Source of the DNA: Naegleria gruberi
Lineage: Eukaryota
Length of the DNA: 64,000 nucleotides
Direction: 5' to 3' (one strand)
Assembly: GCA_000004985.1 (NCBI GenBank)
Contig: GG738875.1
The position numbers and the translations under genes were made by a program. This document shows, piece after piece, positions 1 through 64,000 of this stretch. Numbering within the stretch: position 1 is the stretch's first letter; every line of letters begins with the position of its first letter. The notes below the pieces were generated by a model. That model worked only from the letters and a program-made list of their open reading frames with translations, did no database searches and was not told where the DNA came from.

Positions 1-256
1 TGAACACCAGCTGATTGTGGTGATGGAGAGATTAAAAAGCCTAGAGTGCGAAAAGGAACAACAAAAAAAACATCACAAAAGCATTCCCTCCATTTTGTAT
101 TAATTACTTTAACCAACCTCCTAATATTGTACATCATTGATATATTGGTTGTATAGTAAATCAAACACACACATATCTAGATTCATAATCAAACAAAAAG
201 TATCATCTTTAGATCATCACAATTTGTAAATTAAAAACTTTTCCGAATATAAAAAG

Positions 257-1648
257 ATGAGTAATAATCCTCTTCAAGGTTTAGTGTATAGAGCAACTGA
301 TTCTAAAAATCCGACTGATGATTGGGATTCAATAATGCAATTATCTGATTTATTATGTCAAAATCCTGATGAAAATACAAAATTAATTCTTCCTTTGCTT
401 AATGGTCGTCTTCGAGATACAAACAGTGCAACTGTTTTATATTCATTAACTCTTGCAGATGCTCTCATGAAGAATACTAGTGATTTTGTTAAACAACAAT
501 TCCTAAGATCTGATTTTCTTACAATTATTAATAATTTATCAACTAGATCAAGTGATCAACAAGTTAGACAAAAAGCAACTGAAGTTATGAATGAAAATCA
601 AATTCCACAAGCATCACAAACTATTCAACAACAATCACCCCCTGTGAGTCAACCAAGAACAGTTCCTCAACCAATGCCAGTTTCTCAACCACTTTCGACC
701 AATACAAAACGTTCAACTACTAGAAAACTTGCAACCTATCAAGAAAAGATGGATAATGATTTGAATGTCGTTAGAGAAAATGTTGCTTTATTGAATGAAT
801 TGGTTACTGCTTCTTCATCTCCTGGCGAATTAAGACAAGATGATACTGCAGCTCAATTAAGAGCTAATTGTGAAGAAATGAGTAGAAGAATTATTGGACT
901 TATTGAAATGATTCCAGAGGAACAAGTTCTTTTAAAATTATTGGAAGTTCATGAAAATTTAAACAATTCAACACAAAGATATGATAAATTCATGACATCT
1001 GGCCAAAAGGAAGCAGTTAAGCTTGCTAGTCCAACAACTGGTAATAATTCATCTGCACCTCCTCTTTCTCCTCAAGTTTCTCAAGGATTTGGAGCATTAG
1101 CAAATAGAAATAATCAACCAAATGTAAATAGAAATCCACCAACCAAACCAAATAATGGAGCATTATCATTGGATGATTTTCTTGGAACAAATAGTACTCC
1201 TATTCAACCACAATCTAATCCTACTCCTGTTGTCAATCCTAATGTTAACTCAAATCAAAGGACACCATTATCATTGGACGACTTTTTAGGACTTCCAGTT
1301 CAACCATCCCAACCACAACCATCCATTCCTCAAAACAGTTATGCTCAACAACAACCAACTCACTACAATCCAAATCAACAACAACAATTCAATAATCCAC
1401 CACCTTCATATGAATATAGTAATAATCCATATGCTGATACAATGGAAAGAGAATTTTCAAGACTCAATGCTCCACAACAACAGCCTCAACAACCAAACAA
1501 CAACACCATGTATCCAAATGTTGGATATAACCCTTATTCATCCTCATCAGATCAAATCGATCCGAATGATCCTTTCGGCGTTTCTAAACAACAATCTCAA
1601 CCTCAAGAAGGTGGTTTTGCTGCTTTAGCCCATAGAAAGAAGAATTAA
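257..1648 (+). CDS. TOM1-like protein (VHS + GAT domains), single exon
   Basis: ATG at 257 after an A-rich leader. The N-terminus (RATDSKNPTDDWDSIMQLSDLL...) resembles the VHS domain of TOM1/GGA, and the central LNVVRENVALLNELV...EEMSRRIIGLIEMIPEE block resembles the GAT domain. The Q/N/P-rich C-terminus is low complexity. Stop TAA at 1646-1648. Confidence 0.75.
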   Translation: MSNNPLQGLVYRATDSKNPTDDWDSIMQLSDLLCQNPDENTKLILPLLNGRLRDTNSATVLYSLTLADALMKNTSDFVKQQFLRSDFLTIINNLSTRSSDQQVRQKATEVMNENQIPQASQTIQQQSPPVSQPRTVPQPMPVSQPLSTNTKRSTTRKLATYQEKMDNDLNVVRENVALLNELVTASSSPGELRQDDTAAQLRANCEEMSRRIIGLIEMIPEEQVLLKLLEVHENLNNSTQRYDKFMTSGQKEAVKLASPTTGNNSSAPPLSPQVSQGFGALANRNNQPNVNRNPPTKPNNGALSLDDFLGTNSTPIQPQSNPTPVVNPNVNSNQRTPLSLDDFLGLPVQPSQPQPSIPQNSYAQQQPTHYNPNQQQQFNNPPPSYEYSNNPYADTMEREFSRLNAPQQQPQQPNNNTMYPNVGYNPYSSSSDQIDPNDPFGVSKQQSQPQEGGFAALAHRKKN

Positions 1649-1876
1649 ACCACAACACTTTAATGTATTATAAAATTAATTGTTTGTAAAGTTATTAAAG
1701 AGATTCAATATTGAATGATTAATAATCGTCTAATAATGATGAGTTTGCGTTATTATTTTATTTTACACCCGGTTCACTTATAATCGGGTGAGTTAAAATA
1801 TTGTTGCTTAGCAATAGATATGGATAGTAATAGAGTTAGGAAACGTGATTAAACGGTATGTTACATTCTAATGAAT

Positions 1877-2693
1877 TTATTGCTCGTCATCCTCAGCATC
1901 TTCAACTTTAGTTCCATCATTCTTTTCTTCTTGCATATCAGATGTCCACAAAGTCAAGTTGTCTCTCAACAATTGAAGAATGAGTGTAGAATCCTTGTAG
2001 GATTCTTCAGTAAGACTGTCCAATTCAGCGATAGCATCATCGAAAGCCTTCTTGGCCAATTGGCAAGCGCTTTGAGGTGAGTTCAAAATTTCATAGTAGA
2101 AAACAGAGAAGTTAAGGGCCAAACCCAATCTGATTGGATGGGTAGTTGGGAGTTCCTTGGCAACCTTGGTGGCAGTGTTGTAAGAATCCAAGGAGTTGTT
2201 AGCAGCTTCCTTTCTAGAATCACCTGTAGTGAATTCAGCAAGATATCTGTGGTAGTCACCCTTCATCTTGTAGTGGAAGACTTTAGATTCATCAGATTGG
2301 CTTGATGGAATCAAGTGTTGGTCCAAGATTTCCAAAATATCATTACAGATGTCAGTTAATTCACGTTCAACCTTTGTTCTGTATTTCTTGATCTTTTCAA
2401 CGTGATGTAAATTTCCCTTGCTTTCTTCCTTTTGTTCAATAGAGTTGATAATTCTCCATGAAGCACGTCTGGAACCAATAACGTTTTTGTATGCGACAGA
2501 CAAGAGATTTCTTTCCTCAACAGTCAATTCAACATCCAATTGGGCGACTCTCTTCATGCTTTGGACCATTTCTATTATTTACCATCATATTAAAATTTTT
2601 TGTTGTTGTATAATACTCACCATCATATCTTTCAGCTTGTTCAGCAAGCTTGGCCATGAAAACATTATCTTCTCTGGTTTCAGTTTCGCTCAT
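1877..2693 (-). CDS. 14-3-3 protein; join(2621..2693,1877..2571) with a 49-nt intron at 2572..2620
   Basis: Exon 1 encodes [24 protein letters not shown] and ends at a GTGAGT donor. An AATAG acceptor joins it to ...[42 protein letters not shown]..., the canonical 14-3-3 sequence including [14 protein letters not shown]. Codon use is the highly-expressed type (gct/ttc/aag/ggt). Confidence 0.9.
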
Positions 2694-3655
2694 TTTGATC
2701 TAAGTTTTTATAAATTGTATAATTGTATAAAGTAGGTACGGTACAGCGGTGTGAAGATGAGTATGAATACAATAGTCTTTAATAGTTACCTTCAGGGATT
2801 TTGTTTATTTTTTTTTGTTTTAAAAGAAGCTATCTTTTGTATTGCGAGCGAGCCAATAGCGGTTGAGCAAAAATCGATTGTAAACACTCGTCACAGTCTT
2901 GAAGTAAAAAGACGGCAAGCAACAAGCTGAACCTAAATTTATCTCCAAGTACGGTCGTAAATTAAGAGATGATTAAACAAATCAAGCACTGCTGAAACAA
3001 TCCATTATTCTTACAATTTGTCATAATATATCAATTAAAATTACAACAATTTAACTGAACCAACCATATACTTCATTCCTTATCAATTAAGGCTCTCTCC
3101 ATTGAAAATCTACAAGCTGGTCCTTCTTCTGATAATCTCCCACCAATAACAACACAATTCAAAGTCAATAAACAAAAAGTGCAACACAAATTCCGATATT
3201 TGTCTTCTCGGAACTCTCGCTCTCTCAAAAGCATTACGTGGCTTCCCGCCAAAATTGGTTAGACTCTAATTTGTACTTTTTGCTGTTTTTGCATTCTTAA
3301 GCACAATTCAATAAGATTTTCTTCTTATTGAATAACTTTGATTGTCGTGAGGTATTGAAATTATTATAATGGACTTATCAAGATTACAGTGAACTCTTGC
3401 TTTGAATTGGATATCATCAATGCGATTGAACACAAGAAGAAATTGGTTTATTCAACTTGTATCTCTCTGCTATCAAAATAACAATTATTGAAAATTTGAA
3501 CCAATTTTAAATAACCATCTCAGATGTGGTAATAATGATCGAATAAGATTTTGTTGTTTCACAAGATTTAACATGTTTCCTATTTGATTGCTACATCCAA
3601 AAAAACTCCAAAGATTGATTCACACATGTACCATCACGACAACAATTCAAAATAA

Positions 3656-3916
3656 TTATTCCTTCTTTTCCTCTGAGGTTACAGCATCCTGAAGTTGTTC
3701 TTGTTGTACAATATTATTATTTGCTTCATTATTTCTAGTGCTCGGAATGGCTCTTCTTCTTGCTCTTGCTTCTTTTGCTTTGGCAATTTCAGCCTCCTTC
3801 TTAGCCTTTTTTTCTTCTGCCATCTTTTCATCAATTTGTGGTTGCCAAGCATAAATGGTTGTTAAAAGACCAGCTACGGCAGGTAAGATGAAAAGTCCAG
3901 GTGGTCTTCTATTCAT
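3656..3916 (-). CDS. Hypothetical small membrane protein (86 aa), one N-terminal TM helix and a K/E-rich tail
   Basis: ATG with an aaaaaaaATG context at 3916. Hydrophobic segment GLFILPAVAGLLTTIYAW followed by a charged AEEKKAKKEAEIAKAKEARARRR tail. I recognise no homologue. Confidence 0.4.
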   Translation of the reverse strand: MNRRPPGLFILPAVAGLLTTIYAWQPQIDEKMAEEKKAKKEAEIAKAKEARARRRAIPSTRNNEANNNIVQQEQLQDAVTSEEKKE

Positions 3917-4267
3917 TTTTTTTAAAATTTATTAAAATGTAATTAAAATGGATTTCAAGTTGAGATTTTAATGCAAAATTTAATATTTAATTGTGTTTAA
4001 AAGTTTAGTTATTATTTAAATGGTAATTACAACAATTAAATGTGAAATTTAAATAAATATTGTAATTTATTGTAAATAATTAAATAAAATTGTAAACAAT
4101 TTTAATTATTAATAATTTAATTTAAATAAATGTTTGGAATATGGTACTAATTTCAATGGAACTTTCTGTTGCTCTTTTGTCAAATAAAAACATTTGAAAG
4201 GTGAAAAATTTAGCAAACAGCCGTTAAAAAAAAATTCCGTCATTTGACAATTGACAGACTCATCACC

Positions 4268-5210
4268 ATGGTGCAAAATATTAAAGTTGCTGTTTGCGGT
4301 TCAGGTGCTGTTGGTAAATCATGTTTAACTATTCAATTTGTACAAAATCAATTTGTTGAAGCGTAAGTAAAAATTAATTTAATTGACATTTTGACAGGTG
4401 AATAGATGGGATCCTACAATTGAGGACAGTTATCAAAAAACACTTAAAATTAATAATGATGTAGTACAATTAGATATATTGGACACAGCCGGACAAGGTT
4501 TGTTTTTTTATTCTTTACAATTTTTACAATTTTGTTAAAGATGGTATGTTTAATAGTAGTATTTTAAATATATCGGAGGAATTTTAATATTTTTTTTGAT
4601 CATTTGATAGAATACAAGGTATGTCATGATGATCAAGTTATTATTAATATCATTCAACTATTATTAATTGTAATACTTTACAAAAAATATTTAAATTATG
4701 TAAATTATTTAAAAGGCATTAAGAGATGAATATATGAGAACTGCTGATGGATTTTTATTGGTTTTTGATATTTCAAAACCAAAAACATTTGAAGATTTGA
4801 ATGAATTCCACAAACAAATTGTCAGAAGTAAAGATTGTGATTATCCACCAATTGTACTTGTTGGAAATAAGATTGATGTAAGTTAATTATTGTTTGTTGG
4901 GTGATGATGATGATATTTTTTATTACATTTTATCCTCAATCTAATCTCATCAACTATTTAATAATACATATTTAATAATAATTGTAAACTTTAGCTTCCA
5001 CCTGAAAAGAGAACAGTTTCGAAACAACAATCTGAGGAACTTTGCAGTAAATGGAAAATTGAATTTATTGAAACAAGTGCAAAAACAAGAACAAATGTCG
5101 ATGAAGCATTTCAAAAGTTAGTCAAATTTGTTTTGAGAGATTTGGAAAAAACCAAACCACCACAACCAACTACAACACAAAAGGAAAAGAAATCATGTAT
5201 TTTACTTTAA
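4268..5210 (+). CDS. Ras-family small GTPase (Ras/Rap-like), 5 exons: join(4268..4362,4406..4497,4611..4618,4716..4877,4995..5210)
   Basis: G-box motifs read directly: GSGAVGKS (P-loop), DPTIEDSY (effector region), DTAGQ, NKID, TSAK, and a C-terminal CAAX box CILL. Donors GTAAGT, GTTTGT, GTATGT, GTAAGT; acceptors AATAG, GATAG, AAAAG, TTTAG. Exon 3 is an 8-nt micro-exon (AATACAAG) needed to keep the frame [15 protein letters not shown]. Total 573 nt, 190 aa. Confidence 0.75.
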
Positions 5211-5307
5211 TAATAGATGTAAATAAAAGATTGGAGATGAATTCCATTCACATAGTATTCAAAATCTTAGTGGAATAATATGTAAAAATCAACAATGAAA
5301 TTGTAAA

Positions 5308-8156
5308 CTAATCAATTTCAATGATTTCATTTGGATCTCTCTTACGTTTCTTCTTTTCAGCATTGGCAATAGCAACTTGATGAATACTATGGATTTCATG
5401 TTTGGCTGGGTTCTCTCCCATCAAAATATCAACCAAATTACGATAATCAACTACAACACAGTTTTCACATTTAGCACCAATCTTTTTGTGTTTGGAAAAT
5501 GTATTCTTATTAATAAGCACTAAGTTGGCATAGAAATTATCAATTTTTCCACCTCCACTCCTTATTAAACATTCAACTCTGCTCTTAGTGTGCTTCCTCA
5601 ATAGAACTTGTCCAGTCATGTGAGAGAAAACAAATGTTTTCAACGCCTTATGATTCTGATTTACCTTTAGTAGAGTTTGAACTTTAGAGTCGAATTCATG
5701 TGCACACTTATTGAAAAGATAAGGTTCTTCGTCAATCCAACATTGAGATTCAATACTCTTTTGAATATACTCTGGTTTAACAATGGCACAATTACCAGCT
5801 ACTGCACATAGAAAATTGTAATCTTCCGTGTTGAGATGATTTGCCACAAAGTGAGTTGTAACATTTGGAACAAACTCCTTATTGATTTGATAATGTGTTA
5901 ATATTCCAATATCTTTGGTCAATTCATTTTCCAATTCTGGATTTTGGAAAAGGATATTTCTTTGTGAGATTTCATTGGACCAATTATCTGCACTCTTTAA
6001 AATCATATTTTGTACATCAGTTTTGTCTTCAACTCCTGATAACCATTGATTAATAACTTGTAAACTTTCTTCATCCAAACTTGTTTCGAACATTTTCAAA
6101 CATTTCATTACTAAATGTTCTGCATCTAATTTGTGAGCAATGTCCAACATTGGAATCACCAAATCATTCTCTACAACAGGCTCAATTCCATAGAACATCA
6201 TTAAAATATTTTTCAATGCTCTTGTTTTGATTTGAGATTCAGGATCAATAAGCAATTGCTTCTCCTCATCACTCATTTCTGCAAAATTAATTAATGCACC
6301 ATCAGCTACATCTTCATCATTGAAGAGATTAATTTCATCAGAAGCAAAATGACCAGTGTAAAAAGCTTCAAAAAATGTACTTTGTGCAATTAAGACACTT
6401 CTATGACATTTGATCTTTTCAGTGCCAAACTGATCTATAATGATGGTAGTATCTGATGAATCAGAATTAAATAGACTTTCTAGACATGAATGAGTGGTTG
6501 GTAAAGTAGCAAAGTTCCCATTTTTCATAAATGTCGATAAATCCTTCCCTAATATCTTTGGATCTATTCCTTCCTGTTTCAACATCTTTATGAATTTGTC
6601 AGCAATTGGCTCAAAACCTATACATTTTGAAATGTGAACTAAACTCAAATACATTAGTGGGGCTGTAAAATCATTAAAATCTACACACATCCTTTCAAGA
6701 TAGTATAATAGCTCTGCAATCATTGAGGTTGAATATTTCTTCATAAATGAGCAATTTTCTGAGAAACAATAATCAACCAAATCTTGAAGAATATTTGGTG
6801 AATTTTCAGAATTAACTAAGTTATCTTGTTTGAGGAATGTATAAAATGAAGGATTTCTAATTTGGATAAATGCAAGGAATGTGTAAATGTTATTCGAATT
6901 ACCAATTTGAATTGTATCAGAGGATAATTTGAATTGTTTGGCCTTTTCTGAAACAAGTTGATAAATTGATTTTTCAACTTGGTGTGGTGAGTAATCTGAT
7001 TTGTAAAATATTAATTCATCGTCATTGAAATTAACTCTAGCATTTGAATCAGTTCCAAAATTAACAATTAAAACTGGTTCGTTCACACTGGTATTTTCTA
7101 CCATGACTGTATTCATACCATCTGTGGTTTGAATGTGCATATTATTGGTGGTTTTTTCATTGCAAAATAAGAGTACATCCTCTGAATCATTGTTTTGGTA
7201 TTCAATTTGAGTACTATATCTGTTGCCTCTGTGATTGTTTTAGTGAACTTGGTGGTGAAAACAATTTTTTTAGGTAAGCAATAAACAGCCTCAATACTAG
7301 GCAAATAATATATATAGAATATTATCAATATTAATAACATACCTATCAAACTGTTGTAGAGTTGGAATAACTTTAGTGTTTCGCAATGGTGTTTCCCCTA
7401 AAAATTGGCCATAAGCAACATATGATCCATCACTCAATTTAAATAAAGAGTATGATCTGCCACAATAAACATCAACTATGTTTTCCTTAAGCTCAGTAAT
7501 TCTCTGAGGTGTAGAAAGATAGACCGAATCGTTTTCAAACGTCTGTTGTCCATAATAATTACTACCACAAGTGTAAATCTTTTTAGTATTGGTAAAGAAT
7601 AAAGTGAAGGCATCTCCACATGCAATCTTTACAACCTTGTCCTTATACTTTTTGCTATTTATATTGATTCTATCAAAGAAATTCAATGGAACAAAATCAT
7701 GCACTGTATCCAAATGTCCCAATCCCAATTGACCATAATCATTTTTCTAATAAAGTAAATTAAATTAAATTATATTAATACTATATTAATACTAACACCC
7801 ATTCCATAAACTTTTGATTTTCCCAAGAGAAATAAATGTGTATTTGTACCAACAATGTCCAACACTGAATCATTAATTGTATCAACCAATTTCAATATTG
7901 AATAAGATTCACTATATTTGCATTTGTACAATTTTCCCTCACTATCAATCACAAATAAATTGCTTTGAGAGACAATAGCCTTCTTGATCACAATATCATT
8001 CGGAATGGAAATTTGATAGGTTTGTGTGGTGGGTACTGCGTAGCCCTTCAAGGATGGAGCATAAACTGAGAGGACAATAATCTTATCATCAACATCAATA
8101 TTAATTTGTTTGGGCTCCACAGTGTAAGTTTTTTTGGTGGTGGCAAAATGAAACAT
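5308..8156 (-). CDS. RCC1-repeat and BTB/POZ domain protein (RCBTB-like), at least 3 exons: join(7797..8156,7343..7746,5308..~7219)
   Basis: Exons 1-2 contain RCC1-type blades (LLGKSKVYGMG | KNDYGQLGLGHLD...YTCGSNYYGQQ...). The large 3' exon carries a BTB domain (DQFGTEKIKCHRSVLIAQSTFFEAFYTGHF). Introns of 50 nt (donor GTTAGT) and 46 nt (donor GTATGT) are clear. The third intron acceptor is ambiguous (AG at 7220 or 7214, both in frame). Confidence 0.65.
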
Positions 8157-8356
8157 TTTTTTTCGATTGGTTATTAGAAAATTTGTTTTCCACCTTTTAA
8201 AGGAGAAGAATAGCACAATTCTTTGTGATTAATCATCCGAGTCAAGAATTTAATAGAAATATTTATAAGTGATGAATATTCAGCTTAATTCTTCAAAGTT
8301 TAGAACATTCTTCTCGGCAAAATATTAGGTTCTAAATGTCAGGAACAAAACTTCAA

Positions 8357-8429
8357 CTCCCCCTGGTGGGCTCGAACCACCGACCTGCAGATTAACAGTC
8401 TGACGCTCTACCGACTGAGCTAAGGGGGA
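8357..8429 (-). tRNA. tRNA-Asn (anticodon GUU), 73 nt, no intron
   Basis: The reverse complement reads TCCCCCT-TA-GCTCAGTCGGTAGAGC-G-TCAGA-CTGTTAA-TCTGC-AGGTC-GGTGG-TTCGAGC-CCACC-AGGGGGA-G. It has a 7-bp acceptor stem, GCTC/GAGC D-stem, anticodon loop CT-GTT-AA, a GGTTCGAGCCC T-arm and discriminator G. This matches the eukaryotic tRNA-Asn consensus. Confidence 0.9.
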
Positions 8430-9202
8430 CTTCTGTCGTCATTTGTTTTTTAGTATTCGGTTTAATATTTTATCTTCAAGAACAAATAAGCACCAGGAAG
8501 TGGTGTTTATTAAGCACAAGAACAGTCTTTTTCTTTGATGGCTATTTGGCATAGAGTTCAGCTCCTTTTCTCTCATTTTAGGAGTTGTATACTATATTAA
8601 ATCGAAATTAGTGAATTCCATCTCATTATCTGTAAGCAAATTGAAAAGGGAGTCAAATCATTTATTTGAATAGTGAAAGCACCATTTTGAACAACAACCT
8701 TTGATTATTTCTTGCTCCTTGAAAAGATTTGAAAGCACTTAACATGTTGGTCTCCAGATATAGAAGAGTGAAAAGTTATTACCCATAACTACTGAAATGA
8801 ATCTTGTTGAAAGAAATAGGACTAAAGCGATTTTACATTTCATTTATTGAAAGAAAAGGTTCAGAAATACCTCCACAACAAGATGAAATTCTTCGAAAAC
8901 AATTGAAGATAGCATTCAAAAACCACCATACGAAACTACTGATTCTTGCTCAGAACAATTGTGGGGTCCTATTTTGTTAATTGACTTGTTGTTATTGTTA
9001 ATATTTAAATTAGATTAATATTCAAATACTAGGTCGAAACAGTCATTCAGATCCAATATTATGTTTGATTTGTTAATAGTTTATTGAACTTTACATTTTG
9101 AAATGAGGTTGTATAGGTCAACCCAAGTTACAGCCAAGTTCCTCCAAAGAGAAATAATCAACTAATTCCTTTGATGTTTATAATTCAATTCCAATAAAAA
9201 AA

Positions 9203-9956
9203 ATGTCTTCACCAACCTTTACTTTGATTGATGAGAATCCACAAAAAACCATCGATGAAGTTCTCATTGAACAACAAAGCCACAGTGAAAGATTATTGGA
9301 CAAACCAATGGAAAAGGGATTTTCCTTTAAATTTGATTATGTTGCAACCATCGGAAAAACTGGACATGAAGGAAATGGACACGATGAATTTAATAGACCA
9401 GACGATGTGATCATTACAAGAGATAGATATTTAATTGTTGCAGATAAAGAAAATGAAAGATTGCAAGTTTTTATTGAAGATTATTCATTAATTTGGAAAT
9501 ATTTCACAACCATCAAAACTCCTCAAGTGAAACCATACTGTTTAGAATTGAAAGAAAGTGAAAGTGGAGAAGAAACTTTATGGGTCTTGGGTGATCATTC
9601 AAATCAACAAGTGTTGAAATTTTCAAACATTTCACAATTCATTTCTGATATTAACAATGGAAAGGAAACTAAACCAGAACAAGTTGATAAAAAAACTAGC
9701 GGATCATTTGTTAATTTCCAATTTTCAATCACAACAGATAAATTTAAAGGTTGGTCAATTCGTTCAGAACCATACGAACATGAATTGGAAGTTTATGGAG
9801 CTGATTTTGAGATGGTTTTTAAATATGCTAAGGATAAAGGAAGTGGTCCTGGAAATGATCAATTATATGTTCCATGTGGATCATGTATTGATTATAAACA
9901 TGGACACTTTTTGATTTGGTGATTCTGCCAATCACAGAATTCAAATATTCCAATAA
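9203..9956 (+). CDS. NHL-repeat protein; the reading frame is interrupted by an apparent 1-nt frameshift near 9914-9917
   Basis: ATG at 9203 (aaaaaaaATG). NHL-type motif GHEGNGHDEFNRPDDVIITRDRYLIVADKENERLQVF. The ORF stops at 9920-9922 (HFLIW*), but the +2 frame continues ...GDSANHRIQIFQ* to TAA at 9954-9956. That is a textbook NHL motif (V/I-x-DSANHRIQIF), so the terminal blade is split across two frames. Confidence 0.6.
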
Positions 9957-10572
9957 AACCAAAACCAGTATTGAGTCTAATTTCACACTGACAAGGTTAC
10001 AATTTCTTTCAATTCATAATTCTTTCAACAATATCCACTTCAAAGAACAACTTGGTCATCATCGTTCTCTATTGACACAGCCAATCTATCATTATCCATT
10101 CTATATTCCTTCTTTAATAATTTCTAAAGAAATAGTCAAGTGAAATTGAATTTTCCATTCACTGGTGCGTGTTTCTATTACCAATAAACTAGCGAAATAT
10201 ACAATTAACACCTTTACATATAATTTTCCATTCAATTTAAATTTGTCATCCTATTTACTACTATCATGATTTAGTTTAATAGGAAAGAATGTATTTGATT
10301 TTAAGGATTTGACTTCTATCCAAATACATCTATCAATACCATACTCCAACACAAATTCGCTATGGAGTGTTGGTTGGAGTTGAAAATATTGTCATGAAAT
10401 AATAACGGAGCTAGTTGAATAACCGACATTCGTTCAATAACAAGATTATCCAATAAAATAATAATAACAAATTCAATTATTTACATATGATGAAGATGTA
10501 TTGTCTCCATCTAAATAAACAATATGTTTATTATTAATGATACATTTCAATTTACAAGCAACTTTCGTCCAT

Positions 10573-10749
10573 TTAGAAAACGAAACCAAAGACAGCCAAG
10601 ATAGCAATCAACAAGATAGCAGCGAAACCTTGTTCAGGAGCACCAGCATAAACTTCAGATTCGTGATATTGAGCGTTAATTGGAGAGGCAAAGAAGAACA
10701 TGATGCAGGCCAAGAGCATCATCATGACAATAGTTTGAGTGGAAGACAT
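10573..10749 (-). CDS. Hypothetical 58-aa protein with a signal-peptide-like N-terminus and a C-terminal TM segment
   Basis: MSSTQTIVMMMLLACIMFFFASPINAQYHESEVYAGAPEQGFAAILLIAILAVFGFVF*. Codon use is strongly of the highly-expressed type (gct/ttc/atc/ggt/aac/caa). The overlapping plus-strand ORF has poor codon use. It is below the 60-aa ORF-track cutoff. Confidence 0.4.
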   Translation of the reverse strand: MSSTQTIVMMMLLACIMFFFASPINAQYHESEVYAGAPEQGFAAILLIAILAVFGFVF

Positions 10750-11401
10750 TTCGAATAGTTAGTTTTTTTTGTTGTTATTTGTTGAAGAGGATGAACAAGA
10801 GAGCAGTGATCCTTTAAATTCAAAAACTGAAACAACCGGTAATATGTACAATTGAGGTTTCGAACATCCTTCATACAATTTTTATAACTTACCTTCTATA
10901 TTAAGACCGGCAACGAAACAAGAGGTTTTTCAAATAAGGTTGAATAGAAGCATCAATGGATATGCACATCCATGTTGGTTTGTCGTGAATCTCTTGCACC
11001 GAAAACGCAGATTTTACTAGCTTTGACTTGGTTTTTTGTAATAGTTTACAATGAGGTGATTGTAAAGTTTACTATTTAATACATGCACTCATTAAAAGTT
11101 GTTCTACTTTCCATTAACGTTTGCTTTACAAAAATATCAACAAGTGCACTCTTTGAATTTGTACCATTTCGAATATTACTTTCCATTGTTCAAAGCGAAT
11201 AAAATTAATTATCTCTCTACTCTAGTCCGCTAAATATTCATTCTCCTAGCAAAAAATAAACACTCTATAATCATTTTGAATTAAACTATAATTTTTAATG
11301 ATGATACAATAATATTCTAAATTTCTTAAATATATAAAAAAGGGATACAAAAATGAATAAATCTATTCCATATTCATAATACACTGGTATGTAGTATACT
11401 A

Positions 11402-14400
11402 TTAATTTCTATTTGTAAATAATAAAACAACAGATAATGCAATAAGAATTAAAGTGACAATTGACTTGGCATCAAAAGATTTCAAACCAGCATCTGGAGT
11501 AGCACAATCAATCTTTTGAGTGTAACCAGTGAAACATTGACAAACACCTTCACTTGAACATAATCCATTACCATTACAATCATTTGGACATTTTCTACGT
11601 TCACAACTGACACCAGAGTAAGAATCATCACAAGTACAAATACCAATTGAAGTATCACAAGTACCATGACCATTACATTTTGGATCAACACAATTGTACA
11701 AATCACAATCAAATCCAGTGAATGAATCTTCACATGTACAGAAACCTGTAACTGGATCACAAGTACCCTTATAGTTACAATCTCCAGGACATGGTTTAGT
11801 ACCTGTAATGATTAATGAATGTTCTGTACCTAAAGCAACATCAATGGCAAGTTCTCCATTTGGAATTGGAACCTTAGTTGGAGTATAAACATTATTTTGA
11901 TGACCTAAACCCAATTGACCCTTATCATTCAAACCAAACATGTAAACTGCACCACTAGCTGTTAAGAAACCAGCATAATAACCATCAGGTTGAGAAATAA
12001 CAATCTTGACAGCAGTAATTGGAATACTTGGATTCAAAACTGGTGTAGTAATTCTAGAACCATTGAGATTTGGATCTAAACCCAATTGACCATAAGTATT
12101 ATCACCAACAACATAAACACCAACACTTGTTACAATAAATGTAGAGTCAGCACTTGTAATAATGTTAGTAATTGTTGTAATGTTTGTAAATGTACCAACA
12201 GAATTACTGTTAGAATTACTATTCACATTACCAATTTCACGGAAACTTGAACTAGCAGTCAAAGCACCGAAACCTAATTGACCATAAGTACTATCACCAG
12301 TACCATAAACTCTATTGAAATAAGTTCTTGTAGTACCAGAACCACCCTTTGATTCATATGAAACATAAGTTGAATGGAATGGACCAGCAGCAGCCATAAC
12401 GACAGTATTGGTTGACAAACGAATTGGAGCTTCCTTTTCAACGTTAGCAATTTGACCTCTACTGTTACCACCCATAACGAAAAGTGACATGGTAGTTGCT
12501 GTAGTTCTTCTAGCTTTCATAATTGTGTGAATGGCACCACATGAAACTGATTCAATGACAATGGTACCGTTTTCATATTGAATAGTACGTGGAATGAGTG
12601 TAACGTTTGAAGTTGATGTTCCAGTACCAAGACCCATTTGACCATTTGAGTTACTACCCATGGCAAGAACGAGAGTTGAAACATTGGTCATGAAAAAGAC
12701 AGTTGTTTGTACTTTTGATGAATAAGTACCATAACCAATTGAAATACCAGTAACATTGTAAGAATTCAATTCAGGAATAGCACGTGGAACTTGTTGATCA
12801 ATATAAATGTTTGGATTTAAGAAATTGTATGGAGATCTATTACTACCCCATGCCCAAGTCTTACCAGTCAAATATTCAGTAGCAAATGAAACACCATTAC
12901 TAGCATAAACATGATCAAATTGAACATTTGATGCAATGGTACTCAAAACAGTTGGAGAAGTATAGTAAACTTGATCACCAGTTGTGGAAATCTTACCCAT
13001 ACTATAAACACCATTATCAGTAGTTAATACGAAAGTATTCTTTGAGGAAACTGCTAAAATGTATGAGGCAGTTTTTCCACTTGGAACAGTTGTTGAACTC
13101 TTAACAGCTCCAGTAACTGAAGAAGACCATGGATTTAAACCCAATTGACCTTCAGAATTGTCACCACAAACATAAACATCACCAGAAGATGTCAATAAAA
13201 CAGAATGTTGATAAGCAGTGGTAATTTGAGTAATAGTTGTAGATAAAGAAGGTGAGAATAAAGCAGATGAAACTTGAACTGGATAATATGAGCTAGTAGT
13301 TGAAGTACAGAATGAAGCCATATCATTCTTACCCCAGAAATATACCTTGTTTTGATTAGTTGAAGCCAAAGCACCCAATTTGTAAACTGAAATATCTAAA
13401 ACAGTTTCACCATTCAATTGAACTTGAACTGGAGTAGCTTGTTGAGTGATAGAAGTACCATTAATACCCAAAACACCTTCATCATTTGAACCACCAGCAA
13501 AGAGTTTACCATCAGTTGTCAAAACAAACATGGAACGAGAATAACCAACAACTTTTTGAACTGTAGTATAATAGGAAGTACCTAAAAGTGTTGGAGCTTG
13601 AACAATATAATCAGTAATACCCATCTTTTGGAATGCATTATCACCCCATCCATATAATAAATTAGTACTAATTTGAATACCAAATGAAGAATATCCAAAT
13701 GCAAATACTTTGGCTAATTTGAGAGTTGGCACACTATCCATAATTGTGAGATTAGTTGGAGCAACCAAATAATCAAAACCTTTACCAAGTTGTTGATAAT
13801 TGTCTATTTAAATTCATGGATACATAAATAATAATTTTAACACAATAAATGTCAAGTTTTCAAATGCAATCAAATATTTGAAAATGATATGTTAACAAAT
13901 GATCATATAAAATAGATTACATACTATTACCAAAACCATAAAGATCCGAATTTCCATTATTCAAAAGATAGATAACATGTTCAGTACCACAGGCCAATGA
14001 TTTAATACCAACACTGTAGGAAGCAATCAATTGTGGAACTGTGAAACTAGAAGTAGTATTCAAACCTAAATTATTATTATTAGTATTATCATTCAAAAAT
14101 AATCATTATATTCATCACAATTATAATCACACAATTTTAAATAATCACAAATAATAATAATAATATACGTATGTGAGTGAGTGAATGTGATATTACACAA
14201 TTTGTTGCAAATTTTCATCAATTATTATTACATTCTAATAACAACAAACATACCTAATAAATAATTAACAGTTGATGAGAGTGTGTTTGTACTTGAACCC
14301 ATTCCATATAATTTACTTTCTCCTGTAGTTTCGGATACAACAAAGAAAACTCTAACATTTGAACCAGAATCATCTTGTTGAGCGCAAACAAAAGAAACAT

Positions 14401-14626
14401 TCTTTCCTTTGAAAGTATCAATAGCTTGTGGAATGTAGTAATTTTCTTGTCCTAATTGACCAGCAGCATTTGAACCAAATCCATAAACTTTACGTCCTGA
14501 AACTGTTGATGGAAGAGATGATAATCTTTTAGCACGCGGTTTAGTAAATGGATTGTAGGATTTACAATAGATGGAATTTGCAATAAGTATACTGCAAAGT
14601 AGTACAATTAATAGTTTAAATGACAA
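11402..14626 (-). CDS. Secreted/type-I membrane protein with an RCC1-like beta-propeller, tenascin-type EGF repeats and a C-terminal TM anchor; join(14254..14626,13925..14065,11402..13803)
   Basis: Exon 1 has a signal peptide (MSFKLLIVLLCSILIANSIYC). Repeated G-x-N-x-x-GQLG blades run through all exons (YGFGSNAAGQLGQ, GDNSEGQLGLNP, GSNSNGQMGLGTG, GDSTYGQLGFG, GDNTYGQLGLDP, GLNDKGQLGLGH). Cys-rich EGF repeats follow (CPGDCNYKGTCDPVTGFCTCEDSFTGFDC...), then the hydrophobic IVTLILIALSVVLLF. Donors GTATGT in both introns, which are 188 and 121 nt; phases are consistent. Confidence 0.65.
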
Positions 14627-15039
14627 GTTTCTAATGGTTTCGAATAAGTTTATAATGTTTAGTTTTGTGATAACATTAGAATAATACGTTACCTTGATGT
14701 CATTTTTTTCTTCTGTTGAAAATTTGACAAGTGACTTTGTTGATTGGTAACGGCTGCCTTCAAAAATGACATGACAGAACGAATAAATAGAAAGGAATGC
14801 GTCAAATGGATCTTGTTCAATTTTACTTGAGTTTTTTGTTCGTTCACAAATTTTCTTCTAATATCAAACTAGTAGTATGATTCGAACGAATCATTTGGCG
14901 CCATTTTTATTCATCAATGTTTACACTGTAAATTCCAAGCCTCGAGGCTTTCTTGTTAAAAATAGCGAACTTTTACAACAAATAAGTCCTCACTGTTAAA
15001 GTCTTGCGTTTTAATTTTCCAATTTTTAAAAGAAAAAAA

Positions 15040-18000
15040 ATGCCACCAAAGAAGAGGAATATTAATTATGATGATGACGACGATGCTGATGAAAACGATA
15101 ATGCAGGAAATGAGAGTTTAATTGTTCGGGAGCGATTAAATTTTGCTAACCGAAGCAGTAATGGATCATCTTCGGGTGGTGGTAGTGTAGGATCATCGAA
15201 TAGTACTAATCAGTGGTGTGCTTTTAATATTGGTGATAAATCGGAGAATGATATTGAACGTGTGATGATTGCCTACTTGGAAAAGTATCACTTGCAAGAT
15301 ATTAGAGATATTTTGTGTCCTCCTCTCACTCTAACAAATGATGATACAATTCACTATAGTGTATTTATTGATGTTTCACATTTCATGTCTGCAAATATTG
15401 AAATTGGATCAATTTTATTATCATACCCAACAGAATTAATTCCTATTTTTGAGAGAGCACTGATTAAAACACAGCAACGTCACATTGAAAAACAAGAAGT
15501 TATGAAGGAACAATTTAAATTGAAAACATTTGTGCATGTTAGACTTCATACGTTACCACAATGTTCCGAAGTAACAAAAACATCAGTGAGATCTGTGAGG
15601 AGTTGTGACGCTAATAGATTAATTTCTGTCAGTGGTACTGTCATTAAAACAGGGCCTATCAAAATGTTGGAGTATAAGAAGATTTATATTTGTAAAAAGT
15701 GTAAAAAGTCATTTGATATTGTTGCAGATAGAGAACAATTTAATAGTATAACGAAACCAACACAATGCCCAATTGAAGATTGTGGAGGAAAATCATTTAT
15801 TTCGAGAGAGGATGAAATTGTTTGTAGAGATTATCAGGAAATCAAAATTCAAGACAAAATTTCACAACTACATGTTGGTTCAATTCCTCGTTCCATTCTT
15901 GTAGTTTTGGAAGATGATTTAGTGGATGTTGTAAAAGCTGGAGATGATGTAATTTTAACAGGAATACCTTTCAGAAGATGGAAAACTTTTAAAAACGATG
16001 CTAGATGTGGTGTTGATATGGCTGTATGGAGTAATCACATTCGTATTGGAAATGAAAAGAAGAGTGCAATGAACGTTACAGAAGAATTGAAATCAGAATT
16101 TAAACACTTTTGGGAAAAGTATAAGGAGAATCCATTGGCAGGAAGAAGCTTAATTTTGAAGAGTATGTGCCCTCAATTATTTGGATTGTACTTTGTCAAG
16201 TTGGCAGTTGCGTTGACTATTATTGGAGGAGTACCAATGAAAAAGAATAATACACGTATTAGAGGAGAGTCACATTTATTGATTGTTGGTGATCCAGGTA
16301 CTGGAAAAAGTCAATTTTTGAAATATGCCTCTAAATTGAGTCCCAGATATGTAATGACAAATGGAATTGGTACAACTAGTGCCGGTCTGACAGTTATGGC
16401 TTCAAAAGAGTCTGGAGGAGATTGGGCCCTTGAAGCAGGTGCTCTTGTTTTGGCTGATGGAGGAGTTTGTTGCATTGATGAATTTGATGCTATCAGAGAA
16501 CATGACAGAGTAACCATTCACGAAGCTATGGAACAACAAACCCTCAGTATTGCAAAAGCTGGTTTAGTTTGTAAATTGAATACGAGAACAACTGTTTTGG
16601 CAGCATGTAATCCAAAGGGAAAGTATGATTTGGAAGCAAGTATTTCTGTAAATTGTGCACTTGCTAGTCCATTGTTGAGTCGTTTTGACATTGTACTTGT
16701 ACTTTTAGATTCCCAAGATGAAGAGTGGGACAATAGAGTTTCATCATTCATTCTCAATGAGCAACAAATGGAAGAGGAAGATTCTCAGTTATGGTCATTT
16801 GATAAGTTGAGAGCTTATATTTCCTATATCAAATCAGAATATCATCCACAAATACCGCCAGAAAGTGGTAGAATCTTAACAGAATACTATAGACTTCAAA
16901 GAAGAGCTGACAGAAGAGTTGCTGCAAGAACAACTATTCGTTTGCTTGAGTCTTTAGTTAGATTAGCCCAAGCTCATGCCAGACTCATGTGTAGAAAAGA
17001 GGTTACTGTCCAAGATGCTGTAATGTCTGTATTAACTGTTGATATTTCTTCCAATACTTCATCTTTACTGAATGTTTCATCTGTACTTCATTCTAATTTC
17101 CCAGACGATCCAGATAGTGATTATAAGGGTTATATTGAAATGGTTCTTTTCAAGTTAGGTATTGGTTTACAAGATCCTAGAACTGTTAATTTTTCAATGC
17201 CTCCTCAAAATCAAAGACAACAAATCACACAAAAGAAACCAACACAACAAGCCACTCAAAGAGAAGAAAGAGTGGATGAACCCTTAATAGACGATGATGA
17301 TGACCAAGTTGATTTTGGTTTTACTGATGATGAACCTCAACCTGAACAAGTTACCAGTCATGCTGTGAGAACTCCAACAAAACCTAATCAAGGATCATCC
17401 AAACGTAAAATTGAGCATCACCAGGAAGAGCCTGAAGAGGATTATCGATCTCCACAAAAAAAGAAGAAAAGTGTCTTCTCAACCCAAGATCTAGAAGAAG
17501 TAGAAAATGATATTCATAGAACACCTTCTCTTCCTTCAAATCGTAACCTAAACAATTTTAAAGAGCATTTGAGATCTAAGGGAAAGGATTTGGAAACATC
17601 AGAGCTCCCTCAACCTCCAAAACCTATTGAGCCACCAAGGTCTATTTTACAAAAACCTCAAGCTCCACCAATTGTTGAAAAAACCTCCTCTTCTGTCCAA
17701 TTTAACAAACCTTCACCACCTCCACAACAACAAAATGTACAGCAACCAAAAGATAATATCCCTAGTATAAATCCACCCCCTTCAAAACCACCTTCCAGAC
17801 AAACTCCTCAAGATATTATTCCTCCAGTAACCAATAATCAACAACAGCCTACAAAACCAGCCCAACAAGCAACTCCACAAACAGGAAGAGGTAGAAGTTT
17901 ATTATCTAATCTTGGTTCACGAACTAATCAAGTAGCTCAACAACCTCCACCCCAACAATTTCAACAACCTCCACGACCAGCTCAACCAGCTACAGATCAA

Positions 18001-18159
18001 CCTCAAAAGGATGATTCATTTGAATTACCAGAATCGTTTACGTTAGGAGATGATACCAGCTTCTTACTAGACGCAACCCCAACCAAACCATCCAATAGCT
18101 CTGGAAATAATTCTAAAAGACTTATTGATGATAATGATGAGCTTGATGGACTAATTTAA
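15040..18159 (+). CDS. mcm9: DNA helicase MCM9, single exon
   Basis: ATG at 15040 (aaaaaaaATGccaccaaag). A Zn-finger-like CKKCKKSF...CPIEDCGG region, Walker A GDPGTGKSQ, an MCM box IDEFDAIREHDRVTIHEAMEQQTLSIAKAGLVCKLNTRTTVLAACNPKGKYD, and SRFDIVLVLLD. There is extended similarity to metazoan MCM9, including RTTIRLLESLVRLAQAHARLM, and a long low-complexity C-terminal tail typical of MCM9. Confidence 0.85.
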   Translation: MPPKKRNINYDDDDDADENDNAGNESLIVRERLNFANRSSNGSSSGGGSVGSSNSTNQWCAFNIGDKSENDIERVMIAYLEKYHLQDIRDILCPPLTLTNDDTIHYSVFIDVSHFMSANIEIGSILLSYPTELIPIFERALIKTQQRHIEKQEVMKEQFKLKTFVHVRLHTLPQCSEVTKTSVRSVRSCDANRLISVSGTVIKTGPIKMLEYKKIYICKKCKKSFDIVADREQFNSITKPTQCPIEDCGGKSFISREDEIVCRDYQEIKIQDKISQLHVGSIPRSILVVLEDDLVDVVKAGDDVILTGIPFRRWKTFKNDARCGVDMAVWSNHIRIGNEKKSAMNVTEELKSEFKHFWEKYKENPLAGRSLILKSMCPQLFGLYFVKLAVALTIIGGVPMKKNNTRIRGESHLLIVGDPGTGKSQFLKYASKLSPRYVMTNGIGTTSAGLTVMASKESGGDWALEAGALVLADGGVCCIDEFDAIREHDRVTIHEAMEQQTLSIAKAGLVCKLNTRTTVLAACNPKGKYDLEASISVNCALASPLLSRFDIVLVLLDSQDEEWDNRVSSFILNEQQMEEEDSQLWSFDKLRAYISYIKSEYHPQIPPESGRILTEYYRLQRRADRRVAARTTIRLLESLVRLAQAHARLMCRKEVTVQDAVMSVLTVDISSNTSSLLNVSSVLHSNFPDDPDSDYKGYIEMVLFKLGIGLQDPRTVNFSMPPQNQRQQITQKKPTQQATQREERVDEPLIDDDDDQVDFGFTDDEPQPEQVTSHAVRTPTKPNQGSSKRKIEHHQEEPEEDYRSPQKKKKSVFSTQDLEEVENDIHRTPSLPSNRNLNNFKEHLRSKGKDLETSELPQPPKPIEPPRSILQKPQAPPIVEKTSSSVQFNKPSPPPQQQNVQQPKDNIPSINPPPSKPPSRQTPQDIIPPVTNNQQQPTKPAQQATPQTGRGRSLLSNLGSRTNQVAQQPPPQQFQQPPRPAQPATDQPQKDDSFELPESFTLGDDTSFLLDATPTKPSNSSGNNSKRLIDDNDELDGLI

Positions 18160-20203
18160 AGTTAAAACTCCAACACTATTATAAAATACCAACAAATATT
18201 GGTCTGATGAGTCATGTTTGTGAATAAAAATAACTTTCTTCCCAATTTTGACTCTTGAAACCACTTTGTAATTTTCTTCAATATCAATCTTGTTGATTAT
18301 TGAGATTTTTTCCTCTGGTAAATATTCTACAAACAAGATTTTCTTGCCATCAACTAGTGAATGAAGTATTTGATGTTTGTTTTTTCTTGAAGTAAAATCT
18401 GCAACTAGTTCAATCTTTTCAGTAATGGTGTTGAAAATAAAAATACATCCTGAATTCTGAATCAAAACCTTTCCAACATCTACTCGTTGAATATTATTGT
18501 ACGAAGCGTTTGTCGTTGGAATGCAAGGAAAGAAGAATTCATCACACTTTTTGAAAACAGCTTTCTTATTCCCTGGATCTGTTTCTACTAAATCAATGTA
18601 CGTGTATTTCACTGTTGTTTCACTAAGCATAATCAAACATTCCTTTTTAGAATCTATTTTAACAGATTTAATCTTATAAATTGATTTGTCAAATAATTTC
18701 TCACTAACTGCACGGGCCGTATTGGTCATGAAAACCACACAAGTAATTCTTCCACTGAAAAATTCGAATTAAATCCGTAAAACCAATACTTACTGATCAC
18801 TTGATAGATACCAAACATTTTTATCTATCGAACTAGGAGTAAATGATCTTATTTTCTGGCATGAAAAATCTGAAAACTCCAGAGTCAATCTAATATTCTG
18901 GAATGAATCCAACAATGTAAATTTAGGAATAAAAGTATCTCCCACAAGTGTATAAGATCCAAATGTGTGTAAATATAAATTTCCATTTGAAAGATTCTTC
19001 TTTTCCAATCCCAATGATTTATAATCCTTGATTTTAGGGTCATCTATTCCAATTCCATCTTCTTTTTTGGTCAATCCAACTAAACAAATTTGATTATTAT
19101 TATAAAAAACCATTTTGGCGGCTCCCTTAATACATCCAACCAAGTTATCAATGGGAATTTGAACTTCTGGAATTCTCTTAGGTATTGGTGATAGTGAAAA
19201 GTTTTTCTCTTTCATAATTACAATATGTTGATCGAATTGATAGGGTTTGCATTTCTTTTGAGGAGATTCCTCAGCTAATCTTGTTGTCACAGTTTTTCTT
19301 TTTGGTGTCTTAGGATGATCCACTGTATCATTGATTGTTTGAGAAGTTGATGCTGAGGCATATGACGTCGAGGTAGAACTTTGGTTTGCTGTTGTTTGAG
19401 AATAAATGTGAGATTGAAGGGTGGGTAGTTCTACGTTAATTACATCTGTCCTCCTAATTCCTCAAAGCATTCCTCATCAACTATTTGAGAAATAGATTTA
19501 AATTGCACATCACTTGACTCTCCAATTGTGACAATAGCTCCTTTATCAGGTCTGGATTGATTTGATTTAGGCTTTTTTGTAATCATATTGGGTGATGTTT
19601 CAATTCTTGTTTGTGACTTGGGATGTAAAAAGTGTTGTGTATGATAATTAATAAATTTTTCCTTGGCATCTTGAAAATCAAATTGTCTAACCTTAAATTC
19701 AGCTTGAAGTTGTTTCACTCTCATATGATACGGGCCATTATTTATACGAAACAAGTTGACAACCTCATTAATTCTTTCCATTACTTTTTTACTAGCTCCA
19801 ATATTCTTACTATTATGAATTTAATGAGTTTAAATATGACTTTGATTACTAACTTTGCAATTTCATATATTAAATGTGTTTGTAATAATGAAAGAATGCA
19901 ATCCTTGACTGATTTTACTACATTTCCATCATTGGATAAATACCTGGAAATATAACAAAAACCATGATCAAATTCATTATTTTCTACAAAATCCAATAAA
20001 TGTTCAATGTTAAAGTGGTTTGTCTCCCTGTCAAATTCTTGTTTAATAGAATATAATTTTCTAATCTGTAAATAATTACTAATAAATAAATCAACACTAG
20101 AAATAAATTCCTGGTCTGTTGCTACCAATTGTCTAATTTCCGATAGAGATGGAAAAATGTAACCAGTAGTTGTTGTAGAAAAACCCTCTTCTTGTTGGGA
20201 CAT
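18151..20203 (-). CDS. Hypothetical multi-exon gene of about 600 aa; product not recognised
   Basis: Three consecutive minus-strand ORFs carry protein-like sequence: MSQQEEGFSTTTTGYIFPSL... then MERINEVVNLF... then ...PKTPKRKTVTTRLAEE.... A clear 39-nt intron at 18755..18793 (donor GTAAGT, acceptor TTTTCAG) joins ...VWYLSSD to HGRITCVVFMTNTARAV. Two further upstream introns are required, because there is no in-frame ATG in the 18794-19480 frame and it is shifted relative to the 19440-19781 exon. Their exact splice sites are not resolved. Candidates are a GTTAGT donor near 19850 with an AG acceptor near 19775, and a GTAATT donor at 19445. Confidence 0.45.
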
Positions 20204-20266
20204 TTTTTTTTCTGGTTTTTTACAAGAGAATTAAATTATGAATGTTTGAGAAGTTATGGAGATAGT

Positions 20267-21308
20267 TTATTGTTTCTTTTCTTCAGCCTTCTTTTGCATC
20301 TTCTTCATGAGACCAGAAAGGAAACCCTTCATTTGCTTCATCAAGAATGATTCAGGAACCAAAGCCAACAAACTGACAACCAAATCATGTGGCCAGTAAG
20401 CAGAAGTCAAACCATAGCTGACACCGAATGGACAACCAATAATATCAACACATGATCTAGCATAAACAGTAGCTTCTGGCTTCATCAAAGTAGCTCTTCT
20501 AACCATAGTCATGTCAGACTTGACCCACATTGGAGAAAGACCATAAACTTCCATCTTTGGAGCTTCATATTTCAAAGCAAGACTGAAAGCATTAATGAAT
20601 GACTTGGTAGCAGCATAAACAGTCATCAATGGAGTTGGATATTGAGCAGTATATGAAGAAAGATTCAAAATAGTACCTCTTTCATTCATGATTGGCATAA
20701 TAGCTCTGGTAACACTCAAAACTGAATGAAGGTTAACCTTGATAAGCTTATCAAAATCACTTTCTGGTTGTTCAGTGAATGGGAATGGAGAATTGTTAGT
20801 ATTATTAATACCAACATTGTTAACCAAAACATCAACCTTGTTGTTACCAACAACATTCAACAAGGCTTGTTTGATTTCTTCTCTTGAAGCCTTTTCGAAA
20901 TCAACAATAGCAATAGAAACTTGATTCTTATACTTGGTTTCGAGAGTATTCTTCAAGTTTTGTCCCTTTTCTTCGTTTCTGGCAACAACAATAACGTTGG
21001 CTCCACGTCTACTGAATTCATGAGCAAATCCTTCTCCGATACCTATTATTTAATAATAATATAATTAATAATATTTCATCAGAAATTAATTGTCATCATT
21101 AATCGGCCAATTATGATTAATAAAAACACCACTCTCTAATAAACCTACCAGAAGTAGCACCAGTAATCAAAACATTCTTTCCTCTGTAATTAGTTGAATT
21201 CTTATAGATGAAGTGAGCATAGATAAAACCAACAACCTTCTTGAGCAAGACAAGGCCAAGGATGACACCCAATGTGTAAACGACGCAGGAAAATCCACAA
21301 CAAGACAT
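20267..21308 (-). CDS. Short-chain dehydrogenase/reductase with an N-terminal TM anchor (very-long-chain 3-ketoacyl-CoA reductase / 17beta-HSD12-like); join(21149..21308,20267..21042)
   Basis: Exon 1 encodes MSCCGFSCVVYTLGVILGLVLL...KNVLITGATSG, a TM helix followed by the Rossmann motif. A GTAGGT donor and a 106-nt intron join it to IGEGFAHEFSRRGANVIVVARN.... The catalytic YAATK (Y-x-x-x-K) motif is present and the C-terminus ends with a di-lysine. Confidence 0.75.
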
Positions 21309-21521
21309 TTTTTATTTTCGATCCTCGTTGCTTGAATTGTTCATGGAGAATCTCACACTTTTAAATATTTCACACACAAAACACCTCCACAAATTGTGAA
21401 TCATATTGATGGTTCAATATTAAATTGACAGTTGGTGGGGGTAATACTTTTGCAACGAATAGTAAGGATGATGACTGTTCATTTGATGTCCTCTTATTTA
21501 GTGGTTTGTCAATATAATGTA

Positions 21522-22619
21522 CTATACTTTGAAATGAGTCCATGGAATGGAATTGCTCTTATTGATTTCAGAGTCATTTTCTGGCATGAATAATGGATCT
21601 GTATCTCTGTAATAGTAATGAATATTTCCTTGATTATCCATTAGAATGATTGTTTGGGATCTGGTTTTAAAGTAGGTCTTATTTACATAAATGTTGTAAT
21701 GTGAGTCAAGTCGTGATCTGAAATGAAGAGGACCAGCACCGTCTTTCATAAAGTGTTGTGGAATCAGATTCAACAGGGATGGGTCTTTGCTATGATCCAG
21801 TTGTTCAATGTTTGTAAGGTGATTGATAATTTGTTCTTCCTCCTTGAAATGTTCTCTGAATCTATTAGTAATACATTTTTCTAATTTTTGGAGCATTACA
21901 TCTGGATCTGTGATTTCTCTATTTTCTTTCACAGTTTTTTCAAGTAAATTCTTGAGAAGATCAAGTTTGTATTTCTTATAAAGTTCATTCCTACAATCAT
22001 CCAAATATGTATTTGAAACAATGTGAATCTCATTATTGATCTCCTCAATTTTGTAATAGTTTAGGAGATTTTGAGCTTGATCATCTCTATTGGTCATGTA
22101 AAACATTGGATTTACGCCATCCAGATTTCCCATAATAATGTTAAATCCTCGCATGTGTTTTTCTTCTCCAAAATATTGATCGAGAACATTTTTCCTTAAT
22201 TCTTCAATTTCAATTGAGGATTTCAATTTTTTTGGAAATAAACAAATTCCATTCACAATAAATCCTCTAGAAATCAAATGATCTGTATCTGCAGTTGGAC
22301 CAAATACATTTGTCAACACAACCATATTCTTTGTATCTAAATTGAGACTATTTACAATTAAATTTGGAAAATAAATGAAAACAAACCCCATCCATGTTCC
22401 TCCCTCTTTCTTATCAATACATGAGAGAATTCTAAATCCTGTTTGAGAATCTACTCTGATATCAATTTCACCTGTAGATCTAAGTGGATCTTCATCTCTA
22501 AAATTTTCAATCAAAAAAAAATTAATTTTTTAAAAATCCAAAAATAACTCATACCTATTGTCAACCAAAATGAAAGGGAAGTAAGGGTGAAATGATTGAA
22601 TACACCCTACAATACACAT
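21522..22619 (-). CDS. TANGO2 (NRDE-family) protein; join(22555..22619,21522..22497)
   Basis: Exon 1 encodes MCIVGCIQSFHPYFPFILVDN and ends at AG|GTATGA. A 57-nt intron and a TTTTAG acceptor restore N-R-DEDPLRS, the NRDE motif. Downstream are EGGTWMGF, RGFNIIMGNLDG and KTRSQTIILMDNQGNIHYY, matching conserved TANGO2 blocks (EGGTWLG, NGFNL, TRT.TIIL). Confidence 0.75.
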
Positions 22620-22636
22620 TTTTTTTATTTTTAATT

Positions 22637-22993
22637 TTATTCCAATTGTTTCTTCTTGAGTAATGCATCAATTTGTTGATTTGCTTGAGCCAATTCTCCA
22701 TACCATTCATGATGGTGCATATCAGCATATTGCTTATCTCCTCTAAGTGGACTAGAATTGGAGAGTGGGAACAATACGTCACTAGTAATTTTATTAATTT
22801 GATGTTCGGCACTCTTGAAGGTTGATCTATTAAAATCAACACAAGAATTAATTGGTACACATTCAATAGCATACATTCCGATGATGATGAAGATTACAGT
22901 TATATTAATAACAATAAATATATAATGAACATGAATCAAAAAAACATACCCAAACACTGATTTGACTACTCCTCTCGCCAAAGCACACAACAT
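22637..22993 (-). CDS. Hypothetical 77-aa protein; join(22950..22993,22637..22826)
   Basis: ATG at 22993 (tagaaaaATG). Exon 1 encodes MLCALARGVVKSVF and ends at GG|GTATGT. A 123-nt intron and a TTTAATAG acceptor join it to GSTFKSAEHQINKITSDVLFPLSNSSPLRGDKQYADMHHHEWYGELAQANQQIDALLKKKQLE*. The N-terminus looks like an amphipathic presequence. No homologue recognised. The long ORF-track protein (185 aa from a non-ATG start) is mostly intron read-through. Confidence 0.4.
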   Translation of the reverse strand: MLCALARGVVKSVFGYVFLIHVHYIFIVINITVIFIIIGMYAIECVPINSCVDFNRSTFKSAEHQINKITSDVLFPLSNSSPLRGDKQYADMHHHEWYGELAQANQQIDALLKKKQLE

Positions 22994-23094
22994 TTTTCTA
23001 AAATTGATTTCTTCTATTTGTTGTGTAGCGTTAATTTGATGGCACGTGAAGAAAAACAACAAGAAGCAAATTAAAAGGCGCAAAGTGAAAAAAA

Positions 23095-26000
23095 ATGATA
23101 TCGACACCACAAAAACGTTCCTCTCGAAGAAACATCTCTTCGGGGCCAACATCACTTTCTGGTGGATCGTCATCTCACGCAACAAATAGATCAAGCCATC
23201 AAAAGTTACTTCAATTTATTGAACACATTAAATTCGAGACTAACAAGGATAAATTAAATCACTACCTACAACAAATTGATGATATTTTGATCAGCACAAC
23301 AGAAAGGTATGTTAATAGTAAAATTTGCTGGAAATTGGAAATTATTGTGTAGTGATAATGACTTGGTAAACGAATATTTGCCTAAAATTCTTCAGATTCA
23401 ACATCCTGTGCACCCTCAAGATTTTAAACTTTTCCTTTCTCTCTTGATTGAAAAAGTTATGAACAAGGTTCAAAATGTTTCTGTTGAAAATACAAAGAGT
23501 TGTGCTGAAACATTGTCTTTAATTCTGATTTCTACTGATAGTACAAACTTGATGAAGCGTATTATTACAACAAGTATTTCAATTGTTAGGAAATCTATTG
23601 AATTAATTACTCTGGATCCAAACAACAAGCATAATAGTATTTTATTCAGTCACATGTCACTTTTGATTAAGAGAATTTTGAGTTATATTGATAAGGATAA
23701 TGAAGGTATTCAAACTCATGCTGTACATTTTATTGAAAATTTAATTTTAATGTACAGTAGTATTAATAAGTCAAATATGGAAATCAATGAAGAAAACCTT
23801 TCGAACCTCTTATCTTACCTTCAACTTTCTGGTAACACCTACAAGGTTCAATATATAGATCCTTACCCAATTGACTTGAGCTTTGTTTCAAGTTATGCAG
23901 AGAATGGTAAAGTTGGATGTTTCAATGTTGAAAATATGAGAGATGAAGGAGCAAGATATTTGGAAAAATTGATTGAAAAATTTAAAAAGGAGGATTGTCC
24001 ATCATCTGTAATTTCAGTCATCATCCAAGCTTTACTGAATATTGCAAAACAAAGACATGGATTTTGGAACACAATTATTCCTTTCCTTTCTAATCAGGCT
24101 TACTATTATTTGGGAAAAGGTAGAACTAACAACACACAAAAACAAACTTTGAAGACTTTATTGAAAACAGCTATTTTGTTTTTATTGAAAATGCCAGAAA
24201 CTAGACACAAATGGAGACCAACTATTCTTCATGGATTGGGTGAGCTTGATGTAAGCAATACTTCGATCGGAATGATTACTAAATTTGTGGATAAACATAC
24301 TACAGTTTTAAAAAGAAAGGAACCACCTGCAGAGGAAAAAGAAGCCAAGGTTAGGAAGAATGATATCTCTCAAGCTTCTCAAAATCAAACTGGAGCTCAA
24401 CCTACTCAAGATTTGGAGCCTACATCAGTTTTATATATCAGCTATGTTCCAAATGCTATGACTAACGTTGAGCTGGCAAATACAGTTCTTGGAAATCTTT
24501 CTCGAATTGAATCAAAATCTAATAGACCACCTAAGAATCTTGAGAATAGTAATCAATTGGTTGGTGTCGTTATGTCTGCCCTCTCTAGTCACTATAAGAA
24601 AGGTAATACATATTCTTCAGAAGAACAGCAACAATATATGAGTTCCGTACAATTATACTTATCAGAACCTATTCCATCATTCAACTCTAGTCTTGTCACA
24701 GTATCTGTACTCCAACAACAAGCAAATCCTTATCAAGCTAGACAAGTTGCTACAACACCTTACGGAAGAAGTCCATATAGCAGAGCTGCTCCAGTCCAAT
24801 CACAAAAAGCTGACCCAAGACTTACCCAAAAAGATCCAAGAACAGCATATGTTCCTGATAAGAGTAATGCTTTCAGTTCTAATCAATCTAAAGCCTCTGG
24901 AGATGATTCTGATGAGGAAGAGGTTGTCACATACAAACAACAAACAACTGTCAAACAAGAAAAGGTTGCTGAGCCAGTTGAAGAAGATGTTAAGGAGGAT
25001 TTATCAAAACAATTCAAACTTAAATTATCTATTGTTGATGATAACTGCAAACAACAACTCAAAAAATTCAATTGGAACAAGATGTTAATGAATGAAAAGG
25101 GGATGAAAAGAGAAGGAAAAGATCACTATAGAATTAAGCTCATTTGTCTTATGGCTGTAAGAAGTGCCGAAACAGACGAGCAATATCAACAACTCTACAA
25201 TTTCATTAAAGAGGATGTTAAGGGCCGATTCTCACTACTCATGATGTGGTTGTATATGGAGTATAAACACTCCATTGAACAAGAATATAATGTCAAAAAA
25301 GAAGAAAGTTCCGAAAATAGATATACAAGACTTTTCCACAAGTTTTTACTCAGTTTCGATAAGAGTGAAAGTATTCTTGCCAGATTTTTGGTTCAATCTC
25401 CACACATTACGCAATATACATTGGATTATATTTGTAAAGATCTTTGTGAAAGCGATAATTACATAGGACATGGACTAACAGCTCTAAGAGATATAGTTAT
25501 TTACAGACAAAATTTAAGAGAAAGGTGTTTGAATATGTTACTAAATTATGGTATTCACCAAAACTCTAAGATTCGTACACCTGCAATCCAGATTTTGCGT
25601 GATAAAACTCTGTATACTTTATTTGAGAAAGAAATTACCGACTTTGCATATTCAAGTATTATGGACATGAAACCTCTAATTGAGCAATCAACTTCAACTG
25701 ACGAAATGGTAGATGAACAAGAATCAAGCACTGATGCTAATAATGAAATTATTAAGAGGTACAGCTCCCTTTATTTGGCTCTTAGCTCGTCGTATTGTGA
25801 AGCAACATTTGAGAAACTCCTTAATGATGTTTATGCTAACTACAAGAGTTCAGAAAATATGGAGCCAGTTGTAGCAGTCTTGGAGAAAGACATTTTAAGT
25901 ACTGTGAAATCGAGCTTGAACAGAGCAACTGTGATACAGTATTTGAAAAATTTCAAGGAGGCCGAGTGTCTCGATATTAGTATTAAGATTATGCAACAAT

Positions 26001-26782
26001 TATCACTTCAACCACAAGGTATTGATGAAAATCTCTCCAAGGTGCTCATTTACACATTTTTCGAAAGAAACATCAAAGATCCAAGAATGGTTTTACCTAT
26101 TTTGTCTCAATTAACCAAAGAACAAGCCAAGGAAGCCCTTCCAATCGTTTTCAAATCTGTTACTGATGTTGAATTACTAAAAAAGAATATTATCAGTATG
26201 GTGACAGCCAATTCAAAGGCCGAGAAGAGTGACAAGCTTTCAGGAGATGAAATTCTTGTAATTTTACATCAAATAGAGGCCAATAGTGAAGTACAATCTG
26301 TGGCATTTAATAATACAAGAAATGTACTTGATGCATGTCTTATTGGAGATGGAAAGCAACTATTCACTTCACAAATGTTGAAAACAGCTCTCCAACAAAT
26401 TGTTGATATTGTACCAGTACCAAAGTTAGTTATAAGAACAGCTATTCAATCTTTGAACTTGCATAACGGTTTAGCTCAATTCCTTCTCAAATTTTCTTTC
26501 CCATCTCTTATCAAAAAGAGAGCCTACGAAAGCAAGACAATATTGTTTGGTTTAGCAAAGTGTCTCTCTGATAAGCTAACCTTATTCCAACCACCAAAAG
26601 TAGTAGAGTTCCTTTTAGACTTGGGAGAATTGAGTGAAACTGCCTTGTTGGAAGTATTAGAACAGCAAAACCTTAGAGATTTATTTAAGGAAACTATTCA
26701 AATTCAGCAGCATCCAAGAGCTTCACACTATAATTCTCTTTTAGCCAACCAACAAACAACAAGTGGTGCTGAACAAAAGTAA
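23095..26782 (+). CDS. Symplekin (mRNA 3'-end processing scaffold); join(23095..23306,23353..26782)
   Basis: Exon 1 encodes MISTPQKRSS...ISTTE plus AG, ending at a GTATGT donor. A 46-nt intron and a GTGTAG acceptor continue the frame. Conserved symplekin blocks are present: DVKGRFSLLMMWLYMEY (human DVRARLDLAFAWLYQEY), HYRIKLICLMAV (human VRIKILASLV) and YIGHGLTALRDIVIYRQ (human YLGMSTLRDLIFKRP). N-terminal HEAT-like region. Confidence 0.75.
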
Positions 26783-26801
26783 ATAATAATTTATGTTTTT
26801 T

Positions 26802-27445
26802 TTACTGATTTGAAGATGACATTTTGGTGTAAATATGTTTCATAACTGTAGAAATAAAGTGTTTTTGTCTATATATACAATCTTTTAAGCAATCTGCTTC
26901 CTTAGGTGCTAAATGTTCTGTGGTTTTTTCCATAGTTTTAAATCTATCGTATTCATCCAATGGATTCAGATAATACTGACTAACACATCTCTCATAACAT
27001 AACCCTGTCAAATAAGCTTGTTCCAAATATTTATCCTTTTCAATATTAGCCTTATGTTTCAAGTCATCCATGTGTTGATTGAAAAATAATTGTTGTTGCA
27101 TCATGAATTGCTCTGGATTCATATACATAAAATTAGGATCATAATAATTGTTATAAGACATTCCGAAATTATTAAAATTATTATTCATTGAATCTTGAGG
27201 AAAATTAAAACCAGACATATCCGTTGTTGTCCAAAATTATCGTTTGTCATCATATTATTTTGCACATCTTGTTGTTGGAATGAATTATTAATATTATTAT
27301 TATTATTATTGCTGGTAGTAGGACTTGTTGTGAAAGGTAAGAATGGTGATTCCGCATAAAACTTTCCTACAAATCCTTTAGTTGTCGGAGAAATAGCTGG
27401 TGGATTTTGATTGAGAATGTTTGTGTCGACGTTTACTTCGTCCAT
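26802..27445 (-). CDS. Small N/Q-rich protein with twin Cx3C motifs (small-Tim-like?); the frame is broken by an apparent 1-nt indel near 27215-27240
   Basis: ATG at 27445 (aaaaaaATGgac). The upstream frame reads MDEVNVDTNILNQNPPAISPTTKGFVGKFYAESPFLPF...NDNFGQQ and runs into a stop at 27185. The downstream frame, shifted by one nucleotide, reads ...SGFNFPQDSMNNNFNNF...GLCYERCVSQYYLNP...EADCLKDCIYRQ.... Both frames have the same composition and overlap over 34 nt. Two C-x3-C motifs are spaced 31 residues apart. Confidence 0.45.
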
Positions 27446-27555
27446 TTTTTTATTGTTGTTTTCAATCAAATTGTGTATTAATTTAATAAATAATAATTTA
27501 TTATCTTTTCTAAATCAGAATATTGTTAAATAAATAATTTTGTTGATTCTTTTAT

Positions 27556-28782
27556 TTACAGTTCAAATTTCTTCAAAACAGTTGACTGAGAAATTGCATT
27601 ATATGACATTTGAGCTCCCTTAAATTGAACAGTGACAGAAGCAATGAAATTAGCCAACTTGATGGATTCTTCCACTGGAATATCACAAGAAACGAAATAA
27701 GCAAAACTTCCAACCCAAGCATCACCTGCACCAGTTGAATCCATTACATCTACAATTTCACCCTCCACATACTTATAGATTGTTTCTCCATTTTCAGTGT
27801 ACAAAGCAGCGCAACCTCTCTTGCCTAAAGTTATTATGACATTTGAGACTGATAATTTTTCTTTGATTTCTCTACATAAGCTTTCAACTGAGCTTTGATC
27901 CTCAACATAGGAGTCAGCCAATTCCTTTCCAATAATTAAAGGTGCTTCTGTTTCATTTGGAATAATATAATCCACATATTTTGGAAGATCAGCAAGTTCA
28001 GGAGGTAAAGTTAAGAGATTGACAGCAGGAGCTGGATTAAAAATGGTAATCAATCCTTCTTCCTTTCCTCTCTTAAGAGCATGATATGTAGCATTGAGAG
28101 GTGTTTCATTTTGACATACAAGTACTTTACATTGTTTGATATCATCCCATGAGTCATCAACCATTTGTGGAGTAAGATGTTCGTTTGATCCTCCTACAAG
28201 AACAATTGAATTATTTCCTGTTGCTTTTTCAACAAAAATCAAAGCTTGTCCACTCACAGAATCAACAATTCTTACATTTTTGTCCACATTATATAAATTA
28301 TTAGTTCTAAAGTTTTCTTTGCCTTGTTGGCCAAAAGCATCATTACCAACAACAGTAACAAAAACTACTTTAGCCTCCTTGCTCGATAATTTAGAAATAC
28401 AGACTGCTTGATTAGCTCCTTTTCCACCAAATTGTTGGTCAAAACTATCAGCAAAAAGTGTTTCACCGACTTTAGGAATTCTTTTTACTCCCTATTAGTT
28501 TTATCATGATCAAAATTAATTTTGTTTATACATCAATATTATCAATAAATATTATTATCAATAATGACATTGTTGTTGTAGTAGTAAATATCTTTCCATC
28601 ATCACGGATTTGTAAATACTTACATAAGTAAGATCAACGTTGGAACTACCAACAATAGCGACACCTGAATATATATTTTAAATATTATTCTGTATAGTCT
28701 CATCAAACATACCTTGTTCTTGTGTAAACCCATCAAAGGCAGACTCACCAATATTGGCACCAGAAGGAGAGGAAGCGATCAT
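27556..28782 (-). CDS. Ribokinase (PfkB family); join(28713..28782,28624..28664,27556..28491)
   Basis: Exon 1 encodes MIASSPSGANIGESAFDGFTQEQ plus G, ending at a GTATGT donor; a 46-nt intron follows. Exon 2 encodes GVAIVGSSNVDLTY, ending at GTAAGT; a 132-nt intron follows. Exon 3 begins GVKRIPKVGETLFADSFDQQFGGKGANQAV...VLVCQNETPLNATYHALKRGKEEGLITIFNPAPA... and ends with GAGDAWVGSFAYF. These match the ribokinase N-terminal, substrate and anion-hole motifs. Confidence 0.8.
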
Positions 28783-29134
28783 TTTTTTTAGAGTTGGAGC
28801 TTTTTTAAAACCCGATTAGACTTGCTCGGCCACGGTGACTATTGAATTTGAAACTTGATTATTTCAGTGTTATTGTTGTTGTATGATGACGATAAAGGAG
28901 GAGAGTAATCTTTAAACTCTTCAAAATTCATTTCGTACTTTATAATGTTGAAGTGCTATTATTATTCAAAAGGTGTCAAGCCAAGTGTGTACAAGAACAA
29001 AATGGAGCAGTTACATTCTAGTAATTTCATAGAGCCCATTATTGTACATTGATTTGGCGCCAATAAAGTTCAAACTGTAGACTGGACAAAGTGAGGCGGT
29101 TTGAGGTTTTTTTAAAAAAACATAGCGCCAAAAA

Positions 29135-30886
29135 ATGTCTGAAGAAGAACATAACGAATCAGGTGAAGGTTTTGAATCATTCAACTATGAAGAAGATGAA
29201 GAACATGAAGAAGAAGAACAACAATCTTCACCAAAACAAGCAACATCACCTTCTCAAAAATCATCAGCCCCTTCATCACCAGCAAATAGACAGCCATCAT
29301 CTCCATCTATGAGACCAACATCAACAAGGAGTACTAAAATGCTTGCTCAATTCTCTTCAAGGCCTAGTACAAATACACACTTTATGGAAAAGTTTGAACA
29401 TGAAAAATCCGACTATTCTAACGACAATGTCCCTGTTGATGATAGAGTTAGAATTCTTGTAAATACAGATAAAAACAACGAAGTTGAAGGTGAAACAAAT
29501 AATGCGGATGAATCATTTGAATCATTTGGTGACGAATTTGAAAATAAGGAAGAAGAAATTGAACCTACAGAGGAATATAAGAATGATCTCGGTATTAAAC
29601 CGTCTGACTCCCATGAAGTTCAAGAATTGAAAAAAGCTCTCAATTCAGATAAACAATTAATTGCTAAGCTTAAAAAGAATAACCAAGGTCTGAAGGAGCA
29701 ACTTGTACAACTCAATCAAATAGTGGAGGAACAACTTGAACAAAACGGAGTTAAAATTCAAAAGCCAAAACCAACAGTCAAAACAGTTCTTGTAGGAAAT
29801 GATCAAGAGCTTAAACTTTTAAGAAAACAACATGAAATTGATAAGAAAACAATTGAAAAATTACAAAAGCAACTCTTTAGTGAAGGAAATCCAGAAAGAA
29901 TCAAACTTTTAGTTAATAAGATGAGTGAATTAACTAAACAACTAGAAGATCTTGAAAAGGAAAATAAGAGCTTGAAGATTATCCAAAGAGAGCAAAGCAA
30001 AGCTCTGGAAACATCTGCTGGTGTTCAAGACAAGACAATTGATGTTATGAAGAACGAATCAAGGTTCCAAAGCGGTAAAATTGAACAGCTGAAAGACAAG
30101 ATTAAAGAGCTCGAAGAAGTAGTTAACCAAAAGAATAAGATGCTAGGTGTTCATGAGCAAAAAGCAAAGAATTTAGAAACAATTTTGAAGAGAAAGAACT
30201 TGACAGAAGATGGTGTCACAAAAATTGATGAATTGACAAAGCAAATTGAAGAATTATCTAAAGAAAATGACAAATTGAAAAAGGATACTATTGTTATGAA
30301 CAAATCGAAAGAAGTGTTGGAAAAGAAAGCAAAAATGATTAGTTACCAATCCAAACAAGAAGTTAAGAAATTTTCTCAAGAAAATACAGAACTAAGGATG
30401 ATGTTAGAAAAGAGAGAGAAGGATATAAGAGCTTCGAACATGATTCTCAAACAAAACAACCTTACTCAACACATGATAACCATTAGTCCTTTATCTACTC
30501 CAAATAGTTCTTCAGACCTTTTTGCAACCAACCAAACATCTACAAATCAACCAACAAGTGGTGGTGGCTCTTCTGGTAGTCAAAGAAAGGTAACAGCAAG
30601 TCCAAGTCCAACAGCTCCAAAGACAAAGACTGTAACTAAAACAACAAATGCTGCTGTCACTGAACACAAGAAAATAGCCAAGAAGAATAATATTCAAACT
30701 TTGGGAGAAAAGAAGAAGAGTATAACAAGCACAGCTCAAGAAATTCTGAATACTGTTGAAGAAGCAGTAGATGATGAATTTTTCGGTGATGATTTTGCAG
30801 GAGACGACTTTGATGACAGCGAAGAACCACCAAAGCAATCATCTAACAATAACGAAGAATCATCAATATTTGCTCCAAGTTTTTAA
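29135..30886 (+). CDS. Hypothetical coiled-coil protein with acidic N- and C-termini (583 aa), single exon
   Basis: ATG at 29135. A long heptad-rich central region (KALNSDKQLIAKLKKNNQGLKEQLVQLNQIVEEQLEQ..., LEDLEKENKSLKIIQ...) between acidic, Ser/Pro-rich ends. No specific family recognised. Confidence 0.55.
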   Translation: MSEEEHNESGEGFESFNYEEDEEHEEEEQQSSPKQATSPSQKSSAPSSPANRQPSSPSMRPTSTRSTKMLAQFSSRPSTNTHFMEKFEHEKSDYSNDNVPVDDRVRILVNTDKNNEVEGETNNADESFESFGDEFENKEEEIEPTEEYKNDLGIKPSDSHEVQELKKALNSDKQLIAKLKKNNQGLKEQLVQLNQIVEEQLEQNGVKIQKPKPTVKTVLVGNDQELKLLRKQHEIDKKTIEKLQKQLFSEGNPERIKLLVNKMSELTKQLEDLEKENKSLKIIQREQSKALETSAGVQDKTIDVMKNESRFQSGKIEQLKDKIKELEEVVNQKNKMLGVHEQKAKNLETILKRKNLTEDGVTKIDELTKQIEELSKENDKLKKDTIVMNKSKEVLEKKAKMISYQSKQEVKKFSQENTELRMMLEKREKDIRASNMILKQNNLTQHMITISPLSTPNSSSDLFATNQTSTNQPTSGGGSSGSQRKVTASPSPTAPKTKTVTKTTNAAVTEHKKIAKKNNIQTLGEKKKSITSTAQEILNTVEEAVDDEFFGDDFAGDDFDDSEEPPKQSSNNNEESSIFAPSF

Positions 30887-30909
30887 ATAAAAATTGGTTT
30901 TGTAATTAT

Positions 30910-31358
30910 CTAAAAACCCAGTTTATTCGGTTTAATTAAAGCTGATTCACAGTTCTTGGGAGATCTTTATAATTGTTATTAATTACATAATCATCAAACA
31001 TTACTACATACCTTCCATAGGAGTTTCACTTTCACCTTCAACTCTTTCGAAAACGGCATCCTTGAAAGCGTTAATCTTTCTCATTTCTACCTTTCTGATC
31101 TTTGGGTCCTTGATAACTCTTCTCAAGAAGTATGAGTTCAATTGGATATACTTCAAGAAAGACAATCCGTTACGATAAGCCTAATTAAATTAAAAAAACA
31201 TCCGAATAATAATAATTAATATTGATGATGAATTTAAAAAATAATTATTCAACAGCGAGTATTGTTCATGATGACAAATTTTGTAGTGATGAAGACAAGA
31301 TACGGAAAATGTTTTAGAGGCCTGCAGGAGAGAAAAAATGACTTACTTGTTCAGACAT
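30910..31358 (-). CDS. Mitochondrial F1-ATP synthase epsilon subunit (ATP5E/ATP15-like), 70 aa; join(31347..31358,31012..31180,30910..30941)
   Basis: Exon 1 is only 12 nt (ATG TCT GAA CAA) before a GTAAGT donor, then a 166-nt intron. Exon 2 encodes AYRNGLSFLKYIQLNSYFLRRVIKDPKIRKVEMRKINAFKDAVFERVEGESETPME, to be compared with human ATP5E [34 protein letters not shown] donor and a 70-nt intron lead to a short exon 3, ALIKPNKLGF*. Codon use is strongly of the highly-expressed type. Confidence 0.55.
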
Positions 31359-31718
31359 CGTTTGATATTTTTTTTAGAGAGGGAGATGTTTACAATAACT
31401 TTAATACTGGCGACCATTGCTGGTCATTTTTACTATTCCACTCAAAATTGAGTTTAATTGAGTTTTTAATATTTAAAACCTTAGTTTCTTCCTCATTCAC
31501 ATATTCTCTTTGATTTATTCTTCTTAGACAATCAAAAGAACTTGGAAAAAACGCATGGTCTTCACTTTCGCTTTGAAGTGAATGTTTGTTGTAAAACAAA
31601 AAAGCGCAGGAGCATTTTGTCCCTTTTTAGATCGCAATAAACACCAGAAAAAATTAGAGTCATCTATGGACTCTTGTTAACTTGTAAAATTATCTAACTA
31701 CTTGATATTAAAATCGGA

Positions 31719-34169
31719 ATGCCAAAGAAGAAAAGAGTACAATCTAAAAATTCTCCATCGTCGTCTGATGATAGTTCTGGAGATTCTGATGAAGAAAGAC
31801 CAACTATTAAAAATAAGGCTAAAAGGAAGAAGGTGGCCTCTTTTGTTGACTTTACTACAACTGATGAGTTTTTGAATGGACTAAGTGATGCTGTTTATTT
31901 TAGCAGATTACCATATGAAAAACTAAGTGTGGAAGAAATTAAAGATTTAGACATTTCATACGCCTTAGAATGTAATGAAGAATATTTAGCTGTCAGAAAT
32001 ACCATATTATTTATGTGGAGGAAAAATATTACAGAATGGATTGATTGCGATAAATTACTTGAAATTATACCAAGGCTAAAATTCTTCAAAAATATCAAAT
32101 CAGACTCTGCTCAATTTGCAAAGATAATTATTAACACTTATCAATTTCTCAATAGACATGGATATATTAATTATGGATTTTTATCAAAATCAAAATATCC
32201 AAATGGTATTACTACTAACCTAAAAATCAACCATTATAAAATGTTGGATAAATTACCAGTGAATAATCAAAAAGATAGAAAGCATATAGTGGTAATAGGA
32301 GCTGGATTTTCAGGAATTTTTGCAGCTAAACAATTAATTTCATTTGGATACAGAGTTACATTAATAGAGGCTAGAAACAGACCAGGTGGGAGAGTGTTAA
32401 CAGATTTTTCATGGACAGATGATTCTCCAGTTGATATCGGAGCATCAATTGTTACATGTAGTGCCGCTTCTCCTGTAGTTGGTGTAGCAGAACAAACTCA
32501 AATCAAATTGAAAAATATTGGTAAAGAAGATCAACTTTTTCAATCTAATGGACAAATACTACCTAAAGATTTGGATGATAAATATCAAAGAGCATTTAAT
32601 GATATTTTGGATAAAGTATGTTCCCTTAAACAACCAGGCTTTGAAAATGAAAGAGAGGAATATAGAAGAGATGTTCATAAGGGATTTATTGACAGCCATC
32701 CAAAGGATATGACAGATGAATCACGAATTGGCAAAACAGACATGTCACTCGGATACGCAATGGATAAAATGACTGAAAAAATTGTAAATGAAGCACCTGA
32801 AAGTGAAAGAAAAACTATGCAGGAGGTTCTTCAATGGCATACAGCCAACTTGGATTATGGAGTTGGTCACGATATAGAATCTGCTTCATTATATTTTTGG
32901 GATCAGGATGATATTTATGAACTTGGTGGAGAACATTTGTTTGTCAAGAAAGGATTTTCCTCAATGATAGATGCACTTTGCAATGATGCTCAGGAATTGG
33001 ACAAATATATAGAATATAACCAAATGGTAGTTGGTGTTGATTACTCAAATCCAGATATTGTAAGAGTCAAGACCAAGAAAACTCCAGAAACCACAGGAAT
33101 TCATAGGAACCCAATTGGAAAATCAAAGCAGCTAAAAGAAGGCAAACTGGATACTAATGCTGATGATTTTGAATATGACTGTGATGCTGTACTTACGACT
33201 GTTCCTTTAGGAGTTCTTCAGGGTAAAAGTCCACTAAATATTTGCACCTTTAATCCACCACTTCCTGAATGGAAAACTAACTCGATTAACAAATTAGGAT
33301 TTGGCCTTTTGAATAAGATCATCTTGGAATTCGATTATGTTTTTTGGCAACAAGATCACTTTTATTTTGGACTAACGCATGAAGATCCATCAGAAAGAGG
33401 TTTTTGCTATTTATTCTGGAATTTATATCCTTTAACCAAAAAGCCTATACTTTGTGGTTTGGTAACTGGAAAGGCTGCTTATGCAATAGAGGAAAATGAG
33501 AGTAATTTGGAATATATCAAGTCAAAAGTTATGAAATATTTGAGAAAATCCTTCTCATGGAGTACAAACTTACCCGATCCAAAGAAAATTATGAGAACCA
33601 ACTGGTATCATGATCCTTTCAGTACTGGTTCCTATAGCTACGTTAGAATGGGAGCTAAGGGAGAAGAATACGACTTGTTGGCTGAAACTATTGATAATAG
33701 AGTTTATTTTGGAGGAGAGCACACTTGTAGAAAATTCCCAGCAACTGTTATGGGAGCTGTAATTAGTGGACTGAGAGAGGCCGCCAAGATTGACAAATAT
33801 TTTAATGGACTATTGTTTAAAAAACAGAATAAGACCCAAGACCAAGACCAACAGGAGAGTGTTACATCTAGTCTAAAGCCAAAGGGTGATATCTTAATAC
33901 CTTCAAACCCTACTGAAATGTCACAAATAATGAAACCTGTTCCTGCAAATCAGAGAGGATGGAGAAGACATTTGAATGCGTCAATTTTAAAGGACCCAGC
34001 CCAATTCCCTTTTCCAGTTCAAAACGTTGGCTTCAAACCTCCACTTCCTGGTTTTTTTCAATTTCCACTAATTTCTATGGGTTTTAATCCACAAAACCAA
34101 ACTAAGAAACCTCTAAACCTACAACAAAATATCAATGGCCAGCAAACCCCTCAAAAACCAACAGAATAG
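31719..34169 (+). CDS. Lysine-specific histone demethylase 1-like (SWIRM + FAD amine oxidase), single exon
   Basis: ATG at 31719. SWIRM-like block ...NTYQFLNRHGYINYGF (LSD1 LERHGLINFGIY). FAD-binding motif HIVVIGAGFSGIFAAKQL...IEARNRPGGRV. C-terminal amine-oxidase signature YFGGEHTCRKFPATVMGAVISGLREA. Confidence 0.8.
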   Translation: MPKKKRVQSKNSPSSSDDSSGDSDEERPTIKNKAKRKKVASFVDFTTTDEFLNGLSDAVYFSRLPYEKLSVEEIKDLDISYALECNEEYLAVRNTILFMWRKNITEWIDCDKLLEIIPRLKFFKNIKSDSAQFAKIIINTYQFLNRHGYINYGFLSKSKYPNGITTNLKINHYKMLDKLPVNNQKDRKHIVVIGAGFSGIFAAKQLISFGYRVTLIEARNRPGGRVLTDFSWTDDSPVDIGASIVTCSAASPVVGVAEQTQIKLKNIGKEDQLFQSNGQILPKDLDDKYQRAFNDILDKVCSLKQPGFENEREEYRRDVHKGFIDSHPKDMTDESRIGKTDMSLGYAMDKMTEKIVNEAPESERKTMQEVLQWHTANLDYGVGHDIESASLYFWDQDDIYELGGEHLFVKKGFSSMIDALCNDAQELDKYIEYNQMVVGVDYSNPDIVRVKTKKTPETTGIHRNPIGKSKQLKEGKLDTNADDFEYDCDAVLTTVPLGVLQGKSPLNICTFNPPLPEWKTNSINKLGFGLLNKIILEFDYVFWQQDHFYFGLTHEDPSERGFCYLFWNLYPLTKKPILCGLVTGKAAYAIEENESNLEYIKSKVMKYLRKSFSWSTNLPDPKKIMRTNWYHDPFSTGSYSYVRMGAKGEEYDLLAETIDNRVYFGGEHTCRKFPATVMGAVISGLREAAKIDKYFNGLLFKKQNKTQDQDQQESVTSSLKPKGDILIPSNPTEMSQIMKPVPANQRGWRRHLNASILKDPAQFPFPVQNVGFKPPLPGFFQFPLISMGFNPQNQTKKPLNLQQNINGQQTPQKPTE

Positions 34170-34216
34170 AAGGACACTAATTTTAGAATTCAATGACGTA
34201 ACAAATAATTTAAAAA

Positions 34217-36192
34217 ATGGCAGATATTGTTCTTCCAGATACTCACTATGATGCCATCATTGTCGGAACTGGTATCGAAGAGAGTTTAATTGCTGCATCG
34301 TTGAGTAGAGCTGGAAAACGAGTACTTCACTTGGATTTAAACGATAGTTATGGTGGTCATTTTAGTACAGTGAATCCATCTGAATTAAACGAATATGTTC
34401 ATGTAAAATCTTTTGATTCTGATGTTCCGGAACCTTTTTATCAAAATCCATTCTCTCAAATTAATTTTAAAATTATTGATGATTTAAATATTTCTCTTCA
34501 AAGAAAGACAATGATTGACTTGTGTGGATTGCATGTTTTATATTGTAGAGGACCTATGGTAGAATTATTAATTCAATCTGGTATTGCTAGATATTTAGAA
34601 TTTAGATGTTTGGATTCTGTTTTAATGTTTGACAAGGAGCATTCCACTAACCCATTTAAAAATGTTGTAAAATCTGAAGATGAATTTTCACTTGTGGATG
34701 TTTCTCAATTGTTTCAAGCAGTTCCAACAACAAAGGGTGAAGTTTTTAAAACCAAGTTTATTTCTCTCAAGGAAAAGAATAGACTTGTAAAGTTTATTAA
34801 CTTTTGTGTCAATCTATCCACTCAGGAAGAAGAAATGAAAACCTATAAGGAATTTGAAAATGAATCATTTGATTTATTTTTGAGCAAGACACAACTGTTG
34901 GGAGACGAACAAAGCTTTGAAAAATTGAGAGATATTGTTGTTCATGCTTTGGCTTTATTAGATTCTCCAATTGGAATAACCACTAAACAAGTTATGAGTA
35001 GAGTACAATATTTCATTTCAAGTTTAGGTAGATTTGGAAATGGAGGAGCTTTCCTTTATCCATTATATGGACAAAGTGAGCTTGTACAAGCATTTTGTAG
35101 AGTTGGTGCCGTTTATGGTGGTGTATATGTTTTGAGAAGAGGAATTCATAGTGTAAAACTTGTTGAAAATGCTCACTATCAAGCTGAGCCTGTAAATATC
35201 GATCAAAATGAAGAGAAAAACTCAGACCCAACAGATGAAACTACCGATAGACCAGTAATTTATTCTAAAGAAAAGGTTGTGATTGAAGTTGGAAGTGGAG
35301 TTCAAACATTTACTTGTGATCATTTGGTAATGAACAGAGATTCTTGTCCAAGTGATACCAGTAGCACAGATGACGATTTACTTTTGAAGTTTGTTGTAGT
35401 TACTGAATCTCCATTGTTCAATTCAATTGCCAACACTATTGCAGTTATTCCTAGTGGTACAATTTCAATTGTTGCCTCTGATGAAACAATCGTAAAACAA
35501 CCATGTGCTATTTATTTGAATCAATTAGATTACTCAAGTTGTGTCGTTCCTAGAGGAAAGTACATGATCTCCCTTCAAACAAGAATTCCTTCAGACATTA
35601 GAAAATCCAATTCAGAGGTAGAAAGTCTTGTAATCAAAATGTTACAAACATGTGTAGACAGATTTATCAAGAACATTGAAAATGAGGAAAATATTGTATT
35701 CTCAACTTTATATAAGCAATCAATTCGTAAGGGAAGTTTTTCATTCTCTCAAGAATTGGACAGTAAGATTCATTTCTGCAATGATGCTAATCATGATGTC
35801 ATGCAATTAGAAAGTGGAATGACAGAACATGTTAAGGCTATCTTTAAGGCTATTGCAGGTGAAGATGTTGAATTCCTCGCAAAGATTCCTGATCCAAACA
35901 AGAGCGATAGAGACGAAGAAGATGAGCTCTACGATGAAACCACTAAATTGTTGGGAATTGAAAAGTCCAAAGTTGTGCAACCTCCCAACACAACAGCACA
36001 ACAATGGAGGAGCAAAATTTGGGAGGCGATAACCAACAACAAGATGAAATCAAAGATAACAATAACCCAGCAACACCTGCTGCTGATCATGAAAATGTTG
36101 CTGTTTCTGCTTCTGATGAAAATAATAATATTGAGCAAGAACAACCTCAACAACAAGACGACTCTGAAGGTACCAAAACAACAGAAAAATAA
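34217..36192 (+). CDS. Rab escort protein (Rab GGTase component A; GDI/REP family), with an apparent 1-nt frameshift near 35995-36006 before the acidic C-terminal tail
   Basis: ATG at 34217, 47 bp after the previous stop. N-terminal FAD/GDI fold motif MADIVLPDTHYDAIIVGTGIEESLIAASLSRAGKRVLHLDLNDSYGG; the length fits REP rather than GDI. Frame A is protein-like up to ...VVQPPNTTAQQ. The acidic tail MEEQNLGGDNQQQDEIKDNNNPATPAADHEN...DDSEGTKTTEK* lies in the +2 frame (ORF 36004..36192). Frame A beyond that point reads LLLIMKMLLFLLLMKIIIL, which is typical out-of-frame acidic repeat. Confidence 0.65.
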
Positions 36193-36238
36193 AGGAGTTT
36201 TTTCCCGCCAATTTGCCATCCAATTACGATACAAAAAA

Positions 36239-38509
36239 ATGCGAAGATCATCATCAGGGTCAAATATTGCTTCCTCATCTTATCGATCGAATACATCAAA
36301 CTCTGATAGTGATGAGGATTTAAAAAAACCAAATAACAAATTGATGAGAAATTCTATTATTCAAAGTGTAATATCTGAGGCGAGAAGTATAGTAGAGACA
36401 GAGGAAATTCTTAGGCCCTCAATAGCAAGGCCATCACGACCATATACACCTCGGGATTGTGAGAGAAGATTATTTATTGAAAATGAATACACTTCGCGGC
36501 CCACCTCAGCTGTATCAATCTCCAGCACTTTTGATTTTTCTCACCGAAATATTGGTTCATCAAGTGGTACGCGGGATGAAACAAACCCAGAAATTACCCG
36601 AGTGGGTTCTGGTAGCAGAAAGAAGGTAAGTAAACTTTATTAAGATTTATTGGATAAATGGTTGTAATAGAAACCTTCATCATCAAGCTCCAAAAGAACA
36701 GGAAGTAGTAAAAGTAGTAGAAGTGATTTGGAAAAAGAGGAAACACATATTCATGAGCAAGGAACAAGTGACAAAGTGTGGAATTCAATAGAAACAATTC
36801 TTGGCTCTTTGGAACAATGCGAAGACGAAGATGCTCTTATGGACTCCTTGGACTCGATATTATTGCTGGTTGATAAACTTAAAACAGTCCACAATCCAGT
36901 TGAAGATGAAAAGAAGATTAATTTCATTGGAAGACTGTCAAAATACATAGACATAGAAAACGGGCCTCGAGCTGTTAAATGTTGTTCTATAATTTTAAGA
37001 GTTACCACCTTTGGTTACCAGATACTACATATTTGTAAAATACTATTCAAGATTAGCAAACAAGAAAAAAATGACAAAGTATTTAAGGATGACAGTATTA
37101 TTGCACCCTTGGTTAGATTGTTAAATCAAGAATTTTCAACCGATAATTATTCCGTTTCTTGGGAGATTTTACTGTTTACAATTGGTACATTGAAAAACAT
37201 TTCATATGATAATTTCAATCAAAAACTGCTGATCAAACACAACACCATTTCACTCCTTTCTTTACTCCTTTCGTCAGCACTTAGAGAGCTGAAAACTGGA
37301 AATATGGAAAAGGTAAACAAACAAGCTCAGCTTTTAGTTCAGATTATGGCCACATTGAGAAACTTGGCCATGAAGACTGGAACTTTTAAACAATTTTTTG
37401 AGTATAATGTGATTGATAATATTCATATTTTGATGAATGCCCTAATGTCTCACTCAGAGTTTATACATAACTCTACTAGAGTTTTAAGCAAACTTTCTTT
37501 AGATGAAACGTGTACAGAAGAAATGAGAAAGATCTCAACCTTAAAATCATGTTTAATTAATGTTATGAAAGAGCACAAGAAACACAAACCAATAGTTGTG
37601 CGAGTTACCTTTATTCTAGGAAACATTACATTCCAGGATTACTCAGACCAAGAACTCTTTGATGAAAAAACAGAAATTCCTTTCTTGTTAGACCTTTTAG
37701 ATCTTTACTCAATCGAAGATGAAAGAAATACTAGTGCAGAAAATGTAAAGAAGGAAACTGAGGATTTATTGACAAAATTAATAAGGTTGATTGCAAATAT
37801 TTCGATGGATGAGCACCAAGGAAGAATAGTCGCTCAAAGTAAACAAGTAACTAGGTTGATTGAAATAATAGAAAGAAAGAAAGTTCAAGATTCTGAAGAG
37901 CTTATTTTGAATACACTAAGATGCATTACCAATCTTTCGTTTTATGCTTTTAGTGACACAGCAAGTCCTTTATATACATTCAGAGTTAAGCTTGCTTCCC
38001 TTCTTTCTCCACTTCTCTTCCATGATTTGACAGATGTTGTCTACGAAGCTACAAGAACATTCGGTAATCTTTCTCAAGACTCAAGTGTTCGGGAATACAT
38101 TACCAAATCTAGAATTGATGAAGCTTTAATAATAATGGTTGAACATGGCAATACGGATATTGTATATGCTGTTTGTGGAGTACTTGTTAATATGACTTCA
38201 GACCCAAGGGGTATTAAAGCAATCCAGGAGCATGGTGTAATTGAAAAATTACTAGACGTACTGGAGAAGTGTAATGTTTCACTAGCTTTAGTAATTTTGA
38301 AGATTATCCATAACATTTGTCTTAACAATGAGGCTTTTGGAGAAAATTCAAAAATTTACTCTGACTATGATTTGGAACATTTAGATATGTTACTAAATGA
38401 TATTCTCAACCATGAATATGATCACGAAGAAATGAACGAGCAAGAAGTATCCATGTTGAGAGATTTGTCAAGTGTTGCTCAAGAATTACAATATATTCTT
38501 TCTAAATAA
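36239..38509 (+). CDS. Armadillo-type repeat protein (741 aa); join(36239..36625,36671..38509)
   Basis: ATG at 36239 (aaaaaaATGcga). Exon 1 encodes MRRSSSGSNIASSSYRSNTS...RVGSGSRKK, a Ser-rich N-terminus, ending at a GTAAGT donor. A 45-nt intron and a TGTAATAG acceptor join it to KPSSSSSKRTGS...EKEETHIHEQGT.... The rest is ARM/HEAT-like helical repeats (e.g. AVCGVLVNMTSDPRGIKAIQEHGVIEKLLDVL). Exon 1 lies in the same frame as the upstream REP ORF with no intervening stop, so the ORF track fuses the two genes. Confidence 0.6.
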
Positions 38510-38522
38510 ATTAATTCATATA

Positions 38523-39491
38523 TTATTGATTCTTATCAGTTGTAATTTGAAGCGGATCCTTCTCAATTTCAATATTTATATCCTTAAAATCACAATTACT
38601 CTTTCTAAAAATCTCTGTTACTTGTTTTAATATTTCCTTTTCACTACTTTGTACATTGATTAATATCTTTAAACTTCCTACATTTGAGTTTGATTTCAAA
38701 ACCCAAAAGTGTGGATTACTAACATTAATAACTCCATCAATATCCAGTATTTCTTTAATGCATTCATTAATAGAATATTCGTATTGAATAGGTGTTCTTT
38801 GAAGTAAAACTCTACTAGAATTAGAAATTAAAGGGAAGCTAGTATAAAGAATCATAATTGAAATAATTAAAGAACAAATTGGATCAGCAATATACCATCC
38901 AAAATATTGTACAATTAATGTTGATACAATAACACCAATACTTCCCAGAGCATCAGCAATCATGTGAAGATAGACACCATAAATATTTTCATCATGTTGA
39001 TGGTGATGATGAGAACATGAATCACCTTCATCGGAATGATGTTGATCATGGAAATAAATTACACCATACATATTTACACCAAATCCTAGTATCGAAACTA
39101 ATAACAATTGTTGAGTATGAACAATAGGCGGATCAATTAGCCTATGAATTGATTCAATTAAAATATAAATCGAAATAAACACAAGTAAAATTCCATTAAT
39201 AAATCCAGATAAATATTCATATCTAACATATCCATAGGAATATATGTGATTTGACTTCCATTTTGACATTATTGATCCATATAAACCAATAATTAAAGCA
39301 GCACAATCAAAAAACATGTGTGCAGAATCGGAAATTAATCCCAACGAATTATTATATATTCCAAAAGCCAACTCTACAAACATAAACAATAAATTAACAA
39401 GAATAAAATAAAATAAATATCTAGTGTCCTTATTCGCATAGATATGTGTATTAAACATATCGGAGAGAAAATTAGGTGATGATGATTTCAT
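38523..39491 (-). CDS. Cation diffusion facilitator zinc transporter (ZnT/SLC30-like), single exon
   Basis: ATG at 39491. Six predicted TM helices, a His-rich cytosolic loop HDQHHSDEGDSCSHHHHQHDE, and conserved CDF motifs (SDSAHMFFDCAALIIGLY, HMIADALGSIGVIVS). Its stop is 13 bp from the stop of the convergent upstream gene. Confidence 0.85.
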   Translation of the reverse strand: MKSSSPNFLSDMFNTHIYANKDTRYLFYFILVNLLFMFVELAFGIYNNSLGLISDSAHMFFDCAALIIGLYGSIMSKWKSNHIYSYGYVRYEYLSGFINGILLVFISIYILIESIHRLIDPPIVHTQQLLLVSILGFGVNMYGVIYFHDQHHSDEGDSCSHHHHQHDENIYGVYLHMIADALGSIGVIVSTLIVQYFGWYIADPICSLIISIMILYTSFPLISNSSRVLLQRTPIQYEYSINECIKEILDIDGVINVSNPHFWVLKSNSNVGSLKILINVQSSEKEILKQVTEIFRKSNCDFKDINIEIEKDPLQITTDKNQ

Positions 39492-39705
39492 TTTTTTCTT
39501 ATGGTCATGTCATCTTATGAAATTATCATCATCTTTAATCAATAATAATTCATTCACAATACTATTAGCAACAACAACAACTTGATAAGAGAACTCTCTC
39601 AATTGCCCTCTCTTTTGCGAGACAAATTTAAAAAACTTACGGTTACATTCAAGTTTTAAAAAAAAGAGAAAACACAACTATTGAGGGCAAAGATTTTTCA
39701 AACAA

Positions 39706-42700
39706 ATGTCGTTGTTTGATTCATCATTTAGAGCCACATCGATGGTAGTCTCCCCTCATCGGTATGGTTTATTTAATAAGAGAAATGATGAGGATGAGGA
39801 TAGTGTTTTTGGAGAACGTATTGAGGTTGATTATGATACAGATAGTGCCTCATCCGAAGAAGAGAGTTATGGAAGTGGACCAAGAAGTTTCATCAGTACA
39901 AAAAGCTCAAACGGAGAGTCATTGATACTCAATGATGGTGATTCCAGTGCCTTGGATTTAACCTCTAGCTTGGACTTGGAGAGGAAGAGTCCTGCTTCTC
40001 CTCTATTTAAATCCATCCTCAATACATCACCTCAACATTATAATCCAAAGAATGATCCGAGTACCACCTCTTTAGGTTTACCAGCACATATAATTGTTTC
40101 TAAGAATTCAAGTGAGGATGATATTAAAACAACAACGAAAACAATTGAGGATGAAGATTACGCATGTTTTCGTTTACTAGGATTGTACAAACATCAGGTC
40201 ACCCCACATGATTTGCTGCTGAAATTATTCGATATTTTTGGAAGTACAGATTATACTGACAATACTATTGAAGCTAAGAAGAAATTAACTTTCAGGTCTG
40301 CAGCTATTGCAGTTACAATGTCTGCAATGCTCAAATCAAAACAACCACAACCAGAATCTGGCTCTGAACACAGACATCACTCAAAACATGCAGCAGCAAT
40401 TAGTAATATTCACAAGAAAATTAGAGAATCTATTAATGGAAAAACAGGGGATGACAAGGGTTCACCACAATATTTGGAAAAGGTCAGGAAAAGAATTGGC
40501 TATGTTCCTAAGAAGCATATGAAAATGATGATGAAGCAAGAGCAAGAGAAAAAGGAGGTGAAAAAGGATAATAATATTGAGGACGAAACATTTAATAAGT
40601 ACAAAATTTTGCAAAACCAACATCAAAAACAAAAGAACAAGTACAGTAATGTTAAAAAGAGAATCAAATACTTGAAATTTAAGAATATTATGTTGGAATC
40701 CACTATTTATATGAAAGATAAGAATAATTCTTTAGAGTCCGTACTTGGTTACTCAACTAAGGTTATTTACGAGAATCCATTTATTGATTTCAATACATGC
40801 CTAAACCATATAACTACACTGGCAAAGATTAGATTTCCTGAAATGGAGAAAAATTCTTTAGAAATGTGCTCAACCAGTCTTCTTTATCCTTATGTTTTAA
40901 ATATGATGAAAAGAGCTCTGAAATTAGTGAATAATTTCTCAAAATGGATAACAGACGATCCCAACGTTTCATCTTTATTCCATTATTATAGACCTCCCCT
41001 TCTAAGGATTTTTAACTTATTTATCAAAATGGATAATGAAGAAAAACAAACTGAAGCTGTGGATATTTTTAAGACAAACAACACTATGAATATTGATGCA
41101 TTCCTCAATTTTTGCACTGTATTTTCAATTACACCAAATATGATTCCTGAACAAGTGGCAAAAAAGATATTCCACAATATTCTGAAAGAGAAACACAGCT
41201 CGTTTCTTTCTAAAAAATCATCCAATCAGATTAGAACGGTGGTAATTGGAGATTTTCTTGAAATTTTGGCTAGGCTGGCTAGTAACTTTTCGTATCAATT
41301 TGAGGATCTATTGAAACAATGTCAATATTTATTGGACCATTTAGAGGAGAATTATTATTTGTTGTTTGGCGAGTACATGTCAAAGGAAAGGAAAAGAAGC
41401 TATCTCACTAAGAATCAACCTGAAAACAATCTCAATATAACAAAATCTAGCTTTGATGAAGCCACCATCCTCAGAAAGAAATCCGTATCTGTGAACAGCT
41501 CAGTAGATTTCTATCAAACAACTACAGCCCATGTAGAAGAAAAGAAAATACCCTCTATACTAAGAACTGTAAATACACAAAGGAGTGTAAAAAAGCCTCC
41601 AAAGAGGGATTTTATCAAAACCGAACAAGACTTGGTTGACTATATTGGTGAGGATAGATTCAGAATGATGGATAGTAGCAGAACTCTGCACAAGGTTTTT
41701 GCTCTGTATTGTAAGGATAAGCAAGGCAATTGGTCTTGTAAAGACTTTCTTAACTTTCTGGAAGATTATGCAATCGATAAGAGAATTAAGAAATTTCAAC
41801 AATTTCTAAATCTAAGATATGAAGACGAAGAACTGTTCGACGATTTGGGTCTTCCAGTAGTCGATGAAAGATATCTTACCGCTCAGTTTAAATCGAAATC
41901 ATTTGACAGCTCTCTTTCAAGAGTTAAGCTGTACGCTCTTTTCCATGATGTTTATGAAGAGAAGGTTAAGTCACTCTCTTCAAAAGATACATTTTCTTTA
42001 TTCCTTGATAGAGTATTTAGTAAGAGTAATTATCTCAAAGCTGTAGAAAAAGTTAGAGAACGAAATTTACAAAAGATGAAGGATCCTTCTTCAATCCTCG
42101 AGACATCTAATCCCAACACCTCTGTTTCTTCTTTAAATTTAAGCTCGATTTCACTAAATATGAGCTCTAGCTTAATATCCATAGAGCGTGTTCGACCTTC
42201 GACATCAACAAGCATTTCAGCGCAAGAGAGTCGCCAATTCTTCACAACCAGAGTTTTCAGACAATTCAACTTGTTGAAGGGATGTAAAATTGTAGCATAT
42301 GTGGAAAACAGAAAGGGTTGTGTAATGAAATCAGATAATGGTATTTTGCCAACCTCATTTGATTTGAATATGGTAATCAAAGACAAATTTGTGGAGCGAG
42401 AGTTGCTTTCTCATCTAACAGTTTGTGAAACATTTAATCAACTTGTAGATAGATTACTCATGATTGGATACGATATACAAAGTAAGTGTGGAGATCACTG
42501 CATTCAAGGAAGTATTAAGTGTTTGAGATTTTGTAAGAGAAAGACACTCGACCCTGTTGGATGTATTTTTGAAATGAAAGGTCAATTCTCATCCCTTCTC
42601 TATCAACCCACTCTCGGTGATTTAATTAGAACTGATTGTGGTCTGACATTGTATGACTTAGACCCTTCCAACATTTTATTTAACAATCTTTTGAAACTTT

Positions 42701-42783
42701 ACAAGGAAAGCATTTGTATTGATGAATTAACTCATGCAATACGTGATTTAGGTTTTGACATTGTCAATGTTAAATTTTGTTGA
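39706..42783 (+). CDS. Hypothetical large protein (1025 aa), single exon
   Basis: ATG at 39706 and a long uninterrupted ORF. Acidic, Ser-rich N-terminus, a basic K-rich linker, and a globular-looking C-terminal half. No family recognised. Confidence 0.5.
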   Translation: MSLFDSSFRATSMVVSPHRYGLFNKRNDEDEDSVFGERIEVDYDTDSASSEEESYGSGPRSFISTKSSNGESLILNDGDSSALDLTSSLDLERKSPASPLFKSILNTSPQHYNPKNDPSTTSLGLPAHIIVSKNSSEDDIKTTTKTIEDEDYACFRLLGLYKHQVTPHDLLLKLFDIFGSTDYTDNTIEAKKKLTFRSAAIAVTMSAMLKSKQPQPESGSEHRHHSKHAAAISNIHKKIRESINGKTGDDKGSPQYLEKVRKRIGYVPKKHMKMMMKQEQEKKEVKKDNNIEDETFNKYKILQNQHQKQKNKYSNVKKRIKYLKFKNIMLESTIYMKDKNNSLESVLGYSTKVIYENPFIDFNTCLNHITTLAKIRFPEMEKNSLEMCSTSLLYPYVLNMMKRALKLVNNFSKWITDDPNVSSLFHYYRPPLLRIFNLFIKMDNEEKQTEAVDIFKTNNTMNIDAFLNFCTVFSITPNMIPEQVAKKIFHNILKEKHSSFLSKKSSNQIRTVVIGDFLEILARLASNFSYQFEDLLKQCQYLLDHLEENYYLLFGEYMSKERKRSYLTKNQPENNLNITKSSFDEATILRKKSVSVNSSVDFYQTTTAHVEEKKIPSILRTVNTQRSVKKPPKRDFIKTEQDLVDYIGEDRFRMMDSSRTLHKVFALYCKDKQGNWSCKDFLNFLEDYAIDKRIKKFQQFLNLRYEDEELFDDLGLPVVDERYLTAQFKSKSFDSSLSRVKLYALFHDVYEEKVKSLSSKDTFSLFLDRVFSKSNYLKAVEKVRERNLQKMKDPSSILETSNPNTSVSSLNLSSISLNMSSSLISIERVRPSTSTSISAQESRQFFTTRVFRQFNLLKGCKIVAYVENRKGCVMKSDNGILPTSFDLNMVIKDKFVERELLSHLTVCETFNQLVDRLLMIGYDIQSKCGDHCIQGSIKCLRFCKRKTLDPVGCIFEMKGQFSSLLYQPTLGDLIRTDCGLTLYDLDPSNILFNNLLKLYKESICIDELTHAIRDLGFDIVNVKFC

Positions 42784-42888
42784 TAAAATCTCAAATTGAT
42801 TCGGCAATTAATCTCACAAATCTTTGTTAAATTTGCTCATGTAATTTTTAAAAGAAAATGTTGAATAGTTTCATCTTTATCTTTTCAA

Positions 42889-44326
42889 TTACTTTTTTGA
42901 TTTCTTATTTTTTGTGGATGGTTCTTCTGCTTTTCTCTTGGTTGATTTCTTGATCAATTGTCCAGATTCTAAAAAGAAAGCCCACATTATAAATTCTTCA
43001 TTTGATTTGGTTTTAGTTTGATAGTATTTGAAACGTTTGTCAATATCTTTACACACTTTCACACATGACTTGTAAATGGGTTTGTGTTGTTCGAATAAAT
43101 CTTCTTTAGCGCTTGGTGTTTTGTGAATCCATTCCAGTAATTCTGTTACGAATTTAAAAGTTGAGCTTTCGGTAAAGGACGAATTTTTAAAACATTCAAC
43201 AATAGTTGGATCCAAACGTGGAGATATCTCACTGAGTGCTTCAAGTTTTTCCAAAATAATGGATTTTCCATTGCTAAATAGCGTAAATAGTCCCATTTCA
43301 ACTCCTTTAATAAAATCAGAAAAGGGTATATTTTCCAATAATTTTCCAGGGTCATAACCATTAATCAAATCATTTCTCTTTAAAAAATCAAATATATCTT
43401 TGCTTGATTCTCCAATATCAGCATCACCTAGATTCTTATAGGCTAAAGAACACTGAAACTTTTGTTGAGATTTTACAACTAATATCTTAATTGGTTCACG
43501 ATCACGAAAAGAAATAGAGCTAACTTTTGGAAGGGGGTCTTTTGTGATTATATCTACTTTTTCACCAAGTACAATATTACAAAAGTCAATCTTATCATAG
43601 TTTTCCAGATAGTGTGAAAGTAATGCTCCTTGAATATAAAAGTTGCAACCATTTTGGCAATCAAATACTATTACATTTTTGAGCTTTTCTAATTTTTTCA
43701 TGGTTGGTGTGACAGTTTTCTCAACTAATTCAGTAAAAGCTCTAAAGTTGTTTTGGGATGATTTTGTTCGTGAACTAAATCTAGAATATACATATCTGTT
43801 TCTCGTGTCATTTTCAATCTTATCAAAGTTCAAAATAATTTGGGGTAACCAATACTGTGAAAAACCACCTCTAGAATCCCAATCTGTTATAAATTCACAT
43901 TGAGAAATAACAAGTGTTTCAACTTGTGTCAATTCAATTGCTCTAACAATTTCATTAGTAACTGTCATATTACATAATGTAATTCTCCTCACACCTCTGC
44001 ATCTATCAAGTATTTTCAACAAGTCAGTATATTCCATTTTACTTGGATTGATATATCCTATATTCGAATCAGTTAAAAGACATCTCACCTATCAACCTAC
44101 CAAAATTTAAATGTAAATTATAACGTGGATCACTAGCTGCTCTTTCCATCAAATAATTTAGAATTTCATTCCATGTTCTATTCACCCGAGAGAGTTTGAA
44201 AAAGAAAGGAAGCATCGGAAGGAAGGAAAGAATTTCATAGAATATTTCCATTGGTAAATCTTCCCATGATGAAGTTGGGACTGATGAGGTTTCGGCCAAG
44301 TGTATCTCAGTTTCTAGTTGCGCCAT
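42889..44326 (-). CDS. F-box / leucine-rich-repeat protein (FBXL-like); join(44101..44326,42889..44057)
   Basis: Exon 1 contains MAQLETEIHLAETSSVPTSSWEDLPMEIFYEILSFLP, the F-box motif. It ends NF plus G at a GTAGGT donor. A 43-nt intron and an AATATAG acceptor join it to GYINPSKMEYTDLLKILDRCRGVRRITLCNMTVTNEIV..., which is LRR-like with Cys-containing repeats. Confidence 0.7.
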
Positions 44327-44654
44327 TTTTTTTCTTGGTATTTGTGGATTGTTGTAAAGTTTATCAAGTTAAAACCGTAAGATTTTTAAATATCAAATTT
44401 TGTATAGAAATTAGTTAATTAACATTCTTAAATTGAAAAATCTCTTTTTATCAATGTTGTAATACAGTTTGTGTTGAATAAGGTGAAGGATCACTCGCGC
44501 ATTTCCACCAACCAATTTCGAAAGGGAGGATGCTGTAGAAGCGGGTTGCTATTTTGTTCATTGCTCCGGTTTTGGTCTTTTTGATTCTTTCAACATAATG
44601 ATGAATGCTCAAAACAACAAAAGCGCCTCTCTTCAATATTATTAAAAAGAATAT

Positions 44655-45625
44655 ATGAGCACCTCAGCAACAAACAATAGCAACAACATCAACACAGCAC
44701 CTCCTCCATCAGTAGCAGAACAATTATCATCATCAGATCAAAAGGGGAGCAGCAGCAACAATAAACAATCGTCATCAAGAGTACAAAAAACCTCATCAAT
44801 TATTAATATTATTTGTACAGCTTACGCCAGTTTAGCCTTCTTTTCTTTATGGATTCCAGCCTACTTTTGTTCAGTTCTTACCAACAAAATAACAAACCTC
44901 TTTGGATGGGATGTTCAAAAATCACTAACAAGTGTGTTTATGAGATGGAGTAGTAGAATTGCAGTTAAATTAAATCCATTTTGGACAGTTAGAACAATGA
45001 GCACCGACAAGGCACCTAAAGAAAATGGAAGATATGTGTTTATTTGTAATCATCAAAGTAATATGGATCCTATTCTGATAAATAGTGTGTTTAGATATAA
45101 TGCCAAGTGGGTTTCAAAGGATTCAATTTTTAATGTTCCATTCGGTAAGTTTGTTATAAGGTTGACTTGCAATTAAATCAAAATTAAATAGGAGGATATA
45201 TGATGAAGCATTGTGGTGACATTCCATTATCATTCAGTTCTGCTAATGTAGAAGATACAACTACTGAAAAACAAAGTGCCAAGAATTGCATGTCTAAATG
45301 TAAGGAATGGCTCGAATTGGACGTACCAATTTTCATGTTCCCTGAAGGAAGAAGATCTAATGATGGTGAACTTTTGGAATTCAAGAAGGGAGCTTTTATT
45401 TTGGCAAAACAAACTGATGCCAAGATTGTACCTTGTGCAATTCATGGAACTAAGGATATTTGGCCTGTTGGAATTGATTTGCCTGGACCTGGTAAATGCA
45501 TGTTTGTAATTGGAGATGTATTTGATTCTAAAGATTTTAAGGATGTGGATGAATTGACCAATTATTCAAAGCAAAAAGTTTTGGAACTCCAACAAATTGC
45601 TAAAAAGGAGTGTGCAAAGCTTTAA
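44655..45625 (+). CDS. 1-acyl-sn-glycerol-3-phosphate acyltransferase (LPAAT/AGPAT family); join(44655..45144,45192..45625)
   Basis: Exon 1 has the N-terminal TM region and acyltransferase block I, FICNHQSNMDPIL (H-x4-D). A GTAAGT donor and a 47-nt intron lead to exon 2, which has FPEGRRS (block III) and IVPCAIHG (block IV). Confidence 0.8.
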
Positions 45626-45692
45626 TTTATAAACGTTATAAAAGTGAAATAACTGTTAGAAAGATTCGTAGCAATAAATAGTTTAACTTTAT

Positions 45693-46205
45693 CTATTTTT
45701 CATGATTTAGAAGTCGCTTAAAGAGAATATCCTTGAAGGTTGACACATTGTCAAATCTTTTGATATCAAACCTGTGTTCAACTCTTTCCAATAATTTCCA
45801 TAAATAAATATCAGCCCAACTCATTTGCCCACCAACTAGAAAACCATCTGTTTCTGGAGAAAGAAGGTTTTCTAAATATTGAAACAGTTCTTCTAGATCT
45901 GATGCAGATATTTCATCTTGTTTCAACAAGTCGCTAAATATTTCAACAAACTCATCCGAAAGTGTTGCATCATTAAGTGTCTCTGTCGGATACAGCTTTG
46001 CCAATCTTGCTAAATATCTACCAATTGTACTGGAATGAAGATTCGAATAATGAGCATTGAGAAAATGACCACTCTCCTTCTTTTGATTAATCAAATCCTC
46101 TTCCTCTTTTGAGTGAAATCGAATGGAAATTCCACTCATTTGGGCCATAGTTTCAAAAACACCTTTGAAATTAGAGTGTCTATTAGATATTGTCAAACCT
46201 TTCAT
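45693..46205 (-). CDS. GST-like protein (GST C-terminal-type helical domain; short N-terminus)
   Basis: ATG at 46205. STIGRYLARL resembles the conserved GST SRAI.RYLA segment. The C-terminal GGQMSWADIYLWKLLERVE resembles the GST-C helix alpha-6 region (sigma-class GNSVTWADFYW). The N-terminal domain is unusually short, so the assignment is tentative. Confidence 0.45.
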   Translation of the reverse strand: MKGLTISNRHSNFKGVFETMAQMSGISIRFHSKEEEDLINQKKESGHFLNAHYSNLHSSTIGRYLARLAKLYPTETLNDATLSDEFVEIFSDLLKQDEISASDLEELFQYLENLLSPETDGFLVGGQMSWADIYLWKLLERVEHRFDIKRFDNVSTFKDILFKRLLNHEK

Positions 46206-46302
46206 TTTTTAATTAAGATACAAAGAATAAAAAACCAAATTAATAGAATTTCTTTTTTTAATTAATTTACTTTCTAGCAACTGATATCCAGTTGTACAAA
46301 AT

Positions 46303-47982
46303 TTAATAACCTCCTTGTTCTCCAAAGATATTAATAATTTGAGCATTATTTGGATTTGGAGTTCCAATAATTTCTGAATGCTCAGATTTAATCCATCCCC
46401 AAAGATAATCAGCCATCAAAGATTGACCAGGTTGACTAAGATGGAAACCATCGAATGGTTCAATTAAATCTTTTGGTTGACCACCTTGTTTAACCCACAT
46501 TTGGACAACTTCCTTCAATGGGAATTCATGATAGTACATCTTAAAGTTCTTGAAAGAGTATTTTTGAATAATCTTATCATAAACAGTTGAAAGCAAAGCA
46601 GCTTGAGCACTAGTAATATTACGAATAGTACCATTAGTATTCATCCAACCATAACATGGATTAGATTCCAAACAATTCAAATAATCATACATTTGTGGAT
46701 ATGAAACACCGAGTGGATGCATTTGATCCTTTAGGAATTCAAACAAAAAACCACCTTGAGCCATACCAACAAAGACTACACTTGAACCAGCAGGTAAAGT
46801 TTGTTCCAAATAATTCAATGTAACCAAAACGTTAGCTTCAAATTCCTCAGGTGTTGTAAAGTCCAAACTGTGACTTGGAGCACAAACGTCATTACCAACA
46901 AGAGCATAGAATGCAAGAACAGGTTGATCATTCTTTTGATCTCTCTTGTAAGTTAAAGAAATATCCTTCATAGCACCAGTTCTAGCACCATTAACAGCAA
47001 TTGTAGCATAATCTCTATGCATACATCTATTGTGATTTCTCATATGTTTGTAAATTGATGAAGAAAGACCAGGAGTCAAATCAGAGAATGTATCATTCAA
47101 AAATCCAGTACCCCATGAAAGCATTGGCCAATCAGCTTCATTAGTAATAATTTCCCACAATTGCTTATAAGTATCAGCAGTCATGTATTTTGGTTCAAAA
47201 AGTTGTGGTGGAATTCTAAAGTGAGCTGAGAGAGAATCACCAAAAACGACAACACCCTTTGTTTGAGTACTATTACAGAACATATCTTCATAACTCTTAC
47301 CACTCTTATCATAACCAAATACACCATTACAATTATGATCATAAAGTGGAGATAAACTTGAAGTCTTTCTTCCAGGATAAATAGCAGCATTGTTATCATT
47401 ACAATCCTTTCCTCTCCATGCAGATCCTCTGAATGCAAATTCTGTAGAGTAAGTATCACCATCAATGTCAACAAGTGGTGTGTGATCACTCAATGATTTA
47501 ACAATTGGTCCAGCAATAATATCAAAGAATTCCTTAATCCAATCAATCTTGCCACTAAATCTTGTTGTTGTCCTTTTAGAGCTATATTTAGTTTGACCTG
47601 GTTTGAATAATGTACATTGTGGATATTCCTTGCATGGTCCTAATTCTCTGCAAATGATATCAGGAGTTTGTTTTTCTTCGAACATTTTGATCAAAGTTTG
47701 AGCTTCAACTGCAACGAAAACTTTGCAAAATGATGAAAGTTTATCTGGGAGAATTGAACACCATTCACTCAAAGATTTTTCAATTGGTTGTTCTTTATAA
47801 TTGACATAACTTTCTATTGATCTGAAAACTATTGTACAGCCCACACATTTGGCTCCTTCGCTAGCTCTTGTTTGATGACTCAAATAGAGTAACACAACGA
47901 CAAGGCTTGCCATCATGAGCGTCACTGCAGAGGAGAGAACTGATCTCTTCCCTCCTCGATTATTGTTGTGTGTTTGTTGCAT
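46303..47982 (-). CDS. Acyloxyacyl hydrolase-like protein (saposin-like domain + GDSL lipase)
   Basis: ATG at 47982 with a signal-anchor (SVLSSAVTLMMASLVVVLLYLS). Six-Cys saposin-B-like block CVGCTIVFRSIESYV...WCSILPDKLSSFCKVF...ICRELGPC, then the GDSL lipase motif VVVFGDSLSAHF. This domain order is that of AOAH. Confidence 0.75.
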   Translation of the reverse strand: MQQTHNNNRGGKRSVLSSAVTLMMASLVVVLLYLSHQTRASEGAKCVGCTIVFRSIESYVNYKEQPIEKSLSEWCSILPDKLSSFCKVFVAVEAQTLIKMFEEKQTPDIICRELGPCKEYPQCTLFKPGQTKYSSKRTTTRFSGKIDWIKEFFDIIAGPIVKSLSDHTPLVDIDGDTYSTEFAFRGSAWRGKDCNDNNAAIYPGRKTSSLSPLYDHNCNGVFGYDKSGKSYEDMFCNSTQTKGVVVFGDSLSAHFRIPPQLFEPKYMTADTYKQLWEIITNEADWPMLSWGTGFLNDTFSDLTPGLSSSIYKHMRNHNRCMHRDYATIAVNGARTGAMKDISLTYKRDQKNDQPVLAFYALVGNDVCAPSHSLDFTTPEEFEANVLVTLNYLEQTLPAGSSVVFVGMAQGGFLFEFLKDQMHPLGVSYPQMYDYLNCLESNPCYGWMNTNGTIRNITSAQAALLSTVYDKIIQKYSFKNFKMYYHEFPLKEVVQMWVKQGGQPKDLIEPFDGFHLSQPGQSLMADYLWGWIKSEHSEIIGTPNPNNAQIINIFGEQGGY

Positions 47983-48700
47983 TTTTTTGAAGTATCACTT
48001 ATTCGTTGTTGTGAAACCTAACTCCTTGATTCACTCCACAATAATAGAAGAATATTTTCATAATATGAAGAGTTTATTCTTCCGTTGTTACATCTATTGG
48101 TTTCTTCTTGCTGTCAATGAAGCAATAGAGATTACAATAATGTCTTGGTTTAGAAAAGACCAGTTAAATACTCCTTGACATTTAATAAGTAGGGCCTTAT
48201 GGATTCTTAATAAGGTTTTCATAAGCTGAAAATATCTTAACCATTGATTTTACGTCTTGATGGATTGTTATTCAATAAGCATGCATTGATTTTACTGTTG
48301 TTGGACACAATTGAAAACTGACCTCTTGAAATTTTCCTTTCAACAAATGATCTTATTGGTACGTAATAACGAGGGCACACAATCAGGAAGCTAAACCCGC
48401 CAAATAATAGATCTTATCAAAGGCTCTATTCTTAGTAAAACGAGAGAATACCAAGAATAAGAATCTTAATTCAATCCATCACTTGAAGTGTTGTAGATGG
48501 AGAACTCACTGTAAGCCAGCTAACACATTATCCAGGTTGCAAGCAAAGCAAATGGTGTTGCTCGGATTGTTGTTCTTAAAATAAGTTGTTGGCTTTTTTT
48601 TAATTTCATCACTTCAAAAAAATTGGAAGAATACAACATCAAGGATTACTCTTTGCTTGCTCAATTCGTCATCAATTTTATACATTGTACAATAATATAA

Positions 48701-50208
48701 ATGTCTACAACAATTACTTTAAAGTGGAACAAGTCAACTTTTGACAATGTCGAAATTGGGGATTTAAAAACTGGTTTAGATTTCAAGAAGAAATGTCAAG
48801 AATTAACTGGTGTTCATCCTGATAGACAAAAAATCATGGGTTTGGGAGCTGGTATCTTGAAAGATAATCAAGAATTGAGTGCTGTTAAAGTTAAGGCTGG
48901 TCAACTTGTTAGAATGATGGGGTCTGCTGATGAATTACCAGAACCACCAAAGGAAAAAACAGTTTTTATCGAAGATACTGCTAAAGAAAATGGTGATGGT
49001 GAAGTGGTAAGTAATTTTGATTCCGATCACAAATATTCATTTCCTCTTAGCAATATTATCCAGCTGGTTTGGAAAATTTAGGAAATACTTGTTATATGAA
49101 TTCTGCCCTTGAAAGCTTTAGATACGTTCCAGAATTGAGAGAAGCTATTGAACATTTTGATGGATCGTCTGTTAGTGAATTGTTGGAAAAGGATAAGGAA
49201 ATTGCCTCTGAATTGAAATCATTGTATAAGAGATTGGATACTGCTAATGATTCTATTTCACCAATTACATTTTTAGAAGCTTTCAGAAAGGCTTATCCAC
49301 AATTTGCTGAAAAGGAACGTACTGAATTGGGAGAATTTTATTCTCAACAAGACTCTGATGAATTTATTACTAATTTATTAGGATCTTTGGAAAATATGCT
49401 CAAAACTAGTGATCGTAATGTTGTCAAGGATTTATTCGAAGGTGAATTTGATGTCAAGTAAGTTATATTCGAAAGTACTTGTTACTTATATTGCTTTTAC
49501 AGACTTCAATGTACAGAATGTGAAGAAGCTCCAACTGTCACAAAGGAAGCTTGGAAGAAACTTTCATGCTTTATCTCACAACAAGTAAGCAATTTACCTT
49601 ATGGATTACAAAAGAGTTTAGATGGTACTTTGGAAAAAGAATCTCCAACTCTTGGTAAAACTGCTGTATATACTAAAACTCAAAGAATTTCCAAATTGCC
49701 AAATTATTTGGTTGTTAACTTTGTTCGTTTCTTCTGGAAGCAAAAGCAACAAGTTAAGGCTAAGGTTTTGAGAGATGTCGCCTTCCCATCTGTTTTGGAT
49801 ACTTTTGAATTGTGTACTGATGAATACAAGAATAAGTTGAAGGAAACAAGAGAAAAGATGAGATTGGACCGAGAGGAAGAAATGAAAAAGAAGAAGGAAG
49901 AACAATTAAATAATTTGGGACAACAAGCCAAGAAGCAAAAGACTGAAGAAACTGACAAGACACCACTTTATCAAGTCAATGATAGTGGTTGGTTTGAATT
50001 GTGTGCTGTAGTTACTCACAAGGGTAGAGCAGCCAACGAAGGTCACTACGTTGCTTGGGTTAAGAATGATGCTGGACAATGGTTGCAATTTAACGATGAT
50101 GATGTCACTGCTGTTACTGAGGAAGAAGTCAAGAAATTGAGTGGTGGTGGAGATTGGCATACTGCTTATTTGTGTCTCTATCGTAAAGCACGTAAACTCA
50201 ATTTATAA
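48701..50208 (+). CDS. Ubiquitin C-terminal hydrolase USP14/Ubp6; join(48701..49006,49051..49457,49503..50208)
   Basis: Exon 1 is an N-terminal ubiquitin-like domain (MSTTITLKWNKSTFDNVEIGDLK...LVRMMGSADELPEPPKEKTVFIEDT). A GTAAGT donor and a 44-nt intron lead to the Cys box PAGLENLGNTCYMNS. A second 45-nt intron (donor GTAAGT) is followed by CTECEEAPT...CFISQQVSNLPYGLQKSLDGTLEKESPTL... and the His box GHYVAWVK...SGGGDWHTAYLCLY. Colinear with human USP14 throughout. Confidence 0.85.
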
Positions 50209-50280
50209 ATCATTTACATTTTGTCATCACTCTTATTGTCACGATTCAAAAAGAACTTGGTTTATTAAGGTTGTATTGAA

Positions 50281-51609
50281 TTACAATCTCGATCCTCGAC
50301 TTATATCACTCATGGTGTATGAATTATTAAAATCTAAATCCTGATCTTGCGACCACTTGTGTGAAATCCACAACTTGAAATCTCTTGGATCAATAAACAA
50401 ATTCATACGAAATGACTCAATGAATGACTCTCTACTTGCTAATAATGATCCCATCGTATTGCCTCCCCCACCAAATATCATATTCCAAAATCCATCATTC
50501 TTCTTTTGTGATGGATTTTGCATGCCATAAGCATTCTGAACCTTTTGATTGTCTCTAATGAAAAATGTAAGCTTTTTACAATCACACTCAACTGGCAATG
50601 CTTCCTCTGAATGAACCAGCATGATATTAAGATAATCATTGAATTTCTCTACCAAAATTTGATTAATACAGTCGAACTGTTCTGTTGAAAGGGCAATTTC
50701 ACAACTATTACAATTTGTAATGTTGAAAACAACTAGGAAATTATCACAATTCCACACTTGAAAACAAACTCCAACATTGTCCTCAATGAAGCAACCAAGA
50801 TACTTTTCATTGAAAAACAATCCTTCTAAATCCACAAGTTTGCATCCAGAGTAAATATTTTCCATCAAATTCTTGTAACTTTGAAAATTGGTTACAGATC
50901 TTGGATTTAACTTTTGTTTTTGTGTAACACTCAATCCACTCAAAAGTGAAATGATGTTAAGATTGTGTCTTGAGGGTATCATTCCACATGCATCTGCAAA
51001 CGCCGAGTTTCTGTCATCTATCAACATACAATATTGAATGTCAAGTTTCAATTGTAGTTGAGTAAATAGCGAATTGAAAACTGAAAATAAACTTGATGGT
51101 ATAGATGTAAAATTCTCAACCTTATAAACAAGTGCTATTCTAATTTTCTTATTTTGAAACCTAATCTCTCCTACTGTGAATGCAACTCCAAATATATCAA
51201 AATCATTCAAAGAACAGTTTTTCGTGTGGTTTCGTCCATTATCAATCTCCATGTTTGATTGATAATGCATCTTGAGCACAAACTTTTCACTCACCACATC
51301 CAAATTATGACACGGCATGAACCCCAAATCAGTTTCCAATGTTAAAACATTGGCAATATTTGCATCATCCTCCTCTTGTATGACATTCCACTCCCTATCC
51401 ATAAATAAATGTTGATGAGGTTGATGTTCTAATAGAGAATCCACCAATTGTTTAATTTTATTGGCTTTTGGGAGAATCCTCTTGTTGTTGTTAAGTGAAG
51501 AAGCTGCCGGTGGAGAGACAGTATCAGGACATGAAGAGCTCACTGTTTTAAATGTAGATGTGCTGCTGGTTTGATGATGATGTGGCGATGAGGAAGTTGA
51601 AGACCACAT
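50281..51609 (-). CDS. Hypothetical protein (442 aa), single exon
   Basis: ATG at 51609. A Ser/Thr/His-rich N-terminus followed by a globular region. No family recognised. Confidence 0.5.
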   Translation of the reverse strand: MWSSTSSSPHHHQTSSTSTFKTVSSSCPDTVSPPAASSLNNNKRILPKANKIKQLVDSLLEHQPHQHLFMDREWNVIQEEDDANIANVLTLETDLGFMPCHNLDVVSEKFVLKMHYQSNMEIDNGRNHTKNCSLNDFDIFGVAFTVGEIRFQNKKIRIALVYKVENFTSIPSSLFSVFNSLFTQLQLKLDIQYCMLIDDRNSAFADACGMIPSRHNLNIISLLSGLSVTQKQKLNPRSVTNFQSYKNLMENIYSGCKLVDLEGLFFNEKYLGCFIEDNVGVCFQVWNCDNFLVVFNITNCNSCEIALSTEQFDCINQILVEKFNDYLNIMLVHSEEALPVECDCKKLTFFIRDNQKVQNAYGMQNPSQKKNDGFWNMIFGGGGNTMGSLLASRESFIESFRMNLFIDPRDFKLWISHKWSQDQDLDFNNSYTMSDISRGSRL

Positions 51610-51982
51610 AATATCTTGTGTTTTCTTTTTATTGATTGTTGAGTATTATGCTATCCTAGATTGATGAAAGCTTATTGGAATCGTCTTTTTTCCGCTCATT
51701 TTCTATTATGTTACATTCATGTAATAACAAGTACCACTTGTATCCATTGTGTGAAGGGGATTCCAGTACAGATCGATTTTAATTGACATTCATTCTCCCA
51801 AATCAGGTCATTGGATCAAACACAATTTTCCATTACATGAATTAAACTGTTAAATAGGGTGGTGTAAATCTTATCGTGATAAGTTTTTATGGATTTGTTG
51901 TTGTATTGATTAATTATTATTGTAAAAATTAACAATCATTTTGGCGCCATTTTTTAAAGTTTGATAAAAATTTAAAAAAATA

Positions 51983-53386
51983 ATGCAAGACAATAATTTA
52001 TTGTTTTCTGGTAATAATTCTAGCAGAAAACATGCTTCTATTAAATCACAGAGTGAAATATCCTATTCACAGAGGAAAAATAATCGGATTGACTTGCAAA
52101 AACAAGCACATAAACAAAAGAGAAATCAATTATTGGAGCAATTAAAAAGAAGAAAGGTTTCCGACACTGTAAATGATGATGCCACCCAAGGAAGTGATTA
52201 TGTATATAATATTGGAGTATTTTGCAATGTTTTACTTTCACAAGAGTCTTCAATTCCTCAAAAAATCAATGCAATGAAACAATCGAGAATTATCTTGTCA
52301 AAATGTGATCCCGATACTTTGACAAATATTTTGGAAAAGAATGATCAATTTATTAATCTATTACATCAATATTTAACTTGTAAATATTCCGAGTTGCAGT
52401 TGGAATCTGCATGGTGCATTACAAATATAGCTGCTATGAAGGATGAAAGTGTTTCATTTTGCATTCCTACTCTGATACAATTGATTTCAAATTCATTCTT
52501 GGATGTGGTATTACAAGAACAGTGTATATGGGCTCTTGGAAATATTTCTCTGGGATTTTATAATAATACTCCTCTATCGACTGTTATTATACAGAATGGT
52601 GCTATTCAATATCTGTCTAATACTATCAGAACATGTAGAGCCAAAGAAATTCTCAAAACAACTTTATGGTGCGTATCGAATATTATTAGAAACGAGATTT
52701 TACATATGAAACACAATACACCAGAACATAATCAGCAAATATTTGGATGTCTTGGTCAACTGTATGAACCAATAATTTACCAATTACTGAAAAGAAATTT
52801 GAGTGATGATGGAAACATTTCAGATTTGTTATATGTGTTAAGCTATTTAACTGCTTATCCTCTCACTGACATGAGCAACTCTACAAATTTTGTTCAAATA
52901 TTTATCAAATATTTAACCCCACAAAAACAAGAATTTATAACACCAATTATACGGATTATTGGAAATATATTTTGCTCTTACAACTTATTTTCAGCATTGG
53001 ATCAGAACTTATCTTTAGAATTAATGAACTTGTTGTCTAACATTCCAGATAAAAACAAGGAATGGTGCTACATGATGGGAAATATATCTTCGTATGAGGA
53101 AATCAATGAGATTCTCATTCAACAATATCACCTTCTTAATATTGTAATAGATACTCTCAAAATAGCCATCAATTCTGATATTTCGAACAATAGCGAATTG
53201 GTGCGTGAGACTGTCTATACTATAATCAACCTGACAACAGCTAATCATAACAAATACCTAACTAAGGAAATATTGGAACTGATTCAACGAGTAGCTCAAA
53301 CCTATACATTTGACGAGAATGAAAATAATCAACAATTCAAAATGGTTCTTACACAATTCTTCGACTATGCTTCCAGATTACAATAA
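51983..53386 (+). CDS. Armadillo-repeat protein, importin-alpha-like (IBB-like basic N-terminus)
   Basis: ATG at 51983. Basic N-terminal RKNNRIDLQKQAHKQKRNQLLEQLKRRKV resembles an IBB domain. ARM repeats carry the importin-alpha W...N signature (ESAWCITNIAAM, EQCIWALGNIS, TLWCVSNIIRN). Divergent from canonical importin-alpha. Confidence 0.55.
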   Translation: MQDNNLLFSGNNSSRKHASIKSQSEISYSQRKNNRIDLQKQAHKQKRNQLLEQLKRRKVSDTVNDDATQGSDYVYNIGVFCNVLLSQESSIPQKINAMKQSRIILSKCDPDTLTNILEKNDQFINLLHQYLTCKYSELQLESAWCITNIAAMKDESVSFCIPTLIQLISNSFLDVVLQEQCIWALGNISLGFYNNTPLSTVIIQNGAIQYLSNTIRTCRAKEILKTTLWCVSNIIRNEILHMKHNTPEHNQQIFGCLGQLYEPIIYQLLKRNLSDDGNISDLLYVLSYLTAYPLTDMSNSTNFVQIFIKYLTPQKQEFITPIIRIIGNIFCSYNLFSALDQNLSLELMNLLSNIPDKNKEWCYMMGNISSYEEINEILIQQYHLLNIVIDTLKIAINSDISNNSELVRETVYTIINLTTANHNKYLTKEILELIQRVAQTYTFDENENNQQFKMVLTQFFDYASRLQ

Positions 53387-53405
53387 AAAAAATGCAAACA
53401 TAAAT

Positions 53406-55304
53406 ATGGAGCAACATATTTTAATTGATGGGAAAATTAATTATGAATTGGATGAGTTGTGTTCTAACCTTGCTCTTCATCATGAACAATATAAAGAAGG
53501 AATAACAAAAATTAAGAGATGGGAGGAAGCCAAGTTTTTAAAGGATCAAGACTTTCAAGTACCAGAAAAACCTTCACTTGATGAATTAGAAAAGGAGGAA
53601 TTACGATTTGAATGTGAGAGTGATGTCCTCCCGAATTATGCTATACCATCTTCATCTTCTAGAAGAGATTTAGAAATAATTTTAAATCAAATTCTTTCGA
53701 TTATTAGATCGGATCATGAATTTAAAAAGTGGATTATTGAACAGGCACTCTCCTTCATTTCTAAAAATTTTAAATCATTATTAATTGATAATTTCCTTGA
53801 AGTAATTCAGAATTTATTTGAATTACATGTGAAAAAAACAAAACCAAATCAAGATGATGTATTTATTGAAACTAGAGTCCAAGAGAGTATTTGGAAAACA
53901 ATTTTATTTGATATGAAAGAGAATCACGCGGAGGATGGGATACTGATTGACATGTCTTTAACATTTTTATATTTGAGAACTAAAGAATATGAAAAGGCTG
54001 AAACATGTCTATTGAATATCATAATAGCATTAGAAAAATTAGAGTCTAAACTAATTCTAAATTATTTTTATTTATTATTAGGACATGTTTTGAGGATAAA
54101 CTTCAAGCTAGATTCGTGTGCTTGTTATTTTAGAAAATTAGTGAATAGTCTGCCTTTCGATAAAACAAATAATACAATACTTTATTCTGCCATTTATATG
54201 TGGTTAGGCGAGGTAATGGAATCAATGGATTTGGATGTGTGGGCTGTAGAATCATATCTTAAATGTAGCAAATATTTTTCTGATCATCCAAATATGAACC
54301 ATCCCTTTGTAACGATTTCATTTGTTTTTATCAAGTTGGCAGAGCTTTTCTTTAAGGATTATAAGGAGAATGGAAATAATATACATCTTGCAAAAATTTT
54401 CTATCACAAAGCCTTTATTGGATTTGAGAAGAATAACCTACTTCAAAATAAGACATTTATAGAACTGTCTCCATATACAATCAATTATAACAAAGCGAGT
54501 ATAGCAATACGTTTGGGTTGTATTATTTATTTGGAAAAAGATTTTGAAAAGAGTTTAGACTTTTTCCTAAAAGCTGAGGAATGCCTGCTTAAAATCAGAT
54601 TTGAGTAAGTTATTGAAATTTAACTCGATACTAATTTTGGATCTAGTCAATCTCAAAGAAAAAGTGATGGATCAGCTCTAAATATTTTACAATCTCTACA
54701 TAGAAAAATAGCAATCAATTATTGTAGATTGGGCCTTTTTCAAAATGCCTCACGATATGTCATGTATAGAATTATTGTGGATAATAGTAAGATTTCAGAC
54801 ACAACAGACTACCAGAAGCAATTAAATCTCATACTGGAAGAAAAAGAAAGAGAGAAACAGGAACGAAAAACTCATGCCAAACATGTGATAGCTCAGGAAC
54901 ATCCAATATGTTTCCTATCTCTTTCTCTTATATCATTTCACAAAAAGTCTATTATAGAATTATGTAAATACTGTGAACTAATTTTCAAAACAAGTGAACT
55001 CGACAAGGAAGTTTATCTCCCACTCCTTACCTTCCAAAAACTTGTTTCCTTATTAATCTCTTCACAGCAATTAGAACTAGCCCAAATAATCTGTTCCAAA
55101 TATCTCATCTCTGCCAAATCATACGCACTCGGATATTACATTCTCTTTCTACTTTCCATTAAAAACCAAGACAACAATTCAATCATTGGATGTTGGAAGA
55201 AGTTTAATGAAACCTATGTAAGCAACAAGCCATTTGAACCAATGAGTGTCTACTGGCCATTCATCTTGTCCTCAACTTTAAGATTTCCACTGCCAAAACT
55301 GTAA
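53406..55304 (+). CDS. Hypothetical helical-repeat (TPR-like) protein, 618 aa; join(53406..54604,54647..55304)
   Basis: The true ATG is at 53406 (MEQHILIDGK). The ORF-track start at 53310 is a non-ATG codon overlapping the previous gene. Exon 1 ends ...LLKIRF plus GA at a GTAAGT donor. A 42-nt intron and a TCTAG acceptor give D-QSQRKSDGSALNILQSLHRKIAINYCRLGLFQNASRY.... No family recognised. Confidence 0.5.
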
Positions 55305-55515
55305 ATTATCCTCTTTCCTTTGAACAAAGAACTCAAGTAACGGTTCAAAATGAAAATCTCCTAATCATCTTCTTATAAAATTAATAATAATATTATTGTT
55401 TTTTATTGGATGATCATGATGAAACACATGCTTATCTAACTTGTCTTTTGTATTCCTTCTATCACTGGAGAATGGTGATGAAAGGAATTAGGAAAACAAC
55501 ATCATCACAAAAAAT

Positions 55516-57336
55516 ATGCCACAAGATAATCCTTTTGAAATTCCAGCGACATCATCGTCTGATGTTGGATTAACGAGAGACTCTACATTCATGAACCAAC
55601 AAGATCCATCACCATCAACAACAACAACAACAACAAATTTACTTTTATCCAAGACTCCATCATCTCTAAAAACTAAAAAAGTTAAATCAAGACAATTAGG
55701 TTTATCTATAACAGCACCATCTTCAGATCAATATCCAGAAGAAGATCCTGCAGGAATGGGAGATGAAATTCCATCCTTCCTACTTGATGAACAATCTGCT
55801 GCCATTGTACAACCTGGTAAAGTTATTAGTACTATCGGAACACTTCCAACATCATCTTCAAGTCCAATTCCTGTTAGACTTTTGTCTAATTTGAGTTTGA
55901 ATGACAAGAGACCTTCCTCGAGCGTTTCTTCTCCTTCATCATCTATAGCCGATAATTTTAATAATATTGCTAATAATACAACAACAAGTGTACAAGTAAC
56001 ACCACTTCGTATGTCTAGGAAAGGTACATCTGACGTAAAAAAGAAGAAAGGTCCTATGTTGAAATTGGAAGTACCAGTTAAAACAAAATTAGCAAACGAG
56101 TTTACAGTGTAAGTATATAGTTATTTCAATCAAGTTAGTTTTACATTTTTGTAATTATTATTCAGATCACATAGCGGTACCTGGAAAGCAGAGGATATTT
56201 TGATTGGAAGAGGAGGATTGATTTCTGAAAAATTGGATTCTGCAACTACAACACCAAGTTCGAGTGAAAATCTATCAGTATCAGAACTTCATAGTGCCAA
56301 TAGCAGTTCATCAATAACACCACTGTCAGGAACTAGTGAAGCCTTTTCTCCAATTGGAGAAGTGACCAGAGGTTCAAAGAAAATTGCCTACGAGGATTTG
56401 AAGATTTATAAAACAAAATTGGGAGAAGGTGCAAGTGGAAAAGTATATAGAGCACATTTGAAAAACGACAAGACTCAACAATTTGCACTCAAAGTTATTG
56501 ATATTTATGCTGAAAATGTAACACCAAAACAAATTTTATCGGAAATCAAGTCACTTTGTGACTCTGTACAGTGTGATAATATTGTTAAATTTTATGAAGC
56601 CTATCACAGAGAAGGATCTATCCGTATTTTGATGGAATATATGAATTGTGGAGCTCTTGATGACATTTATAGAACTACTGGTAGCATTCCAGAAGATGTA
56701 TTAAGTGAAATTTCTTTCCAAATTCTCAAAGCTCTCGCCTATCTAGCTGAAAAAGGTGTTATTCACAGAGATATCAAACCAGCTAATGTATTGTTAAATA
56801 AGAATGGTGTGACTAAACTCACCGATTTTGGCATGTCAAATCAAAACTTGAAATCCAAAGACTTTAAGACTTTCCAAGGAACTTTTTACTACATGTCTCC
56901 TGAGAGATTGAAGGGATTAACACATAGTGTTGACAGTGATATTTGGAGTGTTGGTGTTTTAATAGCAGAATGTGCAATAGGAGGACTTCCATTTACCAAA
57001 GGTGCTGAAGTATCAGTTTGGACATTATTGAAACACGTACAATCCAATCCAGAGGTTGTGACAATCAAACCTGGTGAGGTTTCTGATGAATTCTTTGATT
57101 TTATTCACAAATGTATGGAAGAGGAACCAATCAATAGACCTTCTGCCAAACAATTATTGAACCATCCATACATTAAAAAGTACATCAAAGATCAAGATAA
57201 TTTCAAACCAGTAAGAACTGCTAAATGGTTGAAAGAAGTTTACCTTCCAAAAAAGAAAGAGAAAGAAGAACAGAAAAACTTGGATTTCAATACCTTGTCA
57301 GACATTGTAACAAATTCTTTCCAGCTAAAGCAATAA
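55516..57336 (+). CDS. MAP kinase kinase (MEK / dual-specificity Ser/Thr/Tyr kinase) with a long N-terminal extension; join(55516..56108,56166..57336)
   Basis: Exon 1 is Ser/Thr-rich and contains a MAPK docking motif (KKKKGPMLKLEV). A GTAAGT donor and a 57-nt intron lead to exon 2. Kinase subdomains are present: GEGASGKVYRA (G-loop), ALKVI (VAIK), HRDIKPANVLL, DFGMS, and an S/T activation loop SNQNLKSKDFKTFQGTFYYMSPE. Confidence 0.8.
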
Positions 57337-57342
57337 AACACT

Positions 57343-58512
57343 TTATTGACCTTTCTTTTCTTTGAGTGCAACACATGCCTTTGCAAACTGAACACACGTT
57401 CTTTCCATCCAAGAAGGAAGAGCTTTGTAAGGTGCCATACCATCTAACCAAGCAACGTGACCACCTCTTTTGGTTGTAGCTAAAATAGTGTTAGAATTTT
57501 TAGCAAAGTTAGAGTAAGGAATTACACCCTTACATGATATTGGATCGTCTAAAGAAGACAAGAAAAGTATAGGAACTTTAACATGAGCTACATCATCAGA
57601 GCAGCTGCATTGTTGGTAAAATCCAGATAACGAATCACCGCCAAGCAACACTTTAGAGACAGCATCATCAAATTCCATTGTTGAGCTAACTCGTTTAACT
57701 TGGTCAATTTTTACAGGAGTATTTTCATAGAGATGTTCGTGAGCAAGAATCAATTCCTTTCTCTTCTTTGTAAATACCTTGTCATAAATTAAATTATTAA
57801 TAAATTCAGTCCTGAGTCTTTCAGATGATCTTCCCAATTCGAATGGATTTGAAACTGCAATAGCAAAATCAATTGGTGTATCTGAGCCAACTTCTCCCAA
57901 ATATTTAGTCATGATATTTGAACCCAAACTAAAACCACACCCAATCATGGCCTTTGATTTTGGATATTTTGATTTGATGTGACGAAGAACTATTCCCATA
58001 TCCTCAGTTGTGAGTCCAAATATTGGTGTATTGAGACCAGTTTGGGCACCTCTGTAATTAACAACCACAGCTCTCATACAGGCATCCCTAACAGCATTTG
58101 AGACAAAATGTTTAATTTCAATTTCCTTGCTTCCACCACAAACTCCAGCAAAAACAATCATAATTGGTGATTCATCTGTAATTTCATTTTCCTTGTGTTG
58201 TTCCTCAATTGGACGATTATCATGAACCCAGTCAAGAATAATTCTTCCACCACAACTAAAAGTAAAATCTTCCGAATCATATGAAAACCAATTAATATCA
58301 GGTCTAAAAGCAACGTTGAAAATTGTTTGTAAATGTTCATTTGTTAAATAGGGTGTTGGACAAAATTCACTCCTCAAATTGTATGTATGTTTTACTAAAT
58401 ATTCAATATCCGAATTATTACTATCATAATATAATTTAACCTTTTCACAAATAAAGTACTTGTAATAGACCCAATAACACAATAGGCCAACTCCAACCCA
58501 AACCAGAAACAT
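57343..58512 (-). CDS. Alpha/beta-hydrolase, ABHD1/ABHD3 (YheT)-type
   Basis: ATG at 58512 and an N-terminal TM segment. Nucleophile elbow GCGFSLGSN (G-x-S-x-G). HG-type motif context (PIMIVFAGVCGGS). Overall order matches ABHD3/EMB8-like hydrolases. Confidence 0.75.
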   Translation of the reverse strand: MFLVWVGVGLLCYWVYYKYFICEKVKLYYDSNNSDIEYLVKHTYNLRSEFCPTPYLTNEHLQTIFNVAFRPDINWFSYDSEDFTFSCGGRIILDWVHDNRPIEEQHKENEITDESPIMIVFAGVCGGSKEIEIKHFVSNAVRDACMRAVVVNYRGAQTGLNTPIFGLTTEDMGIVLRHIKSKYPKSKAMIGCGFSLGSNIMTKYLGEVGSDTPIDFAIAVSNPFELGRSSERLRTEFINNLIYDKVFTKKRKELILAHEHLYENTPVKIDQVKRVSSTMEFDDAVSKVLLGGDSLSGFYQQCSCSDDVAHVKVPILFLSSLDDPISCKGVIPYSNFAKNSNTILATTKRGGHVAWLDGMAPYKALPSWMERTCVQFAKACVALKEKKGQ

Positions 58513-59501
58513 TTTTTAATTTTGTTATTTATATATTGCTGTGATAATGATGATGATGACTTGTTTTTGAAACACACAGTTTATCTTCTATGGAATGTTG
58601 AGTTAAAAAAGTTGATGTTTTTTTTGTTTTGTGGAAAATGGGTTTTCTTTCCATGAAAAGTTAGCTGTTTGAAAGTTTAAAGAACGAAATTGGCGGGTAA
58701 GGATTGAGGGGAACATGTCCGAATACAAATTCCCTTCTTTCTCATTCACCACCAGTTAATTTCCTTTCCACTTTGGCAATTAGATTATGACAACTTCTTG
58801 AGTTCTAAACTACTTATATACCATTTATTGGGTTGTCACTGTTATTCTTAAACCCTAGTTATTTGATTGTTTAACTCACGGGCTGCAAATAATGAAAGAA
58901 ATCAATTTATTGCTATTGGAATGAAGACCTCTCGTTGAGTTTTGAGATATCTTCCAATCGAAAAGACAAGCGAGTCCAACATTAGAGCAATTTATTCTAA
59001 ATTGAAAATTTCTAAAAATTGTTTCTATCCTAATTTGTATTTGCATAGAAATACTTCAAAAGAAATGCAATTTTTGATAACGACAATGTAATAATTAGCA
59101 GAGCCATTAGATAAGGTACTTTATAGAAGGGAATATTCAAACTATTCGCAGCCATTATTGAGCGGAATTAATCAGACACTGATAGAGAGTTTACAATGAT
59201 AATCCTGGTGAAGGATCGTCATCATGTGCTCCGTCCTTGCTTGTCGGAGTTGGTTCACCACCATATTAAAAAAAAATAAATTCATCCTCCAGAGAGAGAT
59301 ATTGGGAAGATACTTATTTTCTGTTGATCAAAGGTTTTTCAAAGAGGTCTTTTCAAATTTTGGATTATTTGTTATCATCATCATCATATATTAAATTTTA
59401 AAAATTGCTTTTAAAAGTTTCATAGCAATTATCAAGAGCTCCTAAAACTTACGCTATATAATTGCTACTAACGAATTAATTATTACACCAATGTGTATGA
59501 A

Positions 59502-60619
59502 ATGGGAAAAGATATGCACAAAATTAATCAAGAAAAAGAAGGATCCATTAATGTTATTGGCCAAAATGTAAATAACAACACTTCTGTGTTTCAATCATCG
59601 GATGAATCTTCAGCAGCTTTCATCAACTCTGACCCACTCTTAGAAGTTAATACATTAAACTCACAAATAGATGAATCACACCATCCTCACCAAGCTTCCT
59701 TTGAAGCAATGCCTTTTTGGAAAGACTTTGTTGCAGGTAATGTAGGAGGAATGTGTGGTATCCTTGCTGGACATCCTTTTGATACGCTGAAAGGTAAGTA
59801 TTTATCAAAATATTATTATTCATCAAAATAGTTCGTATTCAAACACAACCACACAAATATAACGGAACAATATTTAGTACATTGTATAGAATAATGAAAA
59901 ACGAAGGTATTAATGGTCTTTATAAAGGACTGTCATCCCCTTTACTAGGAGTTGGAATATTAAATTCTATTATTTTCGGAGTTTACGGAAACACAATGAG
60001 AGCTTTGGATGATTATCGTGGAAGAAATAGAGGTGTTATTACAAGTGATTACCTTTATTATGGCGATGTTTTTATGGCTGGTTCACTTGCTGGTCTTGTG
60101 AATACACCAATTTGTAGCCCTCTTGAATTGATAAAAACAAGATTGCAAATTCAAGATCAAGCTAAATCTGACCTTACTCATAGAGCTTACAGTGGACCAA
60201 CTGATTGCTTTATGAAAACATGGAGATCTGGAGGAATTAGAGGTATATTTAAAGGTTTAAATAGTACAATGGTTAGAGATGTACCAAGTTATGGTGCATA
60301 CTTTGTAATGTATGAATATCTGAAAGAATTATATGGTGAAAGTCCATTAGCTCTATTTTTAAGTGGTGGTTTTGCAGGAATAGGATGTTGGTACCTTTCA
60401 TATTGGTCTGATGCTATAAAGTCACGTATCCAAGCATTACCAGATCCTCCACATCCAGGTCACGATAAATACAAGGGATTTATTGACTGTTGTGTGAAGA
60501 GTTATAAGGCTGAAGGATATATGGTATTTTTCAGAGGTTTAAATTCATCTATTGTAAGAGCTTTTCCTCTTAATGCTGTAACATTTTTAGCTTATGAAAC
60601 AACTATGAAAATTTTGTAA
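59502..60619 (+). CDS. Mitochondrial carrier family protein (carnitine/ornithine-carrier-like); join(59502..59793,59832..60619)
   Basis: The first in-frame ATG is at 59502; the track start at 59493 is GTG. Exon 1 ends ...GHPFDTLK plus G at a GTAAGT donor. A 38-nt intron follows, then VRIQTQ..., completing the carrier signature P-x-D-x-x-K-x-R-x-Q. Two further repeats are present (PLELIKTRLQIQ, WSDAIKSRIQAL). Confidence 0.8.
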
Positions 60620-60807
60620 GAAATGTAGCAATATTTTGTAACGTAGTATTGTAATATATACCAAGTAGTATCAATTTAATTAAATAATTGTTTAGATTAT
60701 AATTTAACTTGAATCATTGATTTTCTTTTCCAAGATATCCAAGTAACAACATCATCACAATCTATCTAAAAGTAAAATAATATTATTTTTAAAATTAAAT
60801 TAAAAAA

Positions 60808-61596
60808 ATGTCCTTTATTCTTCATCATCCTTCGACATTGGTGATCGACTCTGCCATCAGAGATTGGGTCTTATTGCCAATTGTCGCTTTTATTTTGTTA
60901 TTTAGTATTTTGAGACATTATGCATCAATATATTTCAAGAGTAACAAGGAACCACCAGTTGATAAATTTACTCATTTCCAAACTTTAACAAAAGGACAAA
61001 TACTTGGACGTAATTTTAACTTTATTCCTCTTCAATCCTTCTTGACAAGGAAGGCCTTTTTCAATAGAGAAAAGGATGGCGAGTTTCGGAAAAAGATTGA
61101 AAATAATCCTTTGACCGCCATGGCTGATCCTAATAATATGACTGAAATGATGAAGAACAATGTTCAAACCATGGTTCCTAACTTGGTCATGTTTGGTTGG
61201 ATTTATTTCTTCTATGCTGGATTTGTTATTGCTAAATTCCCATTCCCTCTTTCTGATCGTTTCCGAGCAATGGTTCAAAGAGGTATTGAACTTCAAAGTC
61301 TTGAAACTTCCTATGTTACCAGTGCTTCCATGTACTTTTTGATTTTATTTGGTGTGAAGGGTGTTCTTTCATTGTTGTTAGGTGAAAATGTTGCTGATGA
61401 AGCTCAATTAATGGCCAATTCAAATCCACTTACTATGGGACAAATGGGAGCAACTCCAGGAGCAAATCCAATGTTAATGGTTGATTTTGGTAAAGCTTTT
61501 GAAAGTGAAAAGGATAATTTGGAACTCATTCAACATACACATGAGCCGCTCAATGAATCAGAATCTGCATTGTTAGCAAAATGGAAGACTCAATAA
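60808..61596 (+). CDS. ER membrane protein complex subunit 3 (EMC3/TMEM111)
   Basis: ATG at 60808. Colinear with human EMC3: IRDWVLLPIVAFILLFSILRHY (human [22 protein letters not shown]), QSFLTRKAFFN (human QSFLTRKYYFN), MTEMMKNNVQTMVPN (human LTDMMKGNVTNVLP), RFRAMVQRGIEL (human RFKGMLQRGIEL). Confidence 0.85.
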   Translation: MSFILHHPSTLVIDSAIRDWVLLPIVAFILLFSILRHYASIYFKSNKEPPVDKFTHFQTLTKGQILGRNFNFIPLQSFLTRKAFFNREKDGEFRKKIENNPLTAMADPNNMTEMMKNNVQTMVPNLVMFGWIYFFYAGFVIAKFPFPLSDRFRAMVQRGIELQSLETSYVTSASMYFLILFGVKGVLSLLLGENVADEAQLMANSNPLTMGQMGATPGANPMLMVDFGKAFESEKDNLELIQHTHEPLNESESALLAKWKTQ

Positions 61597-61980
61597 CATT
61601 TTTAAATATTTATTTTAATTTACTTTAAAAGGCAGTGGAAAATTGTCTCACTTCCTTATTTGCTTAAAAAAGTGCCTACTATCTTTAATGTTGATATTGA
61701 AATCTCTCGAATCTCGTAGCCATTCATGTTGATATCTTACATTATATCGTGTAATCTCAATTGTTACATTAATTGTGTTCTTATCCATTCCTCAATCACT
61801 TTCGCAACAAACCACGGAAAAAAAATTTGTTGGTACATCTCTCCTTGTCACATTGATTTGTTAGTGAAGAGAAGGTAAATATTAAAAAAGGATCTTTGTA
61901 GGACATTACATTGAAAAACCCTCTCTATCATTGTTGCGCATCCATTGGTCAATAGGAAAATCAACAATAAAAAAATAGAG

Positions 61981-63832
61981 ATGATTGCAGCATCAAACAA
62001 GCCATCATCATCTGGTGACCACCAACAAAATACAACAGTGCCAAAAGAAGATGCTGCCTTGAACACTAATAAGAAGGAAAATGTTGATCAACCATCATCG
62101 GAATCAACAAATAATGCAATTGATAAGAAATTTAGTAAAAATGTTGATGATTCTGATTCAGATCTTTCATCAGGCAGTGATAACAAGGATCCAACAACAA
62201 GATTTAATATTTTAAGGTCTACAAGTCTCAGAAAAGCCTATAAAAATTTAAAACAACAAGAAAGAGAAGAGTTTGATTTGGTTCAATCAGATGCCAGTCA
62301 ATCCGAAAGTGAAAATTATATTCCATCAAAAAAGACATATGGCAATGGTGTATCACTTTTGAAAACACCTAAAATTCCAACTACTGTTGCAACCCCTACG
62401 AAGCATAGTGAGACTGTCAGTCAAACCAATAGACTAGTTTGCATAACTAGACCTTCTATTCTGGCTAGAGACTCGGATAAACTTAATTCGTATAGAGGTT
62501 TCTTGAATTTGGCCATCATCATACTTGTTGGTATGTTTCTAATATTATTATTATATTTTGTTAAACAATTTAATAGTGAGTCACTTACGTTTAATGTTAA
62601 TTAATTTCAACAAGTATGGTATCTTGTTGAATACCCATGAATATGTAGCTGCTTTCTTGAAAGATCCATCAAATGGATGGGAAGTCATTCTCATGTTTGC
62701 ATCTTTGATTATTTGGATTGTTTTGGCTTTTGCAGTTGAAAAAGTTATTGCAATTTATATTAGAAACAAGTTCAGTCAATTGTTAACAAAGAAAGATCAT
62801 CAAGTAAGCAAGAGAAAAGCTTTATGGAGTCATATTTTGAAGAATGCAAGCTTTTTCTCATTCTGTTGTTACTTTGTGTTGGACACTACATTATTGGGAG
62901 CCACTATATCATTTGTATGGCTTTTTAATCCACATCCAGTTGCTGGTATGATGTTATTGACCTTGGGAACTATTGTATTCTTAAAGATGACATCATATGG
63001 TGTGGTAAATGACCATTTGAGAGAAAGAATGTGGGAAAGAAAGGCACAAAAATTGAAAACAATTGACACTGTTGCCACTGCTACTGGAATTTCTTGGTAC
63101 AAACAATATCCAGACAATATTTCACTCTATGATATTTTCTATTTTATGTTTACACCAACACTTGTCTATGAAGAATGCTTCCCTAGAACCAAGTCTATTA
63201 GATTCAAGGTTCTTTTATTTGATTGCTTGGAACTTTTGGCTTGCTCCTTCATTTTAATCTTCTTAGTTGAACAATACGTTATGCCTCTTGTTGAACACTC
63301 AGTTGAGCCAATGAGAGAAAAGGACATGTTACGTTTATTCGAAAGACTCCTCAAATTGACAGTTCCTAATATTGTTATTTGGATTGTTGGATTTTATATT
63401 GTTTTCCATTTAGCTTTGAATATTGTAGGTGAGATCCTATGTTTTGGAGACAGATTATTTTATCTTGATTGGTGGAATTGTACAGATCTATCCTATTTCT
63501 GGAGAACATGGAATTTACCAGTTCACAAATGGATGGTATTGCACATTTACCTTCCACTTGTAAATAATGGTGTTAGTGCATCTATTGCCAGCTTTTGTGT
63601 ATTCTTTGTGAGTGCTATATTCCATGAACTTATCATTTCAGTACCTTTCCATAAGGTTTATGGTTTGGCATTTATGGCAATGATGGTACAAATGCCATTG
63701 TCATTCGTAACAAAGAAATACTTGAGAGGAAAACAAATTGGTAATGTAGTATTTTGGATGAGTTTTATGATTGGTCATAGTAACACTCTCATTTTCATTT
63801 ACAATGATATGCACTCAGCAGCAAATAATTAA
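61981..63832 (+). CDS. Diacylglycerol O-acyltransferase 1 (DGAT1; MBOAT family); join(61981..62530,62577..63832)
   Basis: ATG at 61981; the track start at 61945 is TTG. Exon 1 ends ...SYRGFLNLAIIILV plus G at a GTATGT donor. A 46-nt intron follows, then V-SHLRLMLINFNKYGILL... (human DGAT1 SNARLFLENLIKYGILV). Downstream are FYLDWWNCTDLSYFWRTWNLPVHKW (DGAT1 [25 protein letters not shown]) and the active-site His in SAIFHELIISVP. Confidence 0.85.
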
Positions 63833-63840
63833 AGTCTTTA

Positions 63841-64000
63841 TTAAGAAATGTTAAATAATCTTACAAATTCATCGTATGATATTAAACCATCCTTATTAGT
63901 ATCTACAAGGTTAAATAATTGTCGAATCTCGTTATCTTCCATGACAATGCCTATACCCAACTTTGATGAGACAGACTTGAATTCATTCACAGACAAGAAA
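63841..64000 (-). CDS. EF-hand calcium-binding protein, C-terminal part only (the gene continues beyond the window end)
   Basis: Minus-strand translation ...FLSVNEFKSVSSKLGIGIVMEDNEIRQLFNLVDTNKDGLISYDEFVRLFNIS* with stop TAA at 63841-63843. D-x-N-x-D-G-x-I-x-x-x-E is a canonical EF-hand loop. Confidence 0.6.
   Translation of the reverse strand, partial: FLSVNEFKSVSSKLGIGIVMEDNEIRQLFNLVDTNKDGLISYDEFVRLFNIS

Follow-up and report, generated by a model that had tools for sequence, protein, structure and literature searches.

The question raised by this locus is whether a small NHL-repeat gene of Naegleria gruberi ends where its open reading frame (ORF) ends, or whether the frame is broken shortly before the true end of the protein. 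The window, i.e. the whole stretch of DNA analysed, comprises 64,000 nucleotides of contig GG738875.1; it is AT-rich (GC 0.28-0.38) and carries numerous long ORFs on both strands. The ORF under study lies on the plus strand at 9203-9922 and, according to the ORF list, encodes 239 aa followed by TGA. Its 3' end reads CAC TTT TTG ATT TGG TGA, corresponding to ...HGHFLIW*. Both the sequence and the ORF list place this premature, frameshift-created TGA at 9920-9922 (+). Translation of the +1 frame entered at 9918 gives GDSANHRIQIFQ*, with a TAA stop at 9954-9956; the out-of-frame tail, DSANHRIQIFQ together with this native TAA, occupies 9921-9956 (+). A tRNA-Asn (GTT) gene is located at 8357-8429 on the minus strand, in the gap of about 1 kb that separates the NHL gene from the minus-strand ORFs upstream of it.

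The 239-aa product of the ORF is the Naegleria gruberi "predicted protein" NAEGRDRAFT_49910 (XP_002675843.1, UniRef100_D2VIX0), the gene for which sits on a scaffold of 396,166 bp. The corresponding database protein (P0001, 239 aa; accessions in NCBI, UniRef and EukProt) was matched with 100% identity over 95% of the query. As the window ORF and NAEGRDRAFT_49910 are identical, the premature TGA is also where the annotated model terminates. That the annotated model stops at 9922 is one point in favour of regarding the 239-aa form as the normal functional product, and the retention of about 3.5 blades of the propeller described below is another. The 250-aa form encoded by an environmental relative would then be a secondary extension or another version of the gene.

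An intact allele of the gene, at a locus of 97-99% identity, was found in a metagenome. The 90%-identity cluster of the annotated protein has a single other member (P0003), a protein of 250 aa with the C-terminus ...HGHFLICDSANHRIQIFQ*. It is encoded by two contigs, L001 (ENA, 1810 bp) and L002 (Logan, 1086 bp), which are independent assemblies of a single metagenome run, ERR1078381 (PRJEB11402). Aligned as DNA, L001 and L002 have ACACTTTTTGATTT-GTGATTCTGCC opposite ACACTTTTTGATTTGGTGATTCTGCC of the window, the immediate context being ATTT-GG-TGATTCT in the window and ATTT-G-TGATTCT in both contigs. The frameshifting lesion is the GG dinucleotide at 9918-9919 (+), which holds one G more than the intact allele (TTTGGTGA in the window vs TTTGTGA in the relative). 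It is the sole indel within 754 coding positions. Four sites distinguish L001 from L002, indicating at least two haplotypes in the sample, and the single G and the 250-aa ORF are present in both. The 36 nt 3' of the lesion are 100% identical between the window and the intact allele, which suggests that the event was recent.

In the first-pass annotation, the stop at 9920, the terminus ...HGHFLIW*, the T5 run at 9908-9912 and the ATTT at 9914-9917 had been located and translated correctly. The surplus base had been taken for a T and a homopolymer indel had been considered; the alignment with L001 and L002 places it instead in the GG at 9918-9919, and the T5 and T3 runs are of equal length in all three sequences. 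Slippage in a T run was rejected on this ground, and the T5 run (9908-9912, +) is not part of the lesion. The residue expected upon repair had been Gly, and the near-identical allele has Cys at this position. Orthologues ending at the same place as the truncated ORF had been named as the outcome that would speak against a frame correction; the single close relative recorded does the opposite, ending 11 residues later at the +1-frame stop. Because a near-identical relative carries the gene in frame, the best reading of the aligned sequences is that the lineage natively has a single-frame ORF of 250 aa; the NHL homology of the tail gives the polarity of the change, namely a 1-nt insertion in the reference.

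The closeness of the environmental organism was assessed at other positions of the window. Certain short proteins of the window also have database records apart from the reference annotation. The contigs retrieved for three loci (P0003, a ubiquitin ORF and a 14-3-3 ORF) all came from ERR1078381 and cover 1462-2675 (L005), 8544-10428 (L001/L002) and 48125-50589 (L003/L004) of the window. Judged from these contigs, the run appears to hold a Naegleria extremely close to the reference strain NEG-M. The divergence is mosaic, ranging from 0.08% to about 3%: the 14-3-3 gene shows 1 mismatch in 1214 nt and the other two loci differ by approximately 1.5-4.5% in BLAST alignments with gaps counted. Such a mosaic would fit recombining haplotypes. 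A literature search found no paper mentioning PRJEB11402, nor any on NHL repeats in N. gruberi. The ubiquitin and ubiquitin hydrolase (UCH) coding sequence, at 48701-50208 (+), extends over three ORFs (48701-49081, 49069-49461 and 49630-50208), and in the environmental contig the interval separating the last two of these, presumably an intron, has a 2-nt indel at 49487.

At the NHL locus, identity between the window and the environmental contigs is 98.8% in the coding region and 96.6-97.6% in the flanks, where seven indel events occur in about 880 nt. When the surplus G is deleted, the window encodes a 250-aa protein with five residue differences from P0003, and the five non-synonymous and four synonymous changes give a pN/pS of 0.30. 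This ratio, together with a coding identity above that of the flanks, suggests that the gene is constrained in the wider population. Four of the five amino acid differences (Q108K, K110N, Y112C and S121N) fall within 14 residues, at window 9524-9564; this cluster lies at the start of blade 2, and elsewhere the two versions of the protein are almost without differences.

Two further differences were seen upstream of the gene. L001 carries at 156-374 a 72-aa ORF, MNLLKEIGRKRFYISF..., the window counterpart of which (8797-8980) is broken at two positions 111 nt apart, 8806 (one G too many) and 8917 (one A too few). A 58-aa TTG-started ORF is all that is left there in the window, and the segment may be a small gene or non-coding DNA. 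In addition, about 94 nt present at window 8675-8768 are missing from L001, with an imperfect direct repeat, TGAATAGT / TGAAAAGT, at the flanks; the repeat suggests a microhomology-mediated deletion or insertion.

Searches for additional copies covered several collections. Neither the 239-aa product nor two long neighbouring products had an exact match in a contig index of read-derived assemblies, and the two NEG-M-type repaired products were absent from the protein cluster collection on cluster look-up. No further copies of either allele were detected in a scan of JGI metagenome DNA, in a protein-seeded scan of JGI metagenomes, or in a scan of IMG/VR.

The residues lost to the frameshift belong to a recognisable NHL repeat. 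Against the Pfam NHL profile (PF01436), which has a curated gathering cut-off of 20 bits, the ORF as given scores 17.7 bits and falls below the cut-off, vs 38.4 bits (Gly) or 40.5 bits (Cys) for the repaired versions; the environmental protein scores 40.3 bits. The proposal that a 1-nt correction in the last blade restores a canonical NHL repeat is borne out by this rise (17.7 to 38.4/40.5 bits). Two matched stretches are seen in the Gly-repaired, the Cys-repaired and the environmental protein alike. The tail contributes about 21-23 bits, and the new match spans residues 228-249 against positions 8-28 of the 28-position model. Among residue-239 variants, Cys (40.5 bits) scores above Gly (38.4) and Gly above Trp (35.0).

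The wider family gave a concordant picture. A HMMER search through all of 1.84 billion representative proteins matched 8066 proteins, and for many of them the best-matching stretch was query 212-249, i.e. the last blade with the tail. An unrelated NHL protein of bacterial type (P0002, 344 aa) contains the identical decapeptide, DSANHRIQIF. Among solved structures, the NHL domain of TRIM71 was matched at its blade 5 by residues 214-249/250 (segment SGPGNDQFYVPCGSCIDYKHGHFLICDSANHRIQIF), and the solved TRIM71 chains terminate in the equivalent strand, ...NNRIL[IV]F. An alignment of 19 NHL segments (A2), a shallow, hand-made set of P0003 and 18 four-blade segments cut from representative-search matches, has R245 invariant and D240 nearly invariant. 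By profile and fold the protein is a member of the NHL repeat family. As regards orthologues in other Naegleria species, the HMMER search of the 1.84 billion representatives gave P0001 as the sole close relative, all other matches being generic NHL arrays with 29-45% identity.

These data bear on the reading of the 239-aa form as the normal product. The 11 additional residues form a textbook NHL strand motif with the invariant Arg and the conserved Asp, a motif too specific to arise from a chance change of frame, which disfavours that reading. Moreover, the truncated protein lies under the Pfam NHL cut-off and solved NHL domains terminate after the equivalent strand. We regard it as very improbable that the 239-aa form is the native one.

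The predicted structure shows what the cut would remove. An AF2 model from the single sequence was too poor (pLDDT 47) and was replaced by a model built on the hand-made alignment, with pLDDT 78.9 and pTM 0.74. In this model about 45 N-terminal residues have low confidence and an orphan strand at 46-51 precedes the blades. Blade 1 comprises strands 66-71, 77-81, 86-90 and 96-101; blade 2 strands 111-118, 124-130, 136-141 and 145-151; blade 3 strands 176-179, 184-189, 194-198 and 204-208; and blade 4 strands 224-230, 235-240 and 245-249. Over the final 70 residues the block means are 90-96, and the three strands of the last blade are predicted with pLDDT 92-96. The fold is a beta-propeller of the four-stranded-blade type that superposes on solved NHL domains. 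Four blades were recognised, not the six of a closed propeller; as the alignment rows were drawn from six-blade arrays, the curvature of the model is no guide to how a four-blade chain closes.

The TRIM71 alignment and the AF2 model together place the last blade at residues 212-250 of the intact protein (window 9836-9953, +), across the frameshift. A cut at residue 239 loses strand 245-249 and the Asp/Arg motif, leaving this blade one strand short. Such a truncation would probably destabilise the fold, with the protein weakened or abolished; this expectation is drawn from homology and from a model on a shallow, hand-made alignment.

Splicing and decoding events were considered as means of joining the two frames. 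The only GT...AG interval of length 3n+1 over the site is the 19-nt GTGATTCTGCCAATCACAG, excision of which would take out the conserved DSANHR and create a stop, TTG ATT TGA. Save for one base, the environmental allele is also colinear. An intron was thus rejected. All of the 13 other same-strand ORF junctions checked in the window could be bridged by GT-AG (1 to 143 candidates per junction), so they are uninformative on the base rate of frame breaks. Stop read-through or a variant genetic code was rejected as well, the 0 frame past the TGA being FCQSQNSNIPIKPKPVLSLISH*, without NHL similarity.

A programmed +1 frameshift of the antizyme type would read the site with UGG in the P site and UGA in the A site, skip the U and continue with GAU. 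The context UGG-UGA-U resembles the antizyme shift site UCC-UGA-U. The product, ...HGHFLIW-DSANHRIQIFQ with Trp at residue 239, would have the exact native length of 250 aa and, with 35.0 bits, stays above the Pfam NHL cut-off. The window does contain UGG-UGA-U, with a +1 frame uninterrupted as far as the native stop, a pattern that a plain 1-nt insertion gives equally. Against recoding, the closest relative, 98.8% identical in its coding DNA, has the whole protein in one frame; the two-frame arrangement is hence not conserved and would be very young. Trp is also the lowest-scoring of the three residues at 239 (35.0 bits vs 40.5 for Cys and 38.4 for Gly), tRNA-Trp is unable to re-pair in the +1 frame (GGU), and the downstream sequence is identical in an allele that needs no shift. 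No stimulatory 3' RNA element was detected in the 88 nt downstream, the minimum free energy of which is -10 kcal/mol (z = -1.5; 15 of 200 shuffles fold equally well or better). Programmed frameshifting is accordingly given very little credence, and its earlier ranking as the least likely explanation stands. If the GG is real, an unselected antizyme-like +1 shift in NEG-M might yield low levels of full-length ...LIW-DSANHRIQIFQ, an event that we hold to be most improbable. Were it to occur, the site would be a newborn recoding site, one mutation from an in-frame ancestor.

It is very likely that an otherwise ordinary gene of 250 aa has gained one nucleotide here, whether in reality or as an artefact, and that no recoding is involved. 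The choice is between a G that is present in the DNA of NEG-M and an error in the consensus. On the latter reading NEG-M really has a single G, the true gene encodes 250 aa and the 239-aa model is an artefact. The lesion is a single base, no other coding indel separates the reference from the environmental strain over roughly 3.3 kb of coding DNA, the tail downstream of it is perfectly kept, and the gene is under purifying selection (pN/pS 0.30), all of which would be expected of a sequencing error; an error would predict a picture identical to that of a real truncating allele. The reference is reportedly an unfinished whole-genome shotgun draft at about 8x Sanger coverage, which also counts for an error. 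Against it, GG vs G is no long homopolymer, and consensus indel errors are rare in multi-fold Sanger sequence, approximately 1e-4 to 1e-5 per base.

The frequency of real indels between the two lineages also stands against a consensus error. Comparison of the window with the environmental strain gave six single-base indels in roughly 1.5 kb of non-coding DNA (at 8806, 8917, 9196, 48145, 48241 and 48363), a density of about 4 per kb in unconstrained DNA, and the G at 9918/9919 was the lone indel in the approximately 3.3 kb of coding DNA compared. Since a density of about 4 per kb greatly exceeds any plausible Sanger consensus error rate, real 1-nt indels are common between the lineages, and a tolerated frameshift is thereby somewhat likelier than a consensus error. 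We therefore lean towards the G being present in NEG-M DNA. A consensus error is kept as a tentative alternative with well under an even chance, and a real, recent truncating allele of NEG-M is favoured at slightly better than even.

The features of the lesion are those of a recent frameshift allele: a frame-broken copy faces an intact close allele, and what is lost shows homology to the family. The frameshift affects only the final 5% of a gene restricted to this lineage, and NEG-M is a long-cultured axenic strain. On this reading the locus encodes a small, 250-aa NHL-repeat protein with four blades. In the NEG-M reference, an extra G (GG at 9918-9919 in place of G) shifts the frame inside the last blade, so that Cys239 is replaced by Trp and then TGA. 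The final 11 residues, DSANHRIQIFQ, are removed, and with them a beta-strand and the conserved Asp and Arg of the blade; no special decoding would be involved. NEG-M has been treated as diploid and heterozygous (PMC9928731), and hence the lesion possibly sits on only one of its haplotypes.

NAEGRDRAFT_49910 (XP_002675843.1, 239 aa) is accordingly either an artefact or a truncated allele; in this lineage the native protein has 250 aa and ends ...LICDSANHRIQIFQ. Surveys of NHL or propeller proteins in the reference proteome should take the 250-aa form. ERR1078381 could serve as an independent check for other suspicious N. gruberi gene models. The practical value of the case is small; apart from the lesion itself, a stand-alone four-blade NHL protein is mildly unusual.

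Compared with known NHL beta-propellers (e.g. TRIM71/LIN-41, TRIM2/3, Brat, Thin and Mei-P26), the protein departs in that four blades are recognised here, vs six in every solved NHL domain. It is without a RING, B-box, coiled-coil or other partner domain. No orthologue outside the N. gruberi lineage was detectable beyond generic NHL similarity in the HMMER search of 1.84 billion representatives. The bacterial YncE-like P0002, from a cluster of 344 aa with the JGI/IMG name 'DNA-binding beta-propeller fold protein YncE', was the second-best match in a word-index search (E = 1.3e-7) and shares the decapeptide DSANHRIQIF. It differs in being a full-length propeller of other size, with 29% identity over 39% of the query, and the match is read as generic repeat similarity, not orthology.

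The likeness to antizyme +1 frameshifting lies in a 0-frame UGA directly before the +1 entry codon and in a +1 frame that finishes a conserved domain. The locus differs from that system in that the shift is not conserved and has neither a downstream structure nor a regulatory logic, and a 1-nt insertion explains the lesion more simply. Further parallels are strain-specific loss-of-function or frameshift alleles and the indel artefacts of draft assemblies. There is nothing to distinguish the lesion from their ordinary pattern: an indel of one base close to the 3' end of a gene that is accessory and confined to the lineage, with an intact allele in a close relative and no secondary decay.

Follow-up and report, generated by a model that had tools for sequence, protein, structure and literature searches.

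Three genes in the stretch of Naegleria gruberi DNA analyzed here (64,000 nucleotides, hereafter the window) are each interrupted by a change of reading frame amounting to a single base, and on balance these breaks are probably single-base consensus errors in the unfinished N. gruberi reference. According to this explanation, a spurious G would have entered the consensus at 9918/9919, one base would have been dropped between 27222 and 27223 and another one near 36000. The organism itself would then possess intact genes for a 250-aa NHL-repeat protein, a 214-aa Tim10-like twin-Cx3C protein and a Rab escort protein (REP) of about 658 aa with an acidic tail. It is inferred that neither the surplus base nor the two losses exist in the real DNA of NEG-M, the reference strain that was sequenced. 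All three breaks are present at the places given by the initial annotation, and the finding is an ordinary one whether it reflects an assembly error or a real allele. Coordinates of the genes and sites are listed in Table 1.

Table 1. Affected genes, frame breaks and the neighbor downstream of REP, with positions counted from the first base of the window.
Feature	Coordinates	Strand	Details
NHL-repeat protein gene NAEGRDRAFT_49910	9203..9956	+	250 aa as read in the sister strain
Site 1	9918..9919	+	GG in the window, single G in the sister strain; frame 0 to frame +1
Naegleria-specific Tim10-like twin-Cx3C protein	26802..27445	-	214 aa when corrected
Site 2	27222..27223	-	One base absent between these positions (A on the coding strand, T on the + strand)
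Rab escort protein (REP) gene	34217..36192	+	Pfam GDI match; REP alignment; codon usage
Site 3	35965..36030	+	One base must be absent; frame 0 to frame 2
Armadillo-repeat gene	36239..38509	+	Exon 1 36239-36625; exon 2 to 38509; ARM and ARMC5 matches
Armadillo-gene intron	36626-36670	+	45 nt, GTAAGT...TAATAG

The product of the ORF at 9203-9922 is identical to the NCBI protein XP_002675843.1, which identifies the window as N. gruberi nuclear DNA. Independent comparison was possible with a near-identical sister strain present in the short-read metagenome run ERR1078381 (contigs L001, L003, L004 and L005), the only run whose contigs were matched by exact look-ups. The sister-strain proteins were reached through a cluster look-up, and exact-product look-ups with the three ORFs as deposited in the window gave no match. 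The two genomes are 96-99.9% identical (0.08-4% divergent), with 11 substitutions in 3198 bp, 24 in 6317 bp and 43 in 1690 bp of the aligned stretches; contig L001 aligns without gaps to positions 36339-39536, differing by 11 substitutions. Indels between them are frequent in non-coding DNA, amounting to about 40% of the substitution count, and within the roughly 12.5 kb compared, all indels except those at sites 1 and 2 are located in intergenic or intron DNA. Contigs L003 and L004 differ from each other at 4 sites in 1086 bp, which indicates at least two haplotypes of this locus within the metagenome sample. A literature search returned nothing specific on PRJEB11402, on frameshift problems of the N. 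gruberi reference or on N. gruberi REP.

The deposited NHL gene encodes 239 aa and ends in HFLIW, with its frame-0 stop, a TGA at 9920-9922, placed directly after site 1. In the alignments with both L003 and L004 the surplus G of the window falls at 9918 within the GG pair, and L003 reads GATTT-GTGATT where the window has GATTTGGTGATT. L003 encodes an unbroken ORF of 250 aa (P0003) with the C-terminus ...HFLICDSANHRIQIFQ followed by the stop, and the one-base frame break initially placed near 9915 is confirmed. Site 1 is the sole indel between the NHL coding sequences of the two strains, while the flanking non-coding DNA holds 15. The match to the Pfam NHL repeat (E 9.6e-10) extends across the break and needs the frame that follows it. 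For the NHL repeat PF01436 the corrected protein scores 38.4 bits against a curated cut-off of 20, and the sister-strain protein scores 40.3 bits. A search of 5.8 billion proteins yielded one weak relative of the NHL protein.

The twin-Cx3C gene appears in the window as two ORFs, at 27185-27445 and 26802-27218, and codon usage changes frame at about 27225-27265. Contig L005 reads caacaacAggaaatg against caacaac-ggatatg in the window and encodes an unbroken ORF of 214 aa (P0004), in which the N-terminal motif KGFVGKFYxESPFL is joined by an N/Q-rich linker to a Tim10-like twin Cx3C domain at the C-terminus. Three nucleotides from the break, at 27219, the window has GAT and the sister strain GAA, a conservative D/E exchange resembling natural polymorphism. 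The one-base frame break suggested near 27225 is borne out by the L005 ORF. The Cx3C domain lies wholly within an ORF of 138 aa that is intact even when uncorrected, and the correction reconnects it with the conserved N-terminal motif. Both parts are found in a single protein in N. lovaniensis (XP_044547658.1) and in a further relative, P0125. Among 1.84 billion proteins searched, relatives of the Cx3C domain were of the Naegleria type only, and the one from N. lovaniensis is labeled "Tim10-like domain-containing" in UniRef. Scores against Tim10/DDP PF02953 reach 10-16 bits, under the cut-off of 22.3, and the two motifs (CYERC...CLKDC) are separated by 31 residues, where the small Tim family usually has a short spacer. 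Protein searches returned no N. gruberi model for this protein.

REP is recognized by its Pfam GDI domain (PF00996, 136.7 bits against a curated cut-off of 23, E 1e-39) and aligns end to end with the REPs of N. fowleri-type species, Willaertia and Acrasis. Its conserved body occupies frame 0 as far as about 36000, with all conserved blocks to DETTKLLGI intact, and the acidic tail MEEQNLGG...TEK lies in frame 2, closed by TAA at 36190-36192. The orthologues all end with a short acidic tail after DETTKLLGI, similar to the restored one. By codon usage, frame 0 gives way at about 35990-36005 to frame 2, which remains coding until its stop; the last frame-2 stop upstream of the break is at about 35962-35964, and the best estimate of the site itself is 35998-36005, between caacaa and tggagg. 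The switch in codon usage therefore bears out a one-base break near 36003, although the conserved motifs that its correction was supposed to rescue are not at stake, since only the non-conserved acidic tail and the stop are regained. As the downstream armadillo-repeat gene shares frame 0 with REP, the uncorrected REP ORF extends to 36643. An independent copy of this site was sought by protein search, exact look-ups, a 26-mer scan of JGI metagenomes and a peptide-pattern scan, and none was found; sister contig L001 ends at 36339, 336 bp short of it. Comparison of the same loci with an independent assembly, the check proposed initially, therefore gave intact frames for the NHL and Tim10-like genes and no copy for the REP site. 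Protein search returned no N. gruberi model for REP either.

Several features of the breaks resemble those of consensus errors. At sites 1 and 2 exactly one base separates the window from the intact state seen in a near-identical genome. The frames that follow each break are open, keep the codon usage of the window and carry no second lesion, the downstream ORFs of 138 aa and 62 aa being intact. The window also agrees with the N. gruberi model at NCBI, down to the truncated end of that model. The changes are of mixed kind (+1, -1 and -1) and share no common motif, as random errors would. A real break in REP would deprive an essential gene of single-copy type of its stop and fuse it in frame to its neighbor, a state that would be hard to tolerate if homozygous. 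Consensus indel errors of draft shotgun assemblies present the same picture, with isolated ±1 differences in otherwise undamaged ORFs, coding-like frames downstream, an intact assembly of a near-identical genome, and gene models that are truncated or missing. The breaks described here differ in that they fall neither in homopolymers nor beside assembly gaps. The window contains no N, so none of the three sites is a scaffold gap, and the absence of homopolymers and gaps counts against errors. Two sites had been placed at T-homopolymers, but at site 1 the change affects a G of the GG pair, and at site 2 a lone T flanked by C and G (+ strand). Because no changed base is situated within a homopolymer run, that rationale is wrong; assembly indels are still the most probable cause.

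On the other hand, the breaks could be real frameshift alleles of the NEG-M lineage, fixed or, in a clonal laboratory strain that is heterozygous or polyploid, forming the majority haplotype, an explanation that we regard as a serious possibility though not the favored one. In that case the NHL protein would lack its last 11 residues, REP would bear an aberrant tail, and the Tim10-like protein would be split, with an ATG two codons past the break that could start the Cx3C domain. The intact copies belong to a different strain or haplotype and are silent on the state of NEG-M itself, so that the NHL and Tim10-like sites are explained just as well by a genuine mutation in NEG-M. Such an origin would also agree with the abundance of indels in the non-coding DNA and with the presence of more than one haplotype in the metagenome sample. 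Moreover, two breaks are situated at the extreme 3′ ends of their genes, within the final 5-9% of the coding sequence, which favors tolerated variants, as random errors would be expected to be evenly spread. Of the three genes, said to be conserved and of housekeeping type, this holds for REP; the NHL and Tim10-like genes are both lineage-restricted and probably dispensable. The description of three inactivating frameshifts in housekeeping genes was, consequently, overstated. The N. gruberi reference has the fewest fragmented BUSCOs (1.3%) among the Naegleria assemblies compared (PMC9928731), and three breaks in about 38 genes are therefore above its average, a point against errors.

Other observations speak against real alleles. 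Nothing downstream of the breaks points to relaxed constraint, as no further stops or indels have accumulated and codon usage is kept. Codon differences between the strains (non-synonymous to synonymous 5:4 in the NHL gene and 5:1 in the Tim10-like gene; 2:1, 0:2, 4:4 and 0:2 in neighbors) are too few to reveal a raised non-synonymous rate. REP would lose the stop codon of a gene whose yeast counterpart, MRS6, is essential. Disabled genes usually make up 1-3% of the genes of a strain, a proportion exceeded by three disabling mutations that arose independently in the same lineage within 27 kb. Strain-specific loss-of-function and frameshift polymorphisms are catalogued in yeast populations, and the breaks share with them the one-base indel relative to a conspecific, the bias towards 3′ ends and lineage-restricted genes, and flanking non-coding DNA rich in indel polymorphism. 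They differ in that REP, a core trafficking factor, would be losing its stop, and in that no decay is visible. It is unlikely that all three frameshifts are real, so that NEG-M, a long-cultured clonal amoeba, would have three genes within 27 kb disabled or altered in their tails. If they were, a REP gene devoid of its stop would be read in frame into its neighbor, implying that the lesions are masked by heterozygosity in a polyploid genome or that a REP-armadillo fusion is tolerated.

A correct DNA sequence with full-length proteins obtained by programmed ribosomal frameshifting or insertional RNA editing is very improbable. Programmed frameshifting is known at stop codons in Euplotes (+1), in antizyme and at viral X XXY YYZ sites, and it shares with the breaks the need for a one-nucleotide frame change to reach a full-length product. 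The TGA right after site 1 superficially recalls +1 shifting at stop codons, and an AAATTTG heptamer occurs at 36015-36021, near site 3. However, no known +1 frameshift motif was found at site 1, site 2 has no slippery heptamer, and AAATTTG is phased with frame 2 instead of the incoming frame 0. The shift directions differ among the three sites, which have no common motif, and the sister strain and other Naegleria species share neither site nor shift. Sites 1 and 2 lie in one continuous frame in the sister-strain DNA, which makes editing or recoding unnecessary, and the orthologues of N. lovaniensis, N. fowleri-type species, Willaertia and Acrasis are single-frame proteins.

Short spliceosomal introns misread as frameshifts are equally hard to credit. 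Introns in the window have lengths of 45, 46, roughly 60 and roughly 130 nt; they begin with GTAAGT, GTATGT or GTATGA and finish with YAG, and three abutting or overlapping ORF pairs checked elsewhere in the window proved to be canonical introns or separate genes. However, the sister ORFs run uninterrupted through sites 1 and 2 with a one-base difference, the Pfam NHL match continues unbroken over site 1, and site 3 has no donor of the GTAWGT type, its sole GT..AG pairs spanning 22-38 nt, below any intron of the window. A macronuclear or unedited copy, or an alternative code, can be dismissed, since N. gruberi is a heterolobosean amoeba and not a ciliate, standard stop codons are read normally in the long ORFs, and the sister DNA encodes intact frames.

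A fourth candidate frameshift, at 8918, where the window has A5 and the sister strain A6, was set aside. It concerns an ORF of 72 aa without a family match or other cluster members, and because this ORF holds a second indel at 8806 within an indel-dense stretch (six indels in 230 bp around), it is probably non-coding.

For the N. gruberi reference, the breaks mean that the deposited NHL model XP_002675843.1 is truncated (239 instead of 250 aa) and that models of REP and the Tim10-like protein are apparently missing. Since models are missing, studies of presence and absence based on predicted proteomes may score such genes as absent, an example of such scoring being the "599 genes absent in N. 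gruberi" (PMC9928731). If, on the other hand, the breaks are real, they would represent an everyday case of strain-specific loss-of-function variation.

The three one-base frame breaks proposed in the initial annotation are present in the window, those in the NHL and twin-Cx3C genes evidenced by sister-strain DNA and that in the REP (Rab escort protein) gene by a switch in codon usage. ORFs are dense on both strands of the window (G+C ~33%). The ORF at 9203-9922 is 100% identical over the full 239 aa to EFC43099.1 / XP_002675843.1 ('predicted protein [Naegleria gruberi]', NAEGRDRAFT_49910), and the window thus belongs to the nuclear genome of N. gruberi, a heterolobosean amoeba, and agrees with the deposited reference, including the truncated end of the NHL gene. 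The sister strain is represented by contigs of one public short-read metagenome run (ERR1078381 / ERZ929261, PRJEB11402), found by exact-product look-ups, and is conspecific with the window and not identical to it in sequence. Its divergence from the window varies ~30-fold among contigs (0.08% in L006, 0.34% in L001, 0.38% in L005, and ~2.5% with many indels in L003). Two assemblies of ERR1078381 disagree at 4/1086 positions, and more than one haplotype is therefore present in the sample. Together with the spread in divergence, such disagreement points to haplotypes that recombine, or to a sample that is mixed or heterozygous.

Genes with frame breaks, introns and aligned sister-strain contigs, in window coordinates
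Feature	Position	Length	Substitutions	Gaps	Description
NHL gene	9203-9956 (+)
Twin-Cx3C gene	26802-27445 (-)
REP gene	34217-36192 (+)
Intron	36626-36670	45 nt			GTAAGT...TAATAG
Intron	~62531	46 nt			short canonical
Two introns	near 22500-22950	~60 and ~130 nt			canonical
Contig L001	36339-39536	3198 bp aligned	11	0
Contig L005	22243-28547	6317 bp aligned	24	7
Contig L006	1462-2675	1214 bp aligned	1	0
Contig L003	8544-10428	1690 bp in main alignment	43	16

In the NHL gene, the deposited ORF terminates with ...GHFLIW and a stop at 9922. Removal of one base yields ...GHFLI(G/C)DSANHRIQIFQ and a stop, and the Pfam NHL repeat then spans the junction unbroken (E 9.6e-10); the break costs the protein its final 11 residues only. 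Clustering at 90% identity pairs the NCBI protein with the intact sister-strain ORF P0003 (250 aa); on the contig of that ORF, GATTT-GTGATT stands opposite GATTTGGTGATT of the window. The window's surplus base is one G of the GG pair at 9918/9919, and none of the three sites is homopolymeric, so the location of two sites at T-homopolymers stated initially does not hold. Nor was the gene rightly called housekeeping-type, as its product is a lineage-restricted NHL-repeat protein, for which a search of 5.8 billion proteins gave a single weak relative, a bacterial-type NHL protein at 29% identity.

Upstream of this gene, a ~95-bp segment (8675-8768) with short direct repeats, TTGAA(T/A)AGT / GTGAAAAGT, on either side is absent from L003; it represents an insertion/deletion polymorphism whose ends show microhomology. 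The sister strain also holds a 72-aa ORF with a hydrophobic C-terminus (P0128; window 8798-9015 (+), L003:156-374), disrupted in the window by an extra G at 8806 and by A5 instead of A6 at 8918, where codon usage weakly tracks the shifted frames. Since no family match was found for P0128 and it lies in indel-rich DNA, it probably does not code for protein and would not count as a fourth broken gene.

In regard to the twin-Cx3C gene, the window (minus strand) carries an 86-aa ORF starting at ATG 27445 (MDEVNV...) and, in another frame and overlapping its end, a 138-aa ORF (27218-26802) with CYERC...CLKDC, while the sister strain has a single 214-aa ORF (P0004). The sister strain reads caacaacAggaaatg and the window caacaac-ggatatg, one base short between 27222 and 27223; a D/E substitution lies 3 nt from the gap. 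When the Cx3C domain was searched exhaustively with HMMER against 1.84 billion representatives, only three proteins came back, namely P0004, a 254-aa protein, and N. lovaniensis XP_044547658.1 (UniRef: 'Tim10-like domain-containing protein'). All three hold an invariant N-terminal KGFVGKFYxESPFL and the Cx3C domain in a single polypeptide, whereas in the window this motif is encoded by the upstream ORF, apart from the Cx3C-domain ORF. Codon usage changes frame at the same position, and the split of the gene in the window is therefore genuine. Its assignment to the Tim10-like family is weak (Pfam zf-Tim10_DDP 10-16 bits, cut-off 22.3; a 31-residue spacer separates the Cx3C motifs). No N. gruberi model of this gene turned up in the protein search.

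Elsewhere on L005, two introns differ in length between the strains, at 22939-22940 (GTATGT...TAATAG) and 22521-22527 (GTATGA...TTTTAG), in the minus-strand gene 22637-23194 and its neighbour. The first of them is in the window a multiple of 3 without a stop codon, so that the exons resemble one continuous ORF.

The REP ORF (34217-36643, 808 aa; Pfam GDI, E 1e-39) aligns end to end with REPs of the N. fowleri type (P0006/P0127), Willaertia magna and Acrasis kona, and frame 0 holds every conserved block intact through ...DETTKLLGI. About 12 codons further, the codon-usage score switches to frame 2, which it keeps up to the TAA at 36190-36192. Frame 2 reads MEEQNLGGDNQQQDEIKDNNN...TEK and a stop, an acidic low-complexity tail comparable to the 30-70-residue tails of orthologues. 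Frame 0 past the break reads WRSKIWEAITNNKMKSKITI... and remains open to 36643, since the gene that follows, with its ATG at 36239, a 45-nt intron and armadillo repeats, shares that frame by chance. The loss of one base near 35998-36005 thus has good support, and its correction would bring back the tail and stop codon, not a conserved motif as initially claimed. Exact and cluster look-ups, protein search, a metagenome 26-mer scan and a peptide-pattern scan found no independent copy of this site; of the loci proposed for comparison with another strain, only the NHL and twin-Cx3C sites were thus recovered, both intact. Nor did the protein search yield an N. gruberi model of REP. In the window (34217-38509), 46 bp separate the REP stop (36192) from the next ATG (36239), and the deposited sequence imitates a REP-ARM fusion ORF whose only interruption is a stop codon within the 45-nt intron.

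As for the origin of the breaks, the NHL coding sequence holds one indel relative to the sister-strain contig, at the break, and its non-coding flanks hold 15. All indels elsewhere between window and sister strain lie in intergenic or intron DNA, and the two coding ones are therefore exceptional; the intact state is clearly the functional one. We lean slightly towards consensus errors in the N. gruberi reference assembly, which the initial annotation had also preferred, on a homopolymer basis that has fallen away. Such errors would fit the absence of decay downstream of any break, the random-looking character of three unrelated breaks of mixed sign, and the REP break, which, if real, strips a core gene of its stop codon. 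A credible possibility, short of probable, is that the breaks are real alleles of strain NEG-M, possibly heterozygous. In favour of such alleles, the intact copies derive from another strain or haplotype, no site is homopolymeric or close to an assembly gap, two breaks affect just the final 5-9% of a gene, two of the three genes could probably be dispensed with, and only 1.3% of BUSCOs are fragmented in the reference (PMC9928731).

Introns were rejected at the NHL and twin-Cx3C sites, where the sister-strain ORFs are uninterrupted, and at the REP site, where a plausible donor and acceptor are absent. Programmed frameshifting or editing is contradicted by sister-strain DNA encoding the intact frame, by single-frame orthologues and by a shift direction that differs among the three sites; no in-phase slippery sequence was found at them (the AAATTTG at 36015-36021 is in phase with frame 2). 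The macronuclear or unedited copy suggested initially is dismissed, the organism being Naegleria, not a ciliate, and the sister-strain DNA itself carrying the intact frame.

The observation is real but ordinary, and neither surviving explanation, consensus error or NEG-M allele, implies new biology. The absent N. gruberi models of REP and the Tim10-like protein, of which N. lovaniensis and N. fowleri models exist, look like annotation gaps due to the frame breaks, which calls for caution in presence/absence analyses relying on the deposited N. gruberi proteome. The useful yield consists of corrected structures for three N. gruberi genes.

What the first reader, a model, noticed from the sequence alone, without database searches (positions are those of the whole stretch)
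11402..14626. Extracellular RCC1-like beta-propeller fused to EGF repeats and a TM anchor
Signal peptide, then at least 7 blades with the RCC1 signature G-x-N-x-x-GQLG, then four tenascin-type EGF modules, then a C-terminal TM helix. RCC1-like propellers are classically nuclear or cytosolic Ran-GEF/E3 domains. A secreted, membrane-anchored version is an uncommon architecture. It could be a surface receptor or adhesion molecule, consistent with the large families of EGF/TM surface proteins in social amoebae.
Basis: partly seen in the sequence, partly recalled or inferred. Interest (0 to 1): 0.5.

Follow-up and report, generated by a model that had tools for sequence, protein, structure and literature searches.

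The report
Naegleria surface double RCC1-propeller protein
This is a real, already catalogued but unstudied Naegleria gruberi gene for a secreted, membrane-tethered protein built from two RCC1-type propellers on a short EGF stalk, an unusual outside-the-cell use of a normally intracellular fold, and its N. fowleri counterpart is abundant in culture medium.

Summary
The gene lies on the minus strand at 14703..11402, with 4 exons and 3 GT-AG introns. It encodes 976 aa, 100% identical to NCBI XP_002675919.1 (NAEGRDRAFT_80122), a "predicted protein" of Naegleria gruberi. That is a heterolobosean, not a social amoeba.

Architecture:
- a signal peptide;
- fourteen RCC1 blades forming two 7-bladed RCC1-like propellers (Pfam WD40_RLD E=6.6e-96; AF2 model matches UVR8, HERC2 and HERC1 at TM about 0.8);
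- three (not four) tenascin/teneurin-type EGF modules with 18 invariant Cys;
- a 15-residue C-terminal hydrophobic segment with a 4-aa tail.

There is no cytoplasmic domain. In most relatives the hydrophobic stretch ends the protein, so a GPI-attachment signal is at least as likely as a true TM helix.

The family is single-copy and rare. It is conserved across Naegleria, Willaertia and Acrasis, and occurs on a few uncultured eukaryotic contigs. Co-varying cysteine pairs in the propeller and conserved N-glycosylation sequons fit an extracytoplasmic location. The N. fowleri ortholog (A0A6A5BKQ4) is among the ten most abundant proteins in conditioned medium (PMC12089049).

Most likely it is a ligand-binding surface or shed glycoprotein. 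It is not a GEF and not a UVR8-type photoreceptor.

The parts
11402..14703 (-). Whole CDS (ATG 14703 to TAA stop 11402-11404): 976 aa; = NCBI XP_002675919.1 / EFC43175.1 / NAEGRDRAFT_80122 / UniProt D2VIX1
   Evidence: Gene model built. It is 100% identical with 100% coverage to P0001.
14693..14703 (-). Exon 1 (11 nt: ATGACATCAAG; M-T-S-R...)
   Evidence: It is needed to reproduce the annotated N-terminus MTSRNLSFK.
14631..14692 (-).
14254..14630 (-). Exon 2: rest of the signal peptide, linker, and blades 1-2 of propeller 1
   Evidence: The signal h-region and the first GSNAAGQLG blade lie in one exon.
14066..14253 (-). Intron 2, 188 nt, GTATGT..TTAG, GC 0.19; read-through hits a stop after 7 codons
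   Evidence: Orthologs are continuous across the junction NYLLG|LNTT.
13925..14065 (-). Exon 3 (141 nt), blade 3 region
13804..13924 (-).
   Evidence: Orthologs are continuous across GFGNN|NYQQLG.
11402..13803 (-). Exon 4 (2402 nt incl. stop): remainder of propeller 1, propeller 2, EGF1-3, anchor
14573..14703 (-). Signal peptide, about aa 1-23 (n-region MTSRNLSFK, h-region LLIVLLCSILIA, c-region NS|I); spans intron 1
   Evidence: It is one of only two hydrophobic segments in the protein. Orthologs have canonical AxG/SxG cleavage motifs just before blade 1. The cleavage site is assigned by rule, not by SignalP.
12998..14494 (-). RCC1-like propeller 1 (aa about 50-445; blades 1-7; motif Gly at aa 56, 115, 175, 230, 281, 334, 390); spans introns 2 and 3
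   Evidence: Pfam WD40_RLD best stretch 50-355. AF2 pLDDT is mostly above 85. Foldseek matches UVR8, HERC2 and HERC1.
11798..12997 (-). RCC1-like propeller 2 (aa 446-845; blades 8-14; motif Gly at aa 446, 496, 559, 621, 679, 743, 800). It is more divergent from generic RLDs but better conserved within the family
11504..11791 (-). Three contiguous tenascin/teneurin-type EGF modules (aa 848-876, 881-910, 915-943; 6 Cys each, 4-residue linkers)
   Evidence: Pfam EGF_Teneurin and EGF_2, 3 stretches each. PDB teneurin EGF hits. 18 Cys are invariant in 12 sequences.
11462..11503 (-). Short polar spacer ATPDAGLKSFDAKS (aa 944-957) with small residues (D947-A948-G949) that could serve as a GPI omega site
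   Evidence: Read directly from the sequence. The omega-site reading is inference.
11417..11461 (-). C-terminal hydrophobic segment IVTLILIALSVVLLF (aa 958-972): membrane anchor or GPI-signal tail
   Evidence: Kyte-Doolittle scan. AF2 helix 955-975. It is conserved at the extreme C-terminus in all 12 members.
11402..11416 (-). Four-residue tail TNRN plus TAA stop; no cytoplasmic domain

Best explanation
WHAT IT IS. The gene encodes a secretory-pathway glycoprotein displayed on, and shed from, the amoeba surface.

HOW IT IS BUILT AND ROUTED
- A cleavable signal peptide sends it into the ER.
- The mature ectodomain is two tandem seven-bladed RCC1-like propellers (about 800 aa).
- They are carried on a rigid stalk of three tenascin/teneurin-type EGF modules.
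- The protein is tethered by a 15-residue C-terminal hydrophobic segment with essentially no cytoplasmic tail.
- I judge that segment slightly more likely to be a GPI-attachment signal than a permanent TM helix.

HOW IT MOST LIKELY WORKS
- No part of it faces the cytosol, so it cannot act on Ran or other GTPases and cannot signal on its own.
- The propellers most likely serve as extracellular ligand-binding platforms. Candidate ligands are prey or bacterial surfaces, substrate or matrix, or another surface protein.
- The EGF stalk holds the propellers away from the membrane.
- Release into the medium occurs by anchor cleavage, proteolysis or vesicles.

SHOWN: gene model, domain composition, 14 blades, 3 EGF modules, two terminal hydrophobic segments, family conservation, and protein-level detection of the ortholog in medium.

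INFERRED: signal cleavage, anchor chemistry, surface location in N. gruberi, and the ligand-binding or adhesion role.

The confidence given (0.6) is for the whole statement. Taken separately, I put the architecture above 0.9, the extracytoplasmic location at about 0.85 and the ligand-binding or adhesion role at about 0.4.
For: - Gene model and identity with XP_002675919.1.
- RCC1-like assignment: WD40_RLD E=6.6e-96; RCC1 x9; RCC1_2 x5; HERC2, HERC1, UVR8, RPGR, RCC1; AF2 pLDDT 81, pTM 0.74; propeller region mostly above 85; 55 strands; TM normalised by target length 0.80-0.83, rmsd 3.5-4.2 A to UVR8, HERC2 RLD2 and HERC1 RLD3.
- EGF modules.
- Topology: each ortholog has only two hydrophobic segments, at the extreme N- and C-termini.
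- The signal h-region and blade 1 are in the same exon.
- Oxidising compartment: C342 and C389 are present together in 9 of 12 members and absent together in 3. P0258 and P0266 carry an alternative pair at aa 388 and 397. All 18 EGF Cys are invariant.
- Conserved sequons at N526 (11 of 12) and N550 (10 of 12).
- Architecture is conserved at only about 30% identity across five clades, including Naegleria, Willaertia and Acrasis.
- Experimental: the N. fowleri ortholog A0A6A5BKQ4 (= P0270) is in the top ten most abundant proteins of serum-free conditioned medium in two isolates, with 8-9 peptides (PMC12089049).
- GPI-like features: the hydrophobic core is only 15-16 residues. It ends the protein in 7 of 12 members and is preceded by small residues.
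Against: - No SignalP, NetGPI or TMHMM run was possible. Signal cleavage and anchor type are rule-based.
- N-glycosylation sequons are not enriched over shuffled sequence (12 observed against 15.0 +/- 3.3).
- The conditioned-medium list also contains actin, EF-1alpha and Hsp70. Presence there does not by itself prove secretion.
- The Naegleria-clade proteins end in basic residues after the hydrophobic stretch (TNRN, VKRM, NRRG). That looks like a stop-transfer TM anchor rather than a GPI signal.
- The EGF and anchor part of the model has low confidence, pLDDT 40-50.
- No ligand, binding site or phenotype is known. The adhesion or recognition role is inferred from architecture only.
- I could not confirm the GPI pathway in Naegleria from the literature searched.
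Confidence: 0.6

Rival explanations
1. Anchor variant A. The C-terminal hydrophobic stretch is a permanent single-pass type I transmembrane helix, so the protein is an integral membrane receptor or adhesion molecule.
For: AF2 models residues 955-975 as a helix. In N. gruberi, N. lovaniensis, N. fowleri and P0004, basic residues directly follow the hydrophobic stretch, consistent with the positive-inside rule.
Against: - The hydrophobic core is only 15-16 residues, short for a plasma-membrane TM helix.
- The tail is 0-6 residues and is absent in 7 of 12 family members, whose hydrophobic stretch is the very C-terminus.
- There is no cytoplasmic domain, so receptor signalling would need a partner.
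- The ortholog is abundant in cell-free medium.
Confidence: 0.38
2. Anchor variant B. The C-terminus is a GPI-attachment signal, with an omega site near D947/A948/G949, an 8-residue spacer and a 15-residue hydrophobic tail. The mature protein is lipid-anchored and easily shed.
For: - The tripartite layout is conserved: small residues, a short polar spacer, then a terminal hydrophobic stretch. In 7 of 12 members the hydrophobic stretch ends the protein.
- The hydrophobic core is short.
- The ortholog is abundant in conditioned medium.
- From my own knowledge, unverified here: PI-PLC-sensitive complement-protective surface proteins have been reported in N. fowleri. A CD59-like protein is listed in PMC6723116.
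Against: - Polar and basic residues follow the hydrophobic stretch in the Naegleria clade, which is atypical for GPI signals.
- No GPI predictor was available.
- The GPI transamidase of Naegleria was not verified.
Confidence: 0.5
3. The protein resides in the lumen of an internal compartment (ER, Golgi, lysosome, phagosome or contractile vacuole), or is a soluble secreted factor. It is not a cell-surface molecule.
For: A signal peptide alone does not specify the surface. The conditioned-medium and EV proteomes in PMC12089049 are rich in lysosomal hydrolases.
Against: There is no KDEL-type ending and no cytoplasmic sorting motif, because there is no tail. The conserved C-terminal membrane tether argues against a purely soluble factor. 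Tenascin-type EGF stalks are typical of surface or matrix proteins (established knowledge).
Confidence: 0.1
4. It is an intracellular RCC1-family protein, as database names for relatives suggest: 'ultraviolet-B receptor' for the Acrasis ortholog and 'alpha-tubulin suppressor-like RCC1 family protein' for metagenomic members. On this reading it is a GEF or a UVR8-like photoreceptor, and the hydrophobic ends are incidental.
For: Sequence and fold similarity to UVR8, HERC and RCC1. The Naegleria pangenome paper counts RCC1/UVR8-like genes as photoprotective (PMC9928731).
Against: - No GW[RK]H[TS] motif occurs in any of 12 members, and N. gruberi has only 5 Trp.
- The signal peptide is conserved.
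- There are three disulfide-type EGF modules with 18 invariant Cys, plus co-varying Cys pairs in the propeller.
- There is no HECT, BTB, PH or other cytosolic partner domain.
- The ortholog is found in the medium.
Confidence: 0.03
5. Origin hypothesis, which does not exclude the best explanation. The propellers were acquired by horizontal transfer from bacteria, where secreted or surface RCC1-repeat proteins are common, and were then fused to eukaryotic EGF modules.
For: After the family itself, the best whole-protein hits are bacterial surface proteins carrying Big_2, Flg_new, LPXTG or T9SS domains. Bacterial RCC1 giants are predicted to be extracellular (bioRxiv 10.1101/2023.11.21.568195).
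Against: - Per-domain scores do not separate bacteria from eukaryotes. For RLD1 the best non-family hit is 70 bits to Gram-positive surface proteins, against 67 bits to an insect HERC4. RLD2 reaches at most 52 bits to anything outside the family.
- The high whole-protein scores of bacterial hits come from summing many propellers.
- The gene has spliceosomal introns and host-like GC content.
Confidence: 0.2
6. Gene-model artefact: the signal-peptide exon, or the EGF/anchor part, belongs to a neighbouring gene.
For: The first exon is only 11 nt, and no RNA-seq data were available here.
Against: - The signal h-region and blade 1 share exon 2.
- Propeller 2, the EGF modules and the anchor share exon 4 as one 788-aa ORF.
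- Orthologs from five clades have the same collinear architecture, some as single uninterrupted ORFs.
- Neighbouring genes are unrelated: an MCM-family helicase transcribed divergently and a BTB protein.
Confidence: 0.01

Closest known systems
Eukaryotic intracellular RCC1-like domains (HERC2 RLD2/3, HERC1 RLD3, UVR8, RPGR, RCC1, RCC2)
   Same: The same seven-bladed fold and repeat signature. PDB sequence hits reach E=7e-23. The structural match has TM about 0.8 and rmsd 3.5-4.2 A. Pfam WD40_RLD, RCC1 and RCC1_2 all score above their cut-offs.
   Different: - Those proteins are cytosolic, nuclear or mitochondrial. They act on GTPases, chromatin or ubiquitin-ligase substrates, or sense UV-B.
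- This protein has a signal peptide, EGF modules, disulfide-type Cys pairs and a C-terminal membrane tether.
- It has no HECT, BTB or PH domain and no UVR8 Trp motif.
- It carries two propellers in tandem.
Bacterial secreted or cell-surface RCC1-repeat proteins (Gram-positive LPXTG/Flg_new proteins, Big_2-containing Oscillospiraceae proteins, T9SS proteins, giant RCC1 arrays)
   Same: Extracytoplasmic RCC1-like propellers, often in tandem and of unknown ligand. They are the top non-family whole-protein hits. The literature predicts them to be extracellular.
   Different: - The anchoring and partner domains are bacterial (LPXTG, T9SS, Big_2, Ig-like), and there are no EGF modules.
- This gene is eukaryotic, with spliceosomal introns and a eukaryotic signal and anchor.
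- Per-domain similarity is no higher than to insect HERC4.
Tenascin/teneurin EGF-like repeat arrays
   Same: The Cys spacing C-x3/4-C-x5-C-x5/6-C-x-C-x8/9-C, in contiguous 30-aa modules with 4-residue linkers. Pfam EGF_Teneurin and EGF_2 score above their cut-offs, and there are PDB teneurin-2/3 EGF hits.
   Different: - There are only three modules, all with an even number of Cys. There is no odd cysteine for covalent dimerisation as in teneurins (own knowledge).
- The whole-array model EGF_TEN scores 53.7 bits, below its cut-off of 65.
- There is no teneurin intracellular domain, NHL or YD shell, and no fibronectin III or fibrinogen domains of tenascin.
- The predicted orientation is type I or GPI, not type II.
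LDL-receptor-type YWTD propeller-EGF modules and other extracellular propeller receptors (analogy only; own knowledge)
   Same: The general design: an extracellular beta-propeller used as a ligand-binding platform, adjacent to EGF modules near the membrane.
   Different: The propeller family is different (six-bladed YWTD). There was no Pfam Ldl_recept_b hit and no sequence relationship. Those receptors have cytoplasmic sorting tails and this protein has none.
BLIP-II of Streptomyces (secreted RCC1-like seven-bladed beta-lactamase inhibitor; own knowledge)
   Same: It is a precedent for a secreted RCC1-type propeller that works purely by binding another protein through one propeller face.
   Different: It is bacterial, a single propeller and soluble. 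It was not detected as a sequence hit at E<=0.01 in the PDB search.

Membership tests
RCC1-like domain (RLD) superfamily | Tandem 50-60-aa repeats with the G-x-N-x-x-G-Q-L-G type signature, scoring above the Pfam RCC1, RCC1_2 and WD40_RLD thresholds | tested here: met
   WD40_RLD 322 bits (cut-off 150), RCC1 199 bits (cut-off 21.7), RCC1_2 112.5 bits (cut-off 22). Fourteen motif positions were found, with Gly invariant even against bacterial homologs.
RCC1-like domain (RLD) superfamily | Seven-bladed beta-propeller fold | tested here: met
   The AF2 model has 55 strands over aa 51-843, i.e. 2 x 7 blades, with high pLDDT. The top 40 or so Foldseek matches are all RLD structures, with TM normalised by target length up to 0.83.
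RCC1 proper (Ran guanine-nucleotide exchange factor) | Nucleocytoplasmic location giving access to Ran and chromatin | tested here: not met
   There is a signal peptide, an EGF stalk, disulfide-type Cys covariation and a C-terminal anchor. The ortholog is found in the medium.
RCC1 proper (Ran guanine-nucleotide exchange factor) | Beta-wedge and catalytic-face residues that contact Ran | not tested
UVR8 UV-B photoreceptor (the name given to the Acrasis ortholog) | Triad of GWRHT motifs providing the Trp chromophore (W233, W285, W337) | tested here: not met
   no match to GW[RK]H[TS] in any of 12 family members. N. gruberi has 5 Trp in total.
HERC E3 ligases | C-terminal HECT domain | tested here: not met
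   No HECT hit in Pfam.
Tenascin/teneurin-type EGF module | Six-Cys module with the tenascin spacing; Pfam EGF_Teneurin and EGF_2 above cut-off | tested here: met
   EGF_Teneurin 47.3 bits (cut-off 24.3) and EGF_2 46.5 bits (cut-off 22.1), 3 stretches each. 18 Cys are invariant in 12 sequences.
Teneurin family | Type II orientation with an N-terminal intracellular domain, an 8-EGF array, and NHL, YD-shell and Tox-GHH domains | tested here: not met
   EGF_TEN scores 53.7 bits, below its cut-off of 65. No NHL, YD or teneurin-intracellular hits were found. The hydrophobic anchor is C-terminal.
GPI-anchored surface proteins | N-terminal signal peptide plus a C-terminal signal: small omega-site residues, a 5-10-aa polar spacer and a terminal hydrophobic stretch | tested here: inconclusive
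   The layout is present in all 12 members. Seven of 12 end in the hydrophobic stretch. The Naegleria clade adds 4-6 polar or basic residues. No GPI predictor was available.
GPI-anchored surface proteins | Release by PI-PLC, or a lipid remnant on the mature C-terminus | not testable with these tools
   This requires an experiment.
Single-pass type I membrane receptors | TM helix of about 20 or more hydrophobic residues followed by a cytoplasmic domain | tested here: not met
   The hydrophobic core is 15-16 residues and the tail is 0-6 residues. A tail-less TM anchor is still possible, but there is no receptor-type cytoplasmic domain.
LDLR-type YWTD propeller-EGF module | YWTD (Ldl_recept_b) repeats | tested here: not met
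   No such Pfam hit. The resemblance is architectural only.

The most novel reading that the evidence does not exclude
This family would be the first recognised class of eukaryotic extracellular RCC1-like propeller proteins. On this reading it is an abundant, probably GPI-anchored and readily shed surface glycoprotein of heterolobosean amoebae, with relatives in at least one amoebozoan-like uncultured lineage. Its tandem propellers would recognise prey bacteria, substrate or host matrix. In N. fowleri it would be a major released antigen and one of the long-sought, molecularly unidentified adhesins or lectins.
Probability: 0.25. Interest if true: 0.6.

Novelty: new variant of a known kind. Interest (0 to 1): 0.4.

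Why it matters
RCC1-like propellers in eukaryotes are textbook intracellular modules (Ran-GEF, HERC ligases, RPGR, UVR8). A conserved family that places two of them outside the cell on an EGF stalk shows the fold was also recruited as an extracellular binding platform in eukaryotes, as it was in bacteria.

Three practical points follow:
- Homology-based names such as 'ultraviolet-B receptor' for these genes are misleading. So is counting them as photoprotection genes.
[quoted passage not shown] It is therefore a concrete candidate for a surface or shed antigen, a diagnostic marker or an adhesion factor.
- N. gruberi offers a safe model in which to test this.

Tried and rejected
- A 60-sequence alignment for structure prediction failed. 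I used 29 sequences instead.
- The AFDB50 fold library was unavailable. I could not survey AlphaFold DB for the same architecture.
- The profile search of 1.84 billion representatives was dominated by giant multi-propeller proteins. It still yielded five extra full-length family members.
- A profile of the C-terminal half returned only generic RCC1 proteins and one EGF-only protein. It gave no new RCC1+EGF fusion and, oddly, not the family itself, probably a word-prefilter effect.
- The metagenome scan gave 2 further family loci (L003, L004) among 80. L063 is an EGF array, not a family member.
- N-glycosylation sequon enrichment was negative: 12 observed against 15 expected.
- 'Bacterial origin' inferred from whole-protein ranking is rejected as unsupported after the per-domain scoring.
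- A first phmmer run that included the giant proteins timed out.
- Taxonomic placement of contig L001 through its carnitine acyltransferase was only suggestive. Best named hits are Amoebozoa (Cavostelium 48%, Balamuthia 43%, Arcella 41%) against the heterolobosean Percolomonas at 40%.
- Literature searches found nothing for the N. gruberi gene identifiers, for RCC1+EGF in amoebae, or for the GPI machinery of Naegleria.
- Papers found under 'RCC1-like, extracellular' concerned intracellular Nd6 and a fungal nuclear RCC1, so they were not relevant.
- No paralog and no functionally linked neighbours were found in the window.

Full report
**1. What is in the sequence**

The region has about 32% GC, like the rest of the window. 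On the minus strand it holds a long ORF (11402..13768) plus two shorter in-frame ORFs upstream. Joining them at canonical GT..AG sites gives a four-exon gene:
- exon 1: 14703-14693
- exon 2: 14630-14254
- exon 3: 14065-13925
- exon 4: 13803-11402

The introns are 62, 188 and 121 nt, with GC 0.19-0.24. The 976-aa product is 100% identical over its full length to NCBI 'predicted protein [Naegleria gruberi]' (XP_002675919.1, EFC43175.1, NAEGRDRAFT_80122, UniProt D2VIX1). The window is therefore Naegleria gruberi (Heterolobosea, Discoba) and not a social amoeba.

Its '13926..14064' is in fact exon 3. Ortholog alignments run without gaps across both downstream splice junctions. Reading through either intron hits a stop within a few codons.

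**2. Domain anatomy**

Pfam results:

| Model | E-value | Notes |
|---|---|---|
| WD40_RLD | 6.6e-96 | 3 stretches |
| RCC1 | 1.4e-59 | 9 stretches |
| RCC1_2 | 5e-33 | |
| EGF_Teneurin | 2.1e-12 | 3 stretches |
| EGF_2 | 4.8e-12 | 3 stretches |

- There was no Kelch, YVTN, HECT, BTB or LDL-receptor hit.
- Eight strict and six degenerate G-x-N-x-x-G-Q-L-G motifs give 14 blades. Their first Gly sits at aa 56, 115, 175, 230, 281, 334, 390, 446, 496, 559, 621, 679, 743 and 800. These glycines stay invariant or nearly so even when bacterial homologs are aligned.
- An AlphaFold2 model built on a 29-sequence alignment has mean pLDDT 81 and pTM 0.74. Residues 50-845 are mostly above 85 and contain 55 beta-strands, i.e. 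two seven-bladed propellers.
- Foldseek against the PDB returns only RCC1-like domains at the top: UVR8, HERC2 RLD2, HERC1 RLD3, RCC1, RCC2, RPGR and WBSCR16. The TM-score normalised by target length is 0.80-0.83 and rmsd is 3.5-4.2 A. The PDB sequence search agrees.
- The two propellers are only about 25% identical to each other, so this is not a recent duplication.
- After the propellers come exactly 18 cysteines, arranged as three contiguous tenascin/teneurin-type modules (aa 848-876, 881-910, 915-943). All 18 are invariant in 12 family members.
- The protein ends ATPDAGLKSFDAKS-IVTLILIALSVVLLF-TNRN.

**3. Topology**

A Kyte-Doolittle scan finds only two hydrophobic segments in every complete ortholog, one at each extreme end.

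The N-terminal one has the n/h/c layout of a signal peptide. In orthologs it is followed by AxG/SxG-type cleavage motifs immediately before blade 1. This assignment is rule-based, since no SignalP was available. In the window, the h-region and the first RCC1 blade are encoded by the same exon.

Three independent observations support an extracytoplasmic, oxidising location:
- **Disulfide-type EGF modules.** All 18 EGF cysteines are invariant.
- **Co-varying cysteines inside propeller 1.** C342 and C389 are present together in 9 of 12 sequences and absent together in the other 3. Two of those three (P0258, P0266) carry a different pair at aa 388 and 397.
- **Conserved N-x-S/T sequons.** N526 is a sequon in 11 of 12 members and N550 in 10 of 12. 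The overall sequon number is not enriched (12 against 15 expected), which I report as a negative result.

**4. Experimental evidence from the literature**

The N. fowleri ortholog is P0270 (984 aa; FDP41_005456, XP_044560175.1, UniProt A0A6A5BKQ4, 'EGF-like domain-containing protein'). It is listed in Table 1 of Chacon Camacho et al. 2025 (PMC12089049) among the ten most abundant proteins identified by mass spectrometry in serum-free conditioned medium of both clinical isolates. The supplement records 8-9 peptides.

So the protein is made, is abundant in trophozoites, and reaches the medium. The caveat is that the same list contains actin, EF-1alpha and Hsp70. No paper mentions the N. gruberi gene itself.

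**5. TM helix or GPI signal?**

The hydrophobic core is 15-16 residues and the tail is 0-6 residues. In 7 of 12 family members, and in locus L003, the hydrophobic stretch is the very C-terminus. It is preceded by small residues and a short polar spacer. That is the classical layout of a GPI-attachment signal.

In the Naegleria clade, however, basic residues follow the stretch (TNRN, VKRM, NRRG), which suits a stop-transfer anchor. I could not run a GPI predictor, and I could not document the GPI machinery of Naegleria in the searchable literature. I put GPI at about 0.5 and a tail-less TM helix at about 0.4.

Either way the whole polypeptide is outside the cytosol and there is no cytoplasmic domain. 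A classical signalling receptor is therefore excluded unless it works through a partner.

**6. The family**

Named orthologs with the same architecture:

| Species | Identity to N. gruberi |
|---|---|
| N. lovaniensis | 54-55% |
| N. fowleri | 53-55% |
| Willaertia magna | 45% |
| Acrasis kona | 30-32% |

- An exhaustive profile search of 1.84 billion representatives added five more full-length members from metagenomes and SRA assemblies: P0145, P0230, P0246, P0258 and P0266.
- A metagenome DNA scan added L003, an Acrasis-like gene with introns, and L004.
- The contigs carrying P0258 and P0246 are clearly eukaryotic. They hold DOCK/RasGEF, RhoGEF, an intron-split P4-ATPase, and PPR and MYND proteins.
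- A neighbour gene on L001 has its best named matches in Amoebozoa: Cavostelium 48%, Balamuthia 43%, Arcella 41%. The heterolobosean Percolomonas scores 40%. The family may therefore extend beyond Heterolobosea, but this rests on one marker.
- The members fall into five clades at about 30% mutual identity, all keeping signal, 2 propellers, 3 EGF modules and a hydrophobic end.
- Propeller 2 is better conserved within the family yet more divergent from generic RLDs than propeller 1. This hints that family-specific function sits in the membrane-proximal propeller.
- The gene appears single-copy in N. gruberi, with one hit and no paralog in the window.
- Its neighbours are unrelated housekeeping genes: a divergently transcribed MCM-family helicase, BTB, 14-3-3, VHS-GAT, SDR, TANGO2 and symplekin.
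- No other protein combining RCC1 and EGF domains appeared among the listed best hits.

**7. Origin**

After the family itself, the best whole-protein hits are bacterial surface proteins (Big_2, Flg_new, LPXTG, T9SS), followed by insect HERC4. This ranking reflects summed scores over many propellers. Per-domain, RLD1 scores 70 bits to Gram-positive surface proteins and 67 bits to a HERC4. RLD2 reaches at most 52 bits to anything outside the family. Horizontal acquisition from bacteria is therefore neither supported nor excluded.

**8. How it most likely works**

*Shown:* an abundant secretory-pathway protein with two RCC1-like propellers, a three-EGF stalk and a terminal membrane tether, conserved under purifying selection across deep heterolobosean divergences.

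*Inferred:* the propellers act as extracellular binding platforms, as propellers generally do outside cells. From established knowledge, RLDs bind partners through their faces. BLIP-II is a secreted RLD-type propeller that acts purely by protein binding. YWTD-EGF modules of LDL receptors are an architectural analogue.

The EGF rod spaces the propellers from the membrane, and the protein is shed into the medium. Plausible ligands are bacterial prey surfaces, substratum or matrix, or another amoeba surface protein. N. fowleri adhesins and lectins are still largely unidentified at the molecular level (PMC6723116).

It cannot be a Ran or GTPase exchange factor for topological reasons. It lacks the UVR8 GWRHT tryptophan motifs entirely. 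The 'ultraviolet-B receptor' label on the Acrasis ortholog is therefore not justified for this family, and neither is counting such genes as photoprotective (PMC9928731).

**9. Novelty and verdict**

The domains are known and the gene is already in the databases as an uncharacterised protein. Extracellular RCC1 propellers are well known in bacteria. What appears undescribed is a conserved eukaryotic family placing tandem RLDs outside the cell on an EGF stalk. I found no paper describing it.

I rate it a new variant of a known kind, of moderate interest at 0.4. The interest is raised somewhat by the secretome abundance of the N. fowleri ortholog.

The blade, EGF and intron counts, the start coordinate, the organism and the 'large family / receptor' framing need correction.

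Noticed in passing
window 15040-18159 (+): An MCM-family helicase gene (Pfam MCM, MCM_OB, MCM_lid) with a long Q/P-rich C-terminal extension. It is transcribed divergently from the RCC1-EGF gene. The two ATGs (14703 and about 15040) are only about 340 bp apart, so they probably share a bidirectional promoter region.
   Followed up: partly
P0007 (Acrasis kona KAL0480892.1) and PMC9928731: The Acrasis ortholog is named 'ultraviolet-B receptor'. The Naegleria pangenome paper counts 18 'RCC1 (UVR8)' genes as photoprotection genes. This family has no GWRHT Trp motifs and is predicted to be extracellular, so at least part of that count is likely an annotation artefact.
   Followed up: partly
P0106: An 1130-aa NCBI protein combines RCC1 repeats with NCLDV major-capsid-protein domains (PF16903, PF04451). 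This would be a giant-virus capsid-like protein fused to an RCC1 propeller.
   Followed up: no
L001 11676-16034 (-): On the uncultured-eukaryote contig carrying family member P0258, a 1452-aa protein combines DOCK-C2 with RasGEF_N and RasGEF domains. This is an unusual double-GEF architecture.
   Followed up: no
window about 12190-12230 (aa 706-716): An N. gruberi-specific low-complexity insertion (NVNSNSNSNSV) lies in a loop of blade 12. It is absent from orthologs and has pLDDT below 50 in the model.
   Followed up: no
window about 14590-14600 (aa 36-39): A dibasic R-A-K-R motif lies between the signal peptide and blade 1 of the N. gruberi protein. It could be a furin/kexin-type processing site, but it is not conserved in orthologs.
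   Followed up: no
one search hit list (P0121-P0144 etc.): Dozens of 2,000-7,000-aa proteins with 10-36 RCC1-like stretches dominate the profile search. They are probably the giant extracellular RCC1 arrays of Oscillospiraceae described in bioRxiv 10.1101/2023.11.21.568195. P0168 (5084 aa) instead matches mainly the EGF part, with 45 stretches.
   Followed up: no
window 257-2569, 5308-7140, 20267-26782: The other genes nearby are ordinary eukaryotic housekeeping genes: VHS-GAT, 14-3-3, BTB, a short-chain dehydrogenase, TANGO2 and symplekin. There is no cluster related to the finding.
   Followed up: yes

Follow-up and report, generated by a model that had tools for sequence, protein, structure and literature searches.

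A Frame Change before the Acidic Tail of a Naegleria gruberi Rab Escort Protein Gene, Most Likely an Assembly Error, and Its Artificial Fusion with ARMC2

The 64,000-nucleotide stretch of Naegleria gruberi DNA analyzed here (the window) contains an 808-aa open reading frame (ORF) that is an artifact, merging a gene for Rab escort protein (REP, component A of Rab geranylgeranyltransferase [RabGGTase]) with the next gene, an ortholog of ARMC2. The REP gene changes frame immediately before its acidic tail, and the frame that encodes its body continues without a stop into the neighboring gene. Our analysis favors, with some reserve, an account in which REP and ARMC2 are distinct genes, both ordinary, and the last 62 codons of REP have been put out of register by an error in the sequence record. 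Coordinates are collected in Table 1.

Table 1. Features of the REP-ARMC2 Region (Window Coordinates)
Feature	Position	Strand	Remarks
REP (Rab escort protein, RabGGTase component A) body	34217..36004	+	Frame A, 596 codons up to ...PPNTTAQQ
Zone bound to contain the indel (a deficit of one base or an excess of two)	35975..36006	+	Best guess 35999-36006, CAACAA^TGGAG
REP acidic, polar C-terminal tail	36004..36192	+	-1 frame, 62 codons plus TAA stop
Intergenic spacer, 46 nt	36193..36238	.	Ends in A-run start context caaaaaaATG
ARMC2 ortholog, exon 1	36239..36625	+	129 codons; by chance in frame A
ARMC2 intron, 45 nt	36626..36670	+	GTAAGT...AATAG; holds the in-frame TAA that ends the 808-aa ORF
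ARMC2 ortholog, exon 2 (armadillo repeats)	36671..38509	+	Pfam Arm and ARM_ARMC5

The REP Gene Body

The ATG at 34217 opens frame A, whose codons start at positions congruent to 2 mod 3. Its product carries a GDI domain (PF00996) that scores 136.8 bits in Pfam against a gathering cutoff of 23 (E = 1e-39); among solved structures, REP-1 is the best match (1LTX_R and 1VG0_A, about 3.5e-38), ahead of the best GDI (1e-25), and the named top matches are all REP or RabGGTase component A. The body measures 596 aa, versus about 450 aa for GDIs. By these similarities the gene is a REP, nearer to REP than to Rab GDI, as a reading of the sequence alone (the sequence-only reading) had proposed, and it shares the GDI/REP fold with REP-1/CHM, yeast Mrs6p, and Arabidopsis REP. 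Binding of unprenylated Rab and its presentation to RabGGTase alpha/beta, a biochemical property of REPs, is predicted for this protein.

Heterolobosean REPs used for comparison were P0001 (from an ENA metagenome), P0002 (on contig L003, Logan SRR29240419), Willaertia magna ABK040_002137, and the Acrasis kona REP. The REP body is 53-54% identical to the Naegleria-like P0001 and P0002 and 41% identical to the W. magna protein (41-54% for the closest three), with 31% identity to A. kona, over 54-100% of its length. Alignment with orthologs revealed no further lesion in the body, which is intact in frame A up to about 36004 and has a codon score of +0.41 bits/codon (log-odds of codon usage, with the window's other long ORFs as the training set).

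The Frame Change and the Acidic Tail

Frame A reads ...LLGIEKSKVVQPPNTTAQQ, then WRSKIWEAITNNKMKSKITITQQHLLLIMKMLLFLLLMKIIILSKNN...RYKK, and passes directly into MRRSSSG, the start of the next gene (ATG 36239); its first stop, at 36641-36643, gives the entry 34217..36643 in the ORF listing. Past about 36004 its translation becomes basic and hydrophobic (net charge +17, 38% hydrophobic). Over 36004-36189 the codon score is +0.67 bits/codon in the tail frame, -0.34 in frame A, and -1.73 in the third frame, and the codon-usage signal leaves frame A for the -1 frame at about 36000. Frame A had been described as protein-like to PPNTTAQQ and junk beyond it, with no stop before exon 1 of the ARM-repeat gene, and both statements agree with these results. 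That it stays open through the tail is unremarkable (49% of codon shuffles of the tail are likewise stop-free in frame A); it meets no stop there because few tail codons have T at position 2.

The tail frame (1 mod 3) opens at 35962 and overlaps frame A from there; starting with the ATG at 36004 it reads MEEQNLGGDNQQQDEIKDNNNPATPAADHENVAVSASDENNNIEQEQPQQQDDSEGTKTTEK (MEEQNLGG...TTEK), with its stop at 36190-36192, and its peptides include NLGGDNQQQDEIK. The tail thus lies out of frame with the body and ends at 36192, as first claimed, and its codon bias exceeds that of the body. Once repaired it comprises 77 aa with a net charge of -12 and 10% hydrophobic residues.

REPs carry a long, poorly conserved, negatively charged, and presumably disordered tail after the folded part (PMC9293207), a hallmark that the N. 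gruberi protein displays only after frame repair. As in that account, the folded part of this accessory subunit A of RabGGTase ends at ...DETTKLLGI..., followed by the charged tail. In the seven closest orthologs, heterolobosean and other, the reading frame runs on unshifted past the conserved DETTKLLGI[D/E]K motif, and six have an acidic, polar tail there (28-74 aa, net charge -4 to -18); the exception, P0006, extends only about ten residues past the motif. The tail sequence is lineage-specific, as it is in other REPs. The window record differs from known REPs in having its tail one base out of frame, whereas all of the other heterolobosean REPs compared here have the tail in frame and end at a stop codon of their own. 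The C-terminal alignment and the matching composition bear out the assignment of the acidic tail to REP.

The zone that must contain the indel is limited on its 5' side by conservation of frame A through IEKSKV (matching IDKSKI in P0002) and on its 3' side by the tail frame, clearly coding from 36004 by codon score; PPNTTAQQ-MEE is weakly colinear with TPITTPQTSEE of P0001. Placement by DNA alignment of the tails in the window and in contigs L003 and L004 failed, the tails being too diverged to align. One base inserted after 36004 yields a stop-free 658-aa protein (...NTTAQQMEEQNLGG...; an example of the site with the extra base is CAACAAATGGAG); an insertion near 36000-36006 restores this REP, in agreement with the proposal that a single added nucleotide near 36003 would join the frames. 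Two surplus nucleotides would explain the shift equally well as one missing nucleotide. The longest homopolymer within the zone is CCC (35960-36012 scanned), AAAA at 35961 lying upstream, and the site has a local CAA/ACA microrepeat (AACACAACAGCACAACAA).

Direct, intronless frame switches were sought throughout the window; of four candidates, only the REP site held up: that near 2549 (minus strand) is an intron of a 14-3-3 gene, that near 49057 adjoins an intron, and that near 30480 is a false positive. Two overlapping ORF pairs were likewise rejected as frame switches, one (53310-53386) representing two neighboring genes and the other (62558-62604) an intron.

The ARMC2 Gene

The downstream protein is 67% identical to its N. 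lovaniensis ortholog (C9374_005755) over 95% coverage and about 30% identical to vertebrate ARMC2 (E = 1e-59 to 1e-48), the armadillo repeat-containing protein 2 of the cilium/flagellum, with which it has armadillo repeats in common. It is, on homology, an ARMC2 ortholog separate from REP. Exon 1 aligns with the N-terminus of the N. lovaniensis protein, which has no REP domain upstream, and the spliced junction ...SRKK|KPSSS... aligns with it unbroken. The intron has a donor of 12.6 bits and an acceptor of 6.9 bits (matrix from the window's own introns) with a GC fraction of 0.22, and an intron occupies the corresponding position in the ARMC2 gene of L003; the splice at 36625/36671, called from the sequence alone, is therefore upheld. 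Between the tail stop and the ARMC2 ATG lie 46 nt, the spacing also seen between the LSD1-like gene and REP; the aaaaaATG context, too, is shared by the starts of REP and of many further genes of the window.

Contig L003, from a sister Naegleria, shares this gene order, with the LSD1-like gene upstream and ARMC2 and a cation-efflux gene downstream. Its REP stops at its own codon, 67 nt before the ARMC2 ATG (at 3120 of L003). The stop before ARMC2 in L003 and the ATG of ARMC2 itself, together with the unbroken N. lovaniensis alignment, confirm that the next gene is distinct and that the 808-aa ORF is artificial, both as the sequence-only reading had it.

Same-Species Sequence

The cation-efflux neighbor led to same-species contigs at 99.66% identity (ENA ERZ929261, Logan ERR1078381), which end at window positions 36339 and 36375, short of the indel site. 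Over the adjoining 3.2 kb there are no gaps relative to this independent metagenome assembly. Look-ups of exact proteins (the LSD1-like ORF, the 808-aa fused ORF, and the 62-aa tail ORF) gave no match, nor did a search of JGI metagenomes with a REP C-terminus protein pattern and the exact tail 24-mer; a literature search found no paper for metagenome project PRJEB11402. These searches yielded no independent read or contig spanning 35950-36020, which counts against the case for an error. Contig-end ORF fragments are apparently absent from the protein database, where a REP fragment of that sample would be invisible; the 100-aa ARMC2 exon-1 fragment of contig L001 was not among the matches in the ARMC2 protein search.

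Origin of the Frame Change

The indel is most likely a consensus or base-calling error in the assembly and not a real variant. The given sequence would be short of one base (or carry two extra) in 35975-36006, probably at CAACAA^TGGAG, and the disordered acidic tail would be shifted out of register; frame A would then run past the tail and the 46-nt spacer into exon 1 of ARMC2, in the same frame by chance, and the read-through would end at the TAA inside the ARMC2 intron. No eukaryote tested survives a total loss of REP (PMC9293207), and both this lethality and the lack of a stop in frame A before the expected 3' end argue for an error. As in assembly indel artifacts that fuse or split ORFs, there is a single intronless switch in an intact conserved gene with full coding signal downstream, and ordinary residual assembly error could account for one such junction per 64 kb. 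The site differs from those artifacts in having no long homopolymer, hence is not a classic indel-miscall context, and the record is locally clean, as the gapless 3.2 kb indicates; both points count against an error and, like the microrepeat, which could slip by 1-2 nt, suit a genuine indel. Such an indel, possible but to our minds the less probable reading, would have arisen by recent mutation in this strain, or would belong to one allele, picked by the assembler, of a heterozygous or polyploid amoeba. From this copy would come either a REP whose tail is junk or missing or an mRNA without a stop codon, and the cell would survive through a second allele or because it tolerates tail loss. Yeast and Arabidopsis tolerate C-terminal truncations of REP, with mild effects (PMC9293207), so a real tail-destroying indel need not be lethal. 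However, a second copy or allele was not seen in the data examined, and a gene whose complete loss kills would be left with either a basic, hydrophobic extension of 78 aa or a transcript that lacks a stop. The tail is intact, with 76 open codons and a bias above that of the body; any real frameshift must therefore be very recent.

It is very unlikely that a spliceosomal intron of 32-41 nt in 35965-36012 mends the reading frame at the mRNA level: five GT...AG pairs (length 3n+2) join without a stop and keep LLGIE (35965-35996, 35972-36009, 35972-36012, 35975-36009, and 35975-36012), but their donors score -12 to -6.7 bits, their GC fraction is 0.50-0.53, and they are shorter than any real intron of the window, the 13 credible ones having GTAAGT/GTATGT-like donors of 8.0-12.7 bits, lengths of 43-188 nt, GC fractions of 0.10-0.30, and [TC]AG acceptors. 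Two more pairs, from the GT at 35950, score +2.0 yet delete the conserved LLGIEK motif; the grounds for rejecting rescue by splicing were donor score, length, and GC. Programmed -1 ribosomal frameshifting or transcriptional slippage, decoding the tail from the sequence as given, is highly improbable. Only the geometry suits it (a tail in the -1 frame, overlapping frame A from 35962): a search of 35940-36030 found no X_XXY_YYZ heptamer in frame A, runs are no longer than the AAAA and CCC noted above, and the folding energy of the downstream 36005-36104, -12.3 kcal/mol, does not beat that of shuffled sequences (z = +1.04); nor is the arrangement conserved, since the seven orthologs encode body and tail in one frame. 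Recoding was rejected for want of a heptamer, long homopolymer, or structure. We give next to no credence to the tail being a chance open frame in the 3' UTR, with the true end of REP elsewhere: the tail is low in complexity and has no Pfam match, but it has the codon score of coding sequence and a composition like that of the ortholog tails, an open stretch of 76 codons arises in only 0.8% of mononucleotide shuffles, and frame A, stop-free before 36641, leaves REP no other end. Scarcely credible, too, is an offset that is genuine and fixed in this Naegleria lineage, with the tail reached by -1 recoding at no classical slippery site or replaced by a new basic, hydrophobic, tail-anchor-like C-terminus.

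Implications

The case is an ordinary one, and the fusion is not a real feature. Its practical value lies in annotation: the 808-aa ORF should be split into a REP model (34217-36192, one base repaired, 658 aa) and an ARMC2 model (exons 36239-36625 and 36671-38509, 741 aa). If the indel is real, the locus would represent a natural tail-loss allele of REP in a free-living amoeba; this would fit the reported dispensability of the REP tail in yeast and plants and would open no new question.

Two Genes beneath One Open Reading Frame

The sequence around the 3′ end of REP, the Rab escort protein gene, was inspected directly, with translation of each of the three forward frames (see table). The protein-like part of frame A, the REP reading frame, ends in …DELYDETTKLLGIEKSKVVQPPNTTAQQ; frame A then runs on as stop-free WRSKIWEAITNNKMKSKITITQQHLLLIMKMLLFLLLMKIIILSKNNLNNKTTLKVPKQQKNKGVFSRQFAIQLRYKK, enters MRRSSSG… at the ATG of the next gene, and meets its first stop at 36641–36643. 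From its ATG the tail frame, one base back, encodes MEEQNLGGDNQQQDEIKDNNNPATPAADHENVAVSASDENNNIEQEQPQQQDDSEGTKTTEK. The coordinates and strings of the sequence-only reading match this direct translation for both frames and are therefore exact.

Features around the REP/ARMC2 boundary (positions in the window)
Feature	Coordinates	Description	Splice-site scores
LSD1–REP spacer	34170–34216	47 nt
Protein-like frame A	34217–36004	from ATG 34217
Entry in mechanical ORF list	34217..36643	single ORF, 808 aa
Tail frame, open	from 35962	ATG at 36004; stop at 36190–36192
Tail stop to ARMC2 ATG	36193–36238	46 nt
ARMC2 exon 1	36239–36625	from ATG 36239
ARMC2 intron	36626–36670	45 nt, GTAAGT...AATAG	donor 12.6 bits, acceptor 6.9 bits
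ARMC2 exon 2	36671–38509

The frame-A protein matches the Pfam GDI/REP family (PF00996, 1e-39); among solved structures it matches rat REP-1 best (1LTX and 1VG0, ~3.5e-38), with Rab GDI structures ranking lower (1e-25), and its top database matches are REPs, which bears out the identity proposed for the upstream gene. It is 53–54% identical to two Naegleria-like REPs (P0001, from an ENA metagenome, and P0002, on contig L003 of Logan SRR29240419), 41% to that of Willaertia magna, and 31% to that of Acrasis kona. The gene 3′ of REP is an orthologue of the armadillo-repeat gene ARMC2, with 67% identity over 95% of the length to N. lovaniensis C9374_005755 and ~30% to vertebrate ARMC2; the gene 5′ of REP encodes an LSD1-like SWIRM amine oxidase (61% identity to N. 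fowleri). Protein searches with REP, ARMC2, and LSD1 returned matches from N. fowleri, N. lovaniensis, and Willaertia magna and none from Naegleria gruberi. These matches place the window in a Naegleria-type heterolobosean distinct from both N. fowleri and N. lovaniensis, which may be N. gruberi itself or a near relative whose proteins the database lacks.

The gene order recurs on contig L003, which derives from another Naegleria; the 865-aa REP there ends at its own TAA (3050–3052), 67 nt before the ARMC2 ATG, in agreement with REP and ARMC2 being separate genes. The proposed ARMC2 intron was scored at both ends (see table) on a matrix built from 13 credible introns of the window; an intron (GTATGT...AAG) lies at the homologous position in L003, and the spliced protein, …GSRKK|KPSSSSSKRTGSS…, aligns without gaps to N. 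lovaniensis …GTRKKKPSSSGSKRTGSS…. Order is conserved between window 31719–39491 and L003 1–6692 (LSD1-like amine oxidase, REP, ARMC2, and a convergent cation-efflux transporter), as is the ARMC2 intron position. An A-run (aaaaaATG) precedes the REP and ARMC2 ATGs, as it does most starts in the window (GC 0.33); ATG 36004 lacks one.

The genome is very compact, with head-to-tail spacers of 46–47 nt and 13 nt between the convergent ends of ARMC2 and the cation-efflux gene (38509 and 38523). Elsewhere, two same-strand genes lie ~24 nt apart (53386–53411: stop at 53384–53386, then ATGGAGCAACAT…), which explains the overlapping listed ORFs 51983..53386 and 53310..54608.

The Acidic Tail of REP

The motif DETTKLLGI[D/E]K is common to all seven closest orthologues, which read onward in the same frame; in six of these a polar, acidic, poorly conserved tail of 28–74 residues follows, and the other orthologue, P0006, has just some ten residues beyond the motif. 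The six tails have net charges of −4 to −18 and hydrophobic fractions of 0.10–0.24, and the repaired window tail has −12 and 0.10; the values for the frame-A read-through are +17 and 0.38. Published work describes the REP C-terminal tail as a long, disordered segment with negative charge and weak conservation (PMC9293207), and the frame-repaired REP resembles it in its negative charge.

Codon-usage log-odds, trained on the window's remaining long ORFs, gave +0.41 bits/codon for the REP body and, over 36004–36189, +0.67 for the tail frame, −0.34 for frame A, and −1.73 for the third frame; a sliding-window scan puts the handover of positive score from frame A to the tail frame at ~35970–36000. 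When the segment was shuffled by mononucleotide, just 0.8% of the shuffles contained an open stretch of 76 codons, the length seen in the tail frame. Codon score, in-frame orthologue tails, and matching charge and hydrophobicity together assign the tail to REP, as had been proposed. Codon shuffles of the tail left the frame-A register stop-free in 49% of cases; the long read-through fusing REP and ARMC2 is an accident of composition, because few tail codons have T at the second position.

Frame A is conserved through IEKSKV (IDKSKI in P0002), and from 36004 onward the coding signal is clear in the tail frame. Our best guess for the indel is 35999–36006, because frame A scores slightly better over the ten intervening codons (+0.31 versus −0.02 bits/codon) and PPNTTAQQ-MEE is weakly colinear with TPITTPQTSEE of P0001. 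A single base added there (e.g., to give CAA CAA ATG GAG) joins the frames into a 658-aa REP, as the suggestion of one extra nucleotide near 36003 requires; the frame is repaired equally well by deleting two bases, for instance within the ACA/CAA microrepeat.

Origin of the Frame Change

A frame-restoring intron was rejected: the GT...AG pairs with a length of 3n+2 and with LLGIE left intact span only 32–41 nt, with donors of −12 to −6.7 bits and GC of 0.50–0.53, versus 43–188 nt, 8.0–12.7 bits, and 0.10–0.30 in real introns here. Programmed −1 frameshifting and transcriptional slippage were likewise rejected, since frame A has no X_XXY_YYZ heptamer, the longest homopolymer is AAAA in 35960–36012 (CCC within 35975–36006), and the downstream 100 nt folds no better than shuffles (z = +1.04). 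The slippery-type heptamers AAATTTG and TTTGGGA at 36015–36024 lie in the tail-frame register, not that of frame A; they have no bearing on the frame change and are probably chance occurrences. A frame-switch flag at ~1877–2700 on the minus strand reflects a 14-3-3 gene split by a short GTGAGT...AATAG intron, not a frameshift.

An assembly error, which would have put the REP tail out of frame, is the somewhat probable cause. The tail is fully intact and its codon bias is strong, the gene body is likewise intact, complete REP loss is lethal in every eukaryote tested (PMC9293207), frame A has no stop before the next gene, and no second junction of this kind occurs in the 64 kb. That the indel is real, an allele or strain variant, seems a lesser though serious possibility: the site is not in a long homopolymer, yeast and Arabidopsis tolerate truncation of the REP tail (PMC9293207), and neighbouring sequence is free of indels against an independent assembly. 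The latter comprises two same-species metagenome contigs (ENA ERZ929261, run ERR1078381, project PRJEB11402), 99.66% identical and gap-free over 3.2 kb (11 mismatches, 0 gaps against window 36339–39536); they end at 36339 and 36375, short of the indel site, and other searches found no sequence across it. All remaining explanations together are very improbable.

The observation made from sequence is thus confirmed and its interpretation supported. With the REP tail in another frame and ARMC2 a separate gene, the 808-aa ORF is an artefact; the genes beneath it are ordinary REP and ARMC2 orthologues, and the useful outcome is a corrected REP/ARMC2 gene model.
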